64,000 bases of DNA from Pelomyxa schiedti. Lineage: Eukaryota > Protista > Evosea. The translations under genes and the position numbers were made by a program. This document shows, piece after piece, positions 1-64,000 of the stretch (positions within the stretch are counted from its first letter, which is position 1; each line of letters opens with the position of its first letter). The DNA lies in contig JAHLWZ010000193.1 of assembly GCA_020536535.1 (NCBI GenBank), positions 1 to 64,000 on the forward strand, read 5' to 3'. The notes below the pieces were generated by a model. It had not been told where the DNA came from. It saw only the letters and a program-made list of their open reading frames with translations, and ran no database searches.

Positions 1-2032
1 GTGGAGGTGGTGCTGGAGTAACAGTAGATGTAGAGTCATTTTCCAAAGGAATTTGGGTGTTGGGTTGCAGCTCCAGTGAAGGATCTTTGGTTTTAACAGC
101 ACCATCAAGGCTGCTAGATTTCTCTGGTGTACCATATCCACATGCTATCCCGGCACTGATACTATGGGAATGTTCCACAATTTCATCTACTGGGCTGGAG
201 CCGTGCAAATTCAGGGAAGTAGTGCCTTGAGACTTCTGATTGAGATTGCTTGTAGTGTTAGTGTCAGATTCAAATTTCCTAGTAGGATATGAAACCGATG
301 GATGAAAAATGGACCACGTCGTAGATTACCTGTCAGTTGCACCAATTTCTGCTTTTTCACTCAAATTTCCATTATTTTCTTCCTCTTGTTTCTCATTCCC
401 AGAGTGCTTGTCAAATTCCAGGCACCCGTTTTCAGGGGCATTTTTGGATTGGTCCATTTGTCCCCCAATTTCTCTGTGTAGCTTCTGCATTTCCTCTCTT
501 TGAGTATGTGTGTCATCCTCAAGATTTTTTATTTTTTGTTGTTGAAGACCATTCTCGTTCTCTAGTTTATTGATGGATTGAACCAGGCGGCTTATTTCGG
601 CTTGCATCTTTTGTAAGGTTGCCTGTTGTTCAGCTTTTTCGTTCTCCAATTTCTTTATTGTTTGAAAGCAGGTGGAGTGCGCAGCTTCAAGTTTCTTGAA
701 AGTGTCTTGTTGGTCACGCTTTTCAGCCTCCATTTTCTTTATTTGCTCCTGTTGCTCTGTTGCCTTTTGCTTCAATTCCAGGAATTTTTGCTTGAGAAGG
801 TGATGCTTCTCTTTAATGATAACACGCTCTTCTTTAAATTTGTGAAGAAGAACCATGACAGCATCCTTTTTCTTGGATTTGTCTTCTATCTCTTTTTCCT
901 TTGACAAGAGGGGGTCAGGGGAGGAGGTGGTTGTTGGGCTTGCTTGTGAAATTACAGTTGGAGATGCTCCACTGGCTAATTGTGTGGGACTTGTGTTTGA
1001 TGCATTGGATGGGGAATCCTTTTCTGTGTATGTTTCAGTCAAACTGGTACTGAGTTTTGTTGGAGCTTTGAGTGGGGCTTCACTTACTTTTGGATTGACA
1101 GCAACTATTTGGTGTGGAAGTTGAATAGGTGGGGGAAATTGAGGTAGAGATGAAGAGGAATCGTGGCCACGCTGGGAAGAATGGCGATGACCAGAGGCAG
1201 AGGTTGCTGCAGATGTTTCACTTGCCCTGTGAGTATGATGGTGGTGGTTGTGATTAGGAGAAGCAGCTGCTCCCTCCGATTTTTGGGTTAAATCAGGCGT
1301 GCCACTGGGGACTGGAGGACTGGCAGCAGTTTGTGCTCCAGATGAAACTGCAGTGTCTTTCTTGGAATCACTCTTCCTGTGGGTGTGGGTTGATGGTGAA
1401 TCAGTAGCAGATTGTTTTACAGTAGAGGCCGGAACGGATTTTGTTGTAGAAGCCGTTTGCTCTGGTACTTTTTCAGTGGAGTGGGCTGGTGGCTTTGTTG
1501 GGGGTGCAGTTGCTTGAGTCTGTGGGGATGGTGTGTGTGCTTGAACCTCCTGTACAACAGAAGGTTTCTCTCGCTGTGTCTGTTGTGCTTCTGTTGTACC
1601 TGTACATTTTGGAGCAGGGGTGGGTGGTTGTTGGGCCTGGGTAGTTTGAGATGGCGTTGGTGTCTGTGCTGTTGATTGTGAGTGTGATGGCGATGGTGAG
1701 TGTGACCTCGACAGCTCTTGGGCAACAGCCGGAGGGACAAGGGAAAGCAAATCGGAGTGTGAGTGAGAGTGCCGTCTGGTGTGCGTGCGGGGAGCGCTGA
1801 GGTGCATTGGCGATGATGACATTGCAGGAGAAGATGACGTGGTGGAAGATGAAGACGACGCCGAAGACGCGGAGGAAGAGGAAGAGGAAGAGGAACCGCT
1901 GGACGAAGTGGTGGTGCTACTGGACGTGGACGAGGGAGTGGAGGTGGCAGCAGTCGAGGAGGGCGGCTTGGTCACCGCCGCAGCCGGGGGCGGGGCGATC
2001 GCGGGGGGTTTTTCATGTGCCAGGAGCGCCAC
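1..2032 (-). CDS. Partial gene (continues past the window start): Ser/Thr/Pro/His-rich low-complexity N-terminal region followed by a C-terminal coiled-coil (heptad-like E/K/Q/L-rich stretch). One intron at 279..329 on the minus strand, with a gtaatc donor and a ctactag acceptor.
   Basis: 568-aa ORF at 326..2032 (minus strand). The track's stop at 326-328 lies inside a 51-nt GT-AG intron. The same frame stays open from 278 to position 1 after splicing (…ATDR|KFESDTNTTSNLNQ…). The first exon / true start near 2032 is uncertain. Confidence 0.55.
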
Positions 2033-2485
2033 CGAGTAAGATCTCGAGCGGTGGAGCTGGGGGGCGGGGGCAGCAGCGCCTCCTGTGCGCGAGGCGTCGC
2101 CACCTTGGTGGCATCGGAATCAGTGGGGAGGGAGGGAGAAAAAAAAAATGGGAGGGGGGAAGATAGCTTACCGGTGCTACGACCCGTGGTGTCTTCCGCC
2201 TCCCGTGACTTGTGGTGTGACTGCACCGCGTGCATCAAGCTGTCACAAAAAAAAAAAGCAAAATTTTGCCGTTCTTCTTGAACGTGTTCGGTGTTCAGGG
2301 AATCACAGCTGATGGTGTCACTTCCTCTCTGAGCCCCACCGCCCAAATGTGCTGGTACTGGGGGCCAAAGGTACATCAGAGCTGCCAAGCAGGGCCAAGA
2401 CCTCCTACGACCCTCCAACAGCAGATCCACGCGAAACGAAAGTGAGAAACACAAGCAAAAAAACAAGAAAAAGGAGAACAAAAAC
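2033..2485. promoter_or_regulatory. Probable divergent (bidirectional) promoter / 5'UTR region between the minus-strand gene starting near 2032 and the plus-strand PTH2 gene at 2486. Contains A10/A11 runs.
   Basis: Position between two divergently oriented gene starts; homopolymer A runs at about 2143-2152 and 2248-2258. No TATA box or transcription start site could be confirmed from sequence. Confidence 0.25.
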
Positions 2486-3980
2486 ATGTCGCTGTCGCCT
2501 CTTGAATCCACGTCCCCCCGCAACGAGGACCAAACACCCCAGCAACAGCAACAACCACCCTCCCAATCGCCATCGTCGTCACCGCCCCACCAACAGCAGC
2601 CACCACCATCGCTCCAGCCACAGCAGCTCCAACTCCAACCACAGCCAATGCCATCATATCACGGGGGCGGAGGCAGCCGCCACACATCGCCCACTCCGCC
2701 GTTCTTCTCACACACAGCCCCCGTGGTGCTGCTGCCCACGTGCCTCTCTTCCTCCGCGTCGTCGTCGTCGTCGATGGTATCCCCGGGGGCCTCGACGCCG
2801 TCCATGTCTGTGGTGCTGGCGCCGGTGTCGCCGTCGCTCTCGCCGTCGCTGATGTGCGTGAGCCCGCACCTGCCCTCCGTGGTGCAGTCGCCCCGCATAC
2901 CGTCGCCCCCGCCGTCGTCGCCCGCGCTGTCGCCCGCCCCGGGCTGCTTCATGATGCTGGGCGGGGGCACTGGGGGCTTGCTGGGCTCCTCCTCGTCGTC
3001 CTCGTCGGGGGCGTCGTCGCTGACGGCGTCGGGCGCGGGCATGGGTGCCTCTGGGGGCATGACATTCGATGGGAGTAGCTATGATGAAGAGTTGAGTGCC
3101 AGCATCCGCTTGTCACTTGAGAGAAGTAGTTCTGCTTCCCCTGAGCCTCAATCTCTGCATTTGAATAGGTTTCTTCTTCTTTCCCCCCACCCCCTTTTTT
3201 TTCTTCTCCTATCTTCTATCTTAAACTTCATGGGTACTGAAGCTTACCTGGTTTTTTTTGGTTTTGGGTTGTTGGAAATTCAGGAGTGGGGAGGATATCA
3301 GTGATATACCACCTACTATTTCTTGCATGGCGACAAAGTTTCCACCACTTGGGCATTCTGCACTCTCCATTGATAATAATGAAATTTTAATGGAAAAGCT
3401 ACAAGCTGTGGCTGCATCCCAACAACGGAAAAGACGTCAGCAAATCAAAATGGTAATTTATTTAAAATTATATATCACTCAACCTAACTCCTACACCCAA
3501 GGTTATGGTTGTTAGGCAAGATTTGAAAATGGTCACTCTTCCAATAAACCCTTTTTACTCCTCAATTATTTCTGCAGGGTGTTGGCAAAATTGCGGCACA
3601 GTGCTGCCATGCAGCACTTGGATTGTACAAAGAAGCCATGGCAACAGACAGAGGAAAAGAACTTGTAAACACTTGGGAGCATTATGGTTGCTGCAAAGTT
3701 GTTGTAAAAGCCAATTCTCAGTTTGAATTGTATGAGTACTGCCATTTTTTGCACTTGGATTTCACATTGCCGTTATAGGGAGACGTTGTTAGGTCAGGCT
3801 CATTCCCTGGACCTCTTTTGTCACCTAGTGGCTGATGCTGGAAGGACACAAGTTACCCCAGGCACTATCACTGTCATGAGCCTTATTGGTATTTCTAAAT
3901 ATCTCTTTTATTGGGACTGATCATTACACAGGGGAGAGTGAGGAAGTCGACAAAATCACAGGACACCTCAAACTTCTGTA
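2486..3980 (+). CDS. PTRH2: Peptidyl-tRNA hydrolase 2 (PTH2/PTRH2 family) with a ~225-aa Ser/Pro/Gln-rich N-terminal extension. Six-exon model: 2486..3168, 3284..3451, 3502..3531 (30-nt micro-exon), 3578..3720, 3779..3888, 3932..3980.
   Basis: The spliced translation reads …QQIKM|VMVVRQDLKM|GVGKIAAQCCHAALGLYKEA…GKELVNTWEHYGCCKVVVKANSQ|ETLLGQAHSLDLFCHLVADAGRTQVTPGTITVMSLIG|GESEEVDKITGHLKLL*. This closely parallels the human PTRH2 core (…[22 protein letters not shown]…KVVVKAPDEETL…[20 protein letters not shown]…VTGHLKLY), quoted from memory. All splice phases were checked by hand. Confidence 0.85.
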
Positions 3981-4097
3981 ATGTTTTTTCCCCCCTTGTT
4001 GTTATTATACCACCCATTGCCACTTCTACCAAAAAAAAAAAATTGTACTGTTGGAGATAGAACATCGCACAGCAAGAACTGTTGCAGTACATCAGAA

Positions 4098-7000
4098 ATG
4101 GAAGACAACGCAATACACTGTGACGAAAAGCCCTTTGAATCATCGGAATCGTTTGATTTCCGGCAATTCACAGAGCGGAAGAACAAAACAGGGAAACAAA
4201 TTCTCAAAACGTTAAACAGAAACAAAGAGATGTCCAGCAATCATAACCGGCACGGCACCAAGCACGACAAACATAAGCACAAACACGACCACGACCACGA
4301 CAACGACAACGACAACGATCACGAAGAAGATGCAGGGGAGAAGTCGTCGTCTCATGGGCACCACCGGCACCACAGATCCGGAGGCGGAAGTGGCCTCAAG
4401 GACGAAGGCAGCCACAGAGCCGACGACTACGTAGGAGGCGGCGGCGGCAGAGAAGAGGAGGCCGCCGGTGGTGGTGGTGCGCAGGAGAAAAGCTCCGAGC
4501 ATAGCGGAGAGGGGGCAGCGGCTAGATCGGCGTCGACGTCTCTGTCTTTGTCGGCCTCCATCTCGCCGTCGTTGGCAGCGGCTCTACCGCCTGTGCGGTC
4601 GCCGTCCCCTTCGGGCGTCTTGTTATCGGCGTCGTGCCCGCTGTCGGCGTCTCCGGCGGTGCCCCCGCCGAGCACTTCGCCTTTTCTTGGGCCTGTGAGT
4701 GGGTCTGGAAACCAACTTGGGGTAGGCTTTTGTCAATCTCTGGGAAAACTTAAAGCCTCGCTTCTCTTCTCCTCTTTTTTTCTAATTCTTTGATTCTCTT
4801 CTGACGAAAAACATAGCTCAAGAGCGATGATTCCATGGGAAATCCTTCAGGAGGTAGGACTCTGAGCCTTGTATTGGTATTTTGTAACAGTATTCTCCAT
4901 AGCTACCAGCAAGGAGCTTTTAATGAAGCGACTTATGGAGCAGCGGCAAAGGAAGTCAAACGCAACGGCTGAGGCAAAGCGGAAGCAAATTGAGGAAGAC
5001 CAAAAACAAAAGTTGCTTGCAGAAGAAGCAGAGAAAAAACGAAAGCAAGAGGAGGAAGAGCAGAGATTGGCTGAAGAGAAACGACAAGAGGAAGAGCGGC
5101 TGGCAGAGATCAAACGTAAAGAAGACCTAGCAAAGAAAGAAGCTGAAGAACGAGCAAATAGAATAGAATCCGAAAGGCAAGCAAAAGTTGCACAGATAAA
5201 AGTTCAAGAACAACCAGCATGGGGTCAACTTCTGAGGAAAAAAAGTACCGCCGGAGGATTGAATGAACTTTCTCCACCGACATCTTCACTCGCACCTCCA
5301 ATCACACTCACCCCTGTACCGACACCTACACTACCATCTCACACTCACTCACCGTCTCTTTCACAATCTCCAACTACAGTTCCGTCTCTGTTAGTTACAC
5401 CACCACATGACCTTCGGGCTGCAACTCCACCAGTCATCACAAGTAATACAGCCACTCATCCGTTGAATCGAGCTAAATCGGCACAAACTTTCAAGAAGTC
5501 ATTTGTACCCACAGACCAAAGTGGTGGTGAGGAGCTGGCAAAAAAACTTGCAAAGATGCGTGGTTCCACTTCAAGTTCAGATAGTCAGTCAAGCACACCT
5601 CTCACATGTGGCTCCTTGTCCAAGTCTACATTGGTAGATGTGAAAGACACAAAAGTGGAGGCAAACACTAACGCGTTGAAGCAGCAACAAGTAAGTGTGA
5701 CTGGATTTCCATTCAATGTGAAATTGAAATCCAAAAGTACATCTCTACTAAACAAGCTAGCTGAAGAACCTGCAGTACAACTTTGTCCACCCCTTCCCAG
5801 TAGCTCTGAAAATTCTAGTGGCACGGTTCAAGGAGCAAATACCGTACTCGACGCACCTGTACTTTTAATAACACCACCAGTAGTTGTAGTAACAGCACCA
5901 ATATCACCTTCCTTCTCCCAGGCGATCACAATGGAGATAACAAACACCATTCCGCCTCAAGCAACATCATCAGAGGATTCCAGCCAACATCCTTCCGATC
6001 TTGTGAAAACGGGGATTCCAGAGCTACCGGATTCACACGCCGAAGAAGTACCCCATAATGTTCCATGTCCGAACTCGGTGATCGACACTGCATCCGAACA
6101 CCCTAAGATAAAGCATAAAAAGAACAAAAGGGAAGAACTTGCTGAGACTGAGGTATGTCCGGTTGAGGAAGCTCAGATTACCACCACAGTGGAAGAAGTT
6201 GAACATCACCACCATAGAAAGAAATCTCAACCCGAAATGCAAGAACCCCTCAGACTCCAACAGGAAGAAGAAGAGCAAAGAAAGAAAGAGAGGAAACGGA
6301 GGCATGAAGAGAAACGGAAAAAGAAAGAGGAGAAATTACAGAAACAAAGTGAAAGAGCAACGGAAGAGACACCACCTATCAGAGAAGTAGAGACGGTCGA
6401 ACACCTCATGGGAGAAGAAAGACAACAGACCGAGCAATCAGATGGGAACCACGTAAGAGAAGAGCCTATCGGAAGAGAGCTTGACAGCAAGTGTGCTGTG
6501 CCAGAAGCAAACTCCGCTGATGAAAAACCTCAGCCACTTGAAAATGCCGAGGCAAAACTAGAACCAGAACCCGAACTCGAACCACAACCCCAATTCGATA
6601 CACAAACACAAGCGGGAGCGGAAGTTGAACCTGAAGATCAAGCTCAAGCCGAACCAGAAACTCAAATTCAAACTCACGCGGAAGCTGAAGATCAAGCTCG
6701 ACCTGAAGCGGAACCAAAACCAGAACCAGAAGTTACTGCGATGGCACAATTGGAAACGGAAGTGGAAGTAGTTTCAGAGAAGAAACAAATTGCTGAGTTA
6801 GCTCAGCCAGCTGAAGAAGCGCCAAGGCGGCTAGAAGAAGAGGAGAAGACCAGGGAAGATAAGAGTAAACAAATTGAAGACGAGGCTAGCCTTTTGGAAG
6901 TAGAAGCGGAAAATAGACAACTAACAGAACAAAAAGAAGAATTGAAATGTGTAGTTGACGAGGCCAAACTCCTTCGTGAAGAAGAGAATAAAAAACTTGA

Positions 7001-8286
7001 AGAGGCTGAGCATGAACGAGCTGAAGAGGCACGAAAAGAGGAAGACAAAGAAAAAATGGAAGCGGCACTTAGAGCAGAGGAAGAGGCTAAAAGAATTGCT
7101 GAAGAGAAGGAGGTTCGAGAAGAACCTGAGAGACGAATTGCTGAAGAGGAAGCGCAGAAACAAGTGCATGAAATGCAACAGGGAGATCACCAGCGGCACC
7201 GCGTGGAAGAGGAAGATAAGGTTCAACAGTTAGAAGAAAAAAGAAGCGTGGAAGTTCAAAATGAAACACATAGTGGCATCAGAGATGAGGATAGTAAACC
7301 GTTTGAAGTGAAAGAGCCGGGAACAAAAGTGGTTCTGACACCACTTGAAAATGTGCAACAAGTTATTATACCCTTACACGTTGAGACCCTCCCAATAGAG
7401 GTGATGGATGTGACAACAGAACCCACTCCCATAAAACCACAAATCACCGTCAAGTCAGACTCTCCAGAATCCCAAGTCGCCCCCCAACTTGTACAGCAGC
7501 ACACAGCCACACATTTGGAGAATGCTTCATCACACCAAATGGACCAGGAACCGGTTGTGAAGAATGCCTTGGCACACGCTTCGTCACCTCCACAGCCAGC
7601 AATAAAATCTGTGGAACCAGGCAAAGTCAACACGACCATTGCTATCCTAACAAGTGTCGTGCCGACTGTTGTTAGACGTGAACCAGAACACCTTGCACAA
7701 ACCAACATTGTACAGCAGCAGAGGGAGAAGTTTTTATCACTGCAACCAACAATAAAATGTTCAGCAAAGAGCCCTTTAATACAACCCTCTGCTGTCCAAA
7801 GTGCACGAGGAGTTTTCATGAAGGTTTCCATACCTCCTTTATTTGTTTGATTCCTAACTTCTTTACGCAGACCCAAACCGCGGGACCTAACACTAGTACT
7901 GGGGATGATAAACTCTCCCTCAGTCAGGCGGCAGCAGCTCGCCGTCGTGAAGAACTGCGGAGGAAGCGGGAAGAAGAGGAGGCCCGTAAAAGGGAAGAAG
8001 AAGCCATCAAAAGAGCCGAGACCCGCAAGTGGTTTGAGGAGTGGGAACGGAAGCAAAAGGCACAAGTGGGTAATTCCTGAAGGCACAACACCACACCAAC
8101 CAACAACCTTGTTATCAGTAAGTGTATAGTTCTATGGAGCAATATTTCTCTTTTCGTCACATGAACGATTTGTGTCACAGCTTCAGAGAGGCTTGTAGCT
8201 GTGGTTGTGAGGGAGGCGGTGCTTGATGCAACCGTGAAGAAGTGCCGAGGGAGATTGTTGATGGTAGGGATGATAGCCACCGTGTG
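4098..8286 (+). CDS. Large Glu/Lys/Arg-rich coiled-coil protein with a His/Asp-rich N-terminal block (HDKHKHKHDHDHDNDNDNDHEED) and central acidic Glu-Pro repeats. Multi-exon: 4098..4694, 4817..4853, 4891..7823, 7871..~8069, 8181..~8286. Family unknown.
   Basis: In-frame joins verified: …FLGP|LKSDDSMGNPSG|VFSIATSKELLMKRLMEQRQRK…; the 993-aa ORF at 4869..7850; the donor AAG|gtttcc at 7823 and the acceptor cag|ACCCAAACC at 7871; the KREEEEARKREEEAIKRAETRKWFEEWERKQKAQ exon. The last exon assignment is tentative. Confidence 0.6.
6541..6735 (+). repeat. Coding acidic repeat (EPEPELEPQPQ… / AEAEDQA… / PEAEPKPEPE) inside the coiled-coil protein gene.
   Basis: Reiterated gaacc(a/c)gaa / cctgaa motifs with a 6-nt periodicity; the minus-strand ORFs 6466..6749 are antisense artefacts of this repeat. 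Confidence 0.6.
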
Positions 8287-8415
8287 ATGCTCTCGGTCAC
8301 TTGGTCCTGTGTGTCACTTGGTCCTGTGTCACACTGCTGGAGTTGGTGGTGCTGGGTGCAGTGGCCGACGCTGATGAAGGCGGCGACGATGGAGAGAGGG
8401 CGATGGCAAAGCCTG

Positions 8416-9945
8416 TTAACCTCTGTGTGACGGACGGATGCGGTCAGCGGTGGAGTTATGGGAGGAATGACCTTCGACGTCGGGTGGCGGAAGCAATCTC
8501 TTCTGTTCATCCAGGAACGTTTTTTGGGCTGCAAGGGGCAAAGCGTGGAACACCGAGTCGACGATAACACCATGAATCATTTCGGTGGTAAGAATGCCGA
8601 AGCTCCACACGTCTCCTGTGTTTAATCTTAGGAACTTAGTGGAAGGAATGAAGAAGAAACCTTTGGATGTGTATTCGTCTGTGAACATCTGTGGTGACAT
8701 GTAAAGTGGTGTGCCCGGGCCTTTGGTTTGCGTGTGCTGTTGTTGGACTGCAGCTTGAGAATTCATTCCACGAGACACACCTTTGAGAAAGTGTGGGGGG
8801 CAGCCTTACCAAGAATAAACACACCAAAATCGCATATTTTCGGAGTTCCGTGTGAATCCAAAAGGACATTGTTACTACTGAGATCTCTGTGCATATAATT
8901 TTGCCTGTCATAGGGAAAGTTTTGTGTTTTGATTTATTGTTGAAACTGAAATACCTGTGAATACCATCCATTCCTTTGGAAACACCAAGTGCAATGGCGG
9001 CAACTTCCTGGAACTTCAATCGTTTCTGTTTTTGCGTTTGTAATGTCATGGATGGGAAGCAGATAAAAACCTGGGAAAGAAGATGCCTTAGACTGCAAAA
9101 CATGAGCTCGGACACAATGAGTAATTTCCCGGATTCTGTGGTGCACGTCCCTAGGCACTTCACAATGTTGGGATGCCTCAAACCACTCACAATCTGTATT
9201 ATGTATTTAATTTGTTTGGTTTTGTTCAGCGAATATAAAAGTTTAAAAGATTTAAAAGAAAGAGTTGGAAACCTCTGCTTCAAGCCTGAAGCGGTCAACG
9301 TTGTAATCTGATATAATCACATCGTGAAGTGACTTTACAGCAACTTCCCTTGATGATGGAACGTGTGTCCCTTTGAACACAGTCCCGTAGGACCCACTCC
9401 CCAGGGATGTTGAAATTTTCAGGTCCGTTTCTTGTATGGCCAGTACAGGTGTCATTCTCACATTCACCTGCAGTTGTTGTTCACCGTTTGATAAATCTTA
9501 TTGTTGGCCCGGTGTTAGCCAATTGCAAGAGAGAAAGGGGTGGAAAAAAACCCGCTGATGGCAGAAGGGATGACAATGACAATGTGGTCCCTGTCAGCGG
9601 TAGTTCGGTGTGGGTATCATTGTTGGAGTTCGTCTGTCTGGATACTGCCACAACCTGGTAGTTTTCATCAACTCCAAACCGCTTTTCTATTTCCATCTTC
9701 ACAATCTTGTTGGAGATGAGTTCTCATGGATATTAGGGGTACTTGCCTTGTCAAATGGACATAAACAGCAAAATGAATCTTGAAATGTAATCTTGTGCCG
9801 GTCCAATGTGATTGAAACTTCCTTCATCACACACTCTGATTGTTGTGTTGAGTTCTTCTGATCCGGTGCTGCTGTGACGTGTCTTTCCCCTTCTGGTTGG
9901 TGTTCTGGAGGAGAAGGACGTGCTGGTAAAAGGGACTTGACCCAA
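8416..9945 (-). CDS. Cytoplasmic TKL-type Ser/Thr protein kinase (MLK/Raf-like catalytic motifs), multi-exon.
   Basis: Exon translations on the minus strand: LGSGSYGTVFKGTH…VAVK (9252..9467); HPNIVKCLGTCT…LLIVSELM; ALGVSKGMDGIHR|QNYMHRDLSSNNVLLDSHGTPKICDFGV (spliced across a 49-nt intron near 8840-8890); GTPLYMSPQMF…DVWSFGILTTEM (8416..8778). Confidence 0.8.
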
Positions 9946-10080
9946 GATCCTTGCTGAATGTGCTGCAGAATGTGGTCAATACCTGTTATTTTTGGTTAAT
10001 TTTTGTTGGTTGTTGATATTGAGCACGGCAACAAACATTACATGCACGAACACACATTCTTCCTGCTTCTTGAATAGCCA

Positions 10081-11164
10081 TCACTGTTTTAGAGAGAGAT
10101 CATTAATGGTTGTGATTAAGATGGGTCGCACACTTTCTGTTTGTTCATCAAGTTCCTGTTTAACTTTTGTTGTATTCAAAGCTTCATTCTGCTCTGATAG
10201 CTTTGCAACCTCGTTTTTGAGCCGACTAATCTCATTTTCCTGTCTCTGCAGCCGGCCAACTGCCGAAAAACAGTCCCCACCGCCTCCAAGCCATTGAACC
10301 ACAATGGTTGGTTTGTCTCCAGGCACTATGAAAACTCCATCTTTCTGCAAAGTTCCAGTCTGGCTGGTTTTTAGCGTCCCCCTATAAGTCGTGAATGTTA
10401 CTATGCCTTGGCCAACACCATCGGCTGTGAAAGAGCCCATGAACATGTCTCCATTTGGCCACTTCTTGGTTCCATATGTTGGCGCTCCCATTTCCCAATC
10501 ACCAACAAACGAGGTGCCGTCGCGTGCCCAGGTTTTCGTCCCCGAGCCATGCTCCTGCCCATACGCCCAATCACCTTCGTACGTGGTGCCATCGCTCCAT
10601 ACCCTCACGCCCTTCCCGTGGAACATGTCGTTCTGCCACTCCCCAACATAGCATCCCCCTTCTCCGCTACCAAAGAGCATGCTCCCTGTGCCGGTTTTCA
10701 CGCCGGTCAAATTTCCCATGGAAGATGTCGCCCGTGTCCAGCGACCTCAAAGTGCCATACCCGTGCCGCTTGTCCCACTTCCACTCGCCCTCATACACCG
10801 TCTCTAGTGTGACATAGTCATCATTGGCGCCGCTCCTCACTTTCGCCATTTGCACACCCCACCCGTGCTTGTAATTTGCGCCGTCTCTATCGCTCTCCTT
10901 CCATTCGGCGTCAACCAGTTCGTCATGGGTCTCCCATGTGCCCTTGGCCCACGCGCCACCACGCCACAGGCCTGAGTAGGAGCCCTCACTGCTGTCTAAC
11001 ACACCCCACCCGTCCCTCTGGTTGTTGAAAAACTCGCCTTCGTACGTGGATCCGTCAGGGTAACACAGAGTCGAACGACCTTGCAACGTAATGTACTGAG
11101 GGCCCCTGTTGGTGGGCCTTCTCCCCCTGTACATTGTTTCGAAACAAAACAGTTCTTCGACCAA
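10081..11164 (-). CDS. MORN-repeat protein (≥8 MORN-like YxGxWxxGxxHGxG units) with a C-terminal coiled-coil. Reading frame breaks near 10700.
   Basis: ORFs 10667..11164 and 10081..10719 (minus) both encode MORN repeats (YEGEWKWDKRHGYGT… / YVGEWQNDMFHGKGVRVWSDGTTYEGDW…) but sit in frames offset by +1 and overlap at 10667-10719. The tail reads …RLQRQENEISRLKNEVAKLSEQNEAL. Confidence 0.75.
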
Positions 11165-11476
11165 TTTGACATGGAGATTTGTGTTGTTCCCAAAATTTGC
11201 TAAACGATGTGCCGCAGTAACAGCAGTTTTTGTGCCACGGTAGTTTCAGAGGAGCTAATGATGCCACAAATTGGTCTAGAGCTAAGAGATGTACAAATGT
11301 AAACCGCTTTCGTACACTCACTTCGTCGTTTCGCCGATGCATTGATGTTTCCTTTTCGTCGTTCAAACGAACTCTTGGAAATCAAAAACCAAAAACCAAC
11401 GACGGTTAATTTAGTGGTGCTGGCGGAACCTTGTTAGCTGTCCACAACGAATAAGTCGAGACCGCAACCTATTATT

Positions 11477-14400
11477 ATGGTGCTACGTTTTGTGGGCATA
11501 GTAACTGTCGTGTGGTTTTGTGCAGCAGGACCATGGACAGGTGCGCGAGGTCGGGTGATCGTCTCGATGGGTGGGAGTAAGTACTTTGGAGACGACGGAT
11601 CGAAGATGTACTCGTCAGTTACGCGGCCGGGGGCCGTTGGGGAGTGGGAGCAGTACTGGCAACCGGGGCTGGCCTACGGCGGCACCAAGGACGACTCGTC
11701 CTCGTCTTTTTGTATATCGGCGAGGTCGTGTTCGTCTGACAGTTGGTGCGTCTACCCGTGCTCCTGCTTCCCTGACCTCGCGGATTCTTTGGACTGTCCA
11801 TACCGTATGTGGGCTTTTTTTTTTTTTTTTTTCGCCCAGTTTTTGTATTAAGGGACATCTAGCGTATCCAATGGTTAATACTACTGTGTGGAGTCCTATG
11901 TGGCCGGAGGCTATGAGTGGCGAGTATGACAACGTCACGTTTGTTGTGCTTAGGGGAAATCCAGATGCACTAAACTCGACTTATTTTGGGGGAGTGTACA
12001 TTGTCCAAATGACTGCCACTGATCGTACGTTGGGGGTTAATACCAAACGAGTTTTCCCCGATTCTGGTCACAACTGCGATTTATCCACTTTGCTCAGTGT
12101 ACCAATCGTTCAACAGTTCAGTGACTCGACCATTCACTGGGTTGTGGTGTGTCAAGGCATTTTGTATTGGTACGAGATGTCAACAGAGGCTGGATCATCG
12201 TTTTACCCTAATTCAACTGTACCACTGCTGGCTCACCCTACCTCATTGCTTCCGTCCAGATTTCTTACAGAATTTCCTTCAATATTAGCCGTGGGTGCTA
12301 CATGGGTCCAGTGGTTCTCTCCTGAATATAGTTCATACCCATACAATGTCACTGTTACTGAAGGTGAACTTATCTTCGCAGCCTCGCATCTGGGTATCAG
12401 TTTTCTTGATCGTTTTCATTTTTCTCACCTGGGTGTAGATACGGCCAGCGTCATCACATGTTCTTCAAAGGATGGAAAAGTGTTTATCAAACTCCATTTT
12501 TGTGATGGCAAAAACTTTAATTGGGTCTCTCAAACACTCTATTCGTGGGATGAATCAACTGAGGTCTGTGCACTCACTGTGGATGACCTGCAGGAGTCTG
12601 TTCCACTTGACGACATGATAATATGTATGACGTCTAACTGGCTTCATTGGCTGGTGAGAGACGAATCATATGACTGGCAGGTACATTGACACTGACATTG
12701 TTTTAGCCACCTAATTTAATAGGTATACAATGAGAGTTTTCCATCCAGCCACCCGTCCCTTACTATTATTGCCTCGAAGTACTTTGTCCAATATTCTTTT
12801 TTAGCTGAACGTTACTTAGAGATCAGCAGACCTCGACTTACTCCTTGCTTCTTGCTGATAACTACACATTTTCGGAGATTTATCTTGAATTTTCCAGTTG
12901 TACCGACTTCACAGATTCTTCCCACTGTGTATCACAAGGGTGCAGCTGGTGCTTAAATGTCTGCCTCGATGAATGTCCAGACTGTTCAAGTTACAGCGAC
13001 TCAGACAGTTGCCAGCTGTTGTCTCTTCATCCTTTCCTCTAACCTGCTGATGCACTCAATAGGGATCATTGCGTATGGTGTGATCAAACTTTATCATGCC
13101 AGCAATATTGTACTGTATGCAGTGCTTTAGAGGTTGGCACCTGCAGGTGATTACTCTGTCCTCTTTTCTTTCGTTTCTATTTACACTGCTTCCAGTGTTA
13201 GTGGTTGTATGTGGAGCGATGAGTTGTCAACCTGTATGGCCCTTGAGGACTGGTGCTATTCATGTTCAGGAACCAAGTGCGAATATCCTTGTTTGACCTG
13301 CAACTCAGATATTTGCTCTGCAATTCAATGCCAAAACTGTTCAAATATCACTGAAGAAACCCACTGTTTAAAAAAGTAGATCCTATATCACTCTCCTAAT
13401 TGTGACTCTCGTTCCTAAGCGCAAATTTGTGCACCTGGTGCTCTTCTCTTCAACAATGTCAGTCCAATTCAGCTTTCTCCTCCTACGCTTGTGATTGCTC
13501 CCACGATAGTACTTGCAGCTCTTCTGGCTGCTTTTTAAACACTACCGTCAAGCAGTGTTTATCACGATGTCTAAACCACTCTGCCTATAGCAAGGCATCA
13601 TTTTTTTCTACGTACATTCAGTCTGCTCATTACTCTGAAACCACTGATATTGTCTTTGATGATGATGGCAGTATGACCCTCCTCAGATTTATGTTGCTCA
13701 CTTCTTTTGGCAGATTCTTATATCCTTCATAGAGAGGGGGATGCTCCTCTCCTTCTGAAGGTAAACCCAAGTGGAGAGGTGATACAGTCACCTAAAACCT
13801 TCGATAGAACTGGTTATGGCAAGGCCCTTGCACTTGATCCGGCCACAAGATTACTTTACGTAGTTGGTTCTGGCCAGAACGTGCCTCTTCTCACTGAAAA
13901 TGCGCCGCAAGGACTACTACAATCCATTGTGCCGTCCACTGTTGATGCTGCAATCCTCGCCTATGATATTGATGTAATGAATATTGTTTGGAGTGTGAGA
14001 TGGGGAGGACAGAGTTCAACTGAAGAGTTTATGGACATCGTTGTGATTGCAAATAAATACCGGTATCTAAAGACGTTGTAAAAAGAAACGTAACATGAAA
14101 TGGCCACAGAATTCTTGCAGGAAATGTACCATGCGATTTTCAAATTTTGTGGGGCTCATGTGCTAACTCTTGTGGAACCTCAATGAGTGGTCTTATCCTA
14201 ATTTTTGACAATTCAAATGACTGGAACATGCTGCATTGCGAATATACACCCAGTTACCTTCAATTTCGATCGTCTCCCCACTTATCGTATACTTTAGCCA
14301 CCAGTGATACTGTTGCTGTTACTTTAAACTCCCTTTCTGCCAAAGACAACGACGGTTCTCTTTCTGTTGCCGCTCTCGGAACTGTGCAGACTAGTAATGA

Positions 14401-17400
14401 TATTGACTGTCTTGTTCTTCTTATCTCTTCAGCTGACGGATACAACTTTGTGTCTCATTATACAATATTTGGAAGTGATGTATGGGAATATGGCAACCAC
14501 TAATGAGCTCATCATTGGACAGCAAATCGATTCTTGTTCAAAAATATGGGTAGAAAAAGATATTGCCTATATATCAGGTTCTGGATATGCCGGCTTTGCG
14601 GGGATGCAGAATGGCAAATCTGTGTCGAAGTTCCCTGCTACATTTGTGTCCATGGTGAGATGTCATGACCAAGAAAATTCATTAATTCCTGCAGATGAAC
14701 ATGAAATGGTGGGAAAATAGTTCCCTTCCGCAGGCTGGGTTTTTCATTAGTGGTCTCTCTGCAATAAATGATATTGTCGTATGGCAGGACTATCTATACT
14801 TTGTTGGATCAGAGTCTTCTAGAGGCTTGGAGGCTGCCACTGTTGGTAAGACATAAATTATCAACAAACCTCTATTAACACACGTAGGGCGGTTTGCTCT
14901 GGGTGATGATGGCAGGCTATCTTCTGGACTTGTGGATACGAAAGAGAGCTTTTATTCCAGTGGGTCAAGTTCATTTTCTGACCTATGTGTTGGAACCCGG
15001 ATTTACACGGCTGGTTCCACCACAGCATCTGACTTTATCACAACGTCTACCTACCTCTCAGACGGTATTTTTCTTTCTTCGTTCGTGAGACTGATTATTT
15101 GCTAGGTTTCAAATATGCCCTCATTGTTCTTGCAATTTCTACTGAAGGTTTACTCATTATTTCCTAAATACTCTATCTTAATTAGCTAGAGTCAAACTTC
15201 TGTGTTCCAGTCTTTCCGGCATATCCGGAATCAACAACTGAAATCTTCTTATACTATAACGAAAATAGCAGTGAGCCGGTGATTTACTGGTGTGGTGATT
15301 TACGAACTTGGTGAAAAGTCTCAATTTACCAAGGCCCGTTGTCAAATTTGAGTGGAGCGAAGCATATATGGGGAAGCCCTGCAATTCTTGCGTGAACTAT
15401 ACTGTACAAATTTCGAACCACAACGGCATTACAAATGTACAAACGTATCACTAAAATAAATCTAACAACCTTATTCAGATTTCTGCTGGAACAAATCTTA
15501 CTACTACATATACCTTCCCACTAGAAGAAACTTCATACTGGAGTTGGCATGTAAAGGCTTGTGACAGCTCTACTTGCACTTCATCACTTGAGTCCTCCGT
15601 TTCACTAACTATTGGTGAGTTGTGAAGATATTTGATCTCTTTCTTCTTGGGAGCTTACTTTATTAGAACCACATAAATGGAGTACCGACTTAGCTGATGA
15701 AGGTTGGGCCTCATCTTGGAGTGGTGGCCAAATATCCTTTCCCTCTAATGATGGCACTGACACTACTTTTCTTCGCTTTACTGCAACTGAAGAAACGGAC
15801 TCGTTTGAAATAAATTTTTCCACAGACCACTATCTTCTTGATGTTGGCACTACATGGTAGGTCCAATTAAGTGAAAAAACTTGCAGTTTACATTTCTTAG
15901 GATTTCTCTAAAGATAAGAGCCCTGAATTGTAACAACTTTAAGGTGCTTCTTAACTCATATTCTTCCCATACCAACTTTAGAGTAGGAGGGACCAATTCT
16001 ATTTTTACGTGATTACAACAATAACTATACTCTGTGGAATGCTTCAAGCTCCTTCATCCCACTGGGTGGAGAATGGTTATTCTCTATAAGAAACCAAAAT
16101 ATTTACTTTTCATTAGGTACACTATCTGCTTTCCAATGGATAGAAGTGTAATTACCGTATTCAATTGGGAAATGGATTCCTCAGATGAGTATCAGTCTGC
16201 ATGGACAGTGAAACTTACTCTCTCTGGGTTTCTGAATGATACTGAGGGAGATTTTATGGTGGAGATTGACGACTTCTTCCCGGTTGCCCACTGCGTTCCA
16301 TGTATACAAAATTGGTACTTGTAAAGACAGAGTACCTGAACTCTTCCAGATCTTGGAAATTCTTCTGAGGACAGTGAAGAGGGGCTTTCAAAAAACTCCT
16401 CAGAAGGTATTGACTGGAAAATGCTTGTGGAGATATGTGTACCAGTTGGTGGTGTCACTGCAATTATCATCGTTGTAGGCAGTGTGACAATAACAGCACT
16501 TGCATGTCGACGATTCAACAAGTAGCAACTAGATTTTTACCTTAGTGTAACTCTTGCTAGAAATAAAGAGAATTCAAAGAAACCTGAGCAGGTATGGACA
16601 ACCGGTGTCGAGCTTAATCCTATTGATACCTTCAATGATACTAACTCGATGTGAGTGTACAGTTTCCTTCACTTTCACTTATTTTTGTCAGTTTGGTGGA
16701 ACACTCTGCCTTCCCAATTTCGTTCGACGATTTTACATTAGCCTTCCAATATTCTACAAGACAAGCTCCAGTAGGAGAAAGCATCAAGCAGGATTTAACG
16801 TTGACAAATAACTCCGATTCTAAGTTCACCATTAAGTTCTTCCCACCAGAGAGGTAGTCACTCATTCTTTGCCAAACCTCAAATACTCTGCAGTGCCAAA
16901 GTGTCCTTTAACTTTGACCCTGTTACAGTGCTTCTCAAACCAGTACGTAAATGTGTCTTGGTTTCTTGCTTATCGTCACCCAAGGGAGAAGAAATGGTTG
17001 TTACTGCTACTGCCTTGATAACTTGCACAACAAGGCTAGATATGTATCTAATTGCTGCTGTATCACCACATAGTACTTGGAAGGATCCAATAAAGCACAC
17101 AAAAATACCTGTTGTATTGGAATCCAAGCTGTCAGCCAAGCTAGGTACTATAGCCTGCTGGAGTTATCTCCTAACAGAATCAAAGATCCAGATGAATTCG
17201 TTGTTTTCACCCCGGCAATTGGAGAAGGTAGCTTTGGTTCTGTATACAAAGGAGAGTGGAGAGGTCAGCAGGTTTGTTTCCGCCACATTCAACTCAAGAC
17301 CAACCTGTACAATAAGGTAGCAATCAAGGTTCTCAAAAATCAGTCATTTAATGATGCATCGGTGAAAGCAGAATTCGAGCACGAGGTGGGAGTCATGGAG

Positions 17401-18763
17401 TCTTTCCGTTCACCCTATATTGTTCACTTTGTAGGCATGGTGTCCTTTTACCATCATTTTCTTTGACATGATGGGTAGGGGCTTGTCACATACCTGGGAA
17501 ATTAGCTATTTTAACGGTTTTCATTCATGCTTAGCCTGTAACTAAGCAGAGATAGGAATTTATTGCAAATGGAAGTTTGCGATCCTGCTACCTCAAGAAT
17601 ACATTATCTCTCCCCTTTAAGGTAAAGTGCCTTTTAGATGTTGCCAGAGGTATCCATTACAACCAAGACATGCATTCCACTTATGTACCCCAGGAATGGA
17701 TTACCTTCATCGATCTGCAATTTTACACAGGCACTTTACCTTAAGGGGTTTTTTTCGATCTCCCTTATTTTACTTAGAGACCTGAAACCTGATAATGTAT
17801 TGATGTCCGCTGTAGATTTAACCTCTCCCGTGGCTTGTAAATTGGTTTGCCCTCAGGAGACGTGTACATCAATTTCATAACTGGCCAACAGATCGACTTT
17901 GGCACCACTCGAGATATTAACGTGTCACAAGCAACACAATTCTACACAAGAGGAGTCGGCACTCCCGTTTGTATGCTTTCGTATTCTATTATTACACTGG
18001 TTTACTTGTTTTGTTCAAGATATGGCCCCTGAAATTCTGGATAATGGGAAATACAGCCAAAGTGCTGATGTATTTAGGTAGCCAAAAAACCTCTGTTACC
18101 TGGTAACTGTACGTCACCCCAATTAGTTTTGCAGTTACATTTTGGTCACTTCTCACTGGATTGGATCCCTATGTGGAATCCCGGTTTTCCACAAGCTGGA
18201 AAATCGCGGATTTCATCATTAAAGGAAACGTAGGCCCACAATACTCTCCCATAACCTCACTCTGACACGATTTGCAGAGGCTGGCCATCCCTGCTGACGC
18301 CCCAGCTGATCTTTCTGCACTCCTCTCCAAGTGTTGGGCAGTGGAACCACACGAGAGGCCCAAGTTCTCAGCAATTGTTGTGCAATTGGAGACCAAGTGG
18401 GTGGACTTGATGCAAGACAAGCGGCTCAGGAAGCAAAATCCATTAACCCGCAAGAAAGTAGAACAACCACAGCTTGCCCCTGTTCCGGATACAGAACCTG
18501 CCCCTCTCCCAGAAGAGGGTGGGGTGGCCATGGAGAACCTGATTAAGAAGAATCCGAATGATGGGAATGACACACCTCAAAACAATCACCAAGATGGAAG
18601 AAGCACTCCTGATGTTGACCTTGGGAATCCCCCTGAACCTAAGAAGCCAGGGAAAAAACACACCCATCATCACCATCGGAGACACCACAGGCACAAGGTT
18701 GCTGATTCTGATTCCAGTTCTGGCTCTGCTGGCAATAGCAGTGATGACGATTATGATAAATAA
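11477..18763 (+). CDS. Receptor-like TKL Ser/Thr kinase, paralog A (≥20 exons). Domain order: signal peptide; large Cys-rich ectodomain with possible β-propeller-like repeats; TM helix (~16440-16520, ICVPVGGVTAIIIVVGSVTITALACRRFNK); MSP/PapD-like juxtamembrane module (~16650-17150); kinase domain (17200-18450); His-rich tail (HTHHHHRRHHRHK).
   Basis: Signal peptide MVLRFVGIVTVVWFCAAGPWTGARG. First intron has a gtatgt donor at about 11808 and a T18 tract. Kinase motifs were assembled across introns: IGEGSFGSVYKGEWRG | VAIKVLKN | GMDYLHRSAILHRDLKPDNVLM | IDFGTTRD | YMAPEIL | KCWAVEPHERPKF. The exon-by-exon architecture matches paralogs B and C. Confidence 0.8.
11813..11832 (+). repeat. Poly-T homopolymer (about 18-20 nt) in intron 1 of receptor kinase A.
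   Basis: Run of T at 11813-11832 directly after the gtatgt donor. An analogous T-run sits at the same intron position in paralog B (41375-41392). Confidence 0.9.
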
Positions 18764-18855
18764 ACACAACCATTTTTCTGTTGTTCTTGCTTTTTTCAGT
18801 TGATTACAAAAAAGGCCAAAAAAGTTTAATTTAGTAATTTGACTTTCTATTTGTT

Positions 18856-20527
18856 TCAAACGTTGATGGTGTAGAGCCATACAACACCAGAAGAATAGGC
18901 GGCAACAAATACTTCATCATTGCCGTCACCATTGATGTCATACACGTCAATTCCAGCAACTGTTCCAGACAGTTCAGCGACTGTATTGGTTGTGTAGGCC
19001 CAGTTTGTTGGGTCATTGCTATTGGCAGATAGAATGTATAGGTTCCCACCATCATCACCAGGGAGTGCAATAAGAGGTTTATTGGATCCGTTCTGTACAA
19101 CACCTGTATGCATCCGCGTGATTATTCAATCATATTATTAAACACTTCTAGGAGTAGATACATACGTGCTGGACCTGGTGCCATTCGGCCTGGAATAAGG
19201 CTTCCATCATCAAACCCGGAGGCAATTTTGTGCCTGGTCCACTCGGCGGTGCGAAATCTATTGCGGGTAAGGATTGGAGCGTGATGGCGGGCTAGAGTAC
19301 TCGTCAGGAATTTCGTAAATGAACACATTGCCTCCCGGTTTATTTTCCTCCGAGTCAGACATTAATAAATCGAGTCTACCGTCATTATTCATCTGGAGTA
19401 CGATAAGAAGACATTGTGGGAGAAGCACTACGTCATAGAGAGCCATGTCAAATGGACAAATTCCAGTATCGATAGTGCGGCTATGTACCTAATTTGATTC
19501 AATCTCTTTTTCTCGTTTTTCATGCTATTATTATACAGGAAAAATATCAACTCACTGCTGAACTGTTTAAATACTGCCCGTTGTCTGCCCAGTATATCTT
19601 GAGAATTTTGCCAAAGAATACACCGGCAATAATCTTTCCATATTATTCTCTTTTAAGAAGTAGCGTGGGATTTACTTCCAGAAAGCCGTCATTATCGAGG
19701 TCATACAAGCGGAAAAATGTATCGCATGACTCCATCCCACTATCTAGGATATGTTCAACCCATTTCTTGGTTCTCGTGGTAAGTGTATTTGTATTTCTCC
19801 AGGTTACATACAGTGCCATCATTCACCAGGTATACCATCGCCGCATCGGTGCCAAGCAAAGTGCTTTGCTTTGCACGGCACGTCAGAATTCCCTTCTCCC
19901 TAGGACAGATTAAATCATACTGGAAGGCAGGAAGAATACCCATCAGAAACCAAGTCAATAGGCTCTGCACGGTGATAGAAGAAGTCTGTCTTTTCTTTTG
20001 TCATCTCAGTTATACTTGCCGCAGTCGTGCCAGTGTTGTTGACCCACCATACACCTCCAGTCATCATACCAGGTACAAGGAAACCATTGGGTACAAATAT
20101 CCCTGGTGTTGGGAAAATATCTTCAGCATCACTGACTTCATTGGGCCAAGGAATGGACTAGGGAGGAAATTAGAGGGAAACAATCAATTTTTGTGGATTA
20201 CATCAGTATTTGCCAAAAGTTGTGGGACACTTGAACCAAAGTTGTTCATGTCCACGTTTCTCACTGTGAACACACCATTTTCATCCCCAGAAGTGAACTG
20301 TCTACACCCCGAATTAAAAAAAAAAGTTGTCAAGAACGCCCACTTAATATCAGAAGAGGGAGATACGTGATGAACAAATCATAAGAAGAAGAGTCCACAC
20401 TGGGCAGAATGGTGAGGAAACCAGCATCAGGCATGGCGAACGAGCCAAGCGTTGTACTACTCCATCCCCAACAAACTGGCAATAACAGCAATGAAACTAC
20501 AACAACTGCAAGGGAAAGGGAGCCCAT
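18856..20527 (-). CDS. Secreted FG-GAP / β-propeller repeat protein (integrin-alpha-N-terminal-like repeats), multi-exon.
   Basis: N-terminal signal peptide MGSLSLAVVVVSLLLLPVCWG (20527 downward). FG-GAP-like Ca-binding motifs DINGDGNDEVFVAAYSSGVVWLY and NNDGRLDLLMSDSE. A 44-nt intron (gtaatcc…ccctag) was verified near 20170-20215. Confidence 0.7.
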
Positions 20528-20872
20528 TTGCTGCTGGGTTCGAAAATGAACTTTTTTCGAAAAGTGCCGGTGCGGGGAAAGAGGTCAACAAGAAGAGGAA
20601 GAGCAGATTTTTCTGATTCGCAGGGAGCCCCAAGGGAAATTCTGGGGTTGTTCGTAGGGTCGTTATGCACCATTGGCGGAAAAAGGGAAACGTGCGTTCC
20701 CGGAACTCGGAAATCCACTGTCTAGAGTCTTTGGAACTGCTCTCTCCAGAGCCGGACCAGATGAGGTTCGTGGGTGTGTTCTGAATGGCGCAGAAGAGTG
20801 TCGGTCAGTGCAGCTAAGTCTGCTGAGCCCAAGTTTTCCTTGATTGTTCTTGGAAACAATTGTTTGTAACCG

Positions 20873-21390
20873 TTGATGGCGGCTCGGTCTGGTGTTGTAC
20901 CCCCAGCGGCGTCGTCAGCCAAGCACGACGGCAGATCTCTTAAGGACAAATTGGTCGCGTTGTCGCACGCCCAGGTGGCAGAAGCCGTTTCAGATGCACT
21001 GGAGACAGTCCCACCCTCCCATGAGCTATTCCCGGGGCTTCCAATAGTAGAGGTGCCCGAGGTCGTAGTCTCGCCCGCCGAGCCCGACGCGACCAAGCTT
21101 GCGGAGAGGAGCGCCGCCAAGTTGAATCTGTCAAAGATTGTTGTCAGTGCTGATCCAGATCCAAATTTGGTGTCGGACGATTTTGGAGACAGAAGCGTGG
21201 CGAGCGGTTGTTGGGCCCACAGGGTTGCCAAGGTAATTTCATTTCGGCACCCAATGGGGATGTCTCTTTAATTATGGTTGTCAAGTGTCACTTTTGTTTT
21301 AGTTTCCAATGATGTTGGCTCTGTGTGGTCTTGCTTTTCTCGTTGGCATTGCTGGTGGTTTTAAATTTTATTTGATGGCTCACCTGTAGC
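20873..21390 (+). CDS. Hypothetical small tail-anchored protein (two exons; C-terminal TM FPMMLALCGLAFLVGIAGGFKFYLMAHL). Strand assignment uncertain.
   Basis: Plus-strand ORF 20873..21271 can splice (donor AAG|gtaattt at ~21231, acceptor tttag|TTTCC at ~21302) into a hydrophobic terminal exon ending 21388-21390. A competing minus-strand ORF 20722..21231 has an S/T/A/G/L-biased composition typical of antisense reading of GC-rich coding DNA. Confidence 0.3.
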
Positions 21391-21639
21391 GTTATTTCTT
21401 TTTTTTTTTTTAGATGTATGAGGCAGATTCGGAGGATCTTCCACCATTCCCAGCAGCTTTTTTTGTGATACGTAGAGATGTGTTATCTCGGTCTTATGTA
21501 AAGCGATCATCCTTGATTGTATTAGAGCTACATGTTGGGGGTTAGGTCCAATAAATTTCTTCTCTCTGCTTTTCACAACAACTCGATACACCGGGAAAGT
21601 AAAACTTAAGCAACACACAGTTGAGAAGCAAGATTGCTC

Positions 21640-24600
21640 CTATCATTTCCGCACGTCAGTGACTTCTGGCACAATTGAAAAGATCGATAAAGGCACTGCT
21701 AGGCATATATATTATCCTGCTCGAACCATACAAGATGCCAAAGCAATTTATGGTTCTCTTCTCAGAGAAAAGGTAAAGTTAGAAAACTGTTTAATTTTTA
21801 TTGTGTTTGCAGACTTCAAAAAGCAACAAATATAAGAAAATAATGTTGGCTCTCTCTAACGTGGGGACTATCACAGGTTTCCATTTCACTGGTCCCTTTT
21901 CCCTTAAAATCTTTCCTAGGTAGTATTTCAACACTCCCAGTAGCTGTCCGTGACTTGCTTGTTCTCTTATACAACGAATCCGTTTTGCAACTTTGTCAAA
22001 AGGAAATCCAACTTTCAAAGCTGTCTGCACCACAAATAGACAAGGCTCTTGTGTGCCTTAGCAAATTGCAACAGGTTACCCTTCTTTCTTGGCTGTACAC
22101 AAACCCTTGTCCCTATTAAGGCAATTTCCTTGCATGAACCACTTGATGAAGCCACAGCCCAGCAGTTATCAACAGAATTTTATTCTAACTTACCTCTTCC
22201 CAACCACAAACAAGTGGTAAGAATTCTCCAGTCGGAAACTTTGTAATTTTTTTTCAAGGTCATAACCTCAAGTGATAGCCTTCTTATGTGGTTAGATACA
22301 CTTCAAACAATTCGGGATTTTTCCAACTTCGGTGAAAGTTCTTTTGACTTCACTGGGCGATTGAACGATGTTGATATGTTGTATCCTTTTTAATATGGAC
22401 AATTTATAAGACACCCAAGTACCTTAACCCCCAAGATACTACTCTCTCGACTGTAAACTCGAGCCTCTTCAATTTGATTCCTCTGAGTACATTTCTATCT
22501 GTGAAATGGTTTCCAGACATGCACCCTTGAATATTGGAAACATATTCCATGTATCAAGGCACATGGATCTCAGCTCCTTCTCGTCAGAAATGGGAAATGA
22601 AATGCTCCTCTTTCATGGATCGAAAATAGGCAATTGGTTGGGAATCCTTTCTCGAGGGTTGCTCCTCCCACAGATAGTAACTTCAGAGTATGGAGTAAAG
22701 CGTACAAATGCTGGGAATATGGGAGCAGGGCTTTATTTTTCCGACAGTCCACTGGTATCACTTAAGTATACCACTCCTTCTGCCTCCGGCTCCAGGTTAT
22801 TGCGGTATTCTCTGGAGGTCTCTAATTCAATGCTTAGGTATTTACTCATCTGCCGAGTGGCCCTTGGAAAAGTTCACATTTTGACGAACTACAATTTATC
22901 TCTGGTTGCTCCCCCACATGGGTTCAACAGTTGTCATGGCGTCAAGAGCACTTATAATTTAACAAGTGATTTTGACGATGATGAGTATGAGCAATCAACT
23001 TACATTAGGGGCTGTTCCCTTTTCATGTAATTCTCAGATATGCTATCTACACACCTGCTCAGCAATACATCCAGTATCTAGTTGAAATAAAGGGATACCA
23101 ACCGACAATGTTAGCTTCATCGACGAAGTCTATGATTTCTCAAGCTCTTGCTGGTATGCGGGAACGGCAGCCTGTATATTGTGCAGACATTCCGGGGCCA
23201 CTTCTTGATGTTGAACCTGTAAGTCATTTTGCACTCTCTTTCATTAAATCTCCAAGGTAACCGAAAAAGCGGGCCTTATCTCAACAAGTGGAGAGCCCTT
23301 GCCACTTGAAAGTGTTAGCCTTCACGCTAAATTGATAGGTTCTTCCATAGAGTCAATTTCCATAACAAACAAGCCTTTTAGACTTGGTTGGCCAGGTCGT
23401 CATACTTCAAGAATATCATAATTCAGGAGACTCCGCCATCCAGGCCAAATATGTCTTTCCTTTGGATGAAAAATCTGCCGTTGTTGGCTTCGAGTGTTTC
23501 ATTAATCGTATTCTTCGTCTTCATTTGTTTTCGCTTTAAACCGTTGCAGACAAACATATAGTGGGTGTGGTGAAAGAGAAAGAGCAGGCGCATAAGGAGT
23601 ATAAGGAAGCCATCGCACGTGGTGATGGTGCATACCTACTAGATGAGGCCAAATCAAATGTCTTTACTGTTTCTGTGGGAAATCTACCACCCCATACCAA
23701 AGTGGTTATCAAGATAACATGTTCGCAGGTTTCTTTTCGATAATCATTAACTATTTCTAGATATCACTGAACTTGGTCTTGAAGGTGATGCTAGAAAGTG
23801 GATTTGTCCAGTTAACCTTGTATCACAGCAAAAACAAGGCGCACTGGCTCAGGTCACACAGGCCTCAACCAAGTCAGTTCATGTTGCACAACATGAGGTA
23901 CTGTCATATGCTTTACGTTTCCTTATCCTATCAGGGAGCGTTTACCATGGAAGTCTCAATAGCGATGCCTCATGTGATTCATGCAATTGAAAGTCCATCA
24001 CATTCGATTCGCTATAAGCAGGCATCCAAGAAGGCAACATTATTCCTATTGGATCATGGTATGATGATTCTGGGTGCTAAAAAAGTGCATAAGAAAAAAA
24101 CCCAGAGGCTCTCAGTAGCGACTTCATTCTTGTAATTCGTCTATGTGATAGCCACACACCATTTATGTGGGTTGAAAAACATCCTTTGTGTATCAATACT
24201 CCTGATAATGAATTGCACGTTGCAATGGTGGCTTTGTATCCCTCTTTGAGTTCTCCGGAGGCACATTCACAATGTTTCCCCTTTGTTTTGTTTTGTGTTA
24301 ATATTCCCAGATACACTTATTATTGATCAATCTGCTAGCATGGCCTCAGCACAATTACAGTGCAAGCAAGTGGCACTGCAATTGCGTACCCTTCATCCCC
24401 CTAGAATTACCGTAATTCTTTGTAGTAAACGGGATACCACCTCTGGCGAACTTCAACCTTGTTATATTTGGCTCTTTCTTTGAAACTCTCTTTCTTTCAT
24501 CAACTCAAAAAACACGACAAACTGAAGAGATTGCTGTGACTACTATTAAAAGCATGGCTGCTGATTGGGGTTCAAGTGTTTTGTGGCCTACTTTAAAATC

Positions 24601-26940
24601 AGTTCTTCTTGAAATTGAGTGTAGAGCACATACCTCTGACAAAACGGAAGATACAAATATTTTCATTCTCACAGATGGGGATTTTTCTCACGATTCCCAA
24701 GTTATGAATGTATGTATGGTGCTCCCTAGGCCCACACAATCCTCAACCAATTTATTTTTTCTCTGCTCCAGCTTCTTCGTGATCACTGCCAAATTAAGAA
24801 GCATTCAACTCGCATTTTCTCATTTGGGATTGGGAATACTGTTCACAGACATAACGTCTTGAGTCTGGCCCGAATTGGAGGTGGTGAATGTGAATTTGTT
24901 TCCTCCACAAATCCTTTACGGCGACAGGTGACTGCGTCAAGTCTGGGGTAGAAATTTAACTATTTCTTAGGTGTATAGGCAATTGGAGAGGGCTAGACAA
25001 CCATGTCTGAAAGATATCAATGTTAGGTGGGGGGCCACTGCAAGTTCCAGTACCGTTCAACAGGCACCGTCTCAGATAATGACCCTATTCAATGGAGAGC
25101 GCACAATAATATATGCATTTATTCCTTCGGACTGCCAACAAGTTGTGACATTGATGTACTTGAATTGCTAAACTTTCTCAGGTCACACTTCATGCCACAG
25201 TAAACAATACCAACGAAGAGTACCATGCAACAGTCTTCTCTAATGTTGCTGAAATGGTGGAAGGGCTTACCCTCCATAGACTTTGTGCTCGGGCAATAGT
25301 CCGGTATGTTTTCTTGAAATATGTTATATTTCACCTTCTTACTAGAGATTGGGAAGAAATGTGTTTAGGGGAGGATCCGGTATCAAGTGAAGTGGCTCGA
25401 GCAAACGTGTGCATTCCTTTTCTATATGCAGGCATTGATATCCTGTAGCAAAAAGGGGAGATTATCCAACTTGGAATTCGTTACTCCCTTGCAACAACCC
25501 TGACCTCTTTTATTGCCGTTGAGGTAAGGATTTTTCCTTCTGCTCGATTTTCATTTTTTCTACAGGAAAGAACTGAGGCAGAAAAGAAGGGGTAACATTT
25601 TGGGGAACAAAAACACTTTTAATCGATTTTAAGAGATGTTAAGTTAAAGCCAACTCCTCCAATAAACGATTTGGCTGTGCAAGAAAAAGTCGATGAGCTT
25701 CCATTTTGTACCAACTGGAAAGAAGTTGTGTTACCTTCCCCCGGCACATTGGCAGTTAACACACGGACACCATACCCAGCAACAAAGCATTCAACTGTCT
25801 ACGACTACTGGGTATACAGCCCCCCAAGTGACAACGTTCCTCCATTACAAACAGAAAATCCAAGTGTGTTCATTCTTTATTGCAATTTTCTTATTGATTC
25901 CCCACAAGATTGGGAACTTACAAATAAGCCCAAAGGTTACCTTTCCCACTATTATTCCATGGCCTAAACAAACCCTACAAGATGATTGGAATGCCTTTCC
26001 GAAGAGAAATGAAAGAGCATTTCCAGCTTCTGGAAGGCGTGCCCGTAGAGGATATTTTGGAGGTGGGGACATCGGTGGAGGTGGAGGTGGAGCTGGTGGC
26101 GAGATAGCTTCGAGATTCCCACCACTTGCCTTAGGAGATTTATGTGGTAGCTCAGATGTTATGATGGACGGGATTTGTGATATCAATGAGGAGGAAGAAT
26201 GTCTTGAAGAAAATGATGACGATTATGGGGAAGAACCTATGGATGGTGATAATGTGGCGTTTTCCAAAGATGCACCTCCATGTGACATACCTCTAGCCAG
26301 CTCAGCCGCTCAGCCAGCTTCCACGGAGACAAAACCGAATCTCGGAACAACGCCACCTTCGAACAGTGCCTTGCGTTCGCTTTCTCCACAGCTCCGTACT
26401 GGGAAGGATGCCCTCGACCTTCTCGATTGCCAAGGGGCTATTATTCGGCAACAAGATGAATGCCTTGACAGAATTGAAACCAACATTTCCCAAACCAGAT
26501 TCCTTGCAGCATCCATGAACAGAGAATTGGGCGAACACACTAGATTGCTGTCAGGAAGCTATGAGCTGCAAAGGGCTGAAAGGATGCAATCCGCTGGCTG
26601 CTGCTTTATTGCCACCGCAGCCTATGGCACAGACATGGACCCCCGGATAGATACGCTGCGCCGTTTCCGTGACACAACACTTCACAAACACTCACTCGGA
26701 CGAGCGTTCACGCGTTTCTACTATGCGACATCACCCCCTTTTGCCAAGTGGCTCACCCAACACCCCTGGGCCAGGCTCACAGTTCGCATTCTACTTCTTC
26801 CACTCGTAACCTTACTTGATCACCTGGGTTATAATCCTCACTCTGAGAATTCCCCACAAGATGCAGCAAAGACCTTACTGACACTGCTTGCGTTCCTCTC
26901 CTTTCTTGGTTTGGCTGTCCTGCCCTTATTCATATTCTGA
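21640..26940 (+). CDS. Vault poly(ADP-ribose) polymerase (PARP4)-like protein, multi-exon. Domain order: PARP helical/regulatory segment; PARP catalytic domain (22506-23030); VIT domain (~23230-23760); vWA domain (~24290-25450); linker; C-terminal 'CFIATAAYG' domain plus TM anchor. The 5' end is uncertain.
   Basis: PARP catalytic exon reads NIGNIFHVSRHMDLSSFSSEMGNEMLLFHGS…NAGNMGAGLYFSDSP…LLICRVALGKV. The preceding exon STEFYSNLPLPNHKQ resembles the PARP helical domain. The VIT exon reads AKYVFPLDEKSAVVGFECFIN…VVKEKEQAHKEYKEAIARGDGAYLLDEAKSNVFTVSVGNLPP. The vWA exons read TLIIDQSASM… and TNIFILTDGDFS…. Confidence 0.8.
22506..23030 (+). other. PARP catalytic domain exon (His-Gly-Ser / Tyr catalytic-type motifs) of the vPARP-like gene.
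   Basis: LLFHGSKIGNWLGILSRGL; GAGLYFSD; LLICRVALGK. The third catalytic position looks variant: DEYEQSTYI where canonical PARPs have NEYIVY. Confidence 0.8.
26584..26940 (+). other. C-terminal domain of the vPARP-like gene: SAGCCFIATAAYGTDMDPRIDTLRRFRDTTL…GRAFTRFYYATSPPFAKWL…, then a terminal hydrophobic helix TLLTLLAFLSFLGLAVLPLFIF. Resembles a prokaryotic C-terminal sorting-type domain.
   Basis: Read directly from the 25693..26940 ORF. The similarity to a bacterial/archaeal 'CFIATAAYG…FRD…YY…SPP + TM' C-terminal domain is from memory and has not been checked against a database. Confidence 0.5.
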
Positions 26941-27195
26941 AATTTCGGCGAACGATTTTAAAAACAAAATCTGTCTGTTAGAACTCTCTATCCAGCTATT
27001 CTATCCCGAAAGCAGAATAACCGGAGAACGATTGCCAAAGGGTTCTCTGGTGGTGGCCTTTTCTCTTTTTTTATTTCGCGGTTGGTTCGTTGGCAACAAT
27101 CCCCGGCGAGATCTCCTTGGTGTAGCTCCCGTCTGTTTGGAAAGTCAAAGAAAAAAAAACTAGCGAAAGGAAAGCTAGTAAAAGAACACAGTAAC

Positions 27196-30100
27196 ATGTC
27201 GGGAACTACTGGCGATTTGAACGCTGTCAGTGCTGTTGGTGGTGAGCCTGTTGGAGAAGGAGTGCAGTCGCCACCACAACCGCAAAATGCCCTCCCATTG
27301 ACGCAGCCGCAACAAATACCGGCGCAAGCTACGCAGGGACAGCAATCTGTACCAGCTCAAACGGAGCAAGTGCAGCAGCAGCAACAACAGCAGAAACAGG
27401 GGGTTGGTGGGGAACAAACTGCTACGGCTACGGCTACGACTACGGCGCCGGCGTCGTCACCGTCGCCGTCACTCGATGAGGGAGAGCCCGAGGAGGAGGT
27501 GTTCACCAAGGAGGACGAAGAGGCATGCTTGAGAGAGTATTACGAAATAGAAAAGAGTTTAAAAGGTGGTTGCAAGCTTTTTGGGTGTATGTCGTTTTAA
27601 CGAGTTTTCACCAGACGGAGACCTGGACTACTTGAAACAGTTTTCTGCTGAGACATTGGAGTGCACCCCAAAACATCTATTTATGTGGAGGTCTATATTC
27701 CCACGTACGGTGTTGGTTGTTTTAAAAAAACGGTATGTCTATTAGATTTTCCCACGTTTCTTGTAACTCACTGTTAAGCTAGGGACCCAGATGAAGACGA
27801 TTTTGAGAAAATAGGCAATTTCTTTGTAGAGATGCTTACTGCTGTTTGTCGTTTTATTGAGCTTGAGGTCCCTGAAATGATGGACCTTGTTGTAAAAATA
27901 TTCACCACAAGATACCCTTTCTACAATGATGCAGATCCCTCTGATGTACTTCCTTCCAAATCTCCTATTTTTCAACCAAGCATTATCCCATAGACTGAGG
28001 AGCTCCTGTGTCGGCTGGGAAAAGTCTTCCGTAAAAATTCTGGCTACCGAAATTTATTTAGACAGATGGCACTTAGCAAAACTATGCCTCTCACCCTTTT
28101 CTGTACTATCTTGAAAATCATCCACAAGGTACCCAGAATGTTTTCCACTAGTGTTTATCTCTTTAGGCACCTGAGGATGCTGTCAGTGATCAGCTCATTA
28201 AAAAACTACCTGAGATTGTAAAAAAAAGGATTTTTCAGCTTACAGCTGAGGAGGTAAGGACTGAGTCCAAGAGCACTATTTCTATCATAATACATCGTTT
28301 CCAAAAAATTTTGCACAAGGTAGGATTTCCTTCCCTCTCTATTTCTTCCTTGACCTTTCACAAATAGTGCGATGTTGAAGATGCTGATCGGTTTGTAGAT
28401 ATACTTCTTCTAGAAGTTGCCAGGATTTACTTTAAGTGCCCATTTTTGGAGAAGAGACTGCTTGGTCTTAGTGATATCAAAGTTCTCTTCTTTCATGATC
28501 TAATTATATGAATTGATACATCACCAAGTTCATGTTGTACTTGTGATTTCCTGTCAAACACCATACCCCTGTCTCAAACTGTGCACTGACTCTTTCTCAC
28601 TTAGGATATCATTAGACGTTTGTCTTCAGAAGATAAAAAGCACCGTTCCTGGATAACAACTCAGTATGAATTTTGCTTATTTATTTAGGTAATTTTCTTT
28701 CCAGGTACATGATATCATGGATAAAGGATCAGCACATAATATCAACACTCTTTGGCAATTCCAAACACTTAGAACTGATTAGGCGGTGTGGCTACATTGT
28801 CAGGTTTCTTGCCCAAGAGCAGCAGTTAACTCTGGAAGAGATACAAGAGATTTGGAATTCTTGTCTTGTATGGTTTTACATGTATTGATACTGGAGTTTG
28901 ATCACATTTCAACAAGGGTCAACATGAAACAGTAATCTCTGCTGTGTACTCACTTCTAGAGCATATTGCATACTTTCTTAATGAAGAAGCAATTCAATAC
29001 ATCTATTCGCAGTTTAGGGCCATTCCCTACAGCAATTATACCACACAGGCCATACACTTCCTCTGTGATTTTTGCTGTGAAACACAAGTAACTGACGTTG
29101 ATCATTTCAATTTATAACTTCTTCTTGTTAGGACTCACGCTTTGGTTTAGACATTATCTGGGACTTAGTTCAAGACACTTCTCCAGTATCCACTGATCTT
29201 AGCCTTTACATTTGTGAAAAATTAGGGGAGATTCTCAAAGCACTACCACTCAGCAACTCCCAAAGGTGTCTTTCAAGAAGTTTCCTACTTCCTCCTATGT
29301 CTTAACACAAAGAAAGAATATACTACTTAGGCATGCTTCTCGATAATATTCAAAATCATCTCTCTATTCCACAGTCTTTGTACCTTTACCGTATCATTCT
29401 TGGTATCCCTTCATGTCAAATGTGTTCCTTTAACATTGTGGAAGAGGGTAAACATACTTCCCCTGAAGAACTTACAGAACGGGTTCAACTCTCTATTTCT
29501 CCGTTCTTTGCAGTAAGTGCGGTGTACTATTGATATGAAATAACTCCTCAAGGACTTGCCTCATTGGAAAGAGACTGCTCAGAGACTACCACCCACTTCG
29601 TGCGTTTGGAGTTGTTTCTTAAGTAGTTCCTGTTAATTGTTGCCAGCAATGTCGAAACAGTTGTTTCTGGAACAAAGTACAATCTCTTCTACCACGTTAA
29701 AGAGAGGCTCGATTTTATTGAATTCATATGCAAATCTAAATACCAGCTGGATCAACCTCAAATTGAGGTTTTTTTTCCCCCCCTTTTGACTTCATGTGGA
29801 CTGTAACAAATCTGCACAGATTTTCTGGGACACTCTCGTTGTTGGTGCCACCAATTCACAAACACGAGGGGTAGCGCTAGAGTGGGTACAAAGTGTTTAT
29901 TCTCTTGTCCCAGTGGTATGGATCCTATTTTTACAACCACTTTCAATCCTTTGTATTCACTTTGAAAAAGCGGTTGATGGAATTTATCTTCCTCGAAAAA
30001 TTTCCCCTGTTGGACTTCTCCTCACTCACGAAGATCTCTTTTGACACGTTGTGCTTCTTGTTTTCTGCAATTAACCAACAACGTGGGCTCCTGAAACGAG

Positions 30101-33100
30101 ACAAAGGGTAATTACCAAGAAAATAAACTGAGAACCAACTTTAACCAGGCATGACGCTAATATTATACTCTCACCCAATCTTTGTGGTTTTGATTATTTA
30201 TGGCGAGCGTTGTTTGAAGCCTCTGATGAAAACGTTGCACAAACTGCCATTACCTTTCTGGTTCGCCTTGTGGAAAAAGTATATTTGTATTCCTATCATA
30301 CACATTCAAAATCTTCAAATATTCCTTCCAGATATCCCTTGAAGCAAACCAGGCAGCTCAATTCCGACTTAACTTTGTAAACAACTGCATGCAAAAGTTA
30401 TCCTGCACTCCGATTCAAAAACTTCACGTTGAGAGAGCACTCATTGTGTTCAAGGTCTGTTTGGCGGTATAAACTTCTTTCTGCTTATAAACCTAGCGTC
30501 TACTGCAACAAGAGTCTCGTTCCTATAAACGTCATGCTCTGTGTACAAGGGGAAGGTTGATGTTATTGGATGTAAAACCTACAGGTCTACCTCCATTCGC
30601 ACTTTCAGTCTACCAAAATGAGACCTTACAAAACTTAAAAAAGAAAGTTGGAGAAAAGTATGGATGTTACTGTACTTTTATTAGTCCTTAAGTCCACTTT
30701 TAGGTTGGAAGTAACACCTGAATTGGTGCGGGTTTTTAACACATATGGCAAAGAATTTGCACCATCAAGTGACTCCCAAACTCTACAAGCCTTATGCATA
30801 CATTCAGGAAGTTTGAGTGTTGCTAAAAAGGTTAGTGGTTATACCAAAGTTCTCCGTCTAAAAAAATGTATTCCCAGGAAAAAGATTTGAAAGAAACTCC
30901 ACTCAGACCACCACCTCCACCAGTATGTTATGTTCTTCTTTTGTGTTACTTATATGTTAGCCACCGAAACAGGAGGGGATGTTCAGTGATGTACTGTGCC
31001 AAACTCATTTCTTTGAAACTATGTTTGACCTGTTCTCTCTAAATGACGATACCATATCGAAAATGGTATGTTTTACAAAGGTTTTTTTAATTTGAGTCCA
31101 CCCCTCTTTTAGGTCTGGGAGCTTCTTAATATTTTACCCACAAATCCACACCTCCTGGAAGTCATATCCACATTGTCTGAGGATGTACACAAAATTATGG
31201 AAACTCAGTAGGCTGTCTGTCACTAACACACAAGTATAACACCAAATTTTAAAAAAATAGGCCTGTCTCCAAGCTTCTCTACTCTCTGACAATTGTTGTT
31301 TCCTTCACTGAACCCAGTGAGGATCCTCAGGTTCCAACACCAATACTAGTCTCTCTTTGTTATTTTATATTTAGGAGGTGGATAAGCGTCTGAGATGGCA
31401 GGCTAGTTTTGTCAAGCATGGAGGCATCACAGCCCTTCTAAATATCCTTCAGTCTGTAGACTTCCAATACGGGAGTAACTGTCGTGCAACTCTGGCCATG
31501 CTTTTACAGATTATATCCTTTTTCCTGATTGGTTTCTGCCTTGAATCCCTTCAAATTTGTTCATCTTCAACTAGATTCTGAAGGAAATCTCCGAAACAAC
31601 ATCATACCAGTCGAGCCCAAGTCCCTGCAGGTGCTAGTCTATCGTTTAATTCTTGAATCTGCAATGAATTCAGCCCGCGGCGATTTCTGTTCCATTTCTG
31701 ATGTAACAATGGTCCTTCCTCTAATGATCTGTATCTGATTTCGATGTAGGATGGAGATGTTGTTGAAAACGGAATGAAATTGTTTGTTGCCTGTGTTCTA
31801 CATGATAAATCGACTTTTACCTCCACCATCATGGTAACTGTTGGTGCGAAATACTTCTGTCTTCTAAACATAGTTAGTCTCAAAAGGACTTTGATCAATG
31901 GTTTGCAAGTGTACTTGTTGAACCTCGAGATATGTCCATACGCTGTGCCTCTTGTGATGGCCTCTACAAGATTTGTAGTGGGCTGAAAACAGAGTATGAT
32001 CTCAGACAGTCTTTGCACAGTCTTAGATGTCACTTTTTTTTTTTCAGGGAAGTAGAAAACATGTTTACTTCCAAGTGCCTTGCCCTCTTACCATCCATCC
32101 CTCATAATTCCAAAACCTGTGACTTCTTTTTTGAATTCTTAAACAAGGTTTATTTCATATATAAAAAATGAGAATCTCAACCCCTGCAGCTCATCCTGGA
32201 CAAATGTAAGGCAGGACAAAAGCCTTCCAACTTTGTTCAACAGTTACTTTCCTGGCTTGACAGTCATCCAATGATAGAAGTGCTTTCTACACTAAACTGG
32301 TCTATACTCCTAAGTTTTACCCCTAGGATAAGGACTTGATGCAGCAAGACTACTTTGCACCTGGGTTATTAAAACTGCTTACAACAATACTGAGCTTTTC
32401 CCCTGAAATGAAGGCACCTCTAGGGTAAGTCAGCAATCTACATCAAGTGTACAAGTACCCTAACTGTTTTTCACAAGGGTAACCTTGATACCAACCTTAT
32501 TCACCAAGTACTTGTTTGATGTGCCAACCATTAATAACCATGGACCACAGCGGCCACCCTTTTTTAAGGTTTGTCTGTGCTGTAAAAGACCCAATCTCAC
32601 ATAACAAAACAAAACAAAAGTCCAAATCAGCTAGGTTTCAAGCTTTTGCAAGCCTTGTGGAATTGTGCAACCAGTGCCCCACTAATCTGTCCCAGATTCT
32701 CGCTCTTTTGTCCCCACACCATATTCATGATGATCGTCGCAACTTTTGGAATTACTACCCGTCTTCAAATGAGATATCCAGGTGTGGGTTTGTCGGCCTG
32801 AAAAACCAAGGAGCCACCTGTTACATGAATTCTCTCCTCCAACAGCTGTATATGGTTCCTCAATTTCGTAACAGGTACGAAATGTGTCTGTGGTTACCTT
32901 TCACACTTTCCCAGTATTCTAAAAGCTGAAATCCCAGCTCTCCCGTCACCAAGTGAAAAACTTGAAGACAATCCTTTGTACCACCTCCAGAGAATATTTG
33001 GGGAACTTCAAGTATTCCTACCCTTTTCCCATGTCCTTGTACAAAGAAAATTACAGGCTAGCGAACGGCGTTCTGTTGATACTAAGGATTTCTGTGCATC

Positions 33101-36100
33101 CTTTAAAACCAACGGGAGCCCAATCAACACCCACGTTCAGATGGATGCAGATGAATTCTTTGCCCAATTATGTGACAAGTTGGAGGGGTTGCTTAAATCC
33201 GCAAACCAGGTATAATTTTTCATTCAGTACAGGTACGGAGCAATAAGATAAAAATAAGGCCACAATCCTTCAAGACTGCCTTGGGGGTGTAGTTTGCCAC
33301 CAAGTTGTTTCCAGAGAATGCTCTCATGTCAGCCAGCGTGAGGAGGGATTTGTCACACTCAGCCTTGTTCTCCAAGGAAAGAAAAATCTTGAAGAGTCTC
33401 TGTACTCTCTTATTGAGGGTGATTTGCTAGATGGTGACAACAAGTATCATTGCGAATCGTGTGGCACCAAGGTATTTGGTCCTCTTTCAGAAGTTCACTG
33501 ACTCCCAGTAGGTTGCCGCAAGGAAGCGTTGCTGCCTTTCACAATTACCAAAAACGCTAGTGATACACAGTAAGCGCTTTGAGTTCGATCTAGAACAAAT
33601 GAGGAGGATAAAACTCAATGACCTGTACGAATTTCCAATGAAACTAAATTTAGAGCCCTTCACAAAAGAGGGATTAGCATCTCGTGAGGGCACCCCAAGT
33701 AGGTTCCTTCCTCTGTCTTTGATAGGAACTCAATTCCTTTCCTTTTTCCCCAGCCCAAGCGAAGCCAATGAGTCAATGCTACGATTATGAGCTAGTTGGC
33801 GTACTTATACATACAGGCACAGCAGATTGTGGTCACTACTACAGTTTTATCCGAGAGAGAGTTTCATGCAATCCCAATGAGGAACCAAGGTGGTTTCAGT
33901 TTAACGATGCGTCTGTTGATGAGATTTCCCCTGAGGTTTGTCACTTGAGGTTCCTTGATTGAAGTTAATTCCTTTCCAAGGTTATTCCAAATTCCTGTTT
34001 TGGAGGGGAGGAGGACACACAAGTTTGGGATGCAAAAGCAAGTCAGTGGGTTTGGAAACAGGTTTTGAAGTACTTATACCCTTTGCTGTATCGCATTATG
34101 TTAACCAAGAATAGACCAAACAATGCTTACATGCTTTTCTATTCCCGCGTGGATGTGAACCATTCCGACTTTCCAATATTGCCAGAGAATATTCCAAGTC
34201 CAATTTACACTTCCGTGTGGGAGGACAACATGAGATTCTTCATGGAAAGAAACATTTTTGATCGCGATTATTTCATATTTCTGTGGAGTCTTGTCCGCCT
34301 TATTGAGAAGGAACCTCCTGAACTTGGTAATTGTACTGTCTGTGGGCTTCACATTGTCACTTTATCTAGAATTTGGAGAAAGTTCAACCCTATCACACAG
34401 TACATTGAAACTCGCAGCTCAATTCATCTTTGATACTTTAAGCCGTGCTAGAGAGCGAGGGTCTTTTCTTGAGTATTCACTGAACCTGGGCCAGCTTTTT
34501 GAAAAACATATTCCTGTTTGATCTCTCTTTTTGTGTGCAATACTCACTCAGATTATTTCCAGTCATGCACCTGGTTCATGGACTACATGCTGACGGATAA
34601 TATGAGGTGGCCCAAACAAATACTTCTGGAATGCCCCTGTGAAGATGTTAGAATACCTGTTGTATCCTTATTCATCACGGTTATCAAGCACCTCAATCCC
34701 CACATTCATCATCTTCAGTGGATCTATGATACAGCAGTAAGTTCTTTTTTTTTTTTGTTAACACAATCCCACATAAATCAAGGTAGAACCTATGAATACT
34801 GATGGAGTCGACTCAGAAAAAGTTTCCTCTTTTTTCCTTACCTCCCATAGTCTTACACATGCCAGCTTTTGCTGTCACCTCCGTTGCCAGGCGTCCCCAA
34901 GTCTCTAATAATTCGGTTTATGGACAAACTGCTTAGTTTGGCATGTACATTCTTAATAGCACCAAAACGTAACTATTTTCCCAGCTTCCTACAGTAGCGG
35001 AATACTGGCGCCACTTTGCACAATACTTTCTCATGTTCCTTAGATTTGCACAGCTGGGTGCAGATGAGGTTATTTCCTCCCTCCTTCATCACTTTATTTA
35101 GTGTTGGAAATAGTGCCAGTACCTATTCTCTCGAAACGTGATTGTTCAATTTGTAGATTTTTACATGGGAGACGAGTCGCCATATTCTCCTGTTCTCCAC
35201 CTTGTTAGCGTGACTTCCCTCACCATTTTCAGAAATCAGAAAAGCGACCTAGTATGGGGGATAAAGCTACTCCCCCCAATATTTCTCATGTGCTCGATTT
35301 AATGGAATACCTTCTGAAACAAATGAGAGAGATCAGTACTTATTCAGTTTCTGACCTTGATAAAGAAGCACTTCGTTACAATGTAAGTTTCGAGCTGGGT
35401 AATAACATGTACCTCATATATTTTCAGGAATTCTATGAGAAAGCAATGCGCGAAAATCAAAATCCAGAAGCCATTGCCTCTATCGTCACAATTCTTGGTG
35501 AGAACCAGACTTTTAGCAAGGGAATTATTTTGGCAGTGAAGAGAGTAAGTTTTTCTCATCCTCCAAGAGAGATTTTTATTTCATTTTTAGGGTCTGGATG
35601 AACTCAAGGCCGAGAGATTTCCACCTTTCTATACCGCGCTTACTGCCCTGTTGAAAATAAATGATGGAGACCAACTTACACGCACTTCAAGGGCTTACAA
35701 AGCCTTGTGTTAGTATGTACATATTTCTTTCCATATTCAAACTTAATGGCGCAGTGTGATTGACAGAAATATCAAGTATCCAACTGAAACAGCTAGTGTT
35801 CTCACTTTCCTTGGCAATAAAGAACTCCCTCACCTGAGGTGAGCAAACAAAAATTGTAATCCCAAGTAATAACTCTACTAGAGCTCAGGTCTGGGAGCAC
35901 TTTGTGGACCTTGGGAATCCAGGATACCTGGTAGGCAATAAAGTCAGTGTCTGCGAAGCAACTTGTAGTCTTCTGCAAAGTTTTGTATCAGAGTCGTTAC
36001 CTGACTCGGAACTTGACAGTCTTGTGGAACACCTTGTTTCCTTCTTCAAGGATGAGAAAAATTTTGAATATGGGAAGGTCACACATCAACACTATTTACA

Positions 36101-38245
36101 TGGTGATTTAATCATTTCTTCTTCAGGATTCTCACCCCAGACAATTTGTACCGTTTCTGACACTCCTCCAACTCAGTTTACGTGGGGATTCTCAAAAGAA
36201 AATTGTACACCTCCCTTTTTTTTTAGTAGTTACTCTCATTTTCTCAGTTCCTTGAGCACATTGATGAATTTTATCCCATACTTATATCAATAGTGACTGT
36301 AAACATGGAGTGTGACGAAAGCAAGCGATCGATGGTGCTTATGTATCTCCAATACTCGACACAGTTCTCACCTTCCTTTTTCCACAACTTCTTCTTTTCT
36401 CAGTTGGATCTGTGGCACTCATTACTGCACTCATGTGGTGAAATCCTCTCCGATTTCTTGAGTAAGCCACAGCACTGGCGAGCGTTGTTTGATGTGTGGA
36501 TCTGCTTCCGTAACGACAAGTTTCTCAATGAATACAACAAAGTATTATTCCATAACTCTGTAACACTCCCATTTACTCTAACCTTTACCTTAAAGATTGC
36601 AACCCCGTCAGTCTATCGTTGCATGCTGTTGTGCTCGCAATCCAACGATCAGTTCCTCACCGACCTTGGTAACAACCCCAATTTTAGTTGGGCTGTTGAT
36701 CATTTCCTTCTCGAAAATTGGCCCCTGTTTACTGAAGTATGATATTACCTTGCAATTGGCAGTACCTTCTAACAAACAACAGAGCCAAAAGGCAATTCAC
36801 ACCATTTTATCTTATGGGTGCAGTCACAAAGATGTTGGTCCTGTCTATCGCTGTCTTATTCGAAATCGTATAGCTGCTCTGAAATCTGTTGTTGAAGGGA
36901 CTGCGCACCACGTTATTCAGTACCCACACCCTTTACAATCTTTTTGTGATAACCTCTCGAAGGTTACTTGACTACGCAACCCTCTCTACCGAGGATACTT
37001 ATGAACTGTTGAAAGCCCCCAAGTTAATGCGCTTCCTCTTTCAAGTATTTCTGGTTCTGTCAAGCAACATTATTTTTGATTTTTGTTAGGCGTTAGGGTC
37101 TATACTTGGTAATTCAAAGTACCGTGAACAGTACGCATCCACAGGGCTTACTCTCGCCACGAACGCCCTTTCATTGGTTTTGGAGAACCCATCGTCATTG
37201 ACAGCAACTCAACAAGAGCAGTTAGTGGTGGAATTAGGGCATGTGATGGTGAAGCAAATTACTTTTTGCTGTACAGCTCTCATACCATTTAGGAGTTTTT
37301 CGTAATAAAATGGGTCGAATGGGCGGCTATACCCCTGGCTAGTGATATGAAGTTGTCATCTTGCTTCACAGAAACCCTTTTTAAATGGTATCCTTTCTGC
37401 ACCAAGTGCTTTGTTCAAAACCTGGTTCTAGGCAAAACCTGAAGTTCTTGGCCGTTGCCGTTCCCCAACTCAAAAAACAGACTCAGTCTTTACTACCTAA
37501 GAGGGAATCCACCCCTCTTACATACACAATTGCTGTACTGGCCGCACAGTATGGAGTTTCGTCAACGAGAGAAGCTAGCAACCCAAATCTCATCACCGAC
37601 TCTATTGAACTTGGTTCCTCTTCTTCCTTGTTGTATTATTTTGCTGATTCTAGCGAAACAGCACTGAACGTTGTTATGTTGTGCCCAACAGACACACAAT
37701 GCTCGACCCTCCTTCTGTCCGCCTATGAGCATGACTCTACATCCCCGTTAGTGCTGTCTTGTTTGAGTAGAAGACCCGACTTTTTGGTGGATTGCTTGGT
37801 TCATCCTTCCTTCCAACTTAAGCCTCCACTTCTACCTTTCCTTGAAAGGATTTTCCCTCAGGTTCGTTTTCATCAGTTTCAAGTGCACTCACCCAATTCA
37901 AGGTGTGCGCGTCACTCGATCTTCCCCACCTTAGCATCATTCTTGATACGCTAGCCTTTCAAGTCAGAGAAGTGGTGTCCACTGCTACTACTGTGTACCC
38001 AAGTCTTCCCAAGGTTTGTGTTCTTCTCGCACCCTTTTTGGTTTCTAAAACCAAGCCAAAACAAGCTCCTGGCGGCACTCCTTGTGGTACTTCAACACCC
38101 ACAGACACGTGATTTGTTGCTCAAACAAGTGGACACCGCAGTTCTCTTGTCACTGACAACAGAGGAAACAGCCGTGCGGCTTAACCTCCAGTTCAACGAC
38201 TACCGAAATCTGGGCACAAAATTGGCACAAGTACTACAACTTTGA
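27196..38245 (+). CDS. USP9X: Giant ubiquitin-specific protease of the USP9X/fat-facets (FAF) type (peptidase C19), with an estimated 35 or more exons over ~11 kb. Catalytic Cys box at ~32790-32880, His box at ~33780-33960; long armadillo/HEAT-like flanks.
   Basis: Cys box [29 protein letters not shown] (recalled USP9X: [26 protein letters not shown]). His box YELVGVLIHTGTADCGHYYSFIRER…WFQFNDASVDEISPE. Dozens of short exons with gtaag/gtatg donors. Terminal exon ends …LNLQFNDYRNLGTKLAQVLQL*. Start assumed at MSGTTGDLNAV (27196). Confidence 0.85.
32790..32880 (+). other. USP catalytic cysteine box (active-site Cys in GATCYMNS).
   Basis: [20 protein letters not shown] motif in the exon at 32516..32929. 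Confidence 0.85.
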
Positions 38246-38517
38246 AACCAAGCCCAACCCCTTCCCTGTACATTTACATCCTCACTATTCCGGTGTGTCT
38301 GTGCATTCTTGTCGGTGTGGGCAATAAAGAAAAGAAAAGTTCCCGACTCCTGCCTTTAGAACTTTAGAAAACCAAAGTGAACTTCCTCATGAACTTCGTT
38401 GGGAAATTCCCTGCCTGCCAGAGGCGTCTTTTAAGAAGTCCAACCACAACACCCACCACAAACAAAGAATAAAGAATCACAAGGCAGTGTCAACAAGCCG
38501 TAGTTACGGACGAACAA

Positions 38518-39264
38518 ATGGCCAGTGAAACCTACGAAAGACGACAACTGTACGGAGGAGCAATTGAAGCTGAGGTGCCAGCCCGCTTCGATGACATAAG
38601 GTACTCTTTCCTTGTTGTTGGCTCTTTTTAGCGTTGCTAACGATGTTGCAGCGAGGTCAGGCAGGTGGAGGACAACCAGGAAGTGTTCAGTGACGCGAGG
38701 ACTGACCAGAGCATCATATTTGAGATAGCTGAGTACGAGGACACAGTTGGCGACGGATTTGCCCCTGCACACTATCTGCAAGACATTGCCGAAGCCAACG
38801 ACGCAACTGGAGTGAGTGCCTCTGTGGCAGTACCTTTTGCACGTACTCTAGCACAGTACGGTTTTCCCCCGATACTTATAACAGTGTGCCTTCATAGTAA
38901 AACTAACTTCTTTGTTGCCCCCTTTAGGCCTGAAATCACCTACTGTGGAGTAATTGTTGGACAACAAGATGTAGCCAAGTTCCGAGAGCACGCGAGTATG
39001 TTTATCACTCTTTTTACCGATGGAGCATGCAGTCCAAATTGACTACTAAACCTAGAAAACACTGTGCGGGTGTATTTGTGTGTGATGCGGCTTCCGTCAT
39101 ATAGGACAGACCTGTTGATATCAATGAACGCTCCAATGACACTGAGTGAGCAAAGCAGCAGCTCCGGGCAATGCGGAACATTGAGTCCAATTGGAGATGT
39201 TGAGGCTGTATTCAACCATGTCATTCAGTCCTTCAACATTAAGGACTTTGGGCTCTTTGGCTAA
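38518..39264 (+). CDS. MOG1: MOG1/RANGRF-family Ran guanine-nucleotide release factor (PsbP-like fold), 4 exons.
   Basis: MASETYERRQLYGGAIEAEVPARFDDIR | RQVEDNQEVFSDARTDQSIIFEIAEYEDTVGD…AHYLQDIAEANDA | PEITYCGVIVGQQDVAKFREH… | RLPSYRTDLLISMNAPMTL…. This parallels human RANGRF (…LFGGAFSAILP…[26 protein letters not shown]…RLPQYQTDLLLTFNQP), quoted from memory. Confidence 0.8.
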
Positions 39265-39521
39265 TACTGCAGTACCCCAAGTCTGTGCATACCAAATTTG
39301 GGCTATTTTGTGGTGATGGTCTCTAAAGTAAGACCGCCACTTTGTGAAAGAAAATAGAATAGAAATAATTCAGTACTTTGTTTGGAAAGTGTTGTCTCTC
39401 TTATCAGCATCATCATGTCATTACAATGAGTTCCCGGATTCCCTTTATGTCAAGGTGGAAGATCTTCATATCACAGAAATCACTAAAAATCCAAAAACAA
39501 AAAGCAGGAAAGGACAAAACC

Positions 39522-40667
39522 ATGCACGCGGAGCCACCTTCGGAATACGACCTTCCGCCGTCCGCATCTCCAGCAGCGCCACTCGATTTCCGACAACTAA
39601 CTCCACTCGATAAGTGGTGGGAATATTACTTGCTCGACCCGACCACGAACACGCTGACTCCTAAGAAACGACAGGAGCCAGACTACGTCATGGAGGGTCT
39701 GTATTTGGGAGATCAAGAGAATGCGTACAACCACGAGGTTAGTTCCCGTTCTTTGTAAGTAAGGGGTCAATGGTTAGTGGGAGGTGAAGTTCTGACTCCG
39801 CTCCATGGTGTATTAGATCCTGGAGAAATACCGCATAACTCACGTGTTGTCTTTTACTATGGATGACAAAACACATCACGAGTCCCGCTTCCCGAAATAC
39901 ATCAAATGCGCTACTATAGCGTATGCACTCAATACATTCCAGGAATGTATTCAATTTCGGTAGTGTTGAAGATAAGCGAACAGCAAACATTGCACAATAC
40001 TTCCCAACGGCACTCGCATTTATTGATCAGGGCCGCGCGGCTGGAAGTGTCCTCGTACATTGTGTCTGGGGTATGAGCAGAAGTGCCGCTGTGGTCGTTG
40101 CCTACATTATGTTCAGGTATTCTCCCTTGTGCTGAGTTATAAATGAATGACAAGGTCTTCCACAGGCTTCGTATGAAATTTACTGATGCTTTATCACATG
40201 TTCGGAAAGCTCGCCCTATAGCAGCACCGAACGATGGATTCTTATCGCAGTTGGACGAGTTTGGAAGGCAACTTGCAACAGTGGAAATGAGCGTGCAGTT
40301 CAACACCGTGTGGGGGGAGATATTGCATGTTGTTGGGTCAACAGAAGAGCTGGGGAACTGGAGGCCCACGGAAGCCAACCGAATGACGTGGTTCCCCGGC
40401 AATGTGTGGAAAATTGACCTGCCATTGTATGGGAAGGCCTTTGAGTACAAGTACATTGTGGTGCGTGACGAAGACGGAGAGGATCCAGCAATGAGATGGG
40501 AGGTCTGTGGCAACAGACTCTATGATGGCTCAAGGCGGTTCGTCAGGGACAGGTGGGACTTCAACCCCATCACCCTCGCTGGTATCAGTGGACCCTCCAA
40601 TTTCTTACTTCATCATCCAACTCAGCCGACTACAGGCTCCCCAAGTAATAATGGCTTGAGGACATAA
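39522..40667 (+). CDS. Dual-specificity protein phosphatase (classic HCxxGxxRS DUSP catalytic loop) fused to a C-terminal CBM20 starch/glucan-binding module. A laforin/SEX4-like glucan phosphatase architecture in DSP→CBM order; 5 exons.
   Basis: DUSP motifs EPDYVMEGLYLGDQENAYNHE | ILEKYRITHVLS… | VLVHCVWGMSRSAAVVVAYIMFR. CBM20 exon VQFNTVWGEILHVVGSTEELGNWRPTEANRMTWFPGNVWKIDLPLYGKAFEYKYIVVRDEDGEDPAMRWEVCGNRLY (conserved aromatic and GxW positions of CBM20). Confidence 0.8.
40301..40560 (+). other. CBM20 carbohydrate-binding module within the DSP gene.
   Basis: LGNW…W…FEYKY…W motif pattern typical of starch-binding domain family 20. Confidence 0.7.
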
Positions 40668-41037
40668 CCGCTTGCAGGGTCAGCAGATAACTTATTTCGC
40701 CGGGCGAGCAAAGGCAGTGTGCGCTTTTGCCTTGCACAAACTCCAACGTGTGCCACTAGTTTGTAGTTAAGAAAACAAAAAGAAAAATTATTTTTCTGAA
40801 GAGTGTGTGAACACTTTTGTTCAAAGATGGCCCTTCACTCCTTCCTTTTTTCCGTTGCTTGATGCACCAAAATCAAACATCCAACGGCCCTTCTTTTGTT
40901 GTTTTGCGCTTCTGCTAAGCAAAAACTAGATTTGGAGCAGAAAAAAAAAACCCAAAGAAGGGAACAAAGAAAAAAAAAAACCACGAAATCCAACCAAACA
41001 CACACGCGCAGCCCGCGTCCCGTTCCGCACCGACCAA

Positions 41038-44000
41038 ATGAGAACCAGAACAGGGGGAGGTGTGTTGGTTGTTGTCTTGACAGTAATCGCCTGCGTGGCG
41101 GTAGTTCCCTGCGGGGCCTGGGGACCGTGCGCGCCGTGCATGACCACGCCCGGGATCAACGTGTGGATCACAGCTAGATTTATAACGAATCTGAGCGTCA
41201 CGCGGCAGTGCGTACCGGTGGTGTGCGGTGGCGTGCCGACCACGGGCTTCGCCGACACGTTGACTGGAATGCGTCAGGTTATACTTATGGACCCATATGC
41301 GCCACTCGCTCAGTTTGCTTGGAACTGGGTTCCTCCTGTATCGACATGCAACGATACGTATGTTCCTCTTCCCTTTTTTTTTTTTTTTTTTCTTTTCCTA
41401 CAACAATTTTAAACCGACTTGGTTGTGGAGGAATGTGTTAGTATAATGCACAAATATTGGAAACCATAACCTTCGTTTAAATTATTCTTTAATGCCAGTT
41501 TTTGAGTTCATGTTGCTTGTATCAGTAATATAATAGACGGACAACAATTATCTTCAATGTAGCAAGCCTAACAAAGCTTGTAACACTAAAAAGTATTTGC
41601 GATTCTTGTACATACACAACGGATTACATCCAGCGTCTGGGAGTATCAGGAGCAACTTATACGCCAGCTGCAGCCACTGGTACAACTGTATCAGTGACTG
41701 GATTGTCGTCGTTTGGGTCTCCACCCCCCAGAGGCACTCTCTCTTACTTCAACGCCACTGTGGGCTGCGCAGCGGCATCTGTTATTACACTATCATTTAC
41801 GCTGGACGTGTGGTGTAAGAACGTCGGAAATGCTGTGAGTGTGTTAGATTCCACTTCTTTTTCACTTTCCTGGGCATGTGCAAAGCCTGGCTGCCCTGCC
41901 TACTGCCACCCAGATCACGGTTACTGTGACCCTTACCATGGTGTCTGTATTTGCACACCACCCTGGACAGGCGCAACTTGTGAGTTTATGTTTTCTTACA
42001 CTCCCACAGTGTGTCCAGGCCAGTATATAACCATGTCTTATTACGTCCCGTATGTAATGTAATATCGTCTCCCCGTAATTGAACTCTTCTACTCCCTCCT
42101 GCAATACACAATAGTGCTTCGATGTATGGGTTGCCACAAGCTCTCACCGTCATGGCTGCTCGCCTCTTTCACAGTATTATGATGGTTGAAACTCGTTATT
42201 TTCTACATTGGAAGGACACTGTCAATGCCAGTGACCCTGATCTTGCATATCCCGTGAACGGAACTGGTTATTTTCCCGGCTTTTATACACCAGGAGCCTA
42301 TCCAATTATGGTGTATGCTGCGTTAGCCTCACCAATCACGTACCTCACGGCAGTGGTAAGACTCTTTTTGCTCTGTTGTTTCTAACATAACCAACCAGGT
42401 TATTGTCAAAGATTGGAGTTTATGTGGTGTAAATGCCACCTGTGGGGATGGTACCTCTAACGATTGTGGTGCTACCAACCAGTGGGGCCAGTGCTACAGT
42501 GGGAAGTGTGTGTGCAACGAAGCCCGTTTCTGGTCTGACTGCTCCCGAGGCTGCTCTGGCTACACAGTTGTAGAAGATGGGAGTGGTGTTGTGAAAAGTG
42601 ATTACCCTCCTGATGGCAGTGTAGCTTCCATGTGCTATCTGAGGAAGAATATTTGCAGATGGCTTATAAGTCCAACTGGGAAATATGATATTATAAAGAT
42701 GAACTTCACCTCATTTGGTATCATGGATCCTGATAAGTTGCTGGTGTTCAGTAGTGACGAGAATGGAGAAACAGACGAGCTCCTGGCTACTTATGGATCC
42801 ACATTTACAGAAGACTACCTTGAAGTAGAGGCCCACCATGTCTTTTTGGAGTGGTCCTCCGGTCCCTACAATACCTACCAAGGCTTTGTACTCGAATACA
42901 GTACCAAGAATAAACCAATTCCCGATGCTGGACTTGCTCTGATATTCTTTGCTGCTGCTGTTGTAGGTTTGGGTGTGGCGATTTGCCTAGCTGTCGGTGC
43001 TAGAATAATCGTAGTGAAACGCAGGAAGAGACTTCAGGCAGCCAGAAACATGCCTGCTCTCAATCTGAAAGATATGATGACTGAAGAAGAGATGGCTTCC
43101 CTTTGTGGGGTAGAGAAAAATCAAGAAATACTGGAGGAAGTTCGGGTTCAGCTGGATAAATATGAACTAACATTTGGCGTCACCGGGTTGTGCCCTGTGC
43201 AGAAGCCAATGTTTGACAAGATTACAATTTTCAACAAGAATGGCTCAACACTGCATTACCAGTTTTCAGTTTTGAACTTGTCTTATCTTGTCGCAACCAG
43301 TATCAGACCTGGGGTGGGCAAAATTCCCCCGCACAAGCGCATGGAAGTTGACGTGGAATGCTCTCTTCTGATGACAACTCGTTTCCAACATCCTATACGA
43401 CTGGATATTGTTAAACCTACTGGTGAGCTTGACAATGAGGGAAAGGAGATTGTGGAAATTCTCGCCACAGCGTACATCTCTGTCACTTTAGAAGGGGAAT
43501 TGTCAAGGTGGATTGACCCTGCCGATTTCACAGATATTTCTGCCCCTATCGCCAGGGGTGGTTTTGGGTAAGATTTACCGATTTCCAGTATCCGTTTAAC
43601 CCCCTTAACAAGGTGTGTATACCGAGGGAAGTATAGAGGTGTCGATGCCGCCCTCAAAATGCTCTTGCACCAGGAAACTTTCAATAAAACCGAAAATGAG
43701 GGGTTTGAAAAGGAATGCAGCTTAATGAATAAACTGAACCATCCTTGTGTTGTCACTTTCATTGGAGCATCCCATGTCCCTGGTTCCTCTCCCTCATTCC
43801 CCTCCTCTCATCTCATTACTGCATCTAGGAAGATTTTGCATCTGCTGTGAGTGGATTCCATTTGGTAGTTTGAGCTCTCTACTCAAAGCTGAGGGAGTTT
43901 TTGACATTCCTATTCACCGCGAGTATTTCTTGATCAAGTGTGCTCTAAATACGGCTGAAGCTTTGGCATATTTACACACAATGAATATTCTGTATCGTAA

Positions 44001-45025
44001 GTATTCATCTGTATTCAACAACCCTTACACTCGCAGGTGATCTGAAATGTTCAAATGTTCTAGTCTGCTCGCTGTCACTTGACGCGGACGTTAATTGCAA
44101 ACTCACCGGTATGGTTGCGGTTGGAAAGTATACTACAACATTCACGTAAACTTCAGATTTTGACACTGCCCGCAATGTGGACAATCCAAGTTAGAATCTT
44201 GTCAAACACCTGTGTTCCTAACTTCTTTGCAGATCTTGTTATGATGTACACAACCAAGCTGGGCACCGGTATCTTTATGGTAAGCATGACCAACTACACA
44301 GAAGTTTAACCTTCTCCAAGGCCCCTGAGCTGCTAGCGCCATGTACTGGCTACAACAACAAAGTAGACACATACAGTTACTCCCTTTGCTTGTGGGAAAT
44401 GTGGACGCGCCAAGAGCCATGGGCAGATGTTACACCCGAATGGGCTGTTCGCAAAATGGTCAAATCAGGGCAGAGGCCTCCACTGGACAAAATGGACCCC
44501 CCAGCCCCCCCCTCGATCCTCGATCTTATACAGAAGTGCTGGCACCAAGACCTCCACGCAAGGCCAGCGTTCCCCGATATAGTAGAGATTCTAGAAGACA
44601 TCAAGGCCACTTACAAGGACCGCCTTAACGTAGAAGAAAGCGATTCAAAGAGCGAGGGCCATCACAAGAAGCATCACAGGCATCACCACCACAAGGGTAA
44701 GAAAGGGAAGAAAAGCCAAAGCAGAAGTCGCAGCCGCAGCAGGAGCGCAAGCGCCTCGCCAGCCAGTGCCAGTGCCAGTGCCAGTGAAAGTGAGAGCAAG
44801 AGCAAGAGCAAGAGCGGCACCGGAGCCCACAAAAAGCACTCCAGCAAGAAGCACAAGAAGCACGAGAAGAAGAGCGCCAAGTCCAAGTCCAGCCACAGTG
44901 ATAGCCACAAGAAAGCCAAAGGCAAGAAGCACAACAAAGGGCACAGCTCCAAATCCCACAAGCACGGTTCCTCCTCCCCCTCGCCCTCCCATTCAAGCCA
45001 CAGCAGAGGATCCTCATCCTCTTGA
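41038..45025 (+). CDS. Receptor-like TKL Ser/Thr kinase, paralog B. Domain order: signal peptide; Cys-rich EGF-like segment (…CDPYHGVCICTPPWTGATCEF); CUB-like module; TM helix (LALIFFAAAVVGLGVAICLAVGARIIVV, ~42920-43010); MSP/PapD-like module; kinase; His/Ser/Lys-rich tail.
   Basis: ATG at 41038; signal peptide MRTRTGGGVLVVVLTVIACVAVVPCGAWG; intron 1 has a gtatgt donor and a poly-T tract at 41375-41392. The 353-aa exon 42510..43571 holds the CUB-like stretch (CYLRKNICRWLISPTGKYDIIKMNFTSFG…), the TM helix and the MSP-like stretch (…SIRPGVGKIPPHKRMEVDVECSLL…). Kinase motifs: GGFG|KVYRGKYRG…AALKML | DLKCSNVLV | DFDTARN | CLWEMWTRQEPWADV…CWHQDLHARPAF. Stop TGA at 45023-45025. Confidence 0.8.
44700..44990 (+). 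repeat. Coding low-complexity tail of kinase B ([44 protein letters not shown]…) including a hexanucleotide microsatellite (gccagt)n at 44764-44790.
   Basis: Direct reading of the sequence: (gccagt)4-5, then (gagagcaag)n. The antisense ORFs 44645..45324 are artefacts of this repeat. Confidence 0.7.
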
Positions 45026-45268
45026 CTGTAAATAACACAAAAACTTTCCTGTTGAAATCCCTTGATTCTTTTCCTTCCCCGAATACCCATGTATGGTACC
45101 AAAAACTCAAAAATCTGGAAATCAACCAAATCGAACTGCACTAACACAGCCCGTTTACAAGCATCAAACGTGTGGAAAAGGAATACCGTCCGACGCTTTT
45201 TACCAAAAAAGAACAGAGAAAAATAGACAAAGGAAAAAAAAAAAAAAACAAAACAAGAAGGAGCAACC

Positions 45269-48200
45269 ATGCCCCGGAGCGCCTCGTATGTCGTTGGCGT
45301 GTCAACTTTTGTCGCTGCGGCCACCGTCCTCCTCCTCGTACAATTAATCTCGGGCGCCGTGGGTACGACGCCTTACTGCATCAACGTCGTCGGCTACTTC
45401 CCGTACAACTTCTCGTACCCCGACTGGTACCACGTCATCCCGGTTCCGATCGTGTCGTGCGACGTCGTCAGCACCGCGTTCATCGACGAAGGATACCTGT
45501 CGCCGGCGTACACGCCGCAGATCGACGGCGTGTACCGTACGCTGAAGCTCGCGTGGTGGGTGTCGCTAAAGACCACGCCCTCGCCCTCTTTGCCGAGGGA
45601 CGACAGAGGAGTGTTCTACTACGACGGCTACGAGACTGGCGTGCACAACGGCGTGCGGGTTCGGTTACCCGCGGAGCAGGATGACTTTGCTAATCTGGGT
45701 GGGGGTGCTGATGTGGATTATGGGACTGCGGGTGACTCCTATGGTGCTTCTGTGAACGAGCCGAGGTACTACCCTTACTCGATGGAGTATGGCGCTGGAC
45801 GGCCCAGCGTGTTCACGACCGTGGACAATGGCGAGGATGGGGATGGATATGAGCATGTGGAGGTGCGGGATATTACTACTCGCGCTGGATCCTCTGATTC
45901 AGAGTCGTCGTCGTTGTCGTCTTCCGACTCCGACTCCGACTCTGACTCTAGCTCCGAATCTGATTCCGAGTCGGAGTCTAGCTCGTCATCTTCGGAAGAA
46001 GTATTTCCCTGTTTCTTCCCGCCATAAGCACTAATCGTAGTAAAGGTAGTGCAAATTCCATTATACAAGAGGGCTAACGGCGTGCACTTTGCTGCTGTTT
46101 GGACTGCTTTTTCAGTTGCAAAACCTATTTAGTATGCCATTTCCCACTAAAAGAAAATTCTCCCTTAAGTGAGCCCCTAGCATGTTCTGCACACAACAAA
46201 AGTCCGTTTCAAGTAACAGTATTCTAACCTGTGTTCAGCACCTCAATGACGGTCACTGGACTAAGCGCATCGGGCCAGGCTCCTACTTCAGCTAGCTTCT
46301 TCAATATCACTATTTCGTGCCAGGAACCAGCTGTTGTAGCAGCATCTATGTCTCTTATGCTCAGTGACTCTTCATCTATAGTCACCTTTGCCCCTCGATG
46401 GATGTGCTACACACCTGGTTGTCCTTCTTGGTGTTCATTACATGGGGTCTGTGACACCCTACGCGGAACTTGTGTATGCAACGAAGGATGGGAGGGCACT
46501 GATTGTGCGATAAAAGTTGTGACAAACTGGGTCTTTTGCCCCCAAGACCCGATCATCGTCTCTTATGAAATACCGTGAGTTCTTGCACCCTTCCAAAGTG
46601 ACTTGAATAACTCAACTCCATCAGGTACACCACAAGTGGAGTGACTGGGACAGGCAACTCAATGTTTATGACAATCGTCACGCCTTTAACCCCTATAGCA
46701 TATGATTATCGCTATTTCATGACCTGGGCTACTGTTGTTCCGTACCTTGCAACGGAGGGATATAACAAAGATTACTCCGGCACTCATCTGACACCAACGT
46801 ACTTGGCTCCAGGGTCGTATTATATGAGGGTTTCAAATGACCTGACTGATACTGTTGTACTACTGAAGCAGATGACAGTTAAAAGTTGGGCAGCCTGCAA
46901 TATTTCTGCAACTTGCGGCAACGGCACCAACAACACTTGCAACAGCGAAACCGGTAAAGGCACCTGTGTAAGTGGTTCCTGTCAATGTGCTTCTGGGCGG
47001 TTTTGGTATGACTGTTCCAGGGGCTGCTCTGGCCTTGCTTTATCGTCCTCAAAATCCGGAGAAGTGAGGTCCGACTACCCAACAAGCGGTAACATTGATG
47101 ATATGCGTGATTCTAGTGTTATGTCAACCTGCTATTGGCTTATATCCCCACCCGATAGCTATGACGAAATTGTACTCAATTTCACATTTGTGGGACTGGA
47201 CTACATTGGGGTACTTTACGTATACAAATCTGATGAAAATGCTTCTGTTGGTGAACTTGTTATGACTATTAACAGACTGGCTCCAGCGCCTAAGGGTATC
47301 AAAACTCGGCACGTCCTCGTTGTATACGAAAAACTTGCCACTATGAGTACACATGGATTTGCTCTTTCTTACTATACACATAACATACCCCTTTCTGGAA
47401 TCGCAATCGGTTTCACGGTATTCTGCAGTATCCTTGGGGGGTTGATACTGGCAACGGCAGCTGGAATTGCCATTTACTTCCTTGTAAAACGACAAAAACG
47501 GTTGAAATTGCAAGCTATGAACGAGCCAGCTGTTGAAGAAGATATGATGACACCCGAAGATCTTGCTCATGATAGAGAGAAATTTGAAGGGCAGAAGGAA
47601 GAATTCGTGGCTGCTGGCTTCCAAGTGGACAAGACACGATTAATGTTCTCTTTGAAGCAAACCGATCCCTTCCCAATAAGAGAACAGCGGGAGGATCTTC
47701 TGAGTATATCTAATAACACGGGAAGAGATGTACAATACTGTATTTTCGTTCCAAAACAAGAATTGCTGATGAAGTTTGCCGTGAAACCGGGCAAAGGAAA
47801 AATTCCAGCTGGCGCAACCATGGTGGTTGAGATTAAATTGGAACTATTCTACACAACCCATTTTGACTACCCCATCCGAATTGAAATTACTTCCTCCAAC
47901 GGCACAGTACAATGCATGCACATAGACGTCAAATTTGAAGGCGCACACTCTGTGTGGATTGATCCAGAAGATATTCGCTTAGACCAAGAAATAATTGCAT
48001 CTGGAAGCTTTGGGTATTTAGCCATGCTCCCATGTTTTAAATACTGGGTAGCTCACCTGAATTAGGAGTGTTCACCGGGGAGCCTACAAAGCGCAGATGT
48101 TAGCTATTAAAGTACTAAAAGATCAAGAAGGGTTAAGTGATAAAGATATCGAAGAGTTTGAATCTGAATGCAAGCTCTTGAATCAAATTCACCATCCAAA

Positions 48201-49837
48201 GATTGCCCAGTTTATTGGAGCTTCCCACATTCCAGGTGAGGCACTCCCATGACATACACATGGGTGTTTAATCTTAAAAAGGTAAACTATGCATATGCAC
48301 TGAACTTGTGCCAAGTGGCAATTTGGCAGCTTTTCTAAGATCTCCAGCGGAGATACCCTTTATTCTAGTGCTTAAATGGGTTCAGAACGCTGCTGAGGCG
48401 TTGAAATTCTTACACCAAAACAAAATTCTTTATGGTTCGTCCTGCAACTTTTGTTGACTGAAGTTTTAAGTATCACAAGGTGACCTGAAATGCGCAAATT
48501 TGCTTCTTGTCTCCACAGCAATAGATGCTTCAGTGAACTGTAAACTAACTGGTTGAACTCCTCCTTCCTGGAAAAAAACTAATCTTTTCTAAAGATTTTG
48601 GCACTGCTCGCACTGTTGAGGATATTGGTGCGTAACTGCCACTTCTCCCTCTGCCCCCTTAACGTTGTCCAGATCAACCCAAACAGTACATCAGTCCACA
48701 AGGAACACAGGCTTACTTGGTTATCTACTTTTTCGCAGCAAGTTCTTCTGTTTAACTATAATCTTTGTAGGCTCCCGAAATTCATAGAAATTCCAAAGAA
48801 GCAGAAAAAACTCAGTTGAACTATGCCGTAATCTTTTCTTTCCTTTTTCTTTCCTCTCAAAGCCCCCTTCACTCCAAAAGATCGATGTTTACAGCTTTGG
48901 CATTTGCATGTGGGAGATGTGGGCTCGCCAAGAACCTTGGAACACGTTGCTTTTATGGGACATCGGACCCGCAGTTGTTGCCGGGCAGAGGCCGCACATA
49001 TCGTCGCGGTGCCCCGAGATGTACGCGGAACTAATGAAGCGATGCTGGGCTGATACTCCCAACGATCGCCCACACTTCGACACGATAAACAAGGAGTTGG
49101 AGTTCTGGATCAAGCCCGCGATAGAGTACGTGAGGATGAACGTGCAGAAGCACAAGAAGGGCGTCCTGACGGTCAACACGTTTGCTCCCACGAAAACCAG
49201 CGGCGCCAAGACCAAGACCAGCGACGCGTTCTCAATCAACAGCAGCGGCTCTGGGTTCGCCAGCAGCATATACAACTTTGCCAACAGCCCCACTCCCACT
49301 GGGACCCCCAGCTCCAACTCGGCGGCCGACGCCAAGGCCGGCGGCGCCAAGACCAGCGGCAGCAACGCCATGACGAACTCCCCGGCGTCGAGCAGGACGT
49401 CCAGGGACAAGACAGGCCGGGCAAAGACATCGAGGACGAACAGGGGCAAGACAGGCGGGGGAAGGGACGATGACGGAATTGAGATGGAGCCGCTGGGCAG
49501 CAAGAAGACAGCGTCGGCTGCGGACGAGGCCACGTACGAGTCGCTGTCTGAGGAGCAGAAGGAGGAGGTACGGAAGCTGGCCGCGATCGTGTCTACCAGC
49601 AAGAAGCACGGGACCCAGGCACTGTCGAACACGTCTGGGGGCTCTGGGGTCAGCAACGCCACCACAACGTCTGGCGACACAAACAAGTTCAAGCAGCTCG
49701 ACGCCACGCTCAACATCCGCGGCCGCACGGTGATCAGCGGCACCACCGCAACATCGACAACAACGACACCCACACCACCAGTGTCAAGTCTGGCCACAGC
49801 CAAAGTAGTCCCCACTGGCAAGAAGGACAACGTGTAG
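45269..49837 (+). CDS. Receptor-like TKL Ser/Thr kinase, paralog C, immediately downstream of B. Same ectodomain–TM–MSP-like–kinase layout; exon 1 carries an acidic (SD/SE)n stretch; C-terminal Ser/Thr/Gly-rich tail.
   Basis: ATG at 45269; signal peptide MPRSASYVVGVSTFVAAATVLLLVQLISG. Exon 2 (46231..46578) aligns with the paralog B EGF-like exon (CSLHGVCDTLRGTCVCNEGWEGTDC). The 474-aa exon 46641..48065 carries the CUB-like stretch, TM helix (IAIGFTVFCSILGGLILATAAGIAIYFLV) and MSP-like stretch (KFAVKPGKGKIPAGATMVVEIKL). Kinase exons: SGSFG|…YKAQMLAIKVLK… | DLKCANLLL | DFGTARTVEDI | APEIH | ICMWEMWARQEPW…CWADTPNDRPHF. Confidence 0.8.
45895..45996 (+). repeat. Acidic (Ser-Asp / Ser-Glu)n coding repeat ([37 protein letters not shown]) at the end of kinase C exon 1.
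   Basis: tccgactccgactccgactctgactct… periodicity. A gtattt donor directly follows at ~45996. Confidence 0.6.
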
Positions 49838-49984
49838 AAAACATGACACACCACGCTGCACTCGTACGTTACTTAACTGTAACACCAACAATGTACACAC
49901 CTCTTAAAACAGCTCCTTATCTTTTCTCGGTAGCAGCTCCATCAAAAAAAAAAAAGAAGGAAAAAATAGGCGACCGAAGTTTGG

Positions 49985-52224
49985 ATGTCCCGTAGCCCCT
50001 CACCGTTGCCGCTTCGGCCGACGCCGAAGCACTTCGGGGGAGCAGTGATTCCCCCGCCGCTTCCAACACCCACTCCCCCAGCGACCTCGCCCAGTCCCTC
50101 GCCGCCCTTGCCCCACGTCTTCCCGGTGGCGAGGAGCTCGCTGTACAGTGTTGTCCCGGTCGTGCACCTCACCTCGCCCCCTACTCCCCCCCACCACCAT
50201 CACCAACAGGAAACAACCCCGCCGCCGCCGCCGCTGCAGCAGCAACTGCCCAGGTACGTACCCGCCACCGGAGGGGGCTACTACCCAGCGAGCCTGGCGC
50301 CCCCGCCCATGCCCTCCCCGGCCCTGTTCGCCACGCCCCCGCCTACGCCCTTCTCGTCGCCGCCCGTGTCCCAGCCCACGGGGGACTCGTCGCCCTCGCC
50401 TTCACCTTCGGCGTCGCCCTTCGAGTCTCCGTCGCCCTCGCCGCTGCTCCCCGGTGCCGGCGTCGGGGTGCCATCGTTGTTTTCCGACACAGCGTCGCCC
50501 CCGCCCCGCCTCTCCCGCGAGGAGTCGCCGCCCGAGCTGGCCGATTCTGGCTCGGCCTTGTCGCCCTTGCAGGATGACGCCATCGGCGAAACAAAGGTGC
50601 AACCGAATTATGATGGAGGGCATGGTGGAACAACCAATTGTGAGTCCAGTCCCAGAACGAATGTTGCTTGTGCACCTCCTCAAGTCCCAGTTGTGAGGAA
50701 TACTTCACCAGAAGGTTGAAGTTTTCGTGCCTGGTTTGGCACCAGTATTAAACGTTGTGTGCTCACCATTAGTTTTTCAGATGCCACTACTCTGTGGGCA
50801 AGGGAACTCATTTCATCCCAACAGCAACTTTATACACTCGCCAACGAGATTGGCAGAGGTGCCTATGGCATTGTTTTGTGTGCAATCCAAACTTTCCGTT
50901 GTAGAGTGCTTAACAATTCGTGCATTTCAGTTCCGGGGTGTGTCTAAGGACTGGAGCAGCAGTTGCCATTAAGCTTATAGAAGGATGCTGTGAGAATGAA
51001 AACGAATCTCGGAGATATATTCGAGAAATTAAAATCATGAAGTATTTTGCACAATCCAGTCACGTAAGACCTGCTTTATCAAGCCAATAATAATGTGTTC
51101 TCAGGTCCTTGGTCTGATTGACATTTTTCCTCTGAGTGAAGGAGGACAAAAATTTGCTCATATGTAGTTTGACTTTTTCCTTTGATTTTTTCAAATTCTG
51201 TGTACAGAGGAATCGTATCAGAGCTCATGGACTGTGACCTGCGAGCATTAATTTATGAAAGGGGGCCTATCTCGCCTGAGCAATGTTGTATTTTAATGTA
51301 TGGGATTCTGTGCGGGGCCCACGAGATTCATTCAGCTTGTATTGTACACAGAGATTTGAGGTTGGCTTCCCTTTTCTTTTGTGAAATTGATATTCACTTT
51401 TCAGACCAAAAAACATTCTGGTTAAAGGCAATCATGTGAAAATTTGTGATTTTGGACTTTCCCGGGGTCAGTCACATCGCATGAGTTTGCTGGCAAACCT
51501 TTCTCATCAGTGGTACACTGCTCCAGAAGGTTAGTTTACTTTCCTAAACGTTCTAAGACATTACAAAATAAATCTCCACAAGGTCTTTTCAATAACAACT
51601 GGTTATATTCCCATAGTATGCACAGTCCTTAATACTTGCGCAGTTATACAACCGCTGTTGATGTGTGGAGCTTGGGTTGCATATTTGCAGAAATGCTAAC
51701 TCAACAGATTTTATTTAAGGGAGAATCTCGAGGCAACTCCCCTCACTTTTTCTATTCGCGGCTCATCTCTTATAGTGGTGCGGCAGGCTGAGAAGATTTT
51801 TCAAATTCTGGGGACACCTAGTGAGGAGATAATAAATAAAATATGTGGCAAGCATTCTCGGGTAAGTCTGAAACACTGATGTTCTTATCCAGTTAACCAG
51901 TTTACAGTGGCTCCCACAGCTTCAAGTTCTTCCTTTTTACCCGGCTACTCCACTGGAGAGTTGCTTTCCAAATGTTCCTTCAGAAGGTATAATCACTCTT
52001 CTTGCAGAATAAACTAACTTGCCATATGGTACTGGATAGCCATCAATCTTCTCCGAATGATGCTTGCTATCAATCCAGCTGAGAGAATAACTACAACAGT
52101 AGCCCTAGCTCATCCATACTTTTCCAAACTTGTGAAACTTCCCAGTGATGAAAAACCTCTTGTGTGTACAGTATCAACCACAACCCAAATCAAACTAAAT
52201 TCTCCAGAAACCAGCACCTGTTGA
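49985..52224 (+). CDS. CMGC-group MAPK-like Ser/Thr kinase with a ~240-aa Pro-rich N-terminal extension. ≥8 exons; the first exon 49985..50714 splices in frame to 50781.
   Basis: Kinase motifs across exons: IGRGAYGIV | AVAIKLIEG…REIKIMKYF | [15 protein letters not shown]…[11 protein letters not shown]|[21 protein letters not shown]…WYTAPE | [19 protein letters not shown] | [13 protein letters not shown] | ALAHPYF. The phase-1 donor GAAG|gt at 50714 and acceptor cag|AT at 50781 give …[14 protein letters not shown]. Confidence 0.75.
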
Positions 52225-52782
52225 TGTTCCTGGCGTGGCCACTTCCCCCCAAATTCTAAAAGGTAAATACTCCTGTATGGCTCTTGGTTTGAGCCCAAGA
52301 TATTTTTTAATCATAGAACTTCACAAAGTAACTTTTTCCCTTACCAGAGATGCTGTATCAGGAGTGTATAACAACGGCAGCAGTAAGTACAGCGGCATTC
52401 AGAAGTATGACGTCAGCATCCTGTTGGTCATCACTGAGCCTCAGCCACTCCTGACACCACAGGGTAGATAAGGTTGTGTTAGTAATTTTTGTCTTTTTGT
52501 AGAAAACACCGACACACCTATGTAATCCAAATTTAAAACATTTTCATTGGAAAAGAACAGACAGGATTTTCCTGTCGGGAAGCGACCGCATCTAAACAAA
52601 AAATCTATTTTTTTTTCCCTTTTGATTTTTCGTGCAACAACAGCATTATTAGAAAGAAACAAAACAAAACCACACGAGCTCAATAACTCTCGGGTGCTAC
52701 GCGCGCCAACCACCACACAACCGGCACCTACTGTATATTAATACGTCGCCACCCACCCATACTACAAAAATAAACCCCAAGC

Positions 52783-55700
52783 ATGCACACGCTTTTCAAA
52801 AAAAAGAGTAGCAGCAGCCAAAACAGCCCGACGTCAGCAGCGAATGGTGCTAGTTCCTCGTCGTCGCACCACTCGATGTCCTCGTCGGCCAACTCCATCA
52901 ACATCGCCAGCGTGTCGGCGTCCACCTCGTCGTCGTCGTCAGGCACGCTCTCCGCCTCGGCCCTTAACGCCACTTCGTCCCCGGCACCCCCCACTTCCCC
53001 AACCATTGTCTCGTCCTCGGGCATCACTATCCCAAAGCTCCAGCTCCCCGCCTCTTCGCCCTCAGCCCCAATCCCAATCTCCTCCTCCTCGTCCTCCAGC
53101 AACCCTGCGACTTCCTCGTCGATCTCGACGCCGTCGCAGGCCGCGCACCCCAGCAAGTTCCTCAAGCTGCCCCACTCGCACTCCAACAGCAACAGCGGCA
53201 GCACCAGTGTGCCGGCGGCCACGTCGCAGCCCAACTCCCCGACGCTGCCCCCCGCGGCCTCCTCGTCGTCGTCGCCGGGCGGCGGTGGCAGCAACACACC
53301 CCAGTCCGGATCGCCGTCGCGCCCGCGCAAGGGCCACCACCAGGGCAAGACATACTCGATGGCCGGGGCCGACGGCGTGCCGCAGCAGGTCACGATGCCC
53401 AACACGGCGCGCGGCTACCACCGGGGGGAGGAGGAGGCCTGGGGGAGCTACGACCAGCAGTCGCAGTCGCCGTCGCCGTCGCCGAGCCCCCCACTGGATA
53501 TGCCCAGCCCCCGGCGGGGCCCGTCCAGCACCACGCCGCCTACGTCGAAGAGCCCCAGGGACCGGGAGCGAGACAGGGCGAGGAGCCCGCACAGGCACAA
53601 GGGGCCTCCTGCGCCGACCGAGCCGATGGTGGTTCTCACACACTCCACGGGGTGCCTGCCAATGTCCGACAAGGAGGGCAGGATGTCCATGTCGTCTTCT
53701 GGCAGTTCGAATGTGGACGCTGGGATGCTGTCGGCTAGCATGGGCACTGGTGTCATGGAGAGGCCAATGAAGCACAACTCACACCATCACCATCACCGCC
53801 ACCACACAACAACCAGGCACGGCAGTGCCAATGTTGGGGAAGACAGCGGCAGTGGCAACAGCACCCACCCGCGGCGGCGCTCTTCTTCTTCTGTTGTTCC
53901 TCCGTGTCTGTCGCCGTCCATGTTTGTTGGTGCGGATAGACCTGGTCAAAACCAGTCTCTACTCCCGCCTTCCTTAGCTCTCGCTTCAGCTTCGTCACAT
54001 GACAGACACAGTGGATCCAAGAGTATGAGATCAAAAACTGGAAGCAGCAGAAGAGTGAGTGTAGGACGGGAAATGGGAGAAGATACTGACTCTGGAGCTG
54101 ATATTGAGATTGGTGACCCTGAACAAACCATTTCCTTCCTGGACAAACTTGGTGGGAATTAGCTTCATTTATTTACTCTTTGTTCACACCCAGTAGGAGA
54201 AGGTAACTTTGGTTCCGTTTGGAAGGCACAACATGTCTCCGGAAAGATACTTGCTGTCAAGAAGGTATTGCACCACCATCCAATCACAGTAACCAGTCCA
54301 CAGGTTCCTCGAGATGAAGCTCTTGAAATTACCAAGGAAGTCGATTTCATGAAAGACCTCAGAAAGAGTTCTTACCTTGTAAGGTGAGATTACTTTTTCT
54401 CCATCTTCTTCTAGACGTAAAAACAGGTACTATGCGAGCTGTAATGTGAAGACAGAACTGTGGATTGTGATGGGTATAACATATATTTTTCACTCGTTCT
54501 TGTGGTTAATGCCTCATTCTAGAGTATTGTGCTGCTGGCAGCTTACGAGGAATGATGAAAATTTGTGGGGTACCCTTCCTTTTTTTGGTTTTTTAATTCA
54601 ACGTCACTTAGCGAAACCTGTCTGAAAACGAGATTGCTGTTGCTACATGTCATATGCTGAGGGGTTTACATTGTCTACATGCCTCAAATAAGCTACACAG
54701 AGATATAAAGGTAGTTACTTTTGTATCTATTTTACATTTTTGATTCGTGAGAGGCTGCCAACATTTTGGTTGATGGGAATGGGATTGCAAAACTTGCTGA
54801 TTTTGGTGTGAGTGGTAATGGCAAACAACATCACACCATGATTGGAACACCCTTCTGGATGGCCCCTGAGGTTTCCCCATGCTCCCTGTAGTTGCCTTAA
54901 CACGTCAAAGATTATTCAAGACCTTGGATATGATGAACATGCTGACATTTGGTCTCTGGGAATTACATGCATTGAATTGGCTGAGGTAACGAATCGTGGG
55001 TGTAAAAAATGTTCCAACCTGTGCCAAGGGAGAGCCCCCGCACTTTGACGTTAATCCTATGAGAGCAATGCTACAAATACCCAAATGGGATCCGCCAACA
55101 CTGACACACCCAGATAAGTGGTCCCCAGCGTTCAATAACTTCCTTGCTCGATGCCTCGTGAAAAATCCTCACCAAAGGTCGTACCATTTACTCCCCTCTT
55201 TGTACTCACCTTTCAATGAAGACCGCTAAGTGCTGATTTACTGATGGACCCTTTTGTGAAACCTGCAGAAAATTCATCTCTTCTTGGTGAATATTTACTT
55301 CCTCAGTAATCTATTTTGACTCCAATCAGAACTAGTACAACTACAAGAACAAATGCGCCCATTGCAGGCACCGGAGCCAACAACGCCTCAACCCTCAAAG
55401 GACCCCGGTAATCTTGCCTCTTCACATGGGTCAAACTCGTCGTCATCATCCATTCTTGGAAACAAAGGCGGCAGCGTCATGTCTACTCCAGTAGGCGACA
55501 GTGATGCCGACCTCGACATGAGGGGGCTGAGTGGAATTTGGAGCAAGTTTGTGCTAGATAACCCAGCACTGGTGGGAGGAGCAGATGCGGAAGGTGAGGG
55601 TGATGATGAGTTGGAGGTAGGTGACGAAGCGGAAGATGGAGGCACAACAACAGAGGGTCAGAATTCTGACCTACAGACACCACGCCACTCCAGCTGCCTC

Positions 55701-56069
55701 GAGTCAACCACTCCACAACACTCCTCGTTCGTATCCACGCCAGGAAGCGGCGGGGTGACACCCCTGAAGCCAACCTTTATTGACCTGCGATCCGGATTCA
55801 CATCACACCAGCCCCAGAACAACGCAGCGACTCCTGGCACGCCGTGCTCACAGTGCGAAGACCTAAAGCGTGAGAACAGTCAACTCAGAGCCGAACTGGA
55901 CAAAGTTATGAAACTCAATTCGCAGCTGACACAGAGGCTGGAAGAAGCCGAAGAAGAAGTTCTAAGCGCAAAGGCTGATGCGGATAGAATCCGTGGCGAA
56001 TTTCAGGCCTACAAGAAACTCGGCAATTCCCTCGCCTTCAACCATGAGCCCACCATCTTACGATTGTAA
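52783..56069 (+). CDS. Hippo/MST-type STE20 Ser/Thr kinase with a ~455-aa Ser/Pro/His-rich N-terminal extension and a C-terminal SARAH-like coiled coil. Multi-exon; first exon 52783..54151 splices in frame to 54194.
   Basis: [24 protein letters not shown] | …LHRDIK|[21 protein letters not shown]…[11 protein letters not shown] | [15 protein letters not shown] (recalled MST1/2: HRDIKAGNILL…[12 protein letters not shown]…[11 protein letters not shown]). C-terminal [54 protein letters not shown]. The phase-1 join …DKLG|VGEGNFG was verified. Confidence 0.8.
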
Positions 56070-56240
56070 ATTGACCTTGGTATACATGGTTAAAAACAAT
56101 AGAAAGTTTGTATTTTTGCCTGAATAAGGCAACAACGCTCCTGGGTTGTCGTCCCTCTTCCAAATCACGGGTGGACCTTTTTGCCTTGATCCACGGAAAA
56201 CAAGGCAACTGGAAAAACAAAGAAAAAGGAAGGCCAATGC

Positions 56241-57191
56241 ATGGCGCAGAACGAGGACGCCGATGATTTGGGAACTGGATGGAAGCCAGTGCACAGGGGT
56301 CCCGTCCCCGATAAGATAAGGGTCCCACCACCGAGGCCTAACGAGCCCCTCTTCGAAGACGAGCCCGCGGCACCCCCCGGTAGCCCCCTGGAGGTATCGG
56401 GGCTCCTCGGCAAGCCCACGCGCACACCCGCGCCCGCCCAGCCCCCCGCTGTGGGACCGGCCACAGACGCCCCCACGGGGCTGGTCACAGCAGAGTGGAG
56501 CGGCAGAAGCGACACTCGCTCGGACAACGGGGACACGTACTGCGGGGAGTGGGTGCAAGGGAAGCGGGACGGGTGGGGAGAGCAGCTCTCGGCCCGCACG
56601 GGCAACTGGTTCGAGGGCCTGTGGCGCGCCGACGACCAGGTGATTGGGACGAGGTGGAACTTCGACAAGGAAAGGGGCGTCGTCGGTGTGTACGAGGGCG
56701 AGAGGGGCCATGACGAGAAGAAGAGGTTCAGCCAGGGCTGGGGCGTCCTGAGGGAGCATGTTTGCACCCCAGAGGAAAAAATTGCCTGGCAGACGTGGCG
56801 GGAAAACCCCCCACCGGCAGAATTATCGCCGCCTACTGCATCGTGTGCGGAACCTCCTTACAGAGTTTCTCGGAAGGACCTGGTGACGGTGTATGAGGGA
56901 AACTGGGAGAAAGGGAAAAAGCATGGGAAGGGCACGTACACAGACCCAAAAACGGGTGATACCTATGTTGGGAATTTTGTGATGGACCATAAATGTGGCG
57001 AAGGGAGGATGATGTTCCAGGATGGTGGGACTTACATCGGCTGGTGGGACCGTGACAAGTTCCATGGGAAGGGTGTCCGTCTGTTTGCTGATGGACAGAG
57101 ACAAGGTGGACTCTGGGAGCATGGTAGGTTTTTGTACCCTGAAGCGGACACTCCAGGGCTTCCGGGCCAAGAGGTTCATATTACCTTGTGA
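56241..57191 (+). CDS. MORN-repeat protein (second one in the window) with a Pro-rich N-terminus. Modelled as single-exon; the C-terminus may continue via an intron.
   Basis: 316-aa ORF. MORN units YCGEWVQGKRDGWGEQ…, YEGERGHDEKKRFSQGWG…, YEGNWEKGKKHGKGTYTDPKTGDTYVGNF…, YIGWWDRDKFHGKGVRLFADG…. Confidence 0.7.
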   Translation: MAQNEDADDLGTGWKPVHRGPVPDKIRVPPPRPNEPLFEDEPAAPPGSPLEVSGLLGKPTRTPAPAQPPAVGPATDAPTGLVTAEWSGRSDTRSDNGDTYCGEWVQGKRDGWGEQLSARTGNWFEGLWRADDQVIGTRWNFDKERGVVGVYEGERGHDEKKRFSQGWGVLREHVCTPEEKIAWQTWRENPPPAELSPPTASCAEPPYRVSRKDLVTVYEGNWEKGKKHGKGTYTDPKTGDTYVGNFVMDHKCGEGRMMFQDGGTYIGWWDRDKFHGKGVRLFADGQRQGGLWEHGRFLYPEADTPGLPGQEVHITL

Positions 57192-57264
57192 ATTTTTTCT
57201 CCCCACTCTTTCATGATACGTCACACACCTGTTCAAGTCAAGTAATAATAAATACCTCTAGCCG

Positions 57265-57870
57265 TTGGATACAAGATCACAAGACACCACACGCTTTGAT
57301 CCCAAAAGTTTTTGTTCCCATCCCGCACCCAAAGTTGCATCTGCATTGACATCGTCACCTCCATTACCTACTACCTCCACTGCTACAGGCTCCCCACAGC
57401 CGTCGACACTGGCTCCCCTAAAAATAACACCCCCACAACACAATACACTCCCGGTAATTCCCGCAACAGAGCGGCATGCAGCCCAACTATCACTCTCACC
57501 AATATTTCAGCGGCCACCTTCAACATCGACAGAATCAATAGACAGCCTTGGCAGTGGCAGCTTTGTGTTAATGAGTCGGCCATCCTACCATTAGCCTTAT
57601 CTAACAACTAGTGCAGAGCGACTCAGTATTGTCGCTGAAAACCACGGGGAATTTTGTGTCAACCTCACTGATGCCACAATTCCAGGACTCAAGAGCACAA
57701 TACAGCAGAAGTTGAGTTTGGCTGCCAACCAAGAGATAACCAAGGTAAAATGAGAAACACTTTGGAAAACTAAGGGAATACCAGCTGGAAAAAGACACTC
57801 AAAGACATCAACGGGAGCTCCTGCAAAGTGACAAAGACATACAAAGATTGGAATCTGGAGCCCGCGTCTA
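57265..57870 (+). CDS. Hypothetical small protein. The 109-aa ORF at 57265..57594 (Pro/Thr/Ser-rich) ends in a stop at 57592; downstream coiled-coil segments (LEKDTQRHQRELLQSDKDIQRLESGARV) lie in other frames. Low confidence.
   Basis: ORF 57265..57594 ends in a stop; nearby gtaaaatgag donor and taccag acceptor (~57750-57790). No recognisable family. Confidence 0.25.
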
Positions 57871-58252
57871 TGCACAAATACATTAGTTATTCCCTCATGC
57901 GTCACCCCCATAACAACATTCTCTAATTGGCACTGAAAAAAAAAGACAACAATGTCCCTATCTTTCTAATTTCCAAATCCAATGCAGAAACGAATCACAG
58001 AAAAATGTCACTGATTCATCACCAACCTCGGAAAGATACTGTCGTGTTCCTGGGCCTTCTAACTTCCGCTCTTCTTCCTGATTGGAGGTCTTTCCTCTTG
58101 TCTGCTGTAAGTTCTGTGGGGTCCCTGTTACTCCAAAGGGCGATCTACAGACTTCAGTTGCGTTCCCCCTTCAGAAGGAAGGAAAAAAAAAACCGAAGTA
58201 GAAAACCAAACAAAAAAAATAAGGCAAAAAAACAATCAAAGGTGATAGGCAC

Positions 58253-59998
58253 AGGAAATGAAAAAGCAACAGGAGGAGAGGTTGCAGCAACAGTTGCGTG
58301 ACTTGTTGCAATTGCCCGAAAACAAAAAATGCATGGACTGCAAGATGAAGGTAAGGAACCGCTTGCTGTGCTTAATGACATCGGGACTTTTGTTTGTATC
58401 CTAATTTTACATTACATAGGGACCGGTATATGCGGTGCTAGACTTTGGTACATTCGTGTGCACCACATGCAGTGGCATACAGTTTGTTTTTTAGTCTAGG
58501 GCTGGTGATAGTTAATTGGGTGGGAGTATTGAAAGCATGGTTTGACTGTTTCTAGCCGCGAGTTTTCTCACCGTGTCAAGTCTATTTCTATGGCCACCTT
58601 TAAACCTGAGGAAGTGGAAAAAATGCGAAAAATCGGAAACGCTGTGTGTATCTCTAATCTTCCTTGGCTCTGGTAATGACAGTATTCTTTATTTCAGAAT
58701 GCTAAAAGAATATGGTTGGCGAATTGGTCGCCTTCCGATTTTCCTGAGCCTGAGGCCAGTCAAATTAGGCAAATAAGAGAATTCATGGAATTAAAAGTCC
58801 GTCTTAATCGTGCTACCCTTTCTGACTTTTAGTAGTATAAGTCAAGGAGGTGGTTCAGTGCCCAAGCTCTGGCATCCATTGAAAAAGGTGATGTGCCATC
58901 GTCGCCTTCTATACAAAAGGTTCTTCCTTTTTCCTTTCTTCTGTTATTGACTCTGTTTAGGCCCCGGAACCAGTTTCTGTGCCCCCACCAGAACCCCTCA
59001 CAACCCTTTTAGGTCCACAAATACCCCCAATAGCGGTCAATCCCGTGGAAAAGGTTAGTATCTCACACATTTCCTCCCTTGGTGACAACTTTGGTATTAC
59101 TAGACAATGTGGGTGGAATCCCCAAAAACTGCGCCGCCGCCACAGAAAACATCTGTGGACATTTTTTTCCAGGTTTTTCCTTTCTGTCTGTTACACTTTT
59201 AATATGGATTTTGATTTACAGGGGGGAAGTACAACTCAAGGAGACGACCTTATCACACAACAGAAGCAACAAGAAGAGCTTGCCCGGCAACAGGCTGAGG
59301 AGGAACAAAGGAAGCGGAATGAAATCATGCGTGCTTTCCAAACAACGCCAATGACCACTCAAACAATGTCCATAACCCCAAACCCAACAAATTCTGCCTC
59401 TGCTGTATCCGCACTTCTTTCCCCCGGCCCCACAATGTCCACCAATCCCCAAATGCAACCCGGTGTGCAATACATGATGCAGCCTGGTGGTGGCTATGTA
59501 ATGGCACAGCCAGGAGGTTATATGATGCAACCTCAGCCTGGTGTCTATATGATGCAACCCGGTGGTGGTTACATGATGCAACCCGGTGTTAACATGCAAC
59601 CTGGTGTAAACATGATGCAACCCGGTTTAAACATGCAACCCGGCGGTGGTTACATGATGCAGCCTGGAGTAAACATGATGCAACCCGGAGTAAACATGAT
59701 GTCACCCGGAGTAAACATGCAGCCTGGCGGCTATGTCATGTCCCCAAGTGTCAACCTCCAGCCAACCTTAAGTACACCAACTCCTCAACCAACTCCCACC
59801 CCCGCCAAACCAGACCGTATGCTTTCTTTCTTCCTTCCTCTTTCATTACTTAACACCTCCCAGTTTTCGCGAACCTGGTACCTAACCTCTCGTCAGCACC
59901 AGGTTTCCACTCTTTTTTCTCCATTACTTCTAACTGTGTATTAGCTGCCCGAACCACTCCGCCAGCAAAACCAGCCAGTGGAAGTGACCTCCTTTTTT
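58253..59998 (+). CDS. AGFG1: AGFG1/Hrb-type ArfGAP: N-terminal C4 zinc-finger ArfGAP domain over ~6 short exons, then a Met/Gln/Pro/Gly-rich repeat tail.
   Basis: MKKQQEERLQQQLRDLLQLPENKKCMDCKMK | GPVYAVLDFGTFVCTTCSGIH | SREFSHRVKSISMATFKPEEVEKMRKIGNA | NAKRIWLANWSPSDFPEPEASQIRQIREFMELKVRL | YKSRRWF. Recalled human AGFG1: …LPHNRKCFDCDQRGPTYVNMTVGSFVCTSCSGSLRGLNPPHRVKSISMTTFTQQEIEFLQKHGNE…KQIWLGL…KRWY. Confidence 0.8.
59440..59745 (+). repeat. Coding tandem repeat encoding reiterated MMQPGVN / MQPGGGY units (about 12 copies) in the ArfGAP tail.
   Basis: Imperfect 18-24-nt repeats of atgatgcaacc(c/t)gg(t/a)g(t/g)(t/a)aac read directly from the sequence. Translation: QPGVQYMMQPGGGYVMAQPGGYMMQPQPGVYMMQPGGGYMMQPGVNMQPGVNMMQPGLNMQPGGGYMMQPGVNMMQPGVNMMSPGVNMQPGG. 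Confidence 0.85.
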
Positions 59999-60102
59999 GA
60001 AAAACACACCACCAATAGAACATTACATGAAAACAAACCACTGTATGAAGGCTGAGGAACAATATGATGTACTTAGAACAATCAAATTCTTTATTTTACA
60101 CT

Positions 60103-63100
60103 TCAAAAAAAATATGTGAGAAGAGGAAGTAGTAGAAGAGCGACAGTGATTGCCGTTTGCGTTCCACTACTAATAGAAACCGACTGCGAGGTGGGTTCGG
60201 ATTCGGATTCGGTGCCGGAGGAGGACAAGGATGCTGAATCAGACTCTGATTCCGACTCGGACTCGGACTCGGAGGTCGATAGTGACTCCGACTCTGATTC
60301 AGATGCAGATTCTGATGTAGACCTGGAAGTGGATCGTGATGTGGAGGTGGACCGTGAAGTGGATTCCGATTCCGACGCCGACTTCGATTTCGACTCTGAC
60401 TCTGACTCGGAAGTCGAAGTAGACTCAGATGTGGACGATGAGGAGAAAGAGAGCGACGTGGACTGTGACTTTGAAACAGATTGGGAGGATGAAATGGAAG
60501 ATGACATAGAGGACGAAGTCGACGATTGGGAGGAGGAAGAGATAGAGTTGGAGGAAGAAGAAACCGAGGAAGAAGAAACTGAGGCAGAAGACGATTGTGA
60601 CGCTGACGAGGAGTCGGAGGATGAAGATTCTGATAAAGAGCTTGAAATGGAGCTGGACAACGAATGTGACGACTGAGAAGACGAGTACGAGTCGGACGAC
60701 GAAGATGTAGAAGACGATTGAGAAGACGACTGAGACTCCGAAGAAGAGTCCGAGCTCGACGCCGATGATGACAGTGAAATCGAAGAGGACTCTGAGATAG
60801 ATGACGACTGTGATGAACTGGTGGATGTAGACCCCAAAATAAAGGAGTAAATGCTGGTCGACTCTTCAGCAAGAACAAAATCTGTTATGGTTACAGCATC
60901 CACAATAACTTCTACATCCACCATATCTAGTGGTAGCATGTCAGTCATCTCTCTAGGAAAAAAAAGGTTAAAAAGGTACGGAAAAGTGAATGTTCTTACA
61001 CTAAAACCTCCCCAACAACAGTAGAAAGATCTGCGGAAGCAGTCGTAAGGGTGTGGTTTGACATAGGGTGGTACTGCCAAAACGTCAAAATGGAAAACCA
61101 TTTAAAAAGTGGGAAGATACCAAAAACGAGAGGAGTGAATGGTGGGTACTTCTGGTACTTTTGGTACCAACAGCAGTTGCTTTACTAAGCCGCACATGGT
61201 TGATATATTCAGGTTTCAGAAGGGCCGGGACAAAGTGAGCGATTTCATCTTCGCTCATTTGGTGTAGAACATTATCGGAAACAGATTTGTCCTCGGAAAG
61301 AATAAGACCACTTATAGAAAGAGAGACATTAAGGACTGGTTGAACACAAGGTGGGCCTGAGAACCCATGGACTTCTGAATCCACGCCGTTATGTGTGATG
61401 TAGAGTGCAGTGCCGAGCATGCGGTTGAGTAAGGGGCTACAGCACCCCATTTGTTCATTCCATTTGTCTAAAATCGGTTTGCATGTAGACGATACGACAT
61501 GAGTGTATTCACTGGGGACTTTCCCCATTCCCGTAAGCATAAGCAAGCAAGTGGAAGGAATAGAATCGGCCAAACTATAGAGCCAAACATCATATAACCG
61601 GTGGTAACAAGAGCTGCACGGGTTGTCACTTCCCACATTAGAAGTTAATCAAAACACACTAGTTGTAAGCAGGATGGTACGAACACTCGAAGTCGTAAAC
61701 TATTCCCATATTTTCTTTATTTAAAATTTCAGCCACACACGCAGTGCACATGGGAAAGTCCAGAAAATCAAATTGGGTTCCCTGATCCACCACATTTTGA
61801 ATAAGCTGTTTGAAACATTGCGACCCTAGGTACTTTTCAGTAATTATTTTAAATTGAGTGTGGAAACCTGTTTGTCCAGTACTGTAATTAGCTGCACAGA
61901 TTATCTGCGGAAGAGAGATCATTGGCTGGAAGACATCAGCAACTTCTTGGGGGTTGCAAGCATTCAAAGCGGTAGTCATAACGTTATTCCAGATATTAAT
62001 AGAGGCAGGTACACTTTTTCAAGTTAGAGAGTGAAGGGAAAGTGGGAACACACCAAGGGTCTGAGTAGGTCACCAGAATATTTTGGAGAGCCATGTAGGC
62101 ACTCACTTGAGAATTCCAACTTAACAAAAACGTTAGTGGGCTACGTATGAGCTCGTGTGAACATACCATACTGACCACACTATAGACGTGTAATTGGGAG
62201 GATTTGAAATCATGCCACACATCTTCATTGTATATGTAACCAGAGTCCACATCACACAAGAGGACCAACTGGGCGATGTAAGAGGAAACCCAGTGCAATT
62301 CACAGTGGCAATGTCCTCCACTGTGCGATTGGTTTCGTTTCCATCCACCTGATAGTGTAAGTGCGGATTAGATGCAACTCAAGGAGGCGAGTGTACACAC
62401 CCTTGGTGAGGAAGCCGACCACACGGGGTAATCAAGCCAAGTTGAGGTTGAACTGCATGGGGAACATGTCTCAGAAGGAACTTGAACCAAATCCAGCCAT
62501 TTCCCCATTGTTTCCGGTGCCATAGAAGTCGCCAACCAGGCGCTAAGAGTGTCTAAGTGCAGCCCTGTTTCAGTTTCCCAGGTAGGCAACACCTGGTGCT
62601 GCACTGTGACAGGGTGCATCAACCCCCAAAGTTGATCTTGGGCAGTAATATCACCAGTAAGACCAGAAGGAGAAAAACTTGGCATCATATTGCCATACTC
62701 TCCATTTAGTAATATACAAGTACGGTCTACGTTCAAACAAACTGCTGGGGTCCTAGACCTGAGATAAACGCCAATCATCACAGCAGCGGCGTCGGAATTA
62801 GACTTTATCTGCTTCTCAAATATAGCTCCCCACAAAGCAACTCCAGTCGCATTAGAAGCAGTATAACTGTAAATATGTTTTGTAAGAAGCATAGATATAA
62901 CGGTTTTCAAATACCCCAGAGCAATCAAAGCCAGTGTGTTCACAGACAAACACTTTCCGCATACGGTGGCAGTGCGATTGCAAGATTCAGAGGTCGCAGT
63001 CGGACAAGTGGAGGTCGTGGGGGGTCCTTTTTTGAGAGCCGAAAGAAAGGACATGTATCCGGTTGTGTTGTCAACCTTGGGTGACATTACCGCGTCGAAA

Positions 63101-63372
63101 GACCTCGTGAATTGGAGCCACCCTTGCCCGCTCCTCGTGCGCATGTAGTCCATTTGTCTTGTAAACCAAGACGTAGCATCGGGCCCACAATTGGGTGTCT
63201 CGGCTCCTATTTTGTTGTCATAATTAATGGTTGTCGGGGTTTTGGATTGTGGCAAGGCACTGGTGGTTCCACGATTATTTATTTTGAAGTGCGAGTCGAC
63301 ACGCACCAGAAGAGAGGAGAGAAAAACAAGTAACCAACGCCACCCCGAGCACAAGCCAAAGGTGGTGGCCAA
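60103..63372 (-). CDS. Secreted protein of unknown family (≥5 exons): signal peptide, ~330-aa Cys-containing N-terminal exon with N-glycosylation sequons, then a Ser-rich stalk and a hydrophobic C-terminus (GPI-anchor-like …[17 protein letters not shown]).
   Basis: ORFs on the minus strand: 62368..63372 (signal peptide [27 protein letters not shown]), 61996..62298, 61659..61979, 61085..61636, and 60103..61101 (Ser-rich, ends in a hydrophobic tail). The order and orientation are consistent with one gene; the exon joins were not all verified. Confidence 0.55.
60116..60880. repeat. Long (GAC/TCG/GAT/TCC)-type tri/hexanucleotide coding repeat. Reads as (SDSDSE)n on the plus strand and as Ser-rich (SSSxSE)n on the minus strand.
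   Basis: Plus-strand ORF 60116..60676 ([19 protein letters not shown]…) and minus-strand ORF 60103..61101 are both open through the repeat. The minus strand fits the surrounding secreted-protein gene, but the coding strand is ambiguous from sequence alone. Confidence 0.6.
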
Positions 63373-63725
63373 CCATGATGTTTTTTATTTTTTGTTTTCT
63401 TTCGGGTCTTACAAACTGCAGTCACAGTTTCCAGCTTCGGAGCGAGTACGTTTCCTCTAACACAACATCACGGAAACCTGAGTGCAACTTTCCCGCAGTC
63501 GCGGAAATCAATTTCCACCCAAAAAAGCACCTTCTAGGTACAGGAATACCGCAATCATGCGGTCGGGTCTTCGAACCGACGGGGAAGGACTGCAGCCCAG
63601 CAGACGAGCAGGGCTGAGGTCAGCGAGCCCTGCATCCACGTTCCCCGGCGGGGACTCCCCACGAGGGGCGGCCATCTTGAGGCGGGGATCAGGGGGCCGC
63701 GACGCCCGCACAGGGGGGGACGCAA

Positions 63726-64000
63726 TGGATGCTGACTACGTCTCTGCTACCGCTGTTGTGGTCGCCATGGCTCCTCAGGAGACTGGAGCGCGTGTGGGTG
63801 GCGACCCCGGTGCTACTGTAGAGAACGGCGATGACGAGGACCAGGATGAAGATGAGGATGAAAGTGGGGAAGAAGAAAGGAGGGAAGGGTTGGGCGGCGG
63901 CACAATTATGGGAGGGATGCCGCTTTCCGGGAGGATTGTTTTCGACGATCCTGATGAGAGAGGCATGATGGGGAGATTATCTCTCTTTTTTTGGTGTTTT
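63726..64000 (+). CDS. 5' end of a gene running past the window end: acidic N-terminus MDADYVSATAVVVAMAPQETGARVGGDPGATVENGDDEDQDEDEDESGEEERREG… Partial.
   Basis: ATG at 63726 opens a frame that stays open to the window end; Asp/Glu-rich. No family assignable. Confidence 0.3.

Follow-up and report, generated by a model that had tools for sequence, protein, structure and literature searches.

Long low-complexity first exons of a PTH2 gene and two kinase genes in Pelomyxa schiedti

Three genes in a 64,000-nt stretch of Pelomyxa schiedti nuclear DNA (hereafter the window) open with long, GC-rich, repetitive first exons: PTH2, a MAPK-like kinase gene (K1) and a STE20-like kinase gene (K2). Are these exons genuine coding parts of the genes, and is their in-frame splicing onto catalytic cores unusual? 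A first-pass annotation had presented the three as unrelated enzymes, which was overstated, since two are protein kinases encoded by adjacent genes. The in-frame first exons are ordinary gene anatomy for amoebozoan genomes, low-complexity terminal extensions being already known, as in Dictyostelium, and in-frame splicing at these junctions is a trait of any correct gene model. Two of the three gene models (PTH2 and K2) are in GenBank, K2 without its first 204 codons. The P. schiedti genome, modelled with Augustus, PASA and EVM, has 7.4 introns per gene (PMC8887013), so that the tracts are conspicuous for their unusual length without an intron. A total of 27 introns was modelled in the three genes, the longest being PTH2 intron 1. 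A prokaryotic or viral origin was ruled out by GT-AG introns of 39–115 nt and 100% matches to P. schiedti proteins.

With a probability of about 75%, we consider these to be ordinary coding first exons, in which long, fast-evolving, disordered N-termini are joined by short GT-AG introns to intron-dense conserved catalytic parts; the first exons would then be included constitutively. The low-complexity sequence, which appears to lie in GC3-rich blocks marking most gene ends, probably grew via in-frame expansion within terminal exons, and this would explain the missing introns. Dictyostelium proteins are homopolymer-rich at non-homologous positions, and dictyostelid PkaC has a low-complexity amino-terminal domain ahead of its catalytic core (PMC3188802). 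Like these amoebozoan proteins, the P. schiedti proteins carry long, poorly conserved repeats before catalytic cores, with periods that are multiples of three. Unlike in Dictyostelia, the tracts are GC-rich (Ser, Pro and Ala via TCG/CCG/GCC) rather than AT-rich Asn/Gln, and they use mixed codons instead of single-codon runs.

The PTH2 gene and its relatives

The PTH2 features, all on the + strand, were as follows:
2486–3168, +: exon 1, 227 codons plus 2 nt, ATG at 2486, inside a model identical to GenBank P0001
3080–3121, +: UIM-like motif YDEELSASIRLSLE, aa 199–212, in the AT-richer 3' end of exon 1
3169–3283, +: intron 1, GT-AG, 115 nt
3284–3452, 3502–3531, 3578–3729, 3779–3888 and 3932–3981, +: exons 2–6, GC3 0.33–0.53

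The six-exon model (397 aa) matched the NCBI entry 'Peptidyl-tRNA hydrolase [Pelomyxa schiedti]' (P0001) with 100% identity from end to end (100% coverage). The coordinates, junction and phase first reported for this gene were right: the donor AG/gt after 3168 and the acceptor cag/G at 3284 join in phase 2 to give ...LN-R-SGEDISD. Exon 1 was Ser/Pro/Gln-rich (S 26%, P 16%), with a GC content of 0.66 and a GC3 of 0.75. The Pfam PTH2 domain (PF01981) occupied aa 282–397 and covered profile positions 1–115 in full (130.8 bits; cutoff 23), and the 19 invariant columns of a nine-sequence alignment were present, including K283, G297, K298, D364, G366, T368 and Q369. As in other PTH2s, a C-terminal 115-aa domain with all invariant residues thus follows a non-catalytic N-terminal region.

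This N-terminal region was 281 aa long, compared with approximately 110–176 aa in five relatives scanned with Pfam, two of which contained UBA domains. All eight PTH2 relatives found were 226–586 aa in length, and the earlier description of such orthologues as normally compact was too strong. Human PTRH2 and yeast Pth2 have N-terminal membrane anchors. In the P. schiedti N-terminal region, no UBA or other Pfam domain was detected; the UIM-like motif matched Pfam UIM_2 with 12.6 bits (E 0.18), below the cutoff of 21. The relative P0006 combined a UIM (19.5 bits) with a significant UBA and the PTH2 domain. Similar to the UBA/UIM-bearing protist PTH2s P0003 and P0006, P. schiedti PTH2 may carry a ubiquitin-binding motif upstream of its domain, although its match is sub-threshold.

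The adjacent kinase genes K1 and K2

The K1 features were as follows:
49985–50714, +: exon 1 of a CMGC, MAPK-like gene, 243 codons plus 1 nt, ATG at 49985
50715–50780, +: intron 1, GT-AG, 66 nt, phase 1
50781–52454, +: exons 2–13, with a 19-nt micro-exon (51583–51601) and a GC-AG intron (51733–51775)

K1 exon 1 was Pro-rich (P 26%, 27 S/T-P motifs; GC 0.68, GC3 0.73) and was joined in frame to exon 2 in phase 1 (donor GAAG/gt after 50714, acceptor cag/AT at 50781). The whole model comprised 13 exons, with a Pkinase domain at aa 261–551. Over aa 236–593 it aligned to the P. schiedti paralogue P0011 with 81% identity and no gaps, beginning 8 aa ahead of the exon 1/2 junction and crossing it, which confirms all K1 junctions. 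The coordinates and phase originally given were right. Within exon 2, no Met precedes the Gly (ATP-binding) loop; an upstream coding exon is therefore required.

The CMGC-type domain of K1 is closest to MAPKs, but the label 'MAPK' fails on a defining feature. The best matches were MAPKs of ciliates (Tetrahymena, Paramecium), fungi and plants, including MAPK7 (33–40% identity), and the APE motif is shared. In contrast to MAP kinases, the defining TxY motif was not present in the activation loop when the translation was inspected, with L-A-N at what we take, from general knowledge of MAPK loops, to be the equivalent positions, and the catalytic loop reads HRDLRPKN rather than HRDLKPxN. No annotated protein was retrieved for K1 (49985–52454); the full-length search missed even the 81%-identical P0011, and Pro-rich words may have saturated its candidates. 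The exact K1 and K2 model sequences were absent from the protein collection.

The K2 features were as follows:
52783–53394, +: exon 1, upstream part, 204 Ser-rich codons, GC3 0.85, outside the GenBank model
53395–54151, +: exon 1, annotated part, Met205 onward, conserved with paralogue P0011 and predicted disordered
54191–54196, +: CAGTAG tandem (NAGNAG) acceptor of intron 1, two in-frame AGs 3 nt apart
54197–56069, +: exons 2–11, STE20-type kinase domain, disordered linker and C-terminal 62-residue helix

K2 has ten introns of 39–49 nt, intron 1 included. The reading frame 52783–54151 was open throughout and the donor first proposed was right. The proposed acceptor (CAG/, exon start 54194) is in frame, but the junction reads KL-V-GEGNFG there, not 'KLG-V-GEGNFG' as had been written. 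The GenBank K2 protein P0010 reads FLDKLGEGNFG, so that its model uses the same donor with the next AG, 3 nt downstream (tag/GA, exon start 54197), and the paralogue sequence ERLGEGSFG agrees with this distal acceptor. GenBank and homology thus favour TAG/ as the probable acceptor. Our model and P0010 coincide from Met205 onward save for a single residue, at the tandem acceptor. As the start codon of P0010 is Met205 (nt 53395), 204 of the approximately 455 exon-1 codons first described have no annotation support.

The K2 Pkinase match scored 186 bits, and the top matches outside Pelomyxa were MAP4K3, STK10, STK25 and TAO2 (37–43% identity). Like STE20-group GCK kinases (MST/Hippo, MAP4K, STK10/25, TAO), K2 combines the GTPFWMAPE signature with a C-terminal coiled-coil helix, which AF2 models in P0010 as a single long helix (aa 675–736); a C-terminal region of 150 aa is additionally predicted to be disordered. 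K2 thus has an STE20-type kinase domain, but the name 'Hippo/MST' is not supported. Unlike in MST/Hippo, this domain is central rather than N-terminal (aa 453–695 of 951; aa 249–491 in the GenBank model), and a SARAH domain was found neither in Pfam (no Mst1_SARAH match at E ≤ 10) nor in a PDB sequence search with the last 103 aa, which returned generic coiled coils only.

The paralogous K1/K2 pair of P. schiedti is annotated as a single fused protein of 1314 aa (P0011), in which the K1 paralogue has only about 45 aa before the conserved core. Two genes are fused in P0011, which shows that the annotation pipeline can run on across GC-rich DNA that is non-coding. A true K1–K2 fusion protein in the window was excluded by the K1 stop codon and the 329-nt AT-rich spacer that follows it. 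The main value of these models lies in the curation of the P. schiedti annotation, in which K1 has no retrievable protein and the K2 start codon may be placed 612 nt too far downstream.

Coding character and disorder of the first exons

Open reading was assessed with 20000 mononucleotide shuffles, counting those in which the claimed frame was free of stops. This occurred in 159 shuffles for PTH2 exon 1 (0.8%), 252 for K1 exon 1 (1.3%), 437 for the first 204 codons of K2 alone and none for the whole of K2 exon 1 (<0.005%). For PTH2 and K1 exon 1, the claimed frame was the sole fully open one of six. In a codon model for which anchored GC-rich coding segments served as training data, the claimed frames of all three first exons were the best on the + strand; for PTH2 and K1, the codon-aligned antisense frame matched the score of the sense frame, and stops are the only argument against it. 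GC3 of the three exons was 0.73–0.85. Ser was encoded by six mixed codons, unlike a DNA microsatellite, and a microsatellite origin at the DNA level was rejected, as only short tandem arrays were found, with periods that are multiples of 3.

Ser and Pro together made up 36–42% of the first exons. The AF2 pLDDT was below 55 for PTH2 aa 1–250, and almost throughout P0010 aa 1–234 it was below 50. With their biased composition and no predicted fold, the PTH2 and K2 first exons are predicted to encode disordered low-complexity regions, in line with the original description of all three first exons as coding and low-complexity. In K2, aa 205–457 were conserved with P0011 (49% identity over aa 261–470; z = 8.3 for aa 205–262), including RRxS and His-rich motifs, whereas aa 1–204 had no similarity to the paralogue linker beyond composition (z = 0.09 against shuffles). 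The first-exon regions probably serve as regulatory or docking tails, with the S/T-P sites of K1, the conserved RRxS and His-rich motifs of K2 and the UIM-like motif of PTH2 as candidate features. The models also show that long disordered tails of this kind, with candidate regulatory motifs, are common on catalytic domains in the P. schiedti genome; such tails can mislead when orthologues are compared by length or when homology searches rely on words.

Part of the low-complexity reading frames could instead be an open, GC-rich 5' UTR, with translation starting at K2 Met205, at K1 Met109 or in another exon, and at PTH2 Met243 in exon 2; we regard this as unlikely. The GenBank start at Met205 speaks for it, as do the similarity to P0011, which begins almost exactly there, and the Met residues (MMVM) that P0011 has roughly 13 aa before the equivalent position. 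It is also consistent with the open +1 and −1 frames in 52783–53394, with the zero matches that K1 exon 1, as sole query, gave among 1.84 × 10^9 representative proteins, and with the read-through artefact P0011 in the same annotation. However, the GenBank model includes PTH2 exon 1, and 52783–53394 had the strongest codon periodicity of all, winning the codon model by 40 nats. In addition, no other start separates the ATG at 52783 from an in-frame stop 12 nt ahead of it; this ATG bears an A at −3 and coincides with the shift from A/T-rich spacer to GC-rich block, and a ribosome scanning any transcript initiated within the 329-nt spacer would reach it first. The first-pass annotation had also raised alternative first exons, which with internal promoters would yield long and compact isoforms. 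Met243 of PTH2 would give a protein of ordinary size (approximately 155 aa), and the tandem acceptor of K2 could give two forms differing by one Val. Yet no evidence of such exons was found: the introns 1 of 115, 66 and 45 nt (PTH2, K1 and K2) are too short to house a further promoter and exon, K1 exon 2 offers no Met before the ATP-binding loop, and the 147–329-nt spacers upstream of K1 and K2 hold no second candidate first exon. Such isoforms are accordingly very improbable, and ordinary coding first exons remain the preferred reading.

GC3-rich blocks at gene ends

Most gene ends in the window carry GC3-rich, intron-free blocks. Next to short spacers, the 5' ends of seven genes and two 3' tails had a GC3 of 0.7–0.97, compared with 0.3–0.45 in gene interiors. 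Within PTH2, K1 and K2, GC3 dropped from 0.62–0.97 to 0.28–0.45, with a similar profile in five other ORFs, and the switch sits within exon 1, 120–250 nt ahead of the first intron. The TKL kinases at 44390–45022 and 48908–49834 have GC3-rich C-terminal tails that share an exon with the end of the kinase; the low-complexity tail of a third (18272–18760) is not GC3-rich. The pattern is thus not specific to N-termini or catalytic cores. Since the window has many terminal blocks that are GC-rich and of low complexity, the systematic habit suggested earlier is plausible genome-wide, but the rule of N-terminal extensions spliced to cores fails on the C-terminal tails of TKL kinases and K2.

The GC-richness may reflect a regional process with a GC bias around gene boundaries, for instance biased gene conversion at recombination sites near promoters or terminators, rather than a property of low complexity; we hold this as a tentative possibility, which adds to the reading as ordinary coding first exons and does not replace it. 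Besides the GC3 contrast and the position of the switch, high GC3 is also seen in MORN and signal-peptide exons, which are not repetitive, but not in the low-complexity ORFs 60106–61101 and 58979–59941. Against it, the pattern comes from a single 64-kb window in which genes other than PTH2, K1 and K2 were read as ORFs, slippage of GC-rich codons could yield the same picture in repetitive parts, and for Pelomyxa neither recombination nor even sex is documented here. The intragenic switch is the one aspect that could open a broader question. It is a long shot that sharply bounded, GC3-rich (0.7–0.97), intron-free coding blocks flank nearly every short P. schiedti spacer, beside GC3-poor (0.3–0.45) gene interiors dense in introns, with the low-complexity first exons as their most conspicuous part, pointing to a localised GC-biased boundary process; if so, that process (e.g., biased gene conversion at promoter-proximal recombination sites) would hint indirectly at meiotic recombination in an amoeba in which, to our knowledge, sex is not known.

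No mention of a GC3 gradient of this kind was found in the two Archamoebae genome papers searched. Similar gradients occur in grasses and human first exons (PMC4684703, PMC4316631, PMC7181179), with which the P. schiedti genes share a steep fall from the first exon downstream and GC-rich intron-poor parts. Unlike in those gradients, the switch in P. schiedti, an amoebozoan, lies inside exon 1 and not at the intron, and some 3' terminal exons are GC3-rich.

Gene models of the peptidyl-tRNA hydrolase and the two kinases

The first-pass annotation had described three genes, for a peptidyl-tRNA hydrolase (PTH2), a MAPK-like kinase (K1) and an adjacent Hippo/MST kinase (K2), as beginning with long low-complexity exons spliced in frame onto catalytic cores. 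The observation as a whole was real; small corrections applied to one acceptor, one junction peptide and two family labels, and one start codon was uncertain. Every correct gene model has its first exon spliced in frame, and such splicing is no phenomenon in its own right; two of the three models were already public.

For PTH2, the coordinates, phase and junction peptide were correct as first given. The model built from that first junction had six exons:

2486–3168, +, exon 1
3284–3452, +, exon 2
3502–3531, +, exon 3, a 30-nt micro-exon
3578–3729, +, exon 4
3779–3888, +, exon 5
3932–3981, +, exon 6

The product was 100% identical, over the full 397 aa, to NCBI 'Peptidyl-tRNA hydrolase [Pelomyxa schiedti]' (P0001). 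The PTH2 domain occupied aa 282–397 (Pfam, 130.8 bits), and aa 1–250 had a pLDDT of <55 (AlphaFold2). Exon 1 was rich in Ser (26%) and Pro (16%); the claimed frame was the only one of six fully open and lacked stops in only 159 of 20,000 shuffles. The closest relative, Mastigamoeba balamuthi m51a1_g3322 (P0002; identifier style as in PMC8136499), matched the domain only, 30% of the query. About 70 aa of P0002 were internally duplicated, with GAFALGYLFGRSRRAG...KTAAQCCHATLGAAQRAMK occurring twice, probably as an assembly or annotation artefact.

The description of PTH2 orthologues as normally compact was overstated, since all eight relatives retrieved were 226–586 aa long and the five scanned with Pfam carried about 110–176 aa N-terminal to the domain, including UBA domains in two. 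The AT-richer 3' end of PTH2 exon 1 encoded a UIM-like motif, YDEELSASIRLSLE (3080–3121), which scored 12.6 bits against the Pfam UIM profile, below the cutoff of 21, and may serve as a lead, not a demonstration. The protist relative P0006 combined a near-threshold UIM (DDDALAQAIALSLE) with UBA and PTH2 domains. UBA/UIM modules in other protist PTH2 proteins hint at a recurring link between PTH2 and ubiquitin.

With the proposed junction 50714/50781, K1 became a 13-exon model of 617 aa. Residues 236–593 aligned without gaps, at 81% identity, to the first third of P0011, a P. schiedti paralogue, which confirmed every downstream junction, including those of two features:

51583–51601, +, K1 micro-exon of 19 nt (gapless paralogue alignment)
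51733–51775, +, K1 GC-AG intron (gapless paralogue alignment)

The alignment began only 8 residues ahead of the exon 1/2 junction (VVRNTSPED versus LARVSPKED), so homology supported this junction itself weakly. Exon 2 had no Met ahead of the glycine loop, and an upstream coding exon is thus needed. In exon 1 (Pro 26%, 27 S/T-P motifs, GC3 0.73) the claimed frame was the only open one, lacking stops in 252 of 20,000 shuffles. A search of 1.84 billion representative proteins gave no homologue of this exon at E ≤ 0.001, and neither exact look-up nor full-length search brought up a K1 protein annotated in P. schiedti; in the paralogue annotation only about 45 aa preceded the core. The MAPK label was too specific: K1 lacked a TxY motif and its catalytic loop read HRDLRPKN. 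As judged from sequence, it is not a canonical MAPK but a divergent member of the CMGC kinases.

The K2 model of 11 exons matched GenBank P0010, 'serine/threonine-protein kinase 3', except at two points. P0010 started at Met205 (nt 53395), and it read FLDKLGEGNFG, which places the acceptor at the second AG of a tandem site and the exon start at 54197:

54191–54196, +, CAGTAG tandem (NAGNAG) acceptor of K2 intron 1; use of one AG or the other adds or omits a single Val directly ahead of the glycine-rich loop

The acceptor chosen first (54194, 3 nt off) was also in frame and added the Val ahead of the GxGxxG loop; the paralogue read ERLGEGSFG, supporting the GenBank choice. It was at the K2 junction that the peptide had been mis-written.

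Residues 261–470 of K2 shared 49% identity with the paralogue, with two conserved motifs (20 and 11 protein letters), and residues 205–262 matched it at z = 8.3 above shuffles; the annotated part of exon 1 is thus not featureless. Over the first 204 codons, likeness to the paralogue was of composition only (z = 0.09), and two other frames were open as well. Codon periodicity peaked in these 204 codons (GC3 0.85), which also won a codon model by 40 nats. The upstream start was the first ATG past an in-frame stop 12 nt upstream, had A at −3 and coincided exactly with the switch to GC-rich composition. Because of the codon periodicity, the codon model, the ATG context and the composition switch, we lean, with some reserve, towards translation from this upstream start rather than from Met205.

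The annotated part of exon 1 and P0010 aa 520–671 were predicted to be disordered, the latter followed by a predicted 62-residue C-terminal helix. No SARAH domain was found in K2 by Pfam or a PDB sequence search, and its kinase domain was central, so that the Hippo/MST label was not supported; K2 is classed here, on its predicted protein, as a STE20-group kinase.

Introns of K1 and K2 were uniform (39–53 nt) with two exceptions, both in K1 (66 and 85 nt). Alternative first exons had been offered as an explanation of the extensions; no sign of them was seen, and introns 1 of PTH2, K1 and K2 (115, 66 and 45 nt) leave no room for them.

The K1–K2 pair (49985–56069) was duplicated as a unit on a different, 86-kb contig of P. 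schiedti, where it was annotated as the single fused 1314-aa protein P0011. The linker resembled translated non-coding DNA, and P0011 is probably a chimeric gene model. Its K2-like half had HRH in place of HRD and DWE in place of DFG and is therefore probably a pseudokinase; it nonetheless retained the N-terminal motifs common to K2.

GC-rich blocks at gene ends

Sixteen GC-rich blocks made up 15% of the window, and at least seven genes had such a block at the 5' end:

ending near 2032, −, one gene
from 2486, +, PTH2
starting near 4232, further gene
45269, +, EGF-like receptor-kinase gene
from 49985, +, K1
from 52783, +, K2
56241, +, MORN gene

In two TKL kinases (44390–45022 and 48908–49834) such blocks covered the C-terminal tail, which in each case shared an exon with the end of the kinase domain. 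The proposal of systematic N-terminal extensions was partly right: extensions of this kind are predicted to be disordered and occur commonly in the genome, but they are confined neither to N-termini nor to splicing. A third TKL kinase (18272–18760) had a low-complexity tail that was not GC3-rich (0.47). Low complexity without GC richness was also found in an ORF at 60106–61101 (−) and in MQPG repeats around 59450–59730, and the MORN exon was GC3-rich yet not repetitive. Repeats in the first exons were short, with periods in multiples of three.

In PTH2, K1 and K2, GC3 was 0.62–0.97 over the first 200–360 codons and 0.28–0.45 thereafter. The drop lay inside exon 1, 120–250 nt before the first intron, and is thus not an exon-boundary effect. 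GC3-rich intron-free coding blocks were located at:

1605–3194
4232–4788
44646–45956
49107–50704
52770–54015
55560–56907

Blocks of this type (GC3 0.7–0.97) stood on either side of short A/T-rich intergenic spacers (about 150–450 nt). In gene interiors, which were dense in introns, GC3 was 0.3–0.45. This sharp intragenic switch at gene ends is the only thread with wider potential.

There is ample documentation, in Amoebozoa, of low-complexity regions ahead of catalytic cores: coding homopolymers abound in the genomes of Dictyostelium, at non-homologous positions, and Dictyostelium PkaC has an amino-terminal domain of low complexity (PMC3188802). Low-complexity regions of tetrapods are enriched at termini and linked to high GC (PMC11285758), and grasses and humans have GC-rich first exons and 5'–3' GC3 gradients (PMC4684703, PMC4316631, PMC7181179).

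Genomic setting

P. schiedti is an anaerobic archamoeba. Its single-cell genome spans 52.4 Mb (46.5% GC) and encodes 19,876 proteins, with an intron density of 7.4 per gene; the gene models came from Augustus, PASA and EVM with the use of single-cell transcriptomes, and RNA-seq reads are listed under BioProject PRJNA672820. The term low complexity has 0 occurrences in the genome paper (PMC8887013). The window was eukaryotic, with numerous GT-AG introns of about 40–50 nt, and held at least six protein-kinase genes within 64 kb:

8.2–9.3 kb, −, protein kinase
17.0–18.8 kb, +, protein kinase (TKL)
41.0–45.0 kb, +, protein kinase
45.3–49.8 kb, +, protein kinase
49985–56069, +, K1 and K2

Two of the kinase genes, paralogues in tandem, encode EGF-like transmembrane TKL kinases whose C-terminal tails are rich in His/Lys/Ser or in Ser/Thr. 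Other features were:

10081–11164, −, MORN-repeat gene
22506–23030, +, PARP catalytic domain
27082–38000, +, very large USP/UCH ubiquitin hydrolase gene, first exon Gln-rich
39378–40667, +, ORF with C-terminal CBM20 starch-binding domain (53 bits)
56241–57191, +, MORN-repeat gene

Pfam on the ORF upstream of CBM20 gave no confirmation of a phosphatase part; by eye, the sequence before CBM20 resembled a dual-specificity phosphatase, and the combination would suggest a candidate laforin-like glucan phosphatase.

Follow-up and report, generated by a model that had tools for sequence, protein, structure and literature searches.

The 64,000-nucleotide stretch of DNA that we analysed (hereafter the window) belongs to the already published nuclear genome of Pelomyxa schiedti, an anaerobic amoeba of the Archamoebae, and it encodes six protein kinases: one TKL kinase most likely joined to MORN repeats, three receptor TKL kinases, one MAPK-family kinase and one MST1/2-class (Hippo) kinase. 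We read it, with a probability of about 0.8, as a gene-dense, ordinary genome segment whose kinase density comes from expansions in Archamoebae and from local duplication, and not as a functional cluster. The region is ordinary, with two minor curiosities, the MAPK-family kinase (K5) and the MST1/2-class kinase (K6). About 18 genes were counted in the window, kinases making up about one third of them. In a six-frame scan, four kinase HMMs picked up kinase exons at six places only, and Pfam recognised Pkinase/PK_Tyr_Ser-Thr in exactly six gene models and no kinase domain in the remaining gene models scanned. The sole extra HMM match, at 25774-25986 (i-E 0.01-0.17), was rejected as a chance 'GYTAPQ' string. 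A preliminary description of this DNA had rightly reported kinase genes across 8416-56069, and the groups it gave them (TKL, MAPK-like CMGC, Hippo/MST-class STE20) hold on structure-database matches, for K3 through its identity with K4; its headline figure of seven kinases has to be lowered to six, the number that its own list contained. The kinases and associated features are the following.

8416-11134, minus strand: K1, TKL kinase gene that lacks a membrane segment and most likely has MORN repeats at its N-terminus (gene model and Pfam)
8473-9443, minus strand: the six kinase-domain exons of K1 (exact protein-to-genome mapping; Pfam E 2.7e-42)
11477-18763, plus strand: K2, large receptor TKL gene (Pfam PK_Tyr_Ser-Thr E 4.7e-56)
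17176-18457, plus strand: kinase-domain exons of K2, with HRDLKPDN, DFG and APE and two GC-AG introns (mapping)
41038-45025, plus strand: K3, receptor TKL gene (Pfam E 2.5e-42; 5' exons modelled here)
45269-49837, plus strand: K4, receptor TKL gene (model exactly NCBI KAH3765664.1; Pfam kinase and EGF)
49985-52224, plus strand: K5, MAPK-family kinase gene without TxY, eleven exons (Pfam Pkinase E 8.7e-55)
51405-51529, plus strand: activation-segment exon of K5 (structure-database and homolog alignments)
52783-56069, plus strand: K6, eleven-exon STE20 gene of the MST1/2 (Hippo) class (Pfam E 4.5e-54)
55845-56033, plus strand: C-terminal CxxC and coiled-coil tail of K6, at the usual place of SARAH (profile tests)
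56241-57191, plus strand: stand-alone MORN-repeat protein, single ORF (Pfam MORN E 1.6e-11)

The gene models of K1, K2, K3 and K5 were built in this analysis, and those of K1, K3 and K5 have no exact match among deposited proteins. Introns measure 39-79 nt consistently across the kinase genes, and their statistics agree with those published for the genome, with short GT-AG introns and some GC-AG ones (PMC8887013).

The P. schiedti genome comprises 52.4 Mb and 19,876 proteins, which amounts to ~24 genes in an average 64 kb (PMC8887013). Under a Poisson model of chance, with a kinase fraction of 2.3-5% assumed from other amoebae (the P. schiedti kinome is unpublished), 0.02-1.3 windows with at least six kinases are expected genome-wide, and 0.2-6.6 on the same assumption when the K3/K4 tandem pair is taken as one event. 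The enrichment is real but modest, and only modestly unusual in view of the kinase expansions of the lineage and the tandem duplication: some of the largest orthogroups of Mastigamoeba and Entamoeba are kinase families (PMC8136499), and Entamoeba carries large families of transmembrane kinases (PMC2880585). The source of the density would thus be the TKL and receptor-kinase expansions of Archamoebae, with local duplication added. Given these known expansions and a genome already published, we attach little weight to the density itself.

K1 corresponds to the cytosolic TKL of the preliminary description and has no transmembrane segment. Its model spans 8416-10719, and more MORN repeats lie in register in an ORF at 10667-11134, parted from the model by a 1-nt frameshift near 10700-10712. 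By the criterion of repeated YxGxWxxGxxxGxG units (PF02493), MORN repeats are recognised both at the K1 N-terminus (E 1.9e-11) and in this ORF (E 3.9e-8). We regard K1 as a probable MORN-kinase fusion, because Pfam finds MORN and Pkinase in the single K1 model and because MORN repeats, linker and kinase follow one another in P0139, an annotated paralog, too; the MORN set at ~10.1-11.1 kb most likely makes up the N-terminal part of K1 and is not a separate protein. Two MORN proteins had been described beside kinases; the repeats are real, but one set probably belongs to the K1 gene, and the other protein, although only 171 nt downstream of K6, falls beyond the range 8416-56069 given for it. The catalytic loop of K1 reads HRDLSSNN and is followed by DFGVSRG, and the best PDB matches of its kinase domain are TNNI3K/CTR1 (~96 bits) and ABL1 (95 bits), so that its TKL placement is ambiguous. 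The MORN repeats would probably anchor K1 at a membrane.

The three receptor TKLs that had been proposed are borne out by K2, K3 and K4, single-pass proteins in which a transmembrane helix follows a Cys/EGF-rich ectodomain and precedes the kinase, and with TKL kinases as the best matches of K2 and K4; signal peptides and transmembrane segments were called by hydropathy. K2 has a putative signal peptide (11477-11545), a Cys-rich ectodomain, a transmembrane segment (16445-16507) followed by RRFNK, and its stop at 18763; we infer the 5' extent that joins the signal peptide to the same gene. Its kinase domain matches CTR1 best among PDB entries (146 bits), followed by MLK4, TNNI3K, ROCO4 and BRAF. 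K3 combines a signal peptide (41038-41124), an EGF-like/Cys-rich ectodomain, a transmembrane segment (42939-42995) and a kinase (43500-44626) with the motifs YRDLKCSN and DFD where DFG is expected. K4 is laid out with a signal peptide (45269-45364), EGF (46420-46506), a transmembrane segment (47430-47486) and a kinase (47946-49132) that has DFG and, being a non-RD kinase, YGDLKCAN; its PDB matches are CTR1, DLK, MLK and TAK1. K3 and K4 are collinear, with 33% identity over ~950 aa (E 7e-157) and 41% between their kinase domains, on which the TKL placement of K3 rests, and they have no similarity at the DNA level. Judged from their protein sequences, K3 and K4 arose by an old tandem duplication. 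Pfam recognised nothing beyond EGF in the ectodomains of these two. The predicted order in K2, K3 and K4 is signal peptide, Cys/EGF-rich ectodomain, transmembrane segment, beta-rich juxtamembrane domain and kinase, and such proteins would presumably be sensors of extracellular cues.

The kinase domain of K5 occupies ~50831-52122, with one GC-AG intron at 51733-51775. MAPKs account for all 60 of its best matches among solved structures (AtMPK6 at 209 bits, ERK5, ERK2, p38beta), the alignment to MAPKs runs end to end with the CMGC insert included, and every named database match is a MAPK or NLK; the suggestion of a CDKL-like class is not sustained, the top matches all being MAPKs. Three replacements set K5 apart, namely LAN for TEY, HQWYTAPE for TRWYRAPE and HRDLRPKN for HRDLKPxN. 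Its L-A-N aligns to the T-E-Y of AtMPK6, and the two arginines of TRWYRAPE are Q and T. Of the nearest homologs, 108 had a loop that was readable; ~100 of these show T-x-Y or the NLK-type TQE, TRWYRAPE occurs in 85 and HRDLR in none. The activation-loop string reported earlier is exact in the sequence and lies in the single exon 51405-51529, and the absence of TxY noted with it is confirmed. The proposal of a missed exon fails, since one exon runs from DFG to APE and a transcript of Mastigella eilhardi aligns across it without gaps; moreover, the K5 locus holds no other candidate with TxY plus APE. This transcript, P0364, is the K5 ortholog and the only closer full-length relative found (47% identity overall, 76% over the activation-segment exon); it has HRDLRPKN and MSLLSNISHLWYTAPE in common with K5, and its activation-loop motif is L-S-N. 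We conclude that K5 is a conserved TxY-less MAPK variant and not the product of a missed exon, because the Mastigella transcript has all three changes. Furthermore, a 227-aa metagenomic fragment, P0369, has HRDLRPKN and a TxY-less loop, as K5 does. In ERK2 the two arginines of TRWYRAPE bind phosphotyrosine, and the common-docking acidic motif is DPSDEP; after the kinase domain K5 has LPSDEKP, and a motif of this kind is missing from the Mastigella ortholog. With neither TxY nor the phosphotyrosine-binding arginines, a canonical MAP2K would be unable to switch K5 on. K5 keeps all catalytic residues and is probably active under different regulation, perhaps through a conserved Ser of its 'MSLL' segment.

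K6 has its kinase domain at ~54145-55255. In the NCBI model the protein begins at Met 53395 and the exon-2 acceptor is at 54197; our model gives the deposited protein P0001 ('serine/threonine-protein kinase 3 [Pelomyxa schiedti]') but for one splice-site residue. The kinase domain scores 260-265 bits against STK3/STK4 (MST2/MST1) and at most 200 bits against MST3/MST4/YSK1, MAP4Ks, SLK/LOK and TNIK, a margin of 64 bits over the GCK-III kinases (264 against 200 for MST3/4), and its top database matches are MST/Hippo kinases, with 50-55% identity to amoebozoan and animal MSTs; the Hippo/MST-type STE20 assignment is therefore well founded. In the alignment to MST2, a Thr of K6 falls on the activation-loop autophosphorylation Thr of MST1 (T183). 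Of the SARAH-like coiled coil that had been reported, the coiled coil stands, but SARAH is undetectable: Pfam gave no match to PF11629 at E<=1, a custom SARAH HMM scored the annotated protein at -1.4 bits compared with 48-61 bits for the MSTs of Acanthamoeba, Balamuthia and Physarum, and hhalign of the K6 tail profile against the SARAH profile returned a probability of 1%. The tail is conserved in the P. schiedti paralogs P0003 and P0004 and in the Mastigella eilhardi homolog P0005. K6 thus appears to carry a Pelomyxidae-specific CxxC and coiled-coil tail in place of SARAH, and this tail probably takes over the role of SARAH in dimerisation for trans-autophosphorylation. SARAH is the defining criterion of Hippo/MST in the literature (PMC7035326). 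Hippo/MST kinases are further characterised by a position upstream of MOB1 and the LATS-NDR kinases. The holozoan and amoebozoan context in which Hippo/MST had been placed fits, P. schiedti being an amoebozoan, but the use of K6 as a phylogenetic marker loses its basis because SARAH is absent from it.

A bolder interpretation of K5 and K6, which we hold tentatively and at somewhat short of an even chance, is that Pelomyxidae (Pelomyxa and Mastigella) rewired two deeply conserved signalling kinases, MAPK and MST/Hippo. If so, a MAPK subfamily without loop phospho-acceptors and phosphotyrosine-binding arginines, and with HRDLRPKN, would work independently of MAP2K, and in MST/Hippo a new CxxC and coiled-coil module would have taken the place of SARAH, the domain for dimerisation and partner binding, uncoupling the kinase from Salvador/RASSF-type partners. 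Both variants seem to be undescribed so far, and a full-text literature search on Archamoebae MAP kinases and on atypical MAPKs lacking TxY returned nothing relevant. We consider these results of modest value for research on signalling evolution: a conserved TxY-less MAPK lineage offers a natural experiment on how a MAPK is regulated independently of MAP2K, and a practical lesson is that a coiled coil C-terminal to an MST-like kinase needs a profile test before it is labelled SARAH.

Several of the six kinases might instead be pseudogenes or catalytically dead pseudokinases, the density then consisting partly of decaying duplicates. The 1-nt frameshift within the MORN region of K1 would fit this, as would HRDLSSNN in K1, DFD together with an A-x-G-x-x-G loop in K3, YGD for HRD in K4, and the missing TxY and HRDLRPKN of K5. 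However, all six kinase reading frames are open over 6-11 exons, the VAIK Lys is present in six of six, and K2-K6 show the catalytic Asp, the Asn and the metal-binding Asp, the state of K1 being less certain as its C-lobe diverges. Moreover, the unusual features of K5 and K6 are kept in expressed Mastigella transcripts, HRDLSSNN is common to several annotated paralogs of K1, and the K1 frameshift may be an indel error of the single-cell amplified assembly. We consider decay unlikely, and infer catalytic activity for K3 (DFD), K4 (YGD) and K5 from their sequences.

It is very unlikely that K3-K4-K5-K6 and the MORN gene downstream constitute one co-regulated signalling cassette in which receptor TKLs feed a MAP4K-like STE20 kinase and an atypical MAPK. 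These four kinase genes of three groups do lie head-to-tail on the plus strand (41.0-56.1 kb), with spacers of 243, 147 and 558 nt and 171 nt from K6 to the MORN gene, and STE20, TKL (MAP3K-like) and MAPK kinases are tiers in one canonical cascade. On the other hand, Pfam on the models and the six-frame kinase HMM scans found no MAP2K (STE7) in the window, by which K5 would not be activatable in any case, the adjacency of K3 and K4 is accounted for by duplication, and short spacers are the usual gene density of this genome (PMC8887013). The same-strand run with its short spacers may leave room for co-regulation; the analysis turned up no sign that these genes act jointly. That the high count is an artefact of miscounted kinase-like exons or of a collapsed or chimeric contig is hardly credible: although seven kinases had been announced over a list of six and the genome was made from amplified single cells (PMC8887013), the six kinase domains are complete and far above Pfam thresholds, K4 (exactly) and K6 (all but the one residue) are deposited NCBI proteins of one 115,595-bp contig, and K3 and K4 form no DNA-level repeat.

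The kinases resemble several known systems. The TKL group (plant Raf-like/CTR1/STY, animal MLK/TAK1/TNNI3K) supplies the best matches of K2 and K4, and of K1 jointly with ABL1, but identity to plant and animal TKLs is only ~30-35%, and the architectures of K1-K4 (receptor; MORN fusion) differ. Entamoeba histolytica, also one of the Archamoebae, has in its EhTMKs large families of receptor kinases that cross the membrane once and combine a Cys-rich ectodomain with a TKL-like kinase, in some cases with non-canonical catalytic motifs (PMC2880585); K3 and K4 differ in their EGF-like modules and in the beta-rich domain that lies ahead of the kinase inside the cell.

For K5, the atypical MAPKs ERK3/4 (S-E-G) and NLK (T-Q-E) likewise have activation loops that depart from T-x-Y, and tobacco MPK4L, another MAPK with an altered motif, has M-E-Y (PMC4892734); such a departure in K5 implies regulation other than dual phosphorylation by MAP2K. 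Unlike all of these, the L-A-N of K5 keeps neither phospho-acceptor, and K5 also replaces both TRWYRAPE arginines and the Lys of HRDLKPxN (by Arg). K5 has no specific kinship to ERK3/4 or NLK, its best matches being ERK-type MAPKs of plants, fungi and algae (40-43% identity).

Like K6, MST1/MST2 (STK4/STK3), Drosophila Hippo and Acan-Hippo (GCK-II STE20) have a helical C-terminal tail after an unstructured linker. The tail of K6 differs from theirs in its CxxC and in a coiled coil ending in an 'ANLYKGQ..FEKL'-type motif, and, unlike the SARAH of MST/Hippo, it is common only to the two P. schiedti paralogs and the Mastigella eilhardi homolog; K6 differs further in an activation loop four residues shorter and in a long Ser-rich N-terminal extension.

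The density of kinase genes pointed out in the preliminary description is largely real and was miscounted. Six-frame scans with HMMs from STE20, TKL and MAPK sets gave kinase matches at six places only, and Pfam gave six kinase domains (E 1e-39 to 1e-56) and none in the other gene models scanned (PTH2, FG-GAP protein, vault-PARP-like, USP9X/24-like deubiquitinase, Mog1 and DSP-CBM20 phosphatase), so that the "seven" of its title is wrong, while the six itemised in its text are correct and their group-level classification is right. The sole HMM match elsewhere, a candidate seventh kinase at 25774-25986, was a chance GYTAPQ string and was rejected as spurious. The six kinases (K1 to K6) and the features discussed with them are as follows.

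8473-9443, - strand: kinase exons of K1, a TKL with HRDLSSNN and no TM
~9500-9850, - strand: beta-rich pre-kinase domain of K1
10700-10712, - strand: K1 MORN frameshift, a single base between two MORN-repeat ORFs
~11477-18763: K2 gene, receptor TKL
~16700-17140, + strand: beta-rich pre-kinase domain of K2
17435-17478 and 17731-17777: GC-AG introns
41038-45025: K3 gene, receptor TKL
~43050-43500, + strand: beta-rich pre-kinase domain of K3
45269-49837: K4 gene, receptor TKL
~47560-47950, + strand: beta-rich pre-kinase domain of K4
49985-52224, + strand: K5 gene, MAPK-like kinase
51583-51601: 19-nt micro-exon of K5
51733-51775: GC-AG intron
52783-56069, + strand: K6 gene, MST1/2-class STE20 kinase, eleven exons

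Kinases account for 6 of ~18 genes, and the kinase genes span ~38% of the window. If kinases make up 2.3-5% of genes, a range taken from other amoebae that is assumed here and not measured, a Poisson expectation gives 0.02-1.3 such windows genome-wide, or 0.2-6.6 when K3 and K4 are counted once. In Mastigamoeba and Entamoeba the largest orthogroups include kinase families (PMC8136499), and the transmembrane kinases of Entamoeba number in the dozens (PMC2880585). K3 to K6 lie adjacent in series, co-oriented and with short spacers, a spacing that is the usual gene density of this genome; a MAP2K is absent from the window, and we found no evidence that K3 to K6 would constitute a functional cluster.

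The window is an ordinary part of an already published genome, that of Pelomyxa schiedti (52.4 Mb, 19,876 proteins, 7.43 introns per gene; PMC8887013). It is eukaryotic DNA whose GT-AG introns are very short (median 44 nt in 47 hand-curated introns of the window), and tRNA and Rfam scans of it gave no match. GC-AG introns make up 3 of these 47 (6%, on small numbers) versus 1.59% in the genome paper (PMC8887013), and our K1 model holds a possible fourth. The gene models combine hand-curated exons with a model trained on the 47 introns, which mis-spliced the TM exon of K2 and chose a wrong NAGNAG acceptor in K6. The K4 model (1343 aa) is exactly NCBI KAH3765664.1, which is on the same contig as P0001, the annotated form of K6. 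An exact look-up among deposited proteins gave no match for our models of K1, K3, K5, Mog1 and the MORN protein, so these either deviate somewhere from the deposited annotation or represent unannotated genes. Profile searches with K1 to K4 yielded none of the window's own proteins, and the one with K5 yielded no P. schiedti protein; as hit length there seems to be limited to ~1.75 times the query, these absences carry no weight. Elsewhere in the window we observed a vault-PARP-like gene (21309-~26900, +; PARP_reg, PARP, VIT and vWA) and, at ~28870-38112 (+), a USP9X/USP24-like deubiquitinase gene that is very large, with 50 exons or more, the border between these two models being uncertain. 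A further gene (39923-40648, +) encodes a dual-specificity phosphatase domain (Pfam E 3e-23) and, after it, a CBM20 starch-binding domain (E 4e-14). Its product appears to be a laforin/SEX4-type glucan phosphatase in which the two domains stand in the opposite order to laforin.

Each of the receptor kinases K2, K3 and K4 has a Cys/EGF-rich N-terminal part followed by a hydrophobic helix, basic residues and the kinase. The best matches of K2 and K4 are CTR1, MLK, DLK, TAK1 and TNNI3K, and K3 is placed among the TKLs by the 41% identity of its kinase domain to that of K4. The top PDB match in the K4 search, 9p9u, is a tandem EGFR construct with a doubled score and was disregarded. K3 aligns collinearly with K4 across ~950 aa (33% identity), with no similarity at the DNA level, and the two are an old tandem duplication; their catalytic motifs include YRD and DFD in K3 and YGD in K4. 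In each TKL a beta-rich domain of ~110-150 aa without Pfam match lies immediately N-terminal to the kinase. That of K1 was found in at least 8 annotated TKLs of P. schiedti (best E 2e-36), K3 and K4 have theirs in common (E 1e-17), and that of K2 has no significant similarity to those of the other TKLs here.

Two MORN-repeat proteins had been placed next to kinases, and here the reading of the first has to change. In the K1 model the reading frame stays open from the MORN repeats, across a coiled coil and the beta-rich domain, into the kinase, and this first protein is most likely the N-terminus of K1, because P0139, an annotated MORN-kinase paralog, has its parts in the same order. A second K1 MORN ORF upstream is in register but for one base, where GDIFHGKFD resumes one frame over as GVKTGTGSMLFGSGEGGCYVGEW. 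No intron fits the frame change at 10700-10712, which reflects either an indel error in the assembly, made from amplified single cells, or a gene whose 5' part is truly disrupted.

For K5, the loop without TxY, the dual-phosphorylation motif of MAPKs, is confirmed as previously quoted. The CDKL-like class that had been suggested is rejected, as is a CDK class, since the best solved-structure matches are all MAPKs (AtMPK6 at 209 bits, Slt2/MPS1, ERK5 and ERK2). The other proposal, a missed TxY-containing exon, does not hold, as DFG to APE lies on a single exon (51405-51529) and the locus offers no alternative TxY-plus-APE candidate. K5 has L-A-N at the aligned TxY site, TRWYRAPE is replaced by HQWYTAPE, and HRDLRPKN stands instead of HRDLKPxN. 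Among its 120 nearest homologs, with loops readable in 108, ~100 of the 108 carry T-x-Y or an NLK-type TQE and 85 carry TRWYRAPE; HRDLR occurs in 0. Searched exhaustively, the exon matched P0364, a Mastigella eilhardi transcript (76% identity over the exon, 47% over 300 aa), which carries HRDLRPKN and MSLLSNISHLWYTAPE in a loop ungapped relative to K5 and, being a transcript, provides cDNA-level evidence by proxy. The missing TxY is thus genuine and conserved, and we conclude that K5 is a conserved TxY-less MAPK variant. It may also exist beyond Pelomyxa and Mastigella, since P0369, a 227-aa kinase fragment occurring in 11 metagenomic sequences, has HRDLRPKN in common with K5, as well as a loop that lacks TxY (RMSLLQNTTTTSYCAPE). 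The glycine loop, VAIK Lys, alphaC Glu, HRD Asp, Asn, DFG and APE read from the sequence are intact, and K5 is probably catalytically active.

The kinase domain of K6 is clearly of the MST1/2 class and keeps the T183-equivalent Thr. Our model differs by one splice-site residue from P0001 (serine/threonine-protein kinase 3 [Pelomyxa schiedti]): the first intron (54152-54196) ends in a tandem CAGTAG acceptor, at which our manual choice inserts one Val and NCBI uses the downstream AG, giving the canonical LDKLGEGNFGS. Both K5 (49985-50714, +; ~245 aa) and K6 (52783-54100, +; ~450 aa) start with long, Ser/Pro-rich, low-complexity N-terminal ORFs, and their true starts are uncertain, in K6 because the NCBI model begins only at Met 53395. 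The tail of K6 (55845-56033), earlier described as SARAH-like, is not SARAH. Pfam finds none; an HMM built from 45 homologs with PF11629 gives 48-61 bits for the Acanthamoeba, Balamuthia and Physarum MSTs and scores below zero for P0001, for P0003 and P0004, which are its paralogs in P. schiedti, and for the Mastigella homolog P0005; and profile-profile comparison gives a probability of 1%. These four proteins have in common a tail of CxxC, a coiled coil and then A[ND]xx[KR]G[QE]...[FY][EK]KL. The SARAH signal of P0106, a probable Mastigamoeba homolog, was only weak (E 0.0013 in a test of 14 sequences).

Since our literature search returned nothing on a TxY-less MAPK lineage or a SARAH-less MST tail, both are apparently undescribed, small lineage-specific variants. 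The K6 tail probably acts as a dimerisation module in place of SARAH. Hippo is defined in the literature as kinase plus SARAH (PMC7035326), and K6 is therefore an MST-class kinase that falls outside Hippo so defined.

What the first reader, a model, noticed from the sequence alone, without database searches (positions are those of the whole stretch)
11477..49837. Three paralogous receptor-like TKL kinases with a shared ectodomain–TM–MSP-like–kinase architecture, including a tandem pair
Genes A (11477-18763), B (41038-45025) and C (45269-49837) share exon-level colinearity on the plus strand:
- a signal peptide
- a Cys-rich EGF-like exon (…CDPYHGVCICTPPWTGATCEF in B; CSLHGVCDTLRGTCVCNEGWEGTDC in C)
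- a CUB-like β-sandwich stretch
- a single TM helix
- an intracellular Ig-like module
- a TKL-type kinase (HRDLKPDN / DLKC(S/A)N, DFGT(T/A)R, APE)

B and C are head-to-tail neighbours only 244 bp apart, which suggests a recent tandem duplication. A is a more divergent copy with a much larger ectodomain.

Intron 1 sits at the same place in A and B, with the same gtatgt donor and a T-rich tract.

A local family of this kind is a good candidate for a lineage-specific sensory or adhesion receptor system.
Basis: partly seen in the sequence, partly recalled or inferred. Interest (0 to 1): 0.8.

Follow-up and report, generated by a model that had tools for sequence, protein, structure and literature searches.

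The report
Amoeba receptor kinases with CUB ectodomains
The window, from the anaerobic amoeba Pelomyxa schiedti, holds three real single-pass receptor-like kinases that share a transmembrane, MSP/ASH-like and TKL kinase core, but only the old tandem pair B and C share an EGF and CUB ectodomain, as part of a gene family of at least 13 copies.

Summary
All three genes exist at the stated coordinates. The window is Pelomyxa schiedti (Archamoebae). Gene A is GenBank KAH3765656.1. Gene C matches KAH3765664.1 exactly. B lies 243 bp upstream of C.

Each protein reads signal peptide, ectodomain, one TM helix, an intracellular all-beta module, a TKL-type kinase and a low-complexity tail.

- **Intracellular module:** AlphaFold gives pLDDT 93.6, and the best fold matches are OCRL ASH, HYDIN and CEP192 PapD-like, and MSP domains.

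Three parts of the reading fail.

- **A's ectodomain:** its roughly 1,340 residues show no detectable homology to B/C or to any known domain. A also shares no intron at the same position and phase with B/C.
- **"Recent" duplication:** B and C are about 34% identical, and each has a closer paralog on another contig.
- **"Local family":** B/C belong to a family of at least 13 genes in P. schiedti, with members in Mastigamoeba and Mastigella. The TM-ASH-TKL cassette occurs behind LRR, periplasmic-binding-protein-like and Cys-rich ectodomains in other amoebozoans.

B carries DFD instead of DFG, and C carries YGD instead of HRD. Each change is conserved in that gene's nearest paralog.

These are generically annotated genes with an apparently undescribed architecture. 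Function is inferred only.

The parts
11477..18763 (+). Gene A: receptor-like TKL kinase, about 34-35 exons (GenBank KAH3765656.1, 1911 aa)
   Evidence: Hand and DP gene model. It is 95.7% identical to P0271, with differences only in a few ectodomain exons.
11477..11551 (+). A signal-peptide-like N-terminus (MVLRFVGIVTVVWFCAAGPWTGARG)
   Evidence: Read directly from the sequence. No predictor was run.
12890..13570 (+). A ectodomain Cys-rich stretch with repeated C..GC.WC-type motifs (PSI-like by eye)
   Evidence: No Pfam match, so the PSI-like label is visual only.
16433..16507 (+). A transmembrane helix (ICVPVGGVTAIIIVVGSVTITALAC), followed by RRFNK
16711..17199 (+). A intracellular ASH/MSP-like (PapD-like) module, spliced over 4 exons
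   Evidence: Pfam HYDIN_VesB_CFA65-like_Ig E 5e-4 and Cep192_D3, both below cut-off. phmmer finds 31 homologous modules. Alignment.
17218..18412 (+). A TKL kinase domain (GEGSFGSV, VAIK, HRDLKPDN, DFG, YMAPE), including two GC-AG introns at 17435 and 17731
   Evidence: The spliced sequence is identical to the GenBank protein.
41038..45025 (+). Gene B: receptor-like TKL kinase, 10 exons. The preferred model is 1126 aa with exon 2 starting at 41594; the alternative start is 41537.
   Evidence: The 41594 acceptor aligns better to paralog P0122.
41877..41987 (+). B EGF-like module 1 (CAKPGC...GATCEF)
   Evidence: Pfam EGF_2 E 1.4e-3, below cut-off. The Cys residues are invariant across the 23-sequence family alignment.
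42423..42554 (+). B second Cys-rich EGF-like module, ending in the family hallmark FWxDCSRGC
42552..42911 (+). B CUB domain, next to the membrane
42927..43016 (+). B transmembrane helix, followed by KRRKR
43140..43529 (+). B intracellular ASH/MSP-like module. It lies in the same exon as the CUB domain and the TM helix.
   Evidence: AF2 pLDDT 93.6. Foldseek hits OCRL ASH, HYDIN, CEP192 and MSP.
43548..44605 (+). B TKL kinase domain (RGGFGCV, AALK, YRDLKCSN, DFD instead of DFG at 44099-44173, APE)
45269..49837 (+). Gene C: receptor-like TKL kinase, 11 exons, 1343 aa (GenBank KAH3765664.1)
   Evidence: The DP model is an exact sequence match.
46405..46512 (+). C EGF-like module 1
   Evidence: Pfam EGF_Teneurin 29-32 bits (cut-off 24.3) and EGF_2 24-29 bits (cut-off 22.1).
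47025..47384 (+). C CUB domain
   Evidence: Homologous to the B CUB domain. The family profile hits CUB-repeat proteins.
47391..47486 (+). C transmembrane helix
47613..47975 (+). C intracellular ASH/MSP-like module
   Evidence: 32% identical to B over the juxtamembrane region, E 1.4e-26. Alignment.
47994..49114 (+). C TKL kinase domain (SGSFGSV, LAIK, YGDLKCAN so non-RD, DFG, APE)

Best explanation
A, B and C are type-I single-pass receptor-like kinases of Pelomyxa schiedti built on one conserved intracellular cassette. That cassette is a TM helix, a linker of about 40 residues, an ASH/MSP-like (PapD-fold) beta-sandwich, then immediately a TKL-group kinase and a basic, His- and Ser-rich tail.

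B and C carry a shared ectodomain: a variable N-terminus, a beta-sandwich, an EGF module, a second beta-sandwich, an EGF-like module with the FWxDCSRGC motif, and a CUB domain. They are an old tandem pair within an Archamoebae-wide multigene family. A carries an unrelated orphan ectodomain of about 1,340 residues on the same cassette.

**Shown:** gene structures, domain folds, homology relations and family distribution.

**Inferred:** the ectodomains bind extracellular or lumenal ligands. CUB and EGF modules typically mediate Ca-dependent protein or glycan binding. Ligand-driven oligomerisation would activate the TKL kinase. The rigid ASH/MSP-like module would act as a dimerisation or docking platform that couples the receptor to membrane-traffic or cytoskeletal partners, by analogy with the OCRL ASH domain binding Rab8 and MSP domains binding FFAT motifs. 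The likely context is prey or particle recognition and phagocytosis, as for Entamoeba TMKs.
For: - **Gene models:** they match GenBank proteins. Those annotations were made with transcriptome-guided PASA/EVM (PMC8887013).
- **One transcript unit:** in B and C a single exon runs through CUB, TM, ASH and the kinase Gly-loop (42399-43567 and 46625-48013). Ectodomain and kinase therefore belong together.
- **Kinase:** Pfam E 1e-42 to 1e-56. The nearest informative solved kinases are CTR1, MLK4, TNNI3K, Roco4 and B-Raf, all TKL group; the single top-ranked entry was a two-stretch EGFR chain that I set aside. The catalytic K, E, D, N and D are present in all three.
- **ASH/MSP-like module:** pLDDT 93.6. 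The top 50 Foldseek hits are almost all ASH, PapD-like or MSP domains, E down to 4e-7. Weak Pfam hits to Cep192, HYDIN, Motile_Sperm, OCRL-like_ASH and PapD-like appear across members.
- **Family:** 31 proteins at E<=1e-30, most of them matching nearly the whole ecto-TM-ASH profile. Those looked up come from P. schiedti, Mastigella and Mastigamoeba.
- **Cassette behind other ectodomains:** LRR, Cys-rich and periplasmic-binding-protein-like.
- **Topology:** Cys is enriched on the ecto side, 3.1-5.6% against 1.1-2.8% on the cytoplasmic side.
Against: - There are no functional data of any kind.
- Signal peptides and topology were read by eye, not predicted.
- B has DFD instead of DFG and C has YGD instead of HRD, so catalytic competence is unproven for both.
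- The ASH assignment rests on a predicted structure with moderate TM-scores (0.5-0.6) and on Pfam hits below cut-off.
- The Rab or FFAT docking idea is analogy only.
- A's ectodomain has no recognisable domain, so 'ligand-binding' is an assumption there.
- The B exon 2 acceptor is unresolved (41537 or 41594).
Confidence: 0.75

Rival explanations
1. B and/or C are pseudokinase or scaffold receptors. The altered DFD and YGD motifs would abolish or rewire catalysis, and signalling would go through partner kinases or through the ASH module and tail.
For: B reads DFDTAR and C reads YGDLKCAN. Both changes are conserved in the closest paralogs P0122 and P0121. They therefore look like selected states, as in known pseudokinase or non-RD receptor clades.
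Against: The VAIK Lys, the alphaC Glu, the catalytic-loop Asp and Asn, the Mg-binding Asp and the APE motif are all kept in B and C. Pfam kinase scores are high. Non-RD kinases are usually active.
Confidence: 0.2
2. The proteins act mainly on endomembranes such as phagosomes or vesicles, with the 'ectodomain' facing the lumen. This would resemble the vesicle-associated DRK/VSK receptor-like TKLs of Dictyostelium rather than plasma-membrane sensors.
For: The juxtamembrane module's best fold match is the OCRL ASH domain in complex with Rab8a, a membrane-traffic interaction. Dictyostelium has receptor-architecture TKLs in the DRK family (PMC1420674). Their vesicle association is from my own recollection and was not checked here. 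Entamoeba PATMK is phagosome-associated (PMC2211552).
Against: No localisation signal was examined. CUB and EGF modules are classically cell-surface or extracellular. This rival is compatible with a receptor that cycles between the surface and phagosomes.
Confidence: 0.25
3. A, B and C form one local, recently expanded cluster from a single ancestral gene in this region.
For: All three lie on the same strand within 38 kb. B and C are adjacent. All three share the TM-ASH-TKL order.
Against: - A's ectodomain is unrelated to B/C.
- A's ASH module is 20-21% identical to B/C, against 25-34% to other family members.
- No intron in A coincides exactly with one in B/C.
- B and C are about 34% identical, and each has a nearer paralog on another contig.
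- Two other P. schiedti pairs with consecutive accession numbers, taken here as adjacent genes, are equally divergent at 32-34%.
Confidence: 0.03
4. The long fusion proteins are gene-model artefacts, and the ectodomain and kinase are separate genes.
For: A has about 34 short introns, including two with non-GT donors. My DP gene finder over-predicted introns at low penalty.
Against: In B and C one uninterrupted exon spans CUB, TM, ASH and the Gly-loop. The same architecture recurs in more than 20 independent proteins, including transcriptome-derived ones from Mastigella and Endostelium. The GenBank models agree. P. schiedti has 1.59% GC-AG introns.
Confidence: 0.02

Closest known systems
Entamoeba histolytica transmembrane kinase (TMK) family, for example PATMK
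   Same: Both are from Archamoebae. Both are large multigene families of single-pass receptor-like kinases branching near TKL/Raf, and the Entamoeba ones are implicated in phagocytosis and sensing (PMC10463195; PMC2211552).
   Different: [quoted passage not shown] No ASH/MSP-like juxtamembrane module has been reported for them. The only Entamoeba hit matched the kinase alone (71% coverage). No direct comparison was made here.
Dictyostelium receptor-architecture TKL kinases (GDT and DRK families)
   Same: These are amoebozoan TKL-group kinases with a signal peptide, an ectodomain, one TM helix and a C-terminal kinase, and their ectodomains are lineage-specific (PMC1420674).
   Different: Their ectodomains differ (gdt and drk domains, a TIG domain). 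No CUB/EGF ectodomain or ASH juxtamembrane domain is mentioned for them. No Dictyostelium protein appeared among the best 120 hits. Orthology was not tested.
Metazoan CUB1-EGF-CUB2 modules (C1r/C1s, MASPs) and CUB receptors (neuropilin, Kremen, cubilin)
   Different: Here the module is fused through a TM helix to an ASH domain and a TKL kinase, in an amoebozoan. Pfam CUB is below the gathering cut-off. The Ca-site residues were not checked. Common descent versus convergence or transfer is unresolved, since bacterial CUB-repeat proteins also match.
ASH / PapD-like / MSP domains (OCRL ASH, HYDIN, CEP192, VAP MSP)
   Same: The juxtamembrane module has the same fold, and several members give weak Pfam matches to these families.
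   Different: No known ASH or MSP protein that I could find has the domain sandwiched between a TM helix and a protein kinase. The FFAT-binding and Rab-binding residues were not examined. Sequence identity is only 11-18%.
Plant Raf-like TKL kinases (CTR1, STY8/17/46, HT1), the names given to the P. schiedti paralogs
   Same: Among solved structures, CTR1 scores highest after a two-stretch EGFR entry that I set aside (E 1e-41). GenBank automatic names for the paralogs are STY8/13/17/46 and HT1.
   Different: The plant proteins are soluble, carry ACT or other N-terminal domains, and have no TM helix, ASH module or ectodomain. The names reflect kinase-domain similarity only.

Membership tests
TKL-group protein kinase | The ePK catalytic domain scores best with the Tyr/Ser-Thr (TKL/TK) profile and has an HRDLKxxN-type catalytic loop rather than the HRDLAARN of true tyrosine kinases. 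| tested here: met
   PF07714 gives 189, 142 and 156 bits for A, B and C. The catalytic loops read HRDLKPDN, YRDLKCSN and YGDLKCAN. The nearest informative solved structures are CTR1, MLK4, TNNI3K, Roco4 and B-Raf. No formal kinome phylogeny was done.
TKL-group protein kinase | A full set of catalytic residues: VAIK Lys, alphaC Glu, HRD Asp, the catalytic-loop Asn and the DFG motif. | tested here: inconclusive
   A is fully canonical. B has DFD in place of DFG, and C has YGD in place of HRD. K, E, D, N and the Mg-binding D are present in all three. Activity was not assayed.
CUB domain | A sequence match to Pfam PF00431 above the gathering score. | tested here: not met
   B scores 18.2 bits on the exon and 15.7 bits on the full protein, against a cut-off of 21.4. 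C gives no hit.
CUB domain | The CUB beta-sandwich fold, about 110 residues, with the conserved Cys and Trp core. | tested here: met
EGF-like domain | A six-Cys EGF signature matching Pfam EGF models above cut-off. | tested here: met
   C matches EGF_Teneurin and EGF_2 above cut-off. B is below cut-off at 19.4 against 22.1, but its Cys residues align and are invariant across the family.
MSP / ASH / PapD-like superfamily | The seven-stranded Ig-like PapD/MSP fold. | tested here: met
   The AF2 model has pLDDT 93.6. Foldseek probability is 1.0 to OCRL ASH, HYDIN PapD-like, CEP192 ASH, MSP and VAP (TM 0.45-0.62).
MSP domain sensu stricto (PF00635, VAP-type FFAT binder) | A Pfam Motile_Sperm match above cut-off, plus the FFAT-binding surface. 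| tested here: not met
   Only 3 of 22 family modules give weak Motile_Sperm hits (best E 5.7e-5), and none of A, B or C does. Other PapD-clan families score similarly. The FFAT-binding residues were not examined. 'MSP-like' is therefore a fold-level statement only.
B/C-type CUB-EGF receptor kinase family of Archamoebae (defined here) | A colinear match over beta-sandwich, EGF, beta-sandwich, EGF-like (FWxDCSRGC), CUB, TM, ASH and kinase. | tested here: met
   B and C meet it, together with 11 further P. schiedti proteins, Mastigella P0123 and Mastigamoeba P0137, P0140 and P0143. Gene A does not meet it.
Entamoeba TMK family | [quoted passage not shown] | not tested
   No Entamoeba TMK sequence was compared. 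Only a kinase-only E. nuttalli hit was seen.
Dictyostelium DRK/GDT receptor TKLs | Orthology of the kinase domain, and the drk or gdt ectodomain. | not tested
   The sequences could not be retrieved with these tools, and none appeared among the best 120 hits.

The most novel reading that the evidence does not exclude
TM-ASH-TKL would be an ancient, modular amoebozoan receptor chassis onto which unrelated sensor ectodomains (CUB/EGF, LRR, Venus-flytrap/PBP, Cys-rich, orphan) were repeatedly shuffled. The ASH/MSP-like module would be an obligatory coupling device, for example dimerisation or Rab/FFAT-type docking, linking ligand binding to phagocytic membrane traffic. The CUB-EGF branch would be a non-metazoan invention or acquisition of a 'complement-like' CUB-EGF-CUB recognition module wired directly to a kinase.
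Probability: 0.2. Interest if true: 0.7.

Novelty: new variant of a known kind. Interest (0 to 1): 0.5.

Why it matters
Receptor kinases are usually discussed for animals (RTKs, TGF-beta receptors) and plants (RLKs). Amoebozoan TKL receptors are known from Dictyostelium and Entamoeba but are poorly characterised.

- **A reusable intracellular cassette:** a TM helix, an ASH/MSP-like domain and a TKL kinase sit behind very different ectodomains across several amoebozoan lineages.
- **An animal-like ectodomain:** one expanded branch uses EGF and genuine CUB folds, modules best known from animal complement, neuropilin and Kremen receptors.

If the ASH module proves to be a functional coupler, it would be a mechanism of receptor-kinase signalling not described in the literature I could search. 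It would also give a testable link between surface recognition and phagocytosis in anaerobic amoebae, including relatives of the pathogen Entamoeba.

At present the genes carry only misleading automatic names such as STY46 and HT1.

Tried and rejected
- **First homolog search:** the word-indexed search with B's large exon returned nothing. The exhaustive HMMER search later found a large family, so the first negative was a sensitivity artefact and not evidence of an orphan.
- **DP gene finder:** my first version over-called introns and allowed empty exons. It was re-tuned and then checked against GenBank proteins.
- **Hand model of C:** the micro-exon 46116-46168 and the acceptor at 48863 were wrong. 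The DP model is the exact GenBank protein.
- **Hand model of B:** exon 2 starting at 41537 is probably wrong. A start at 41594 aligns better to the paralog.
- **A's ectodomain:** blastp against B/C, hhalign against the 23-member family profile, Pfam on four segments at E<=1 and a PDB sequence search all found nothing.
- fold search against afdb50 was unavailable, which blocked a check of Dictyostelium and Entamoeba models. The look-up of encoding contigs for gene A was not on record.
- **Literature:** I found no description of an MSP/ASH plus TKL receptor, or of CUB receptor kinases in amoebae.


Full report
**Source and gene models**

The window is eukaryotic, with about 45% GC and many introns of 39-52 bp. 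I built spliced models by hand from three-frame views and with a small dynamic-programming exon chainer trained on B and C.

- Searching A's ectodomain returned one protein, P0271 (1911 aa), 'protein serine/threonine kinase [Pelomyxa schiedti]', on a 115,595-bp contig. Its accession, KAH3765656.1, came.
- My A model is 95.7% identical to it. The differences lie only in a few ectodomain exons. The kinase part is identical, including two introns that need GC-AG donors at 17435 and 17731.
- The DP model of C (1343 aa) is an exact match to KAH3765664.1 on the same contig.
- My first B model (1145 aa) is not an exact database sequence. A variant with exon 2 starting at 41594 (1126 aa) aligns better to B's closest paralog, with 12 gaps instead of 31.
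- The P. schiedti genome paper reports 7.4 introns per gene, 1.59% GC-AG introns and transcriptome-guided annotation (PMC8887013). This fits what I see.

**Architecture shared by all three**

Each protein starts with a hydrophobic signal-like segment. Each has one strongly hydrophobic TM helix followed by basic residues: A at 16433-16507, B at 42927-43016 and C at 47391-47486.

Each has a C-terminal kinase domain, with Pfam PK_Tyr_Ser-Thr and Pkinase at E 1e-37 to 1e-56. The nearest informative solved kinases to A are CTR1, MLK4, TNNI3K, Roco4 and B-Raf, all in the TKL group; the single top-ranked entry was a two-stretch EGFR chain that I set aside.

Between the TM helix and the kinase lies a module of about 125 residues.

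- A 22-row alignment of this module, with B as the target, gave an AlphaFold model of mean pLDDT 93.6 that is essentially all beta strand.
- Foldseek against the PDB put these on top: the OCRL ASH domain (in complex with Rab8a), HYDIN PapD-like domains, the CEP192 ASH/PapD-like domain, ciliary central-pair Ig-like domains, nematode MSP and VAP MSP domains. Probability was 1.0, E was down to 4e-7 and TM-scores were 0.45-0.62.
- At sequence level only sub-threshold Pfam matches appear. They all fall in the same group of families: Cep192 domains, HYDIN_VesB_CFA65-like_Ig, Motile_Sperm, OCRL-like_ASH, ASH and PapD-like.

It does not hold as membership of the MSP family proper.

**Ectodomains**

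B and C are homologous from B residue 156 and C residue 263 to the membrane, at 33% identity and E 1.5e-56. Their N-terminal 150-260 residues are unrelated.

- Pfam finds EGF_2 and EGF_Teneurin above cut-off in C and below it in B. CUB in B scores 18.2 bits, just under the cut-off of 21.4.
- A 23-sequence family alignment gave an AlphaFold model of B's conserved ectodomain with pLDDT 87.9.
- Foldseek also aligns more than 300 columns to CUB1-EGF-CUB2 fragments of C1r, C1s and MASP.

The membrane-proximal domain is a genuine CUB fold, preceded by an EGF-like module that ends in the invariant motif FWxDCSRGC.

Gene A is different. Its ectodomain of about 1,340 residues gives no match in any of the following:
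- blastp against B/C at E<0.01;
- hhalign against the family profile, probability 0.1%;
- Pfam at E<=1, apart from two noise-level hits;
- PDB sequences;
- the 5.8-billion-protein set, where it found only itself.

It contains a Cys-rich stretch (12890-13570) that looks PSI-like by eye only. 'Shared ectodomain' is therefore true for B and C and false for A.

**Kinase motifs**

A is canonical: GEGSFGSV, VAIK, HRDLKPDN, DFG and YMAPE. B has YRDLKCSN and DFD in place of DFG. C has YGDLKCAN, which makes it non-RD, together with a normal DFG.

The DFD is kept in B's closest paralog P0122, and the YGD is kept in C's closest paralog P0121. These are conserved states rather than decay. The catalytic Lys, Glu, Asp, Asn and Mg-binding Asp are all present.

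**Relationships and age**

- From the TM helix to the end of the kinase, B and C share six introns at identical position and phase. A has 14 introns in that stretch and none coincides exactly. Three lie 1-5 nt from B/C positions.
- A's ASH module is 20-21% identical to B/C but 25-34% identical to other family members.
- An exhaustive profile search with the B/C ecto-TM-ASH region found 180 proteins at E<=1e-3 and 31 at E<=1e-30. The full-length matches are P. schiedti paralogs on other contigs, plus Mastigella eilhardi and Mastigamoeba balamuthi proteins.
- C is 61% identical over the full length (71% on trimmed columns) to KAH3765976. B is 48-50% identical to KAH3759681. B against C is about 34%.
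- Two further pairs carry consecutive accession numbers on the same contigs, KAH3757286/287 and KAH3756911/912, which I take as adjacent genes. They are equally divergent at 32-34%. In a neighbour-joining tree the partners fall in different clades (no support values). This suggests an old tandem pair that was later copied, and it argues against a recent duplication.

**The cassette is modular**

The search with A's ASH plus kinase region returned dozens of proteins covering more than 90% of the query. Their N-termini differ: LRR plus TM (P0015), Cys-rich plus TM (P0030), a short stub plus TM (P0002), or none.

Profile hits restricted to the TM-ASH part include Endostelium zonatum and Mastigamoeba proteins. 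They also include metagenomic proteins whose automatic names contain 'ABC-type branched-chain amino acid transport substrate-binding protein'. I read that name as a periplasmic-binding-protein-like ectodomain; I did not scan those proteins myself.

**Mechanism**

What is shown is the anatomy. What is inferred is that these are type-I receptors. Their ectodomains would bind ligands, oligomerisation would activate the TKL kinase, and the rigid ASH/MSP-like module next to the membrane would serve dimerisation or docking.

The link to phagocytosis is by analogy only. It rests on Entamoeba TMKs (PMC2211552) and on the Rab-binding ASH domain of OCRL. Dictyostelium has receptor-architecture TKLs in the GDT and DRK families (PMC1420674). 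I could not test orthology with them.

**Literature and novelty**

The P. schiedti and M. balamuthi genome papers and a cross-kingdom survey of transmembrane kinases do not mention this architecture. A full-text search for MSP plus TKL plus amoeba found nothing.

The genes are deposited under generic or misleading automatic names. I rate this as a new variant of a known kind, amoebozoan receptor-like TKL kinases, and of moderate interest.

Noticed in passing
window 8100-11400, minus strand: There is a fourth kinase gene, oriented divergently from gene A. It has MORN repeats (10084-11245, PF02493 E 1e-12) followed by a PK_Tyr_Ser-Thr fragment (8639-9316, E 2.5e-7). It did not appear in the tblastn search with B and C at E<=0.01.
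   Followed up: partly
window 40143-40664, plus strand: Just upstream of gene B lies a CBM_20 starch-binding domain (E 2.8e-14). The sequence before it reads by eye like the end of a dual-specificity phosphatase, which would make this a laforin/SEX4-like glucan phosphatase candidate.
   Followed up: partly
window 22428-23027, plus strand: An exon encodes a PARP catalytic domain (PF00644, E 1.6e-21).
   Followed up: no
window 4866-7847, plus strand: A 994-codon open frame is rich in Glu, Lys and Gln and looks coiled-coil-like. It has no Pfam match.
   Followed up: no
window 17435-17478 and 17731-17777: Two GC-AG introns lie within the kinase domain of gene A. Both are needed to restore the conserved HFVGACHIPG and ILHRDLK sequences, and both are present in the GenBank model. 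The genome-wide GC-AG frequency is 1.59% (PMC8887013).
   Followed up: yes
window 11815-11832 and 41374-41391: Exactly 18 T follow the GTATGT donor of intron 1 in both A and B. Only four T runs of 12 or more occur on this strand of the window. A third (34745) follows a donor-like GTAAGT whose status as a donor was not checked. T tracts after donors may therefore be a recurrent intron feature, but their meaning is unknown.
   Followed up: partly
window 18653-18760 (A tail), 44660-45022 (B tail); paralog P0122: The C-terminal tails carry His/Arg/Lys runs (A: KKHTHHHHRRHHRHK; B: HHKKHHRHHHHKGKKGKK; P0122: RHRHRHHHRHHHHRH), followed by Ser-rich low complexity. This recurs across otherwise divergent family members and is unexplained.
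   Followed up: no
window 45890-46000 (gene C exon 1): A long acidic and Ser-rich run ([37 protein letters not shown]) sits in the variable N-terminal part of C's ectodomain. A similar Ser-rich stretch is present in paralog P0121.
   Followed up: no
P. schiedti paralogs KAH3756911/912 and KAH3757286/287 (P0134/P0133, P0129/P0126): Two more pairs of family members have consecutive accession numbers on the same contigs, so they are probably adjacent genes. Partners are 32-34% identical and fall in different NJ clades, which hints that an ancient tandem pair was duplicated as a unit.
   Followed up: partly
search tools: The word-indexed protein search missed every family member for B's 403-aa exon. 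Yet 48-61% identical paralogs are in the collection, and the exhaustive HMMER search found them. Negative results from the indexed search should not be read as 'orphan'.
   Followed up: yes

Follow-up and report, generated by a model that had tools for sequence, protein, structure and literature searches.

The locus examined here in the anaerobic amoeba Pelomyxa schiedti raises the question of whether a gene of the vault PARP (PARP4) type ends in a prokaryote-style domain and a membrane anchor and, if so, how its product would be placed in the cell and where its last part came from. The earlier note, made from the 64,000-nt window (the whole stretch of DNA analyzed), proposed such a combination and suggested domain acquisition, possibly by horizontal transfer, and an unusual catalytic site. 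Our reading is that a single gene encodes a PARP4-type protein with a CFI-box and a tail anchor, the module coming from bacteria and having an inverted orientation; taken together, we regard these statements as moderately probable. If true, a PARP4-type enzyme is tethered to a membrane by a reused and inverted bacterial surface-protein module.

Extent of the gene and its PARP4-like body

The locus corresponds to the deposited gene KAH3765658.1 (P0033; plus strand), annotated as "PARP4", and reads through once 25 tiny GT–AG introns are removed. Our hand-built model is 99% identical to the deposited one at 100% coverage; four minor splice choices differ, and both 3′ introns agree. The deposited annotation drew on transcript data through PASA/EVM (PMC8887013). 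The features are as follows, slashes marking splice junctions:

20876..21232, +, probable first coding exon, absent from the deposited model; open frame up to a GT donor
21414..25935, +, intron-dense PARP4-like body in the hand-built model, 25 exons, GT–AG introns of 35–69 nt
21928..22321, +, PARP regulatory (helical) domain, introns included (PF02877, 28.9 bits, cutoff 26.8)
22512..23086, +, PARP catalytic domain (PF00644, 85 bits)
22605–22622, +, catalytic His, in LLFHGS, aligned with human PARP4 8sx1
22728–22745, +, catalytic Tyr, in GLYFSD, aligned with human PARP4 8sx1
22974–23050, +, catalytic Glu, in DDDEY/AIY, across intron 22985–23037, aligned with human PARP4 8sx1
23305..23762, +, VIT domain (PF08487, 121 bits, 1–111/111)
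24316..24897, +, vWA domain (PF13768, VWA_3, 34 bits)
25864..25908, +, 45-nt intron; splicing yields NP-x-W-x-LT, a motif conserved in the paralogues
25936..25981, +, 46-nt intron (GTTACC...TACAAG) between body and last exon; identical junction in the deposited model
25982–26940, +, last exon, intron-free, stop codon 26938–26940
25982..26400, +, low-complexity linker, Gly-rich, then acidic, then Ser/Thr/Pro-rich (direct reading)
26401..26592, +, long single alpha-helix of about 64 residues, predicted with AlphaFold2
26599..26808, +, CFI-box-CTERM domain (CCFIATAAYG...FRD...YY.SPP...RILLLPLV; NF041770)
26872..26937, +, terminal hydrophobic helix TLLTLLAFLSFLGLAVLPLFIF, putative tail anchor, last 22 residues (Kyte–Doolittle 2.51)

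The gene starts earlier than position 21640, from which it had been described: its ATG is annotated at 21414, with 20876 as the more probable start. The exon beginning there encodes MAARSG...GCWAHRVAK, without a signal peptide, and removal of a 181-nt GT–AG intron (21233–21413) joins it in phase as VAK/MYEADS, in agreement with ...GTWAHRVAKVYDPSS... in the paralogues. A Pfam search of the extended N terminus returned zero matches for the product of this exon, with BRCT absent. At the other end, we rejected the ORF 25693..26940 as an exon, the last exon being 25982–26940. The spacer 3′ of 26940 is short, about 250 nt.

The predicted product is a PARP4-type ADP-ribosyltransferase of about 1,470–1,580 aa. 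PARP regulatory, PARP catalytic, VIT, and vWA domains follow one another in one spliced plus-strand gene, which confirms the combination of PARP, VIT, and vWA proposed earlier, and the assignment to PARP4 held as well. Among solved structures, the whole protein matches human PARP4 best by a wide margin (528 bits), human residues 140–1211 being collinear with the PARP4-like body (E 3.9e-157), and in the catalytic region human PARP4 scores 163 bits versus 64 bits for PARP2, with PARP1/2/3 reaching at most 64 bits. The best PDB match to the catalytic domain is human PARP4 8sx1 (E 8e-47), in a residue-by-residue alignment. The spliced DDDEY/AIYTPAQ lines up with EDDEFVVY of human PARP4, and the catalytic Glu, His, and Tyr are therefore all present, such that the H-Y-E triad of the predicted protein is intact. 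The apparently non-canonical DEYEQSTYI arises from reading through the 53-nt intron 22985–23037; because the suggestion of mono-ADP-ribosyltransferase or inactive status was based on this unspliced reading, it is unsupported. Read off the spliced sequence, the vWA domain carries MIDAS-type DxSxS (DQSAS, within 24319–24342) and TDGD (within 24665–24682) motifs.

The animal vault PARP (PARP4/vPARP; human 8sx1, 9bw6) shares the order of helical regulatory, H-Y-E catalytic, VIT, and vWA domains, but the P. schiedti protein differs from it in lacking a BRCT domain and the human C-terminal third. We found no similarity in the P. schiedti protein past human PARP4 residue 1211, and thus no counterpart of the C-terminal MVP-interacting region; PF26156 and PF26166, which match animal PARP4, are absent from it, and the BRCT profiles PF00533 and PF16589, present in animal PARP4, are missing in the paralogues with full N termini. 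Its end consists instead of the linker, helix, CFI-box, and terminal transmembrane segment (TM), and "vault" PARP is for this protein a homology label only.

The last exon and its membrane topology

The linker that opens the last exon has no counterpart in the alignment with human PARP4, and its GC3 is 60% versus 37% in the PARP4-like body. The long helix that follows was predicted by AlphaFold2 with block pLDDT mostly 87–93 (helix 8–71). A PDB sequence search with this helix gave no match, and the SNARE profile PF05739 reached 14.3 bits over 13 residues (E 0.042; cutoff 26.8). The prokaryotic C-terminal domain that the earlier note pointed to but did not name exists as CFI_box_CTERM in NCBIfam (NF041770): the peptide ...SAGCCFIATAAYG...FRD...YY..SPP... 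encoded at 26599–26808 matches it over positions 1–69/69 with 91.3 and 94.1 bits (cutoff 40, E about 1e-26), and this is the sole copy in the window. AlphaFold2 predicted four helices in the CFI-box with block pLDDT of 80–97 throughout the domain; we found no similar solved fold and no published account of its function, bacteria included. The terminal hydrophobic helix described earlier is likewise in place, being the sole segment above 1.6 Kyte–Doolittle in 1465 aa and having zero residues after it. From the CFI-box Cys to the C terminus there are 112 aa, the family median being 102.

A hydropathy scan of the P. schiedti protein found no N-terminal hydrophobic segment or signal peptide, and its single strong TM forms the extreme C terminus; a tail-anchored protein is expected to have one within about 30 residues of its end. 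With these two features, the membrane-anchored localization suggested earlier is the natural reading. The side that the module would face is indicated by its charges. The 10-residue stretch preceding the Cys is rich in Gly/Ser in 170 bacterial-type copies, with a net charge of −0.5, and the mean charge of their tail after the TM is +2.5; the six amoebal-type copies have pre-Cys charges of +1 to +5 and tails of 0–4 residues with charge 0, the P. schiedti gene having a pre-Cys net charge of +1 and nothing after the TM. This reversal, together with the missing signal peptide, suggests that the amoebal module is a cytosol-facing tail anchor. Bacterial NF041770 proteins share with the P. schiedti protein the invariant C-F-I-A-T-A-A-x-G, R..FRD, YY..SPP, and R...L.P motifs and the hydrophobic helix after them, but their passengers are extracytoplasmic (esterases, FN3, subtilases, cohesin/dockerin, and others), a signal peptide is present, Gly/Ser residues form the linker to the Cys, and the TM is followed by a basic tail, whereas the amoebal proteins have a cytosolic-type passenger, no signal peptide, basic residues before the Cys, and almost nothing after the TM.

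In the arrangement that we propose, the protein would be synthesized in the cytosol, as it has no signal peptide, and its terminal helix, acting as a tail anchor, would insert after translation. This would place the helical CFI-box on the membrane's cytosolic side, where its invariant Cys may be acylated or the box may serve as an oligomerization or docking module, and the PARP/VIT/vWA machine would thereby be kept at an endomembrane and not in a soluble particle. The orientation would be opposite to that in bacteria, where the CFI-box is outside the cell and the basic tail inside. We infer membrane insertion, orientation, and Cys modification from the sequence; the reversed charge pattern of the amoebal copies fits the inversion.

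A precedent for this action is PARP16 (ARTD15) of animals, an ER PARP with a C-terminal transmembrane anchor and a cytosolic catalytic domain (PMC3372510, PMC7695420). The likeness is functional and not homologous, as PARP16, a small protein of an unrelated PARP subfamily, has neither VIT/vWA nor a CFI-box. Proteins of the TIGR03788 family (marine proteobacterial sortase target) likewise combine a VIT–vWA body with an anchoring signal at the C terminus, but they are secreted and anchored by a sortase motif and not by a CFI-box; the model matches the VIT–vWA part of the Pelomyxa paralogues and of P0063 with 190–284 bits, the equivalog cutoff being 551. Tail-anchored SNAREs (synaptobrevin/VAMP) resemble P0033 in the helix and C-terminal TM and its paralogue P0034 in a Synaptobrevin domain (PF00957, 49 bits) at the position equivalent to the long helix; the P0033 and P0034 helices have no detectable homology. 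Unlike in SNAREs, about 95 residues including the CFI-box part the P0033 helix from the TM, a spacing that does not allow canonical zippering into the membrane.

Another topology for the same single gene would have the CFI-box helix and the terminal helix form a hairpin, or the module act as a lipidated sorting signal cleaved at the invariant Cys. The name "CTERM" implies a cleaved sorting signal in bacteria, the bacterial layout of motif, TM, and basic tail is typical of such signals, and the Cys opens the module in all 44 of 44 aligned sequences. The CFI-box contains a second and less hydrophobic helix, WARLTVRILLLPLVTLL in the gene studied here. The helix passes the TM-like threshold in P0034 (1.95) and P0063 (2.09), but in this gene it contains two Arg and falls below it. 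Moreover, the module of about 100 aa has a confident helical fold in AlphaFold2 and far exceeds the known cleaved CTERM signals in length, no recurrent processing-enzyme gene stands beside the two bacterial CFI-box genes inspected, and we know of no processing enzyme for the CFI-box. We consider a hairpin or cleaved signal possible but unlikely.

Distribution and origin of the CFI-box

The CFI-box family is very large: a cutoff of E ≤ 1e-3 yields 24,659 cluster representatives, and in named bacterial genomes, which span many phyla, at least 591 loci were confirmed. Bacterial copies are joined to dozens of unrelated passenger domains, and the closest matches sit on operon-like prokaryotic contigs. 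Among the best 150 of the 24,659 matches, the only VIT–vWA carriers are P0034 (representative of the Pelomyxa cluster), P0061, and P0063, and eukaryote-type sequences have the CFI-box on PARP4/VWA5A-like bodies only. The 119 nearest VIT–vWA relatives of P0063 have no CFI-box (0/119); P0063 may itself be a non-eukaryotic sequence, because its VIT–vWA is closer to acidobacterial (40–42% identity) than to eukaryotic proteins (34–39%).

Judged by this distribution, acquisition of the CFI-box from bacteria is likely, and the capture would most likely have taken place in the archamoebid lineage, ahead of the duplication of the gene family. The horizontal transfer raised earlier is to that extent plausible, but its direction and source are not settled by a neighbor-joining tree of the 72-aa core. 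Amoebal and bacterial copies are not separated in it, and the tree is uninformative on the direction, number, and donor of the transfers because the core is so conserved, with 55–65% identity throughout and across domains of life.

With so uninformative a tree, a non-bacterial origin can also be considered, in which the CFI-box was an old eukaryotic module that other lineages lost, or passed from eukaryotes to bacteria, and, with the best 150 of 24,659 matches inspected, other eukaryotic carriers may exist. The many bacterial phyla and passenger domains, the restriction of eukaryote-type carriers to one kind of body among those matches, and the lack of the CFI-box in the nearest VIT–vWA relatives argue against this origin, which we hold to be improbable.

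Unity of the gene

The CFI-box exon and the PARP4-like body are, as predicted, one gene, and the link between the CFI-box and vWA exons assumed in the earlier note is borne out by the deposited junctions, two paralogues, and contig L002. Three P. schiedti loci on separate contigs (P0033 and the paralogues P0034 and P0035) have a common predicted architecture, and the CFI-box scores above the NF041770 cutoff in P0034, P0035, P0060, P0061, and P0063 (75.6–93.9 bits). In the four-paralogue alignment, the NPxWxLT motif straddles the junction of the 45-nt intron, and the 15-aa insertion produced by reading through it is missing from every sequence. L002, a eukaryotic metagenome contig recognized as such by an RPC5 gene downstream, has vWA, CFI-box, and TM in an uninterrupted frame (nt 1–2058, 685 codons), its vWA being 45% identical to residues 811–1120 of P0033. 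L001, a 3.1-kb transcript-like contig, has VIT, vWA, CFI-box, and TM in a single 987-aa ORF. The tail motif TSFIAVEER lies upstream of the CFI-box and in the same frame on the contig of P0060, and the two share one frame in L003.

At the locus itself, splicing of the 46-nt intron takes out an in-frame TAA at 25965–25967. The intron matches intron 22075–22120 in size and 5′ hexamer, and the frame after it has 0 stops over the 64 codons upstream of MMDG, the other frames having 2 and 4. The case for its removing the stop at 25965 thus consists of annotation, analogy, and frame statistics, which suggest that it does. Were the intron retained, predictors would have fused two adjacent genes, a PARP4-like one ending at this TAA (...GYLSHYYSMA, then the stop) and one for a small tail-anchored protein with an acidic N terminus, the long helix, CFI-box, and TM, starting at about 26163 (MMDGICD...). 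An ATG–ATG is found at about that position, short intergenic spacers occur in the genome (e.g., the roughly 250 nt that follow 26940), and 25982–26160, the first ~180 nt past the intron, has a weakly positive codon score of just +0.10 per codon. Two genes are nevertheless very unlikely given the identical architecture of the three loci, the shared frames in L001, L002, and L003, the typical size and recurring donor hexamer of the intron, the stop-free frame, and the fact that every paralogue runs on for hundreds of residues beyond the point of 25965. An artefact of bacterial contamination or chimeric assembly is scarcely credible: the assembly was made from amplified single cells harboring bacterial symbionts and the CFI-box segment has a GC content of 55% versus 43% in the gene body, but the CFI-box shares its open frame with low-complexity sequence of eukaryotic type, amoebal genes flank the locus on both sides, three paralogues on separate contigs have the amoeba-specific basic pre-Cys stretch and no basic tail, the fusion recurs in independent contigs from other samples, and the 5′ exon is just as GC-rich.

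PARP4-like body and gene model

The window is eukaryotic DNA. Its conserved-domain region held no long open reading frame but short coding blocks in alternating frames, and the gaps between these blocks were GT...AG segments of 35-69 nt. We assembled a spliced model of the PARP4-like gene by hand and obtained 26 exons between an ATG at 21414 and a stop at 26938-26940; the median intron is 42 nt long. Searched against proteins, the model matched a GenBank entry of 1465 aa, KAH3765658.1, named [quoted passage not shown], with 99% identity over 100% coverage. The gene has thus been deposited before under a PARP4 name, and the two models differ in only four minor splice-site choices, none of them 3′. 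The P. schiedti genome was annotated with Augustus and then PASA/EVM with transcriptome data, has 7.4 introns per gene, and is described in a paper that makes no mention of PARP or vaults (PMC8887013). The following features were placed on the gene or its spliced protein:

20876-21232, + strand: candidate 5′ exon, open, ending ...GCWAHRVAK, upstream of the annotated ATG at 21414
Spliced protein, Pfam: PARP_reg, 28.9 bits
Spliced protein, Pfam: PARP catalytic domain, 85 bits
Spliced protein, Pfam: VIT, 121 bits, full length
Spliced protein, Pfam: VWA_3, 34 bits

As the candidate 5′ exon is connected in phase to the ATG by a 181-nt GT-AG intron and resembles the N-terminal extensions of three P. 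schiedti paralogues (P0034, P0035 and P0036), the annotation of KAH3765658.1 is probably short by 119 residues at its N-terminus. The gene as a whole (20876-26940) is a compositional mosaic, its two intron-free terminal exons being much GC-richer than the body (GC3 of 37% in the body versus 60% in the linker).

The Pfam matches place the PARP, VIT and vWA domains in one gene, as the earlier note had claimed. Residues 7-1089 formed a single alignment to human PARP4 residues 140-1211 (E 3.9e-157), and the catalytic region scored 163 bits to human PARP4 versus at most 64 bits to PARP1, 2 or 3. The note had also read a noncanonical third catalytic residue in "DEYEQSTYI" and taken it as a hint of mono-ADP-ribosylation or inactivity. 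This peptide is a read-through of a 53-nt intron (22985-23037): after splicing, the region of the catalytic Glu reads DFDDDEY followed across the junction by AIYTPAQQYIQYL and matches human PARP4 FEDDEFVVYKTNQ residue for residue, which rules the noncanonical residue out. The His (LLFHGS) and Tyr (GLYFSD) align with human PARP4 too; the predicted H-Y-E triad is intact, with no sequence sign of inactivity. Judged by sequence, "vault PARP" is a homology label for this gene. Animal PARP4 has a BRCT domain whereas the Pelomyxa protein has none, and nothing in the latter matches human PARP4 beyond residue 1211, a region that includes the part binding the major vault protein in animals.

The CFI-box and its proposed orientation

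The peptide in which the earlier note had recognized a prokaryotic C-terminal domain (26599-26808, last exon) matched positions 1-69 of 69 of NCBIfam NF041770, "CFI-box-CTERM domain," scoring 91-94 bits where the curated cutoff is 40. Given this full-length, above-cutoff profile match, the domain suspected there is real and has a name. The terminal hydrophobic helix was likewise confirmed, the last 22 residues being the sole strongly hydrophobic segment of the protein. We looked for a second CFI-box in the 64-kb window and found none. AlphaFold2, run on a 44-sequence alignment, gave a confident, all-helical model (mean pLDDT 87; 80-97 per 10 residues across the box), and no solved folds resembling it were found.

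At E<=1e-3 a profile search found 24,659 cluster representatives, 12,511 of them passing E<=1e-10, and for this family of more than 24,000 sequence clusters no paper on CFI-box, CFIATAA or NF041770 was found in the literature searched. Scanning one genome per prokaryotic species for CFIATAA[YF]G gave at least 591 confirmed matches, those listed including Dehalococcoidia, Gammaproteobacteria, Bdellovibrionota, Nitrospirota, candidate-phyla-radiation lineages, Desulfobacterota (Geobacter, Geomonas, Citrifermentans, Desulfobulbaceae and Syntrophales) and others. The nearest matches lay on operon-like prokaryotic contigs, and the two neighbourhoods inspected contained no recurrent partner or processing enzyme beside the CFI-box genes. 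In a typical protein, the signal peptide is followed by an unrelated passenger (for example an SGNH esterase, FN3, subtilase, cohesin/dockerin or DUF11 domain) and a Gly/Ser linker. The box of 69 residues then opens with an invariant Cys and is succeeded by a hydrophobic helix and finally a basic tail; the median distance between the Cys and the C-terminus is 102 residues. A word-indexed search with the last exon gave only bacterial-type matches and missed KAH3765658.1 and its paralogues despite exact sequence; it appears to index long proteins incompletely, making its negatives for C-terminal domains unreliable, and because it missed the query's own protein we did not use it as evidence of absence from eukaryotes.

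The passenger in the amoebal proteins is a PARP, an NAD+-dependent type of enzyme active in the cytosol or nucleus, and these proteins lack a hydrophobic segment at the N-terminus, also when the candidate 5′ exon is included. In bacterial-type boxes (n = 170), a Gly/Ser-rich stretch of 10 residues with a net charge of -0.5 precedes the Cys, and a tail with a mean charge of +2.5 follows the last hydrophobic stretch. All six amoebal-type boxes, by contrast, have a charge of +1 to +5 ahead of the Cys, and their chain ends 0-4 uncharged residues past the helix. Under the established positive-inside rule, this is the pattern expected if the module were inverted: the bacterial box would lie outside the cell with its tail inside, and the amoebal box would be cytosolic with the end of the helix lumenal, as in a classical tail anchor. 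For the amoeba, this orientation and the insertion pathway are inferences, as would be any acylation of the Cys. The main alternative, in which the terminal helix and a weaker hydrophobic helix within the box form a hairpin, is in our judgment rather unlikely. A tail-anchored PARP is a workable design, as PARP16 exemplifies (PMC3372510), although PARP16 is unrelated in sequence.

Joining of the CFI-box to the PARP4-like gene, and its probable origin

An in-frame TAA at 25965 stops the frame unless a 46-nt GT-AG segment (25936-25981) is removed. With this intron retained, the PARP4-like gene would end at the TAA and a small separate gene could start at a pair of ATGs at ~26163, but we consider two genes highly improbable. 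The deposited model has the same two 3′ introns as ours. Removal of the 45-nt intron 25864-25908 joins ENP to NWELT, paralleling NNPYWTLT, SNPHWQIS and KDPYWTLT of the three paralogues, none of which has the 15-residue insertion that read-through would create. Downstream of the 46-nt intron, the 64 codons before the ATG contain no stops, compared with 2 and 4 in the other frames, and the codon score is weakly positive. On other contigs, P0034 (1617 aa, 58% identical) and P0035 (1667 aa, 55%) have the same body and end in GCFIATAA[YF]G...FRDTTL...YY..SPP... and a terminal hydrophobic helix, both exceeding the NF041770 cutoff.

An unbiased HMMER scan of the Pelomyxa C-terminal profile against 1.84 billion representatives and a subsequent local screen found more CFI-box sequences with VIT-vWA-type bodies. 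A metagenome contig (L002), eukaryotic given the RNA polymerase III RPC5 gene downstream, encodes vWA (45% identical to residues 811-1120 of the Pelomyxa protein), CFI-box and TM in one unbroken 685-codon frame; no synteny with the window was seen. A 3.1-kb transcript-like contig (L001) has a single 987-aa ORF comprising VIT, vWA, CFI-box and TM, and in a third contig (L003) the CFI-box shares its frame with TSFIAVEER, a motif of the vWA tail. The joining of the CFI-box exon to the vWA exons, presumed in the earlier note, is thus upheld by the deposited introns, the paralogues, the frames of these three contigs, the NPxWxLT-type junction and the stop-free frame past the 46-nt intron, and the fusion is real with high probability.

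Two details of these contigs deserve mention. At ~130 of L003 (Logan SRR23919873), an in-frame TGA falls between ...IQLATT and YNVSSSYTSFIAVEE..., adjoining the otherwise continuous vWA-tail-to-CFI-box frame on its upstream side; sequencing error, stop-codon recoding and retention of a mini-intron are all possible explanations. The L001 protein (Logan SRR21762700, 51-3014) has no PARP domain and no assigned domain in its N-terminal ~200 aa, and its VIT-vWA region shares slightly more identity with proteins of acidobacteria (40-42%) than with VWA5A of eukaryotes (34-39%), so that its host may be either a bacterium or a eukaryote.

The distribution points to a bacterial module captured before the PARP4-like family duplicated: the box occurs in hundreds of bacterial genomes with many passengers, whereas eukaryote-type carriers have only PARP4/VWA5A-like bodies (best 150 of 24,659 matches). 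The box was absent from all 119 VIT-vWA proteins most closely related to P0063, itself a VIT-vWA protein with a CFI-box. The horizontal transfer that the earlier note considered possible fits this distribution, but the phylogeny does not single it out: the 72-residue core is 55-65% identical in all comparisons, and in a neighbor-joining tree of 187 cores the amoebal copies were nearest each other with bacterial ones nearly as close, leaving the two unseparated. The intron-free last exon is GC-richer (CFI-box, 55%) than the intron-dense PARP-to-vWA body (43%), but the 5′ exon is likewise GC-rich (59%), so composition does not speak specifically for transfer. The reading frame that runs on into the box, the presence of the box in paralogues and the amoeba-specific charge pattern make contamination very unlikely.

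Paralogue C-termini, a proposed membrane role and other genes of the window

The helix ahead of the CFI-box has a Qc-SNARE-like pattern (IIRQQDECLDRIETNISQTRFLAASMNRELGEHTRLL). We do not call it a SNARE because its PF05739 match is sub-threshold (14.3 bits over 13 residues), the PDB holds no sequence match and BLASTP found no similarity to the R-SNARE region of P0034. That paralogue has, in the corresponding place, a genuine Synaptobrevin (R-SNARE) domain (49 bits) just upstream of its CFI-box, and the fourth gene, P0036, ends in a Ras/Rab-like GTPase (150 bits) without a CFI-box. In P0036, the G1 motif comes after the rest of the GTPase domain, and there is a Cys-rich hydrophobic patch (CCGSVCLCIFCLPCLCLLGGCGG). 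All four P. schiedti PARP4-like genes have membrane-traffic-type C-terminal modules, which lends circumstantial support to a membrane-associated role of the family.

We tentatively propose, as a possible reading, that an archamoebid ancestor took up the C-terminal module by which bacterial surface proteins are anchored, and that it was turned inside-out into a cytosol-facing tail anchor tethering a small PARP4-like family to endomembranes. Membrane-traffic modules would then have taken the place of PARP4's vault-binding end in P. schiedti, namely the CFI-box (three genes), an R-SNARE motif (one paralogue) and a Rab/Ras-like GTPase (another). In the literature searched we found no description of the bacterial-type C-terminal module of this gene, its putative inverted anchoring or the family-wide replacement of the vault-binding end. 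If true, the proposal would link PARP4-type ADP-ribosylation to the membranes of vesicles or symbiont vacuoles instead of to vault particles, and the CFI-box would be an autonomous membrane-proximal domain able to work on either membrane face, not merely a sortase-type signal. The ~60% identity kept after the proposed move to a cytosolic, inverted context argues that the box is a folded functional domain. Among the large PARPs, PARP4 is to our knowledge the least well understood, and the vault particle is its sole established context. A membrane-wired lineage, with sister genes combining PARP-VIT-vWA with SNARE and Rab-type modules, would be a natural experiment on a vault-independent role of this machine. 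The amoebal box would likewise offer a tractable eukaryotic handle on a prokaryotic cell-surface family and a clean candidate for domain-level transfer from bacterium to eukaryote, the host amoeba having bacterial endosymbionts, a Candidatus Syntrophus among its symbionts.

Elsewhere in the window, 42510-45025 and 46641-49837 (+) hold two tandem, paralogous receptor-kinase-like genes, in each of which a first ORF encodes a TM and an ectodomain that contains Cys (WYDCSRGCSG motif), and the ORF after it matches PK_Tyr_Ser-Thr in the C-lobe (PF07714, 28-31 bits). ORFs with MORN repeats (PF02493, 44-47 bits) lie at 10081-10719 (-) and 56241-57191 (+). The ORF at 40143-40667 (+) encodes a CBM20 starch-binding domain (53 bits) and overlaps an opposite-strand ORF of 194 aa. 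Long low-complexity ORFs, Ser/Thr/Pro/His-rich and Glu/Lys-rich, occupy 1-8000 and 50000-61000 (e.g., 326-2032 (-), 4869-7850 (+) and 60103-61101 (-)), with several frames frequently open simultaneously and strong AT/GC skews (AT skew 0.41 at 6001-8000).

What the first reader, a model, noticed from the sequence alone, without database searches (positions are those of the whole stretch)
43150..43420. MSP/PapD-like juxtamembrane module between TM helix and kinase
All three receptor kinases carry a ~100-aa stretch between the TM helix and the kinase domain:
- B: FDKITIFNKNGSTLHYQFSVLNLSYLVATSIRPGVGKIPPHKRMEVDVECSLL
- C: MFSLKQTDPFPIRE…LSISNNTGRDVQYCIFVPKQ…KFAVKPGKGKIPAGATMVVEIKL
- A: FPISFDDFTLAFQYS…LTLTNNSDSKFTIKFFPPER…VLVSCLSSPKGEEMVVTATALI

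The pattern (L.L.N.s…v.F.v…P..G.I.P.....v.v.l) fits the major-sperm-protein / VAP fold signature 'VRP..G.I.P…v.v'.

An MSP domain fused in cis to a receptor kinase is not a combination I know of. In VAP proteins MSP domains bind FFAT motifs at membrane contact sites, so this module could tether the receptor to partners or regulate it.
Basis: inference. Interest (0 to 1): 0.7.

Follow-up and report, generated by a model that had tools for sequence, protein, structure and literature searches.

The report
PapD-like Ig domain fused to amoebal kinases
Three neighbouring receptor-kinase genes of an anaerobic amoeba each carry a real ~125-residue immunoglobulin-like domain of the ASH/MSP (PapD-like) superfamily between the membrane helix and the kinase; this layout is shared by hundreds of amoebozoan kinases, I found no description of it, and it lacks the residues VAP proteins use to bind FFAT motifs.

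Summary
All three paralogues (A ~11.6-18.8 kb, B 41.0-45.0 kb, C 45.3-49.8 kb, + strand) have a ~125-aa module after the transmembrane helix, running straight into the kinase glycine loop. A profile built only from homologues of other organisms finds just these three places in the window (E 1.5e-32, 8.4e-28, and 3e-13/1.5e-11 for the split copy A).

The layout is not unique to this window. An exhaustive search finds 370 cluster representatives. Among the best 150, nearly all single matches sit 30-50 aa after a membrane helix and directly before a TKL kinase. Named hits come from Archamoebae and Dictyostelia. No Pfam family covers it and I found no paper describing it.

Most likely function (inferred): a rigid interaction or dimerisation platform on the kinase N-lobe.

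The parts
43131..43526 (+). Gene B: PapD-like (ASH/MSP-superfamily) Ig module, type I (MTT ... LEGELSRWIDPADF); the finding lies inside it
42930..43013 (+). Gene B: transmembrane helix LALIFFAAAVVGLGVAICLAVGARIIVV, followed by KRRKR
   Evidence: Read from the ORF translation; positive-inside rule is an inference.
43014..43130 (+). Gene B: ~39-aa acidic juxtamembrane linker between the helix and the Ig module
   Evidence: Translation. Least conserved segment against the P. schiedti orthologue: 34.7% over helix plus linker, versus 53.7% for the module.
43527..44640 (+). Gene B: TKL-type kinase domain. After the first exon ends at 43567, exons are 43613-43782, 43829-43996, 44037-44108, 44157-44189, 44233-44279, 44321-45025. 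G-loop ARGGFG, AALK, YRD, DFD, APE
   Evidence: Manual GT..AG splicing gives one open frame. tblastn with P. schiedti P0054. P0054 itself hits PK_Tyr_Ser-Thr at 1.4e-44.
41038..45025 (+). Gene B, whole: signal peptide, EGF-like and CUB-like ectodomain, helix, Ig module, kinase, His/Lys/Ser-rich tail. Orthologue of Pelomyxa schiedti KAH3759681.1
47601..47975 (+). Gene C: PapD-like Ig module, type I (YTT ... FEGAHSVWIDPEDI)
   Evidence: E 7.7e-35. Leave-out profile 1.5e-32. 73.9% identical to the module of P. schiedti KAH3765976.1.
47400..47486 (+). Gene C: transmembrane helix IAIGFTVFCSILGGLILATAAGIAIYFLV, followed by KRQKR
45269..49837 (+). Gene C, whole: orthologue of P. schiedti KAH3765976.1 (1316 aa)
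   Evidence: tblastn exon chain at 44-83% identity; N-terminus and EGF domain.
16692..17200 (+). Gene A: PapD-like Ig module, type II (CTT ... ESKLSAKLDPDEF), in four exons 16692-16853, 16894-16942, 16985-17144, 17186-17200, with introns of 40-42 nt
   Evidence: The splice model was corrected against P. schiedti P0055.
16433..16507 (+). Gene A: transmembrane helix ICVPVGGVTAIIIVVGSVTITALAC
11571..18763 (+). Gene A, whole (approximate 5' end): orthologue of P. schiedti KAH3767846.1 (1758 aa); canonical kinase motifs (VAIK, HRDLKPDN, DFG)
   Evidence: tblastn; translations.

Best explanation
Shown:
- The stretch is an independently folding, ~125-residue, seven-to-eight-stranded Ig-like beta-sandwich of the PapD-like superfamily, which contains the ASH domains of Hydin/CFAP65/CEP192/OCRL and the MSP domains of VAP.
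- It defines a distinct family with no Pfam model of its own.
- Its last strand runs, through a fixed 7-9-residue connector (L-E-[SG]-x-L-S-[TD]-x-L-D-P-x-E-I-x7-9-GxGxxG), straight into strand beta-1 of a TKL kinase.
- This pairing is conserved across Archamoebae and Dictyostelia, in single-pass receptors and in soluble kinases.
- The window comes from an archamoeba related to, but not the same as, Pelomyxa schiedti. It carries three such receptors: two of sub-type I (B, C) and one of sub-type II (A).

Inferred:
- The module travels with the kinase rather than with the membrane helix, the connector length is fixed, and the family-specific invariant residues (Thr81/Thr82 in the E-F loop, Glu120, Ser124, Asp128) lie at the pole next to the kinase. 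The domain is therefore most likely packed rigidly on the kinase N-lobe.
- In that position it would act as a regulatory protein-protein interaction platform. It would hold the kinase about one Ig domain away from the membrane. It would also mediate receptor dimerisation, as MSP domains dimerise, or dock a peptide or partner on the sheet edge, as VAP, OCRL-ASH and PapD do. Either way, ectodomain engagement would be coupled to kinase activation.
- It is not a VAP-type FFAT receptor.
For: Fold:
- AF2 with a 90-sequence alignment gives pLDDT 95, pTM 0.84.
- Foldseek: top 50 all PapD-like.

Sequence:
- Profile against PDB sequences: Hydin 5.8e-64, CFAP65 2.3e-19, FAP47 9e-17, VAP-A 0.003.
- 30 of 90 members match Ig_CFAP65_4th, 29 HYDIN_VesB_CFA65-like_Ig, 27 Cep192_D6, 15 Motile_Sperm.
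- The exhaustive search also pulls in multi-repeat HYDIN/CFAP65-like proteins.

Architecture:
- 370 representatives at E<=1e-3.
- Of 139 single-domain hits among the best 150, 97 have a hydrophobic helix (mostly 30-50 aa upstream) and 103 have kinase catalytic-loop motifs downstream.
- The connector is 7-9 aa in all 106 homologues where the motif was found.

Conservation:
- N34 97%, F14 96%, P59 93%, T81 99%, S124 92%, D128 97%.
- Module identity between orthologues (54% and 74%) is comparable to the kinase (59%) and, for B, above the helix plus linker (35%).

Taxa:
- P. schiedti, Pelomyxa sp. JSP, Mastigella eilhardi, Mastigamoeba balamuthi, Heterostelium album, Tieghemostelium lacteum, Acytostelium subglobosum.
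- The dictyostelid forms P0186 and P0194 have the module near the N-terminus with no helix.
Against: - Packing on the N-lobe, dimerisation and partner docking are therefore inferences from connector length, conservation and Ig topology.
- The placement of Thr81/Thr82 next to the C-terminal pole comes from generic s-type Ig topology, not from measured coordinates.
- The window copies themselves are below every Pfam gathering threshold.
- Only 30 of the 370 hits were looked up by organism, so the taxonomic range is a lower bound.
- A purely passive spacer role is not excluded.
Confidence: 0.6

Rival explanations
1. One reading: a VAP-like MSP domain that binds FFAT motifs and tethers the receptor to partners at membrane contact sites.
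Against: At the positions aligned to VAPB K45, T46, T47 and R55 the family has F/Y (58%), V/P/L, P (80%) and E/S. At the estimated equivalents of K87/M89 (my own strand-register estimate, not an alignment) it has K/R in only 39% and A/E/V. In B the corresponding residues read Q-S-V-L-R, then R and D (the VAPB sequence was verified against PDB 3IKK). Profile matches to ASH/Hydin families are many orders of magnitude better than to VAP. The role of these VAP residues in FFAT binding is from my own knowledge of Kaiser et al. 2005 and the K87D/M89D mutant.
Confidence: 0.06
2. An ASH domain in the classical sense: it targets the kinase to cilia, centrosomes or microtubules, or binds a Rab GTPase as the OCRL ASH domain binds Rab8.
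For: The closest sequence and structure relatives are ciliary central-apparatus proteins (Hydin, CFAP65, CFAP74, FAP47, DLEC1), CEP192 and the OCRL ASH domain. Pelomyxa and mastigamoebids are flagellated (general knowledge).
Against: The module-kinase pairing is kept in Dictyostelia, which have no cilia or centrioles (established knowledge). In most members the module is anchored 30-50 aa from a membrane helix, which does not suit an axonemal role. The family-specific invariant residues (T81, T82, S124, D128) are not those of Hydin-type repeats. Rab binding is not excluded.
Confidence: 0.12
3. A passive rigid spacer: an Ig domain that only sets the distance between membrane and kinase, with no binding or regulatory surface.
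For: Ig domains often serve as spacers. The helix-to-module distance is fairly uniform at 30-50 aa.
Against: Soluble dictyostelid kinases with no membrane helix keep the module. Near-invariant polar residues (T81 99%, S124 92%, D128 97%) and a fixed connector are more than a spacer would need. The module is about as conserved between orthologues as the kinase.
Confidence: 0.15
4. No real domain: a chance resemblance of a low-complexity or disordered juxtamembrane segment to a loose motif.
For: The window copies reach only E 0.005-0.1 against Pfam families. Word-indexed searches found nothing.
Confidence: 0.01

Closest known systems
ASH (ASPM-SPD-2-Hydin) / HYDIN-CFAP65-type Ig domains, Pfam PapD-like clan (PF15780, PF22544, PF24507, PF22076, PF21310)
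   Different: ASH domains occur as tandem arrays in axonemal or centrosomal scaffolds, or next to a phosphatase/RhoGAP-like unit in OCRL. Here a single copy is fused with a fixed connector to a TKL kinase. It has its own invariant residues ([CY]-T-T after strand E; L-S-T-x-L-D-P-x-E after strand G), and most members fall below Pfam thresholds.
MSP domain of VAP-A/VAP-B/Scs2/MOSPD2 and nematode major sperm protein (PF00635)
   Different: In VAP the MSP domain is N-terminal and the membrane anchor C-terminal, with a coiled coil between them and no enzyme domain. The FFAT-binding residues are absent here. The window copies give no PF00635 hit.
Monocot protein kinase-MSP proteins (wheat Snn3-D1; Zhang et al. 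2021, as reviewed in PMC9528087)
   Same: A protein kinase and an MSP-superfamily domain in one polypeptide.
   Different: In the plant proteins the order is kinase then C-terminal MSP, the protein is soluble, the family is restricted to monocots, and the MSP is proposed to perceive effectors. Here the order is helix, Ig module, kinase, in Amoebozoa. Independent origin is likely (inference).
Amoebozoan TKL receptor kinases (Dictyostelium GDT and DRK families, PMC1420674; Entamoeba transmembrane kinases)
   Same: Signal peptide, ectodomain, single helix and a cytoplasmic TKL kinase in an amoebozoan.
   Different: The Dictyostelium kinome paper describes no cytoplasmic Ig-like module. Whether DRK, GDT or Entamoeba TMK members carry it was not testable here. 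The ectodomains here are EGF-like plus CUB-like.

Membership tests
PapD-like superfamily (ASH / MSP / PapD_N Ig fold) | Seven-to-eight-stranded s-type Ig beta-sandwich superposable on solved members | tested here: met
PapD-like superfamily (ASH / MSP / PapD_N Ig fold) | Sequence hallmarks: Asn at the end of strand B (l.l.N.s) and P..G.l.pG....v.v across the C'-E strands | tested here: met
   N34 97%, P59 93%, G62 69%, P66/G67 ~51%, V72/V74. All are present in B, C and spliced A.
ASH / HYDIN-CFAP65-type Ig families (Pfam) | Significant profile match | tested here: inconclusive
   Family profile against Hydin 5.8e-64 summed (best single repeat i-E about 1e-3) and CFAP65 2.3e-19. One homologue (P0194) passes the PF22544 gathering score, 26.8 against 25.5. 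The window copies reach only E 0.005-0.1, below threshold.
MSP domain sensu stricto (PF00635, VAP/MSP) | Match to PF00635 at the gathering threshold | tested here: not met
   No PF00635 hit for B or C even at E<=10. 15 of 90 homologues hit at E<0.01, best 5.8e-8. The two matches among the ten type-I homologues scanned individually scored 18.3 and 16.6 bits against a 25.9-bit cutoff.
VAP-type FFAT-binding MSP domain | Conserved FFAT-binding surface (VAPB K45, T46, T47, R55, K87, M89) | tested here: not met
   hhalign mapping and column frequencies: F/Y, V/P, P, E/S. K87 and M89 were placed only by my strand-register estimate: K/R 39% and A/E/V.
Plant kinase-MSP (Snn3-D1-like) | N-terminal kinase followed by a C-terminal MSP domain, soluble, monocot-specific | tested here: not met
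   The order here is helix, module, kinase. The taxa are Amoebozoa. The plant description is from PMC9528087.
TKL-group receptor kinase | Signal peptide, single helix, cytoplasmic PK_Tyr_Ser-Thr-type kinase with catalytic Lys, Asp, Asn, Asp | tested here: met
   The spliced B kinase has AALK, YRDLKCSN, DFD and APE. Orthologues P0053, P0054 and P0057 hit PF07714 at 1e-40 to 1e-55. HRD is changed to YRD (B) and YGD (C), and DFG to DFD (B); these changes are shared with the P. schiedti orthologues.
Dictyostelium DRK or Entamoeba TMK families | Orthology with named family members | not testable with these tools
   No D. discoideum or Entamoeba sequence was retrieved among the 30 hits looked up by name. 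afdb50 was unavailable and the word-indexed search returned nothing.

The most novel reading that the evidence does not exclude
The amoebozoan helix-Ig-kinase and Ig-kinase proteins form a previously unrecognised kinase class. In this class a PapD-like Ig domain is an obligate, rigidly attached regulatory subunit of the N-lobe, acting as a built-in dimerisation or activation switch. Signal transmission across the membrane would then work differently from the flexible juxtamembrane segments of animal and plant receptor kinases.
Probability: 0.3. Interest if true: 0.65.

Novelty: new variant of a known kind. Interest (0 to 1): 0.45.

Why it matters
Receptor kinases arose independently in animals, plants and amoebae, and how the amoebozoan ones are regulated is almost unknown.

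A folded Ig domain welded to the kinase N-lobe is unlike the flexible juxtamembrane segments of animal receptor tyrosine kinases or plant receptor-like kinases. It is conserved from Pelomyxa to dictyostelids, in membrane and soluble forms alike.

This gives three concrete leads:
- An HMM that can annotate hundreds of currently unannotated regions.
- A short list of invariant residues to mutate (T81, T82, S124, D128).
- Dictyostelid relatives, which may offer a genetically tractable system in which to test the function.

It also extends the ASH/MSP superfamily to a direct fusion N-terminal to a TKL kinase; the only other kinase fusion I found is the monocot kinase-MSP type, with the domains in the opposite order.

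Tried and rejected
- Word-indexed homologue searches failed. With the B module alone and with the 90-sequence module alignment they found nothing. With B helix+module+kinase they returned only ~30%-identical kinase domains. Only the exhaustive HMMER search found the family.
- The afdb50 fold library was not available. UniProt-annotated relatives such as D. discoideum proteins could therefore not be listed.
- Two of my splice models for gene A were wrong. In the first, the last module strand was joined through a GAG acceptor. In the second, the first donor was misplaced by one base. Both were corrected against P. schiedti P0055, giving GT..AG introns of 39-45 nt. The incorrect A sequence is row 3 of alignments A1 and A2. 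It affects about 10 C-terminal residues of one row in A2 and does not change the results.
- Six literature searches for an MSP/ASH/PapD-like domain next to amoebozoan kinases found no description. A seventh, on PF00635 with a kinase domain, returned only plant immune-receptor papers. Only the monocot kinase-MSP case turned up. The Dictyostelium kinome and Pyk2/Pyk3 papers do not mention such a module.
- Pfam scans of other large ORFs in the window for context were mostly empty.
Full report
**What is in the window.**

The window is eukaryotic DNA with very short GT..AG introns of about 39-100 nt. tblastn with a hand-spliced gene B protein finds three paralogous single-pass receptor-kinase genes on the + strand:
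- A at about 11.6-18.8 kb
- B at 41.0-45.0 kb
- C at 45.3-49.8 kb

Each has a signal-peptide-like N-terminus and an ectodomain with an EGF-like domain and, in B, a weak CUB-like match. A transmembrane helix followed by basic residues comes next, then the stretch in question, a kinase domain and a low-complexity tail.

The finding's coordinates (43150-43420) lie inside gene B, in the large exon 42510-43567.

**Check of the observation.**

The three stretches align with one another: B and C are 36% identical, B and A 22%.

The strongest test used a profile built from 87 homologues of other organisms, with the window sequences left out. Searched against all 1572 six-frame pieces of the window, it hits only these three places:
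- C 47601-47975, E 1.5e-32
- B 43131-43526, E 8.4e-28
- A in two exon pieces, E 3.3e-13 and 1.5e-11

There are three corrections:
- The module is about 125 residues and extends beyond the reported coordinates.
- 43150 is out of frame by one base.
The spliced A sequence...VSFNFDPVTVLLKP|GEEMVVTATALITCTT..., fits the motif better.

My own first two splice models of A were wrong. They were corrected against the Pelomyxa orthologue.

**What the module is: sequence evidence.**

Pfam gives only sub-threshold hits for the window copies. All are to Ig families of the PapD-like clan (Ig-CFAP74_4th, Cep192_D6, HYDIN_VesB_CFA65-like_Ig, Ig_CFAP65_4th; E 0.005-0.1). None is to Motile_Sperm.

Word-indexed database searches found no relatives. 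An exhaustive HMMER search with the three-sequence profile against 1.84 billion representatives found 370 proteins at E<=1e-3 and 95 at E<=1e-10.

A 90-sequence alignment of the module (A2) was then used as a profile.
- Against PDB sequences it hits:
  - Chlamydomonas Hydin, 5.8e-64 summed over many repeats
  - CFAP65, 2.3e-19
  - mouse Hydin, 2e-18
  - FAP47, FAP65, FAP74, FAP81, DLEC1 and CFAP221
  - only then VAP-A (0.003), OCRL ASH (0.004), Scs2 (0.007) and nematode MSP (0.09)
- Scanned one by one against Pfam, the 90 members match:
  - Ig_CFAP65_4th, 30 members
  - HYDIN_VesB_CFA65-like_Ig, 29
  - Cep192_D6, 27
  - Motile_Sperm, 15 (best 5.8e-8)
  - OCRL-like_ASH, 10
  - ASH, 5
- hhalign of the profile against the VAPB MSP domain gives 80.6% probability over strands B-E. 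The VAPB sequence was checked against PDB 3IKK.

**What the module is: structure evidence.**

With the 90-sequence alignment the model of the B module reaches pLDDT 95 and pTM 0.84.
- Foldseek agrees. OCRL ASH, HYDIN, CFAP74 and CEP192 come first, then Scs2, MSP and VAP. All top 50 hits have probability 1.00.

It is not met.

The module is a PapD-like (ASH/MSP superfamily) domain. By sequence it is nearer the ASH/Hydin branch than MSP proper.

**The FFAT test.**

The residues that VAP uses to bind FFAT motifs are VAPB K45, T46, T47, R55, K87 and M89. That list is from my knowledge of the VAP-A/ORP1 structure and the K87D/M89D mutant.

Using the hhalign mapping, the family has the following at the aligned columns:
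- K45: F/Y, 58%
- T46: V/P/L
- T47: P, 80%
- R55: E/S

The equivalents of K87 and M89 could be placed only by my own estimate of the strand register, not by an alignment. There the family has K/R in 39% and A/E/V.

In B the residues at these positions are S, V, L, R, R and D.

The VAP-like tethering idea is therefore not supported.

**How general the arrangement is.**

Among the best 150 representatives, 139 have a single full-length match. Simple motif scans of those 139 show:
- 97 have a hydrophobic helix, mostly 30-50 residues upstream.
- 103 have a glycine loop immediately downstream.
- 103 have an HRD-like catalytic loop.

Full-length examples hit PK_Tyr_Ser-Thr at 1e-40 to 1e-56 directly after the module.

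The 30 hits looked up by name gave:
- Pelomyxa schiedti, 9
- Mastigella eilhardi, 3
- Mastigamoeba balamuthi, 3
- Pelomyxa sp. JSP, 2
- the dictyostelids Heterostelium album, Tieghemostelium lacteum and Acytostelium subglobosum
- unnamed metagenome or SRA assemblies
- two unnamed repeat proteins; the one scanned with Pfam (P0129) is HYDIN/CFAP65-like

P. schiedti KAH3765976.1, KAH3759681.1 and KAH3767846.1 are the orthologues of C, B and A respectively. Identity is 44-83%, 34-49% and 27-69% along the exon chains. The window therefore comes from a related but different archamoeba (inference).

Two of the dictyostelid proteins (P0186, P0194) have the module near the N-terminus, with no helix detected upstream. 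The module thus goes with the kinase, not with the membrane anchor.

Two sub-types are visible:
- Type I, '[YM]TT ... LEGxxSxxLDP' (B and C)
- Type II, 'CTT ... ESxLSTKLDPDE' (A)

**Anatomy that bears on mechanism.**

Near-invariant positions, in B-module numbering, are F14 (96%), N34 (97%), P59 (93%), T81 (99%), T82 (81%), E120 (74%), S124 (92%) and D128 (97%).
- F14, N34 and P59 are the generic ASH/MSP core signature.
- T81/T82, in the loop after strand E, are specific to this family.
- So is the segment L-E-[SG]-x-L-S-[TD]-x-L-D-P-x-E after strand G.

From that segment to the GxGxxG loop there are 7-9 residues in all 106 homologues where the motif could be located. The count is 8 in 76 of them and 7 in 28. 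The last Ig strand therefore runs essentially without a linker into kinase strand beta-1.

In an s-type Ig sandwich the E-F loop and the C-terminus of strand G lie at the same pole (topological inference). The family-specific invariant residues would then cluster where the kinase N-lobe must sit.

Between orthologues the module is about as conserved as the kinase, and more so than the membrane-proximal linker:

| Segment | B vs P0054 | C vs P0053 |
|---|---|---|
| Module | 53.7% | 73.9% |
| Kinase | 59.1% | not computed |
| Helix + linker | 34.7% | 67.6% |

**Most likely function.**

Shown: a single PapD-like Ig domain is an obligate N-terminal companion of a clade of amoebozoan TKL kinases.

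Inferred: it is packed rigidly on the N-lobe and acts as a regulatory interaction surface. Two modes seem plausible:
- Dimerisation. MSP and VAP MSP domains dimerise (general knowledge).
- Docking of a peptide or partner along a sheet edge. This is the common mode of VAP with FFAT, OCRL-ASH with Rab8, and PapD with its pilin strand.

In the receptor forms this would also hold the kinase one Ig domain away from the membrane behind an acidic linker of about 40 residues.

Rivals:
- A VAP-type FFAT receptor is disfavoured by the residue test.
- A cilium, centrosome or Rab-targeting ASH domain is disfavoured because cilium-less dictyostelids keep the module and because of the membrane anchoring. 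Rab binding is not excluded.
- A passive spacer is disfavoured by retention in soluble kinases and by the invariant polar residues.
- Chance is excluded.

**Comparison with what is known.**

No Pfam family reaches its threshold on the window copies.

Six literature searches found no description of an Ig, MSP or ASH module in amoebozoan kinases. A seventh, on PF00635 with a kinase domain, returned only plant immune-receptor papers. The Dictyostelium kinome paper lists receptor TKLs (the GDT and DRK families) without such a domain.

The only published kinase-MSP fusion I found is the monocot Snn3-D1 type. It has the opposite domain order and is soluble.

The proteins themselves are already in public databases, annotated only as kinases.

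I therefore rate this as a new variant of a known kind: a known fold forming a distinct family in a conserved, undescribed architectural context. It is not a categorically new entity.

**Limits.**
- No model of module plus kinase could be made, because the prediction jobs were exhausted.
- The afdb50 library was unavailable.
- Only the best 150 of the 370 hits were visible, and only 30 were named.
- The K87/M89 equivalents were placed by strand register only.

Noticed in passing
window 39923-40667 (+): Immediately upstream of receptor kinase B lies a gene with a dual-specificity phosphatase catalytic exon (DSPc, E 3.6e-15; HCxxGxxRS motif) followed by a CBM_20 starch-binding domain (E 2.8e-14). 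This is a glucan-phosphatase-like (laforin/SEX4-like) architecture, with the phosphatase before the carbohydrate-binding module.
   Followed up: partly
window 43527-44640 (gene B kinase) and ~48000-48900 (gene C kinase): The catalytic motifs are non-canonical but conserved. B has G-loop ARGGFG, AALK, YRD for HRD and DFD for DFG. C has YGD for HRD. The P. schiedti orthologues carry the same changes (YRDLK/DFDTARN in KAH3759681.1; YGDLK in KAH3765976.1). The catalytic Lys, Asp, Asn and Asp are all kept, so these are probably active kinases of an unusual kind.
   Followed up: partly
window 44640-45025 and ~49100-49837 (+): Both B and C end in long low-complexity tails. B's is rich in His, Lys and Ser (for example HHKKHHRHHHHKGKKGKK...SRSRSRSRSASAS...). 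C's is rich in Ser, Thr and Gly. This accounts for the overlapping ORFs on both strands there.
   Followed up: no
window 54172-54384 (+): A fourth kinase N-lobe fragment (Pkinase E 1.9e-4; tblastn to P0055 residues 1469-1530) with no PapD-like module detected upstream. The 459-aa ORF just before it (52783-54162) has no Pfam match.
   Followed up: partly
window 56241-57191 (+): ORF with a MORN repeat match (E 1.6e-11).
   Followed up: no
window 326-2032 (-), 4869-7850 (+), 25693-26940 (+) and others: Several long ORFs (up to 993 aa) have no Pfam match at all. The first 8 kb shows strong strand composition skews (GC skew 0.27 at 1-2000; AT skew 0.41 at 6001-8000), which suggests repetitive or low-complexity coding sequence.
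   Followed up: no
gene A, window 16421-17436: The introns of gene A in this stretch are remarkably uniform and tiny (39, 41, 40, 42, 41 and 45 nt), all GT..AG.
   Followed up: yes
related proteins P0129, P0131, P0132, P0134, P0145, P0160 (not in the window): The three-sequence module profile also retrieved large multi-repeat proteins, with 5-10 matched stretches each. P0129, the only one scanned with Pfam, is HYDIN/CFAP65-like. This is an independent sign that the module is nearest the ASH/Hydin branch.
   Followed up: partly
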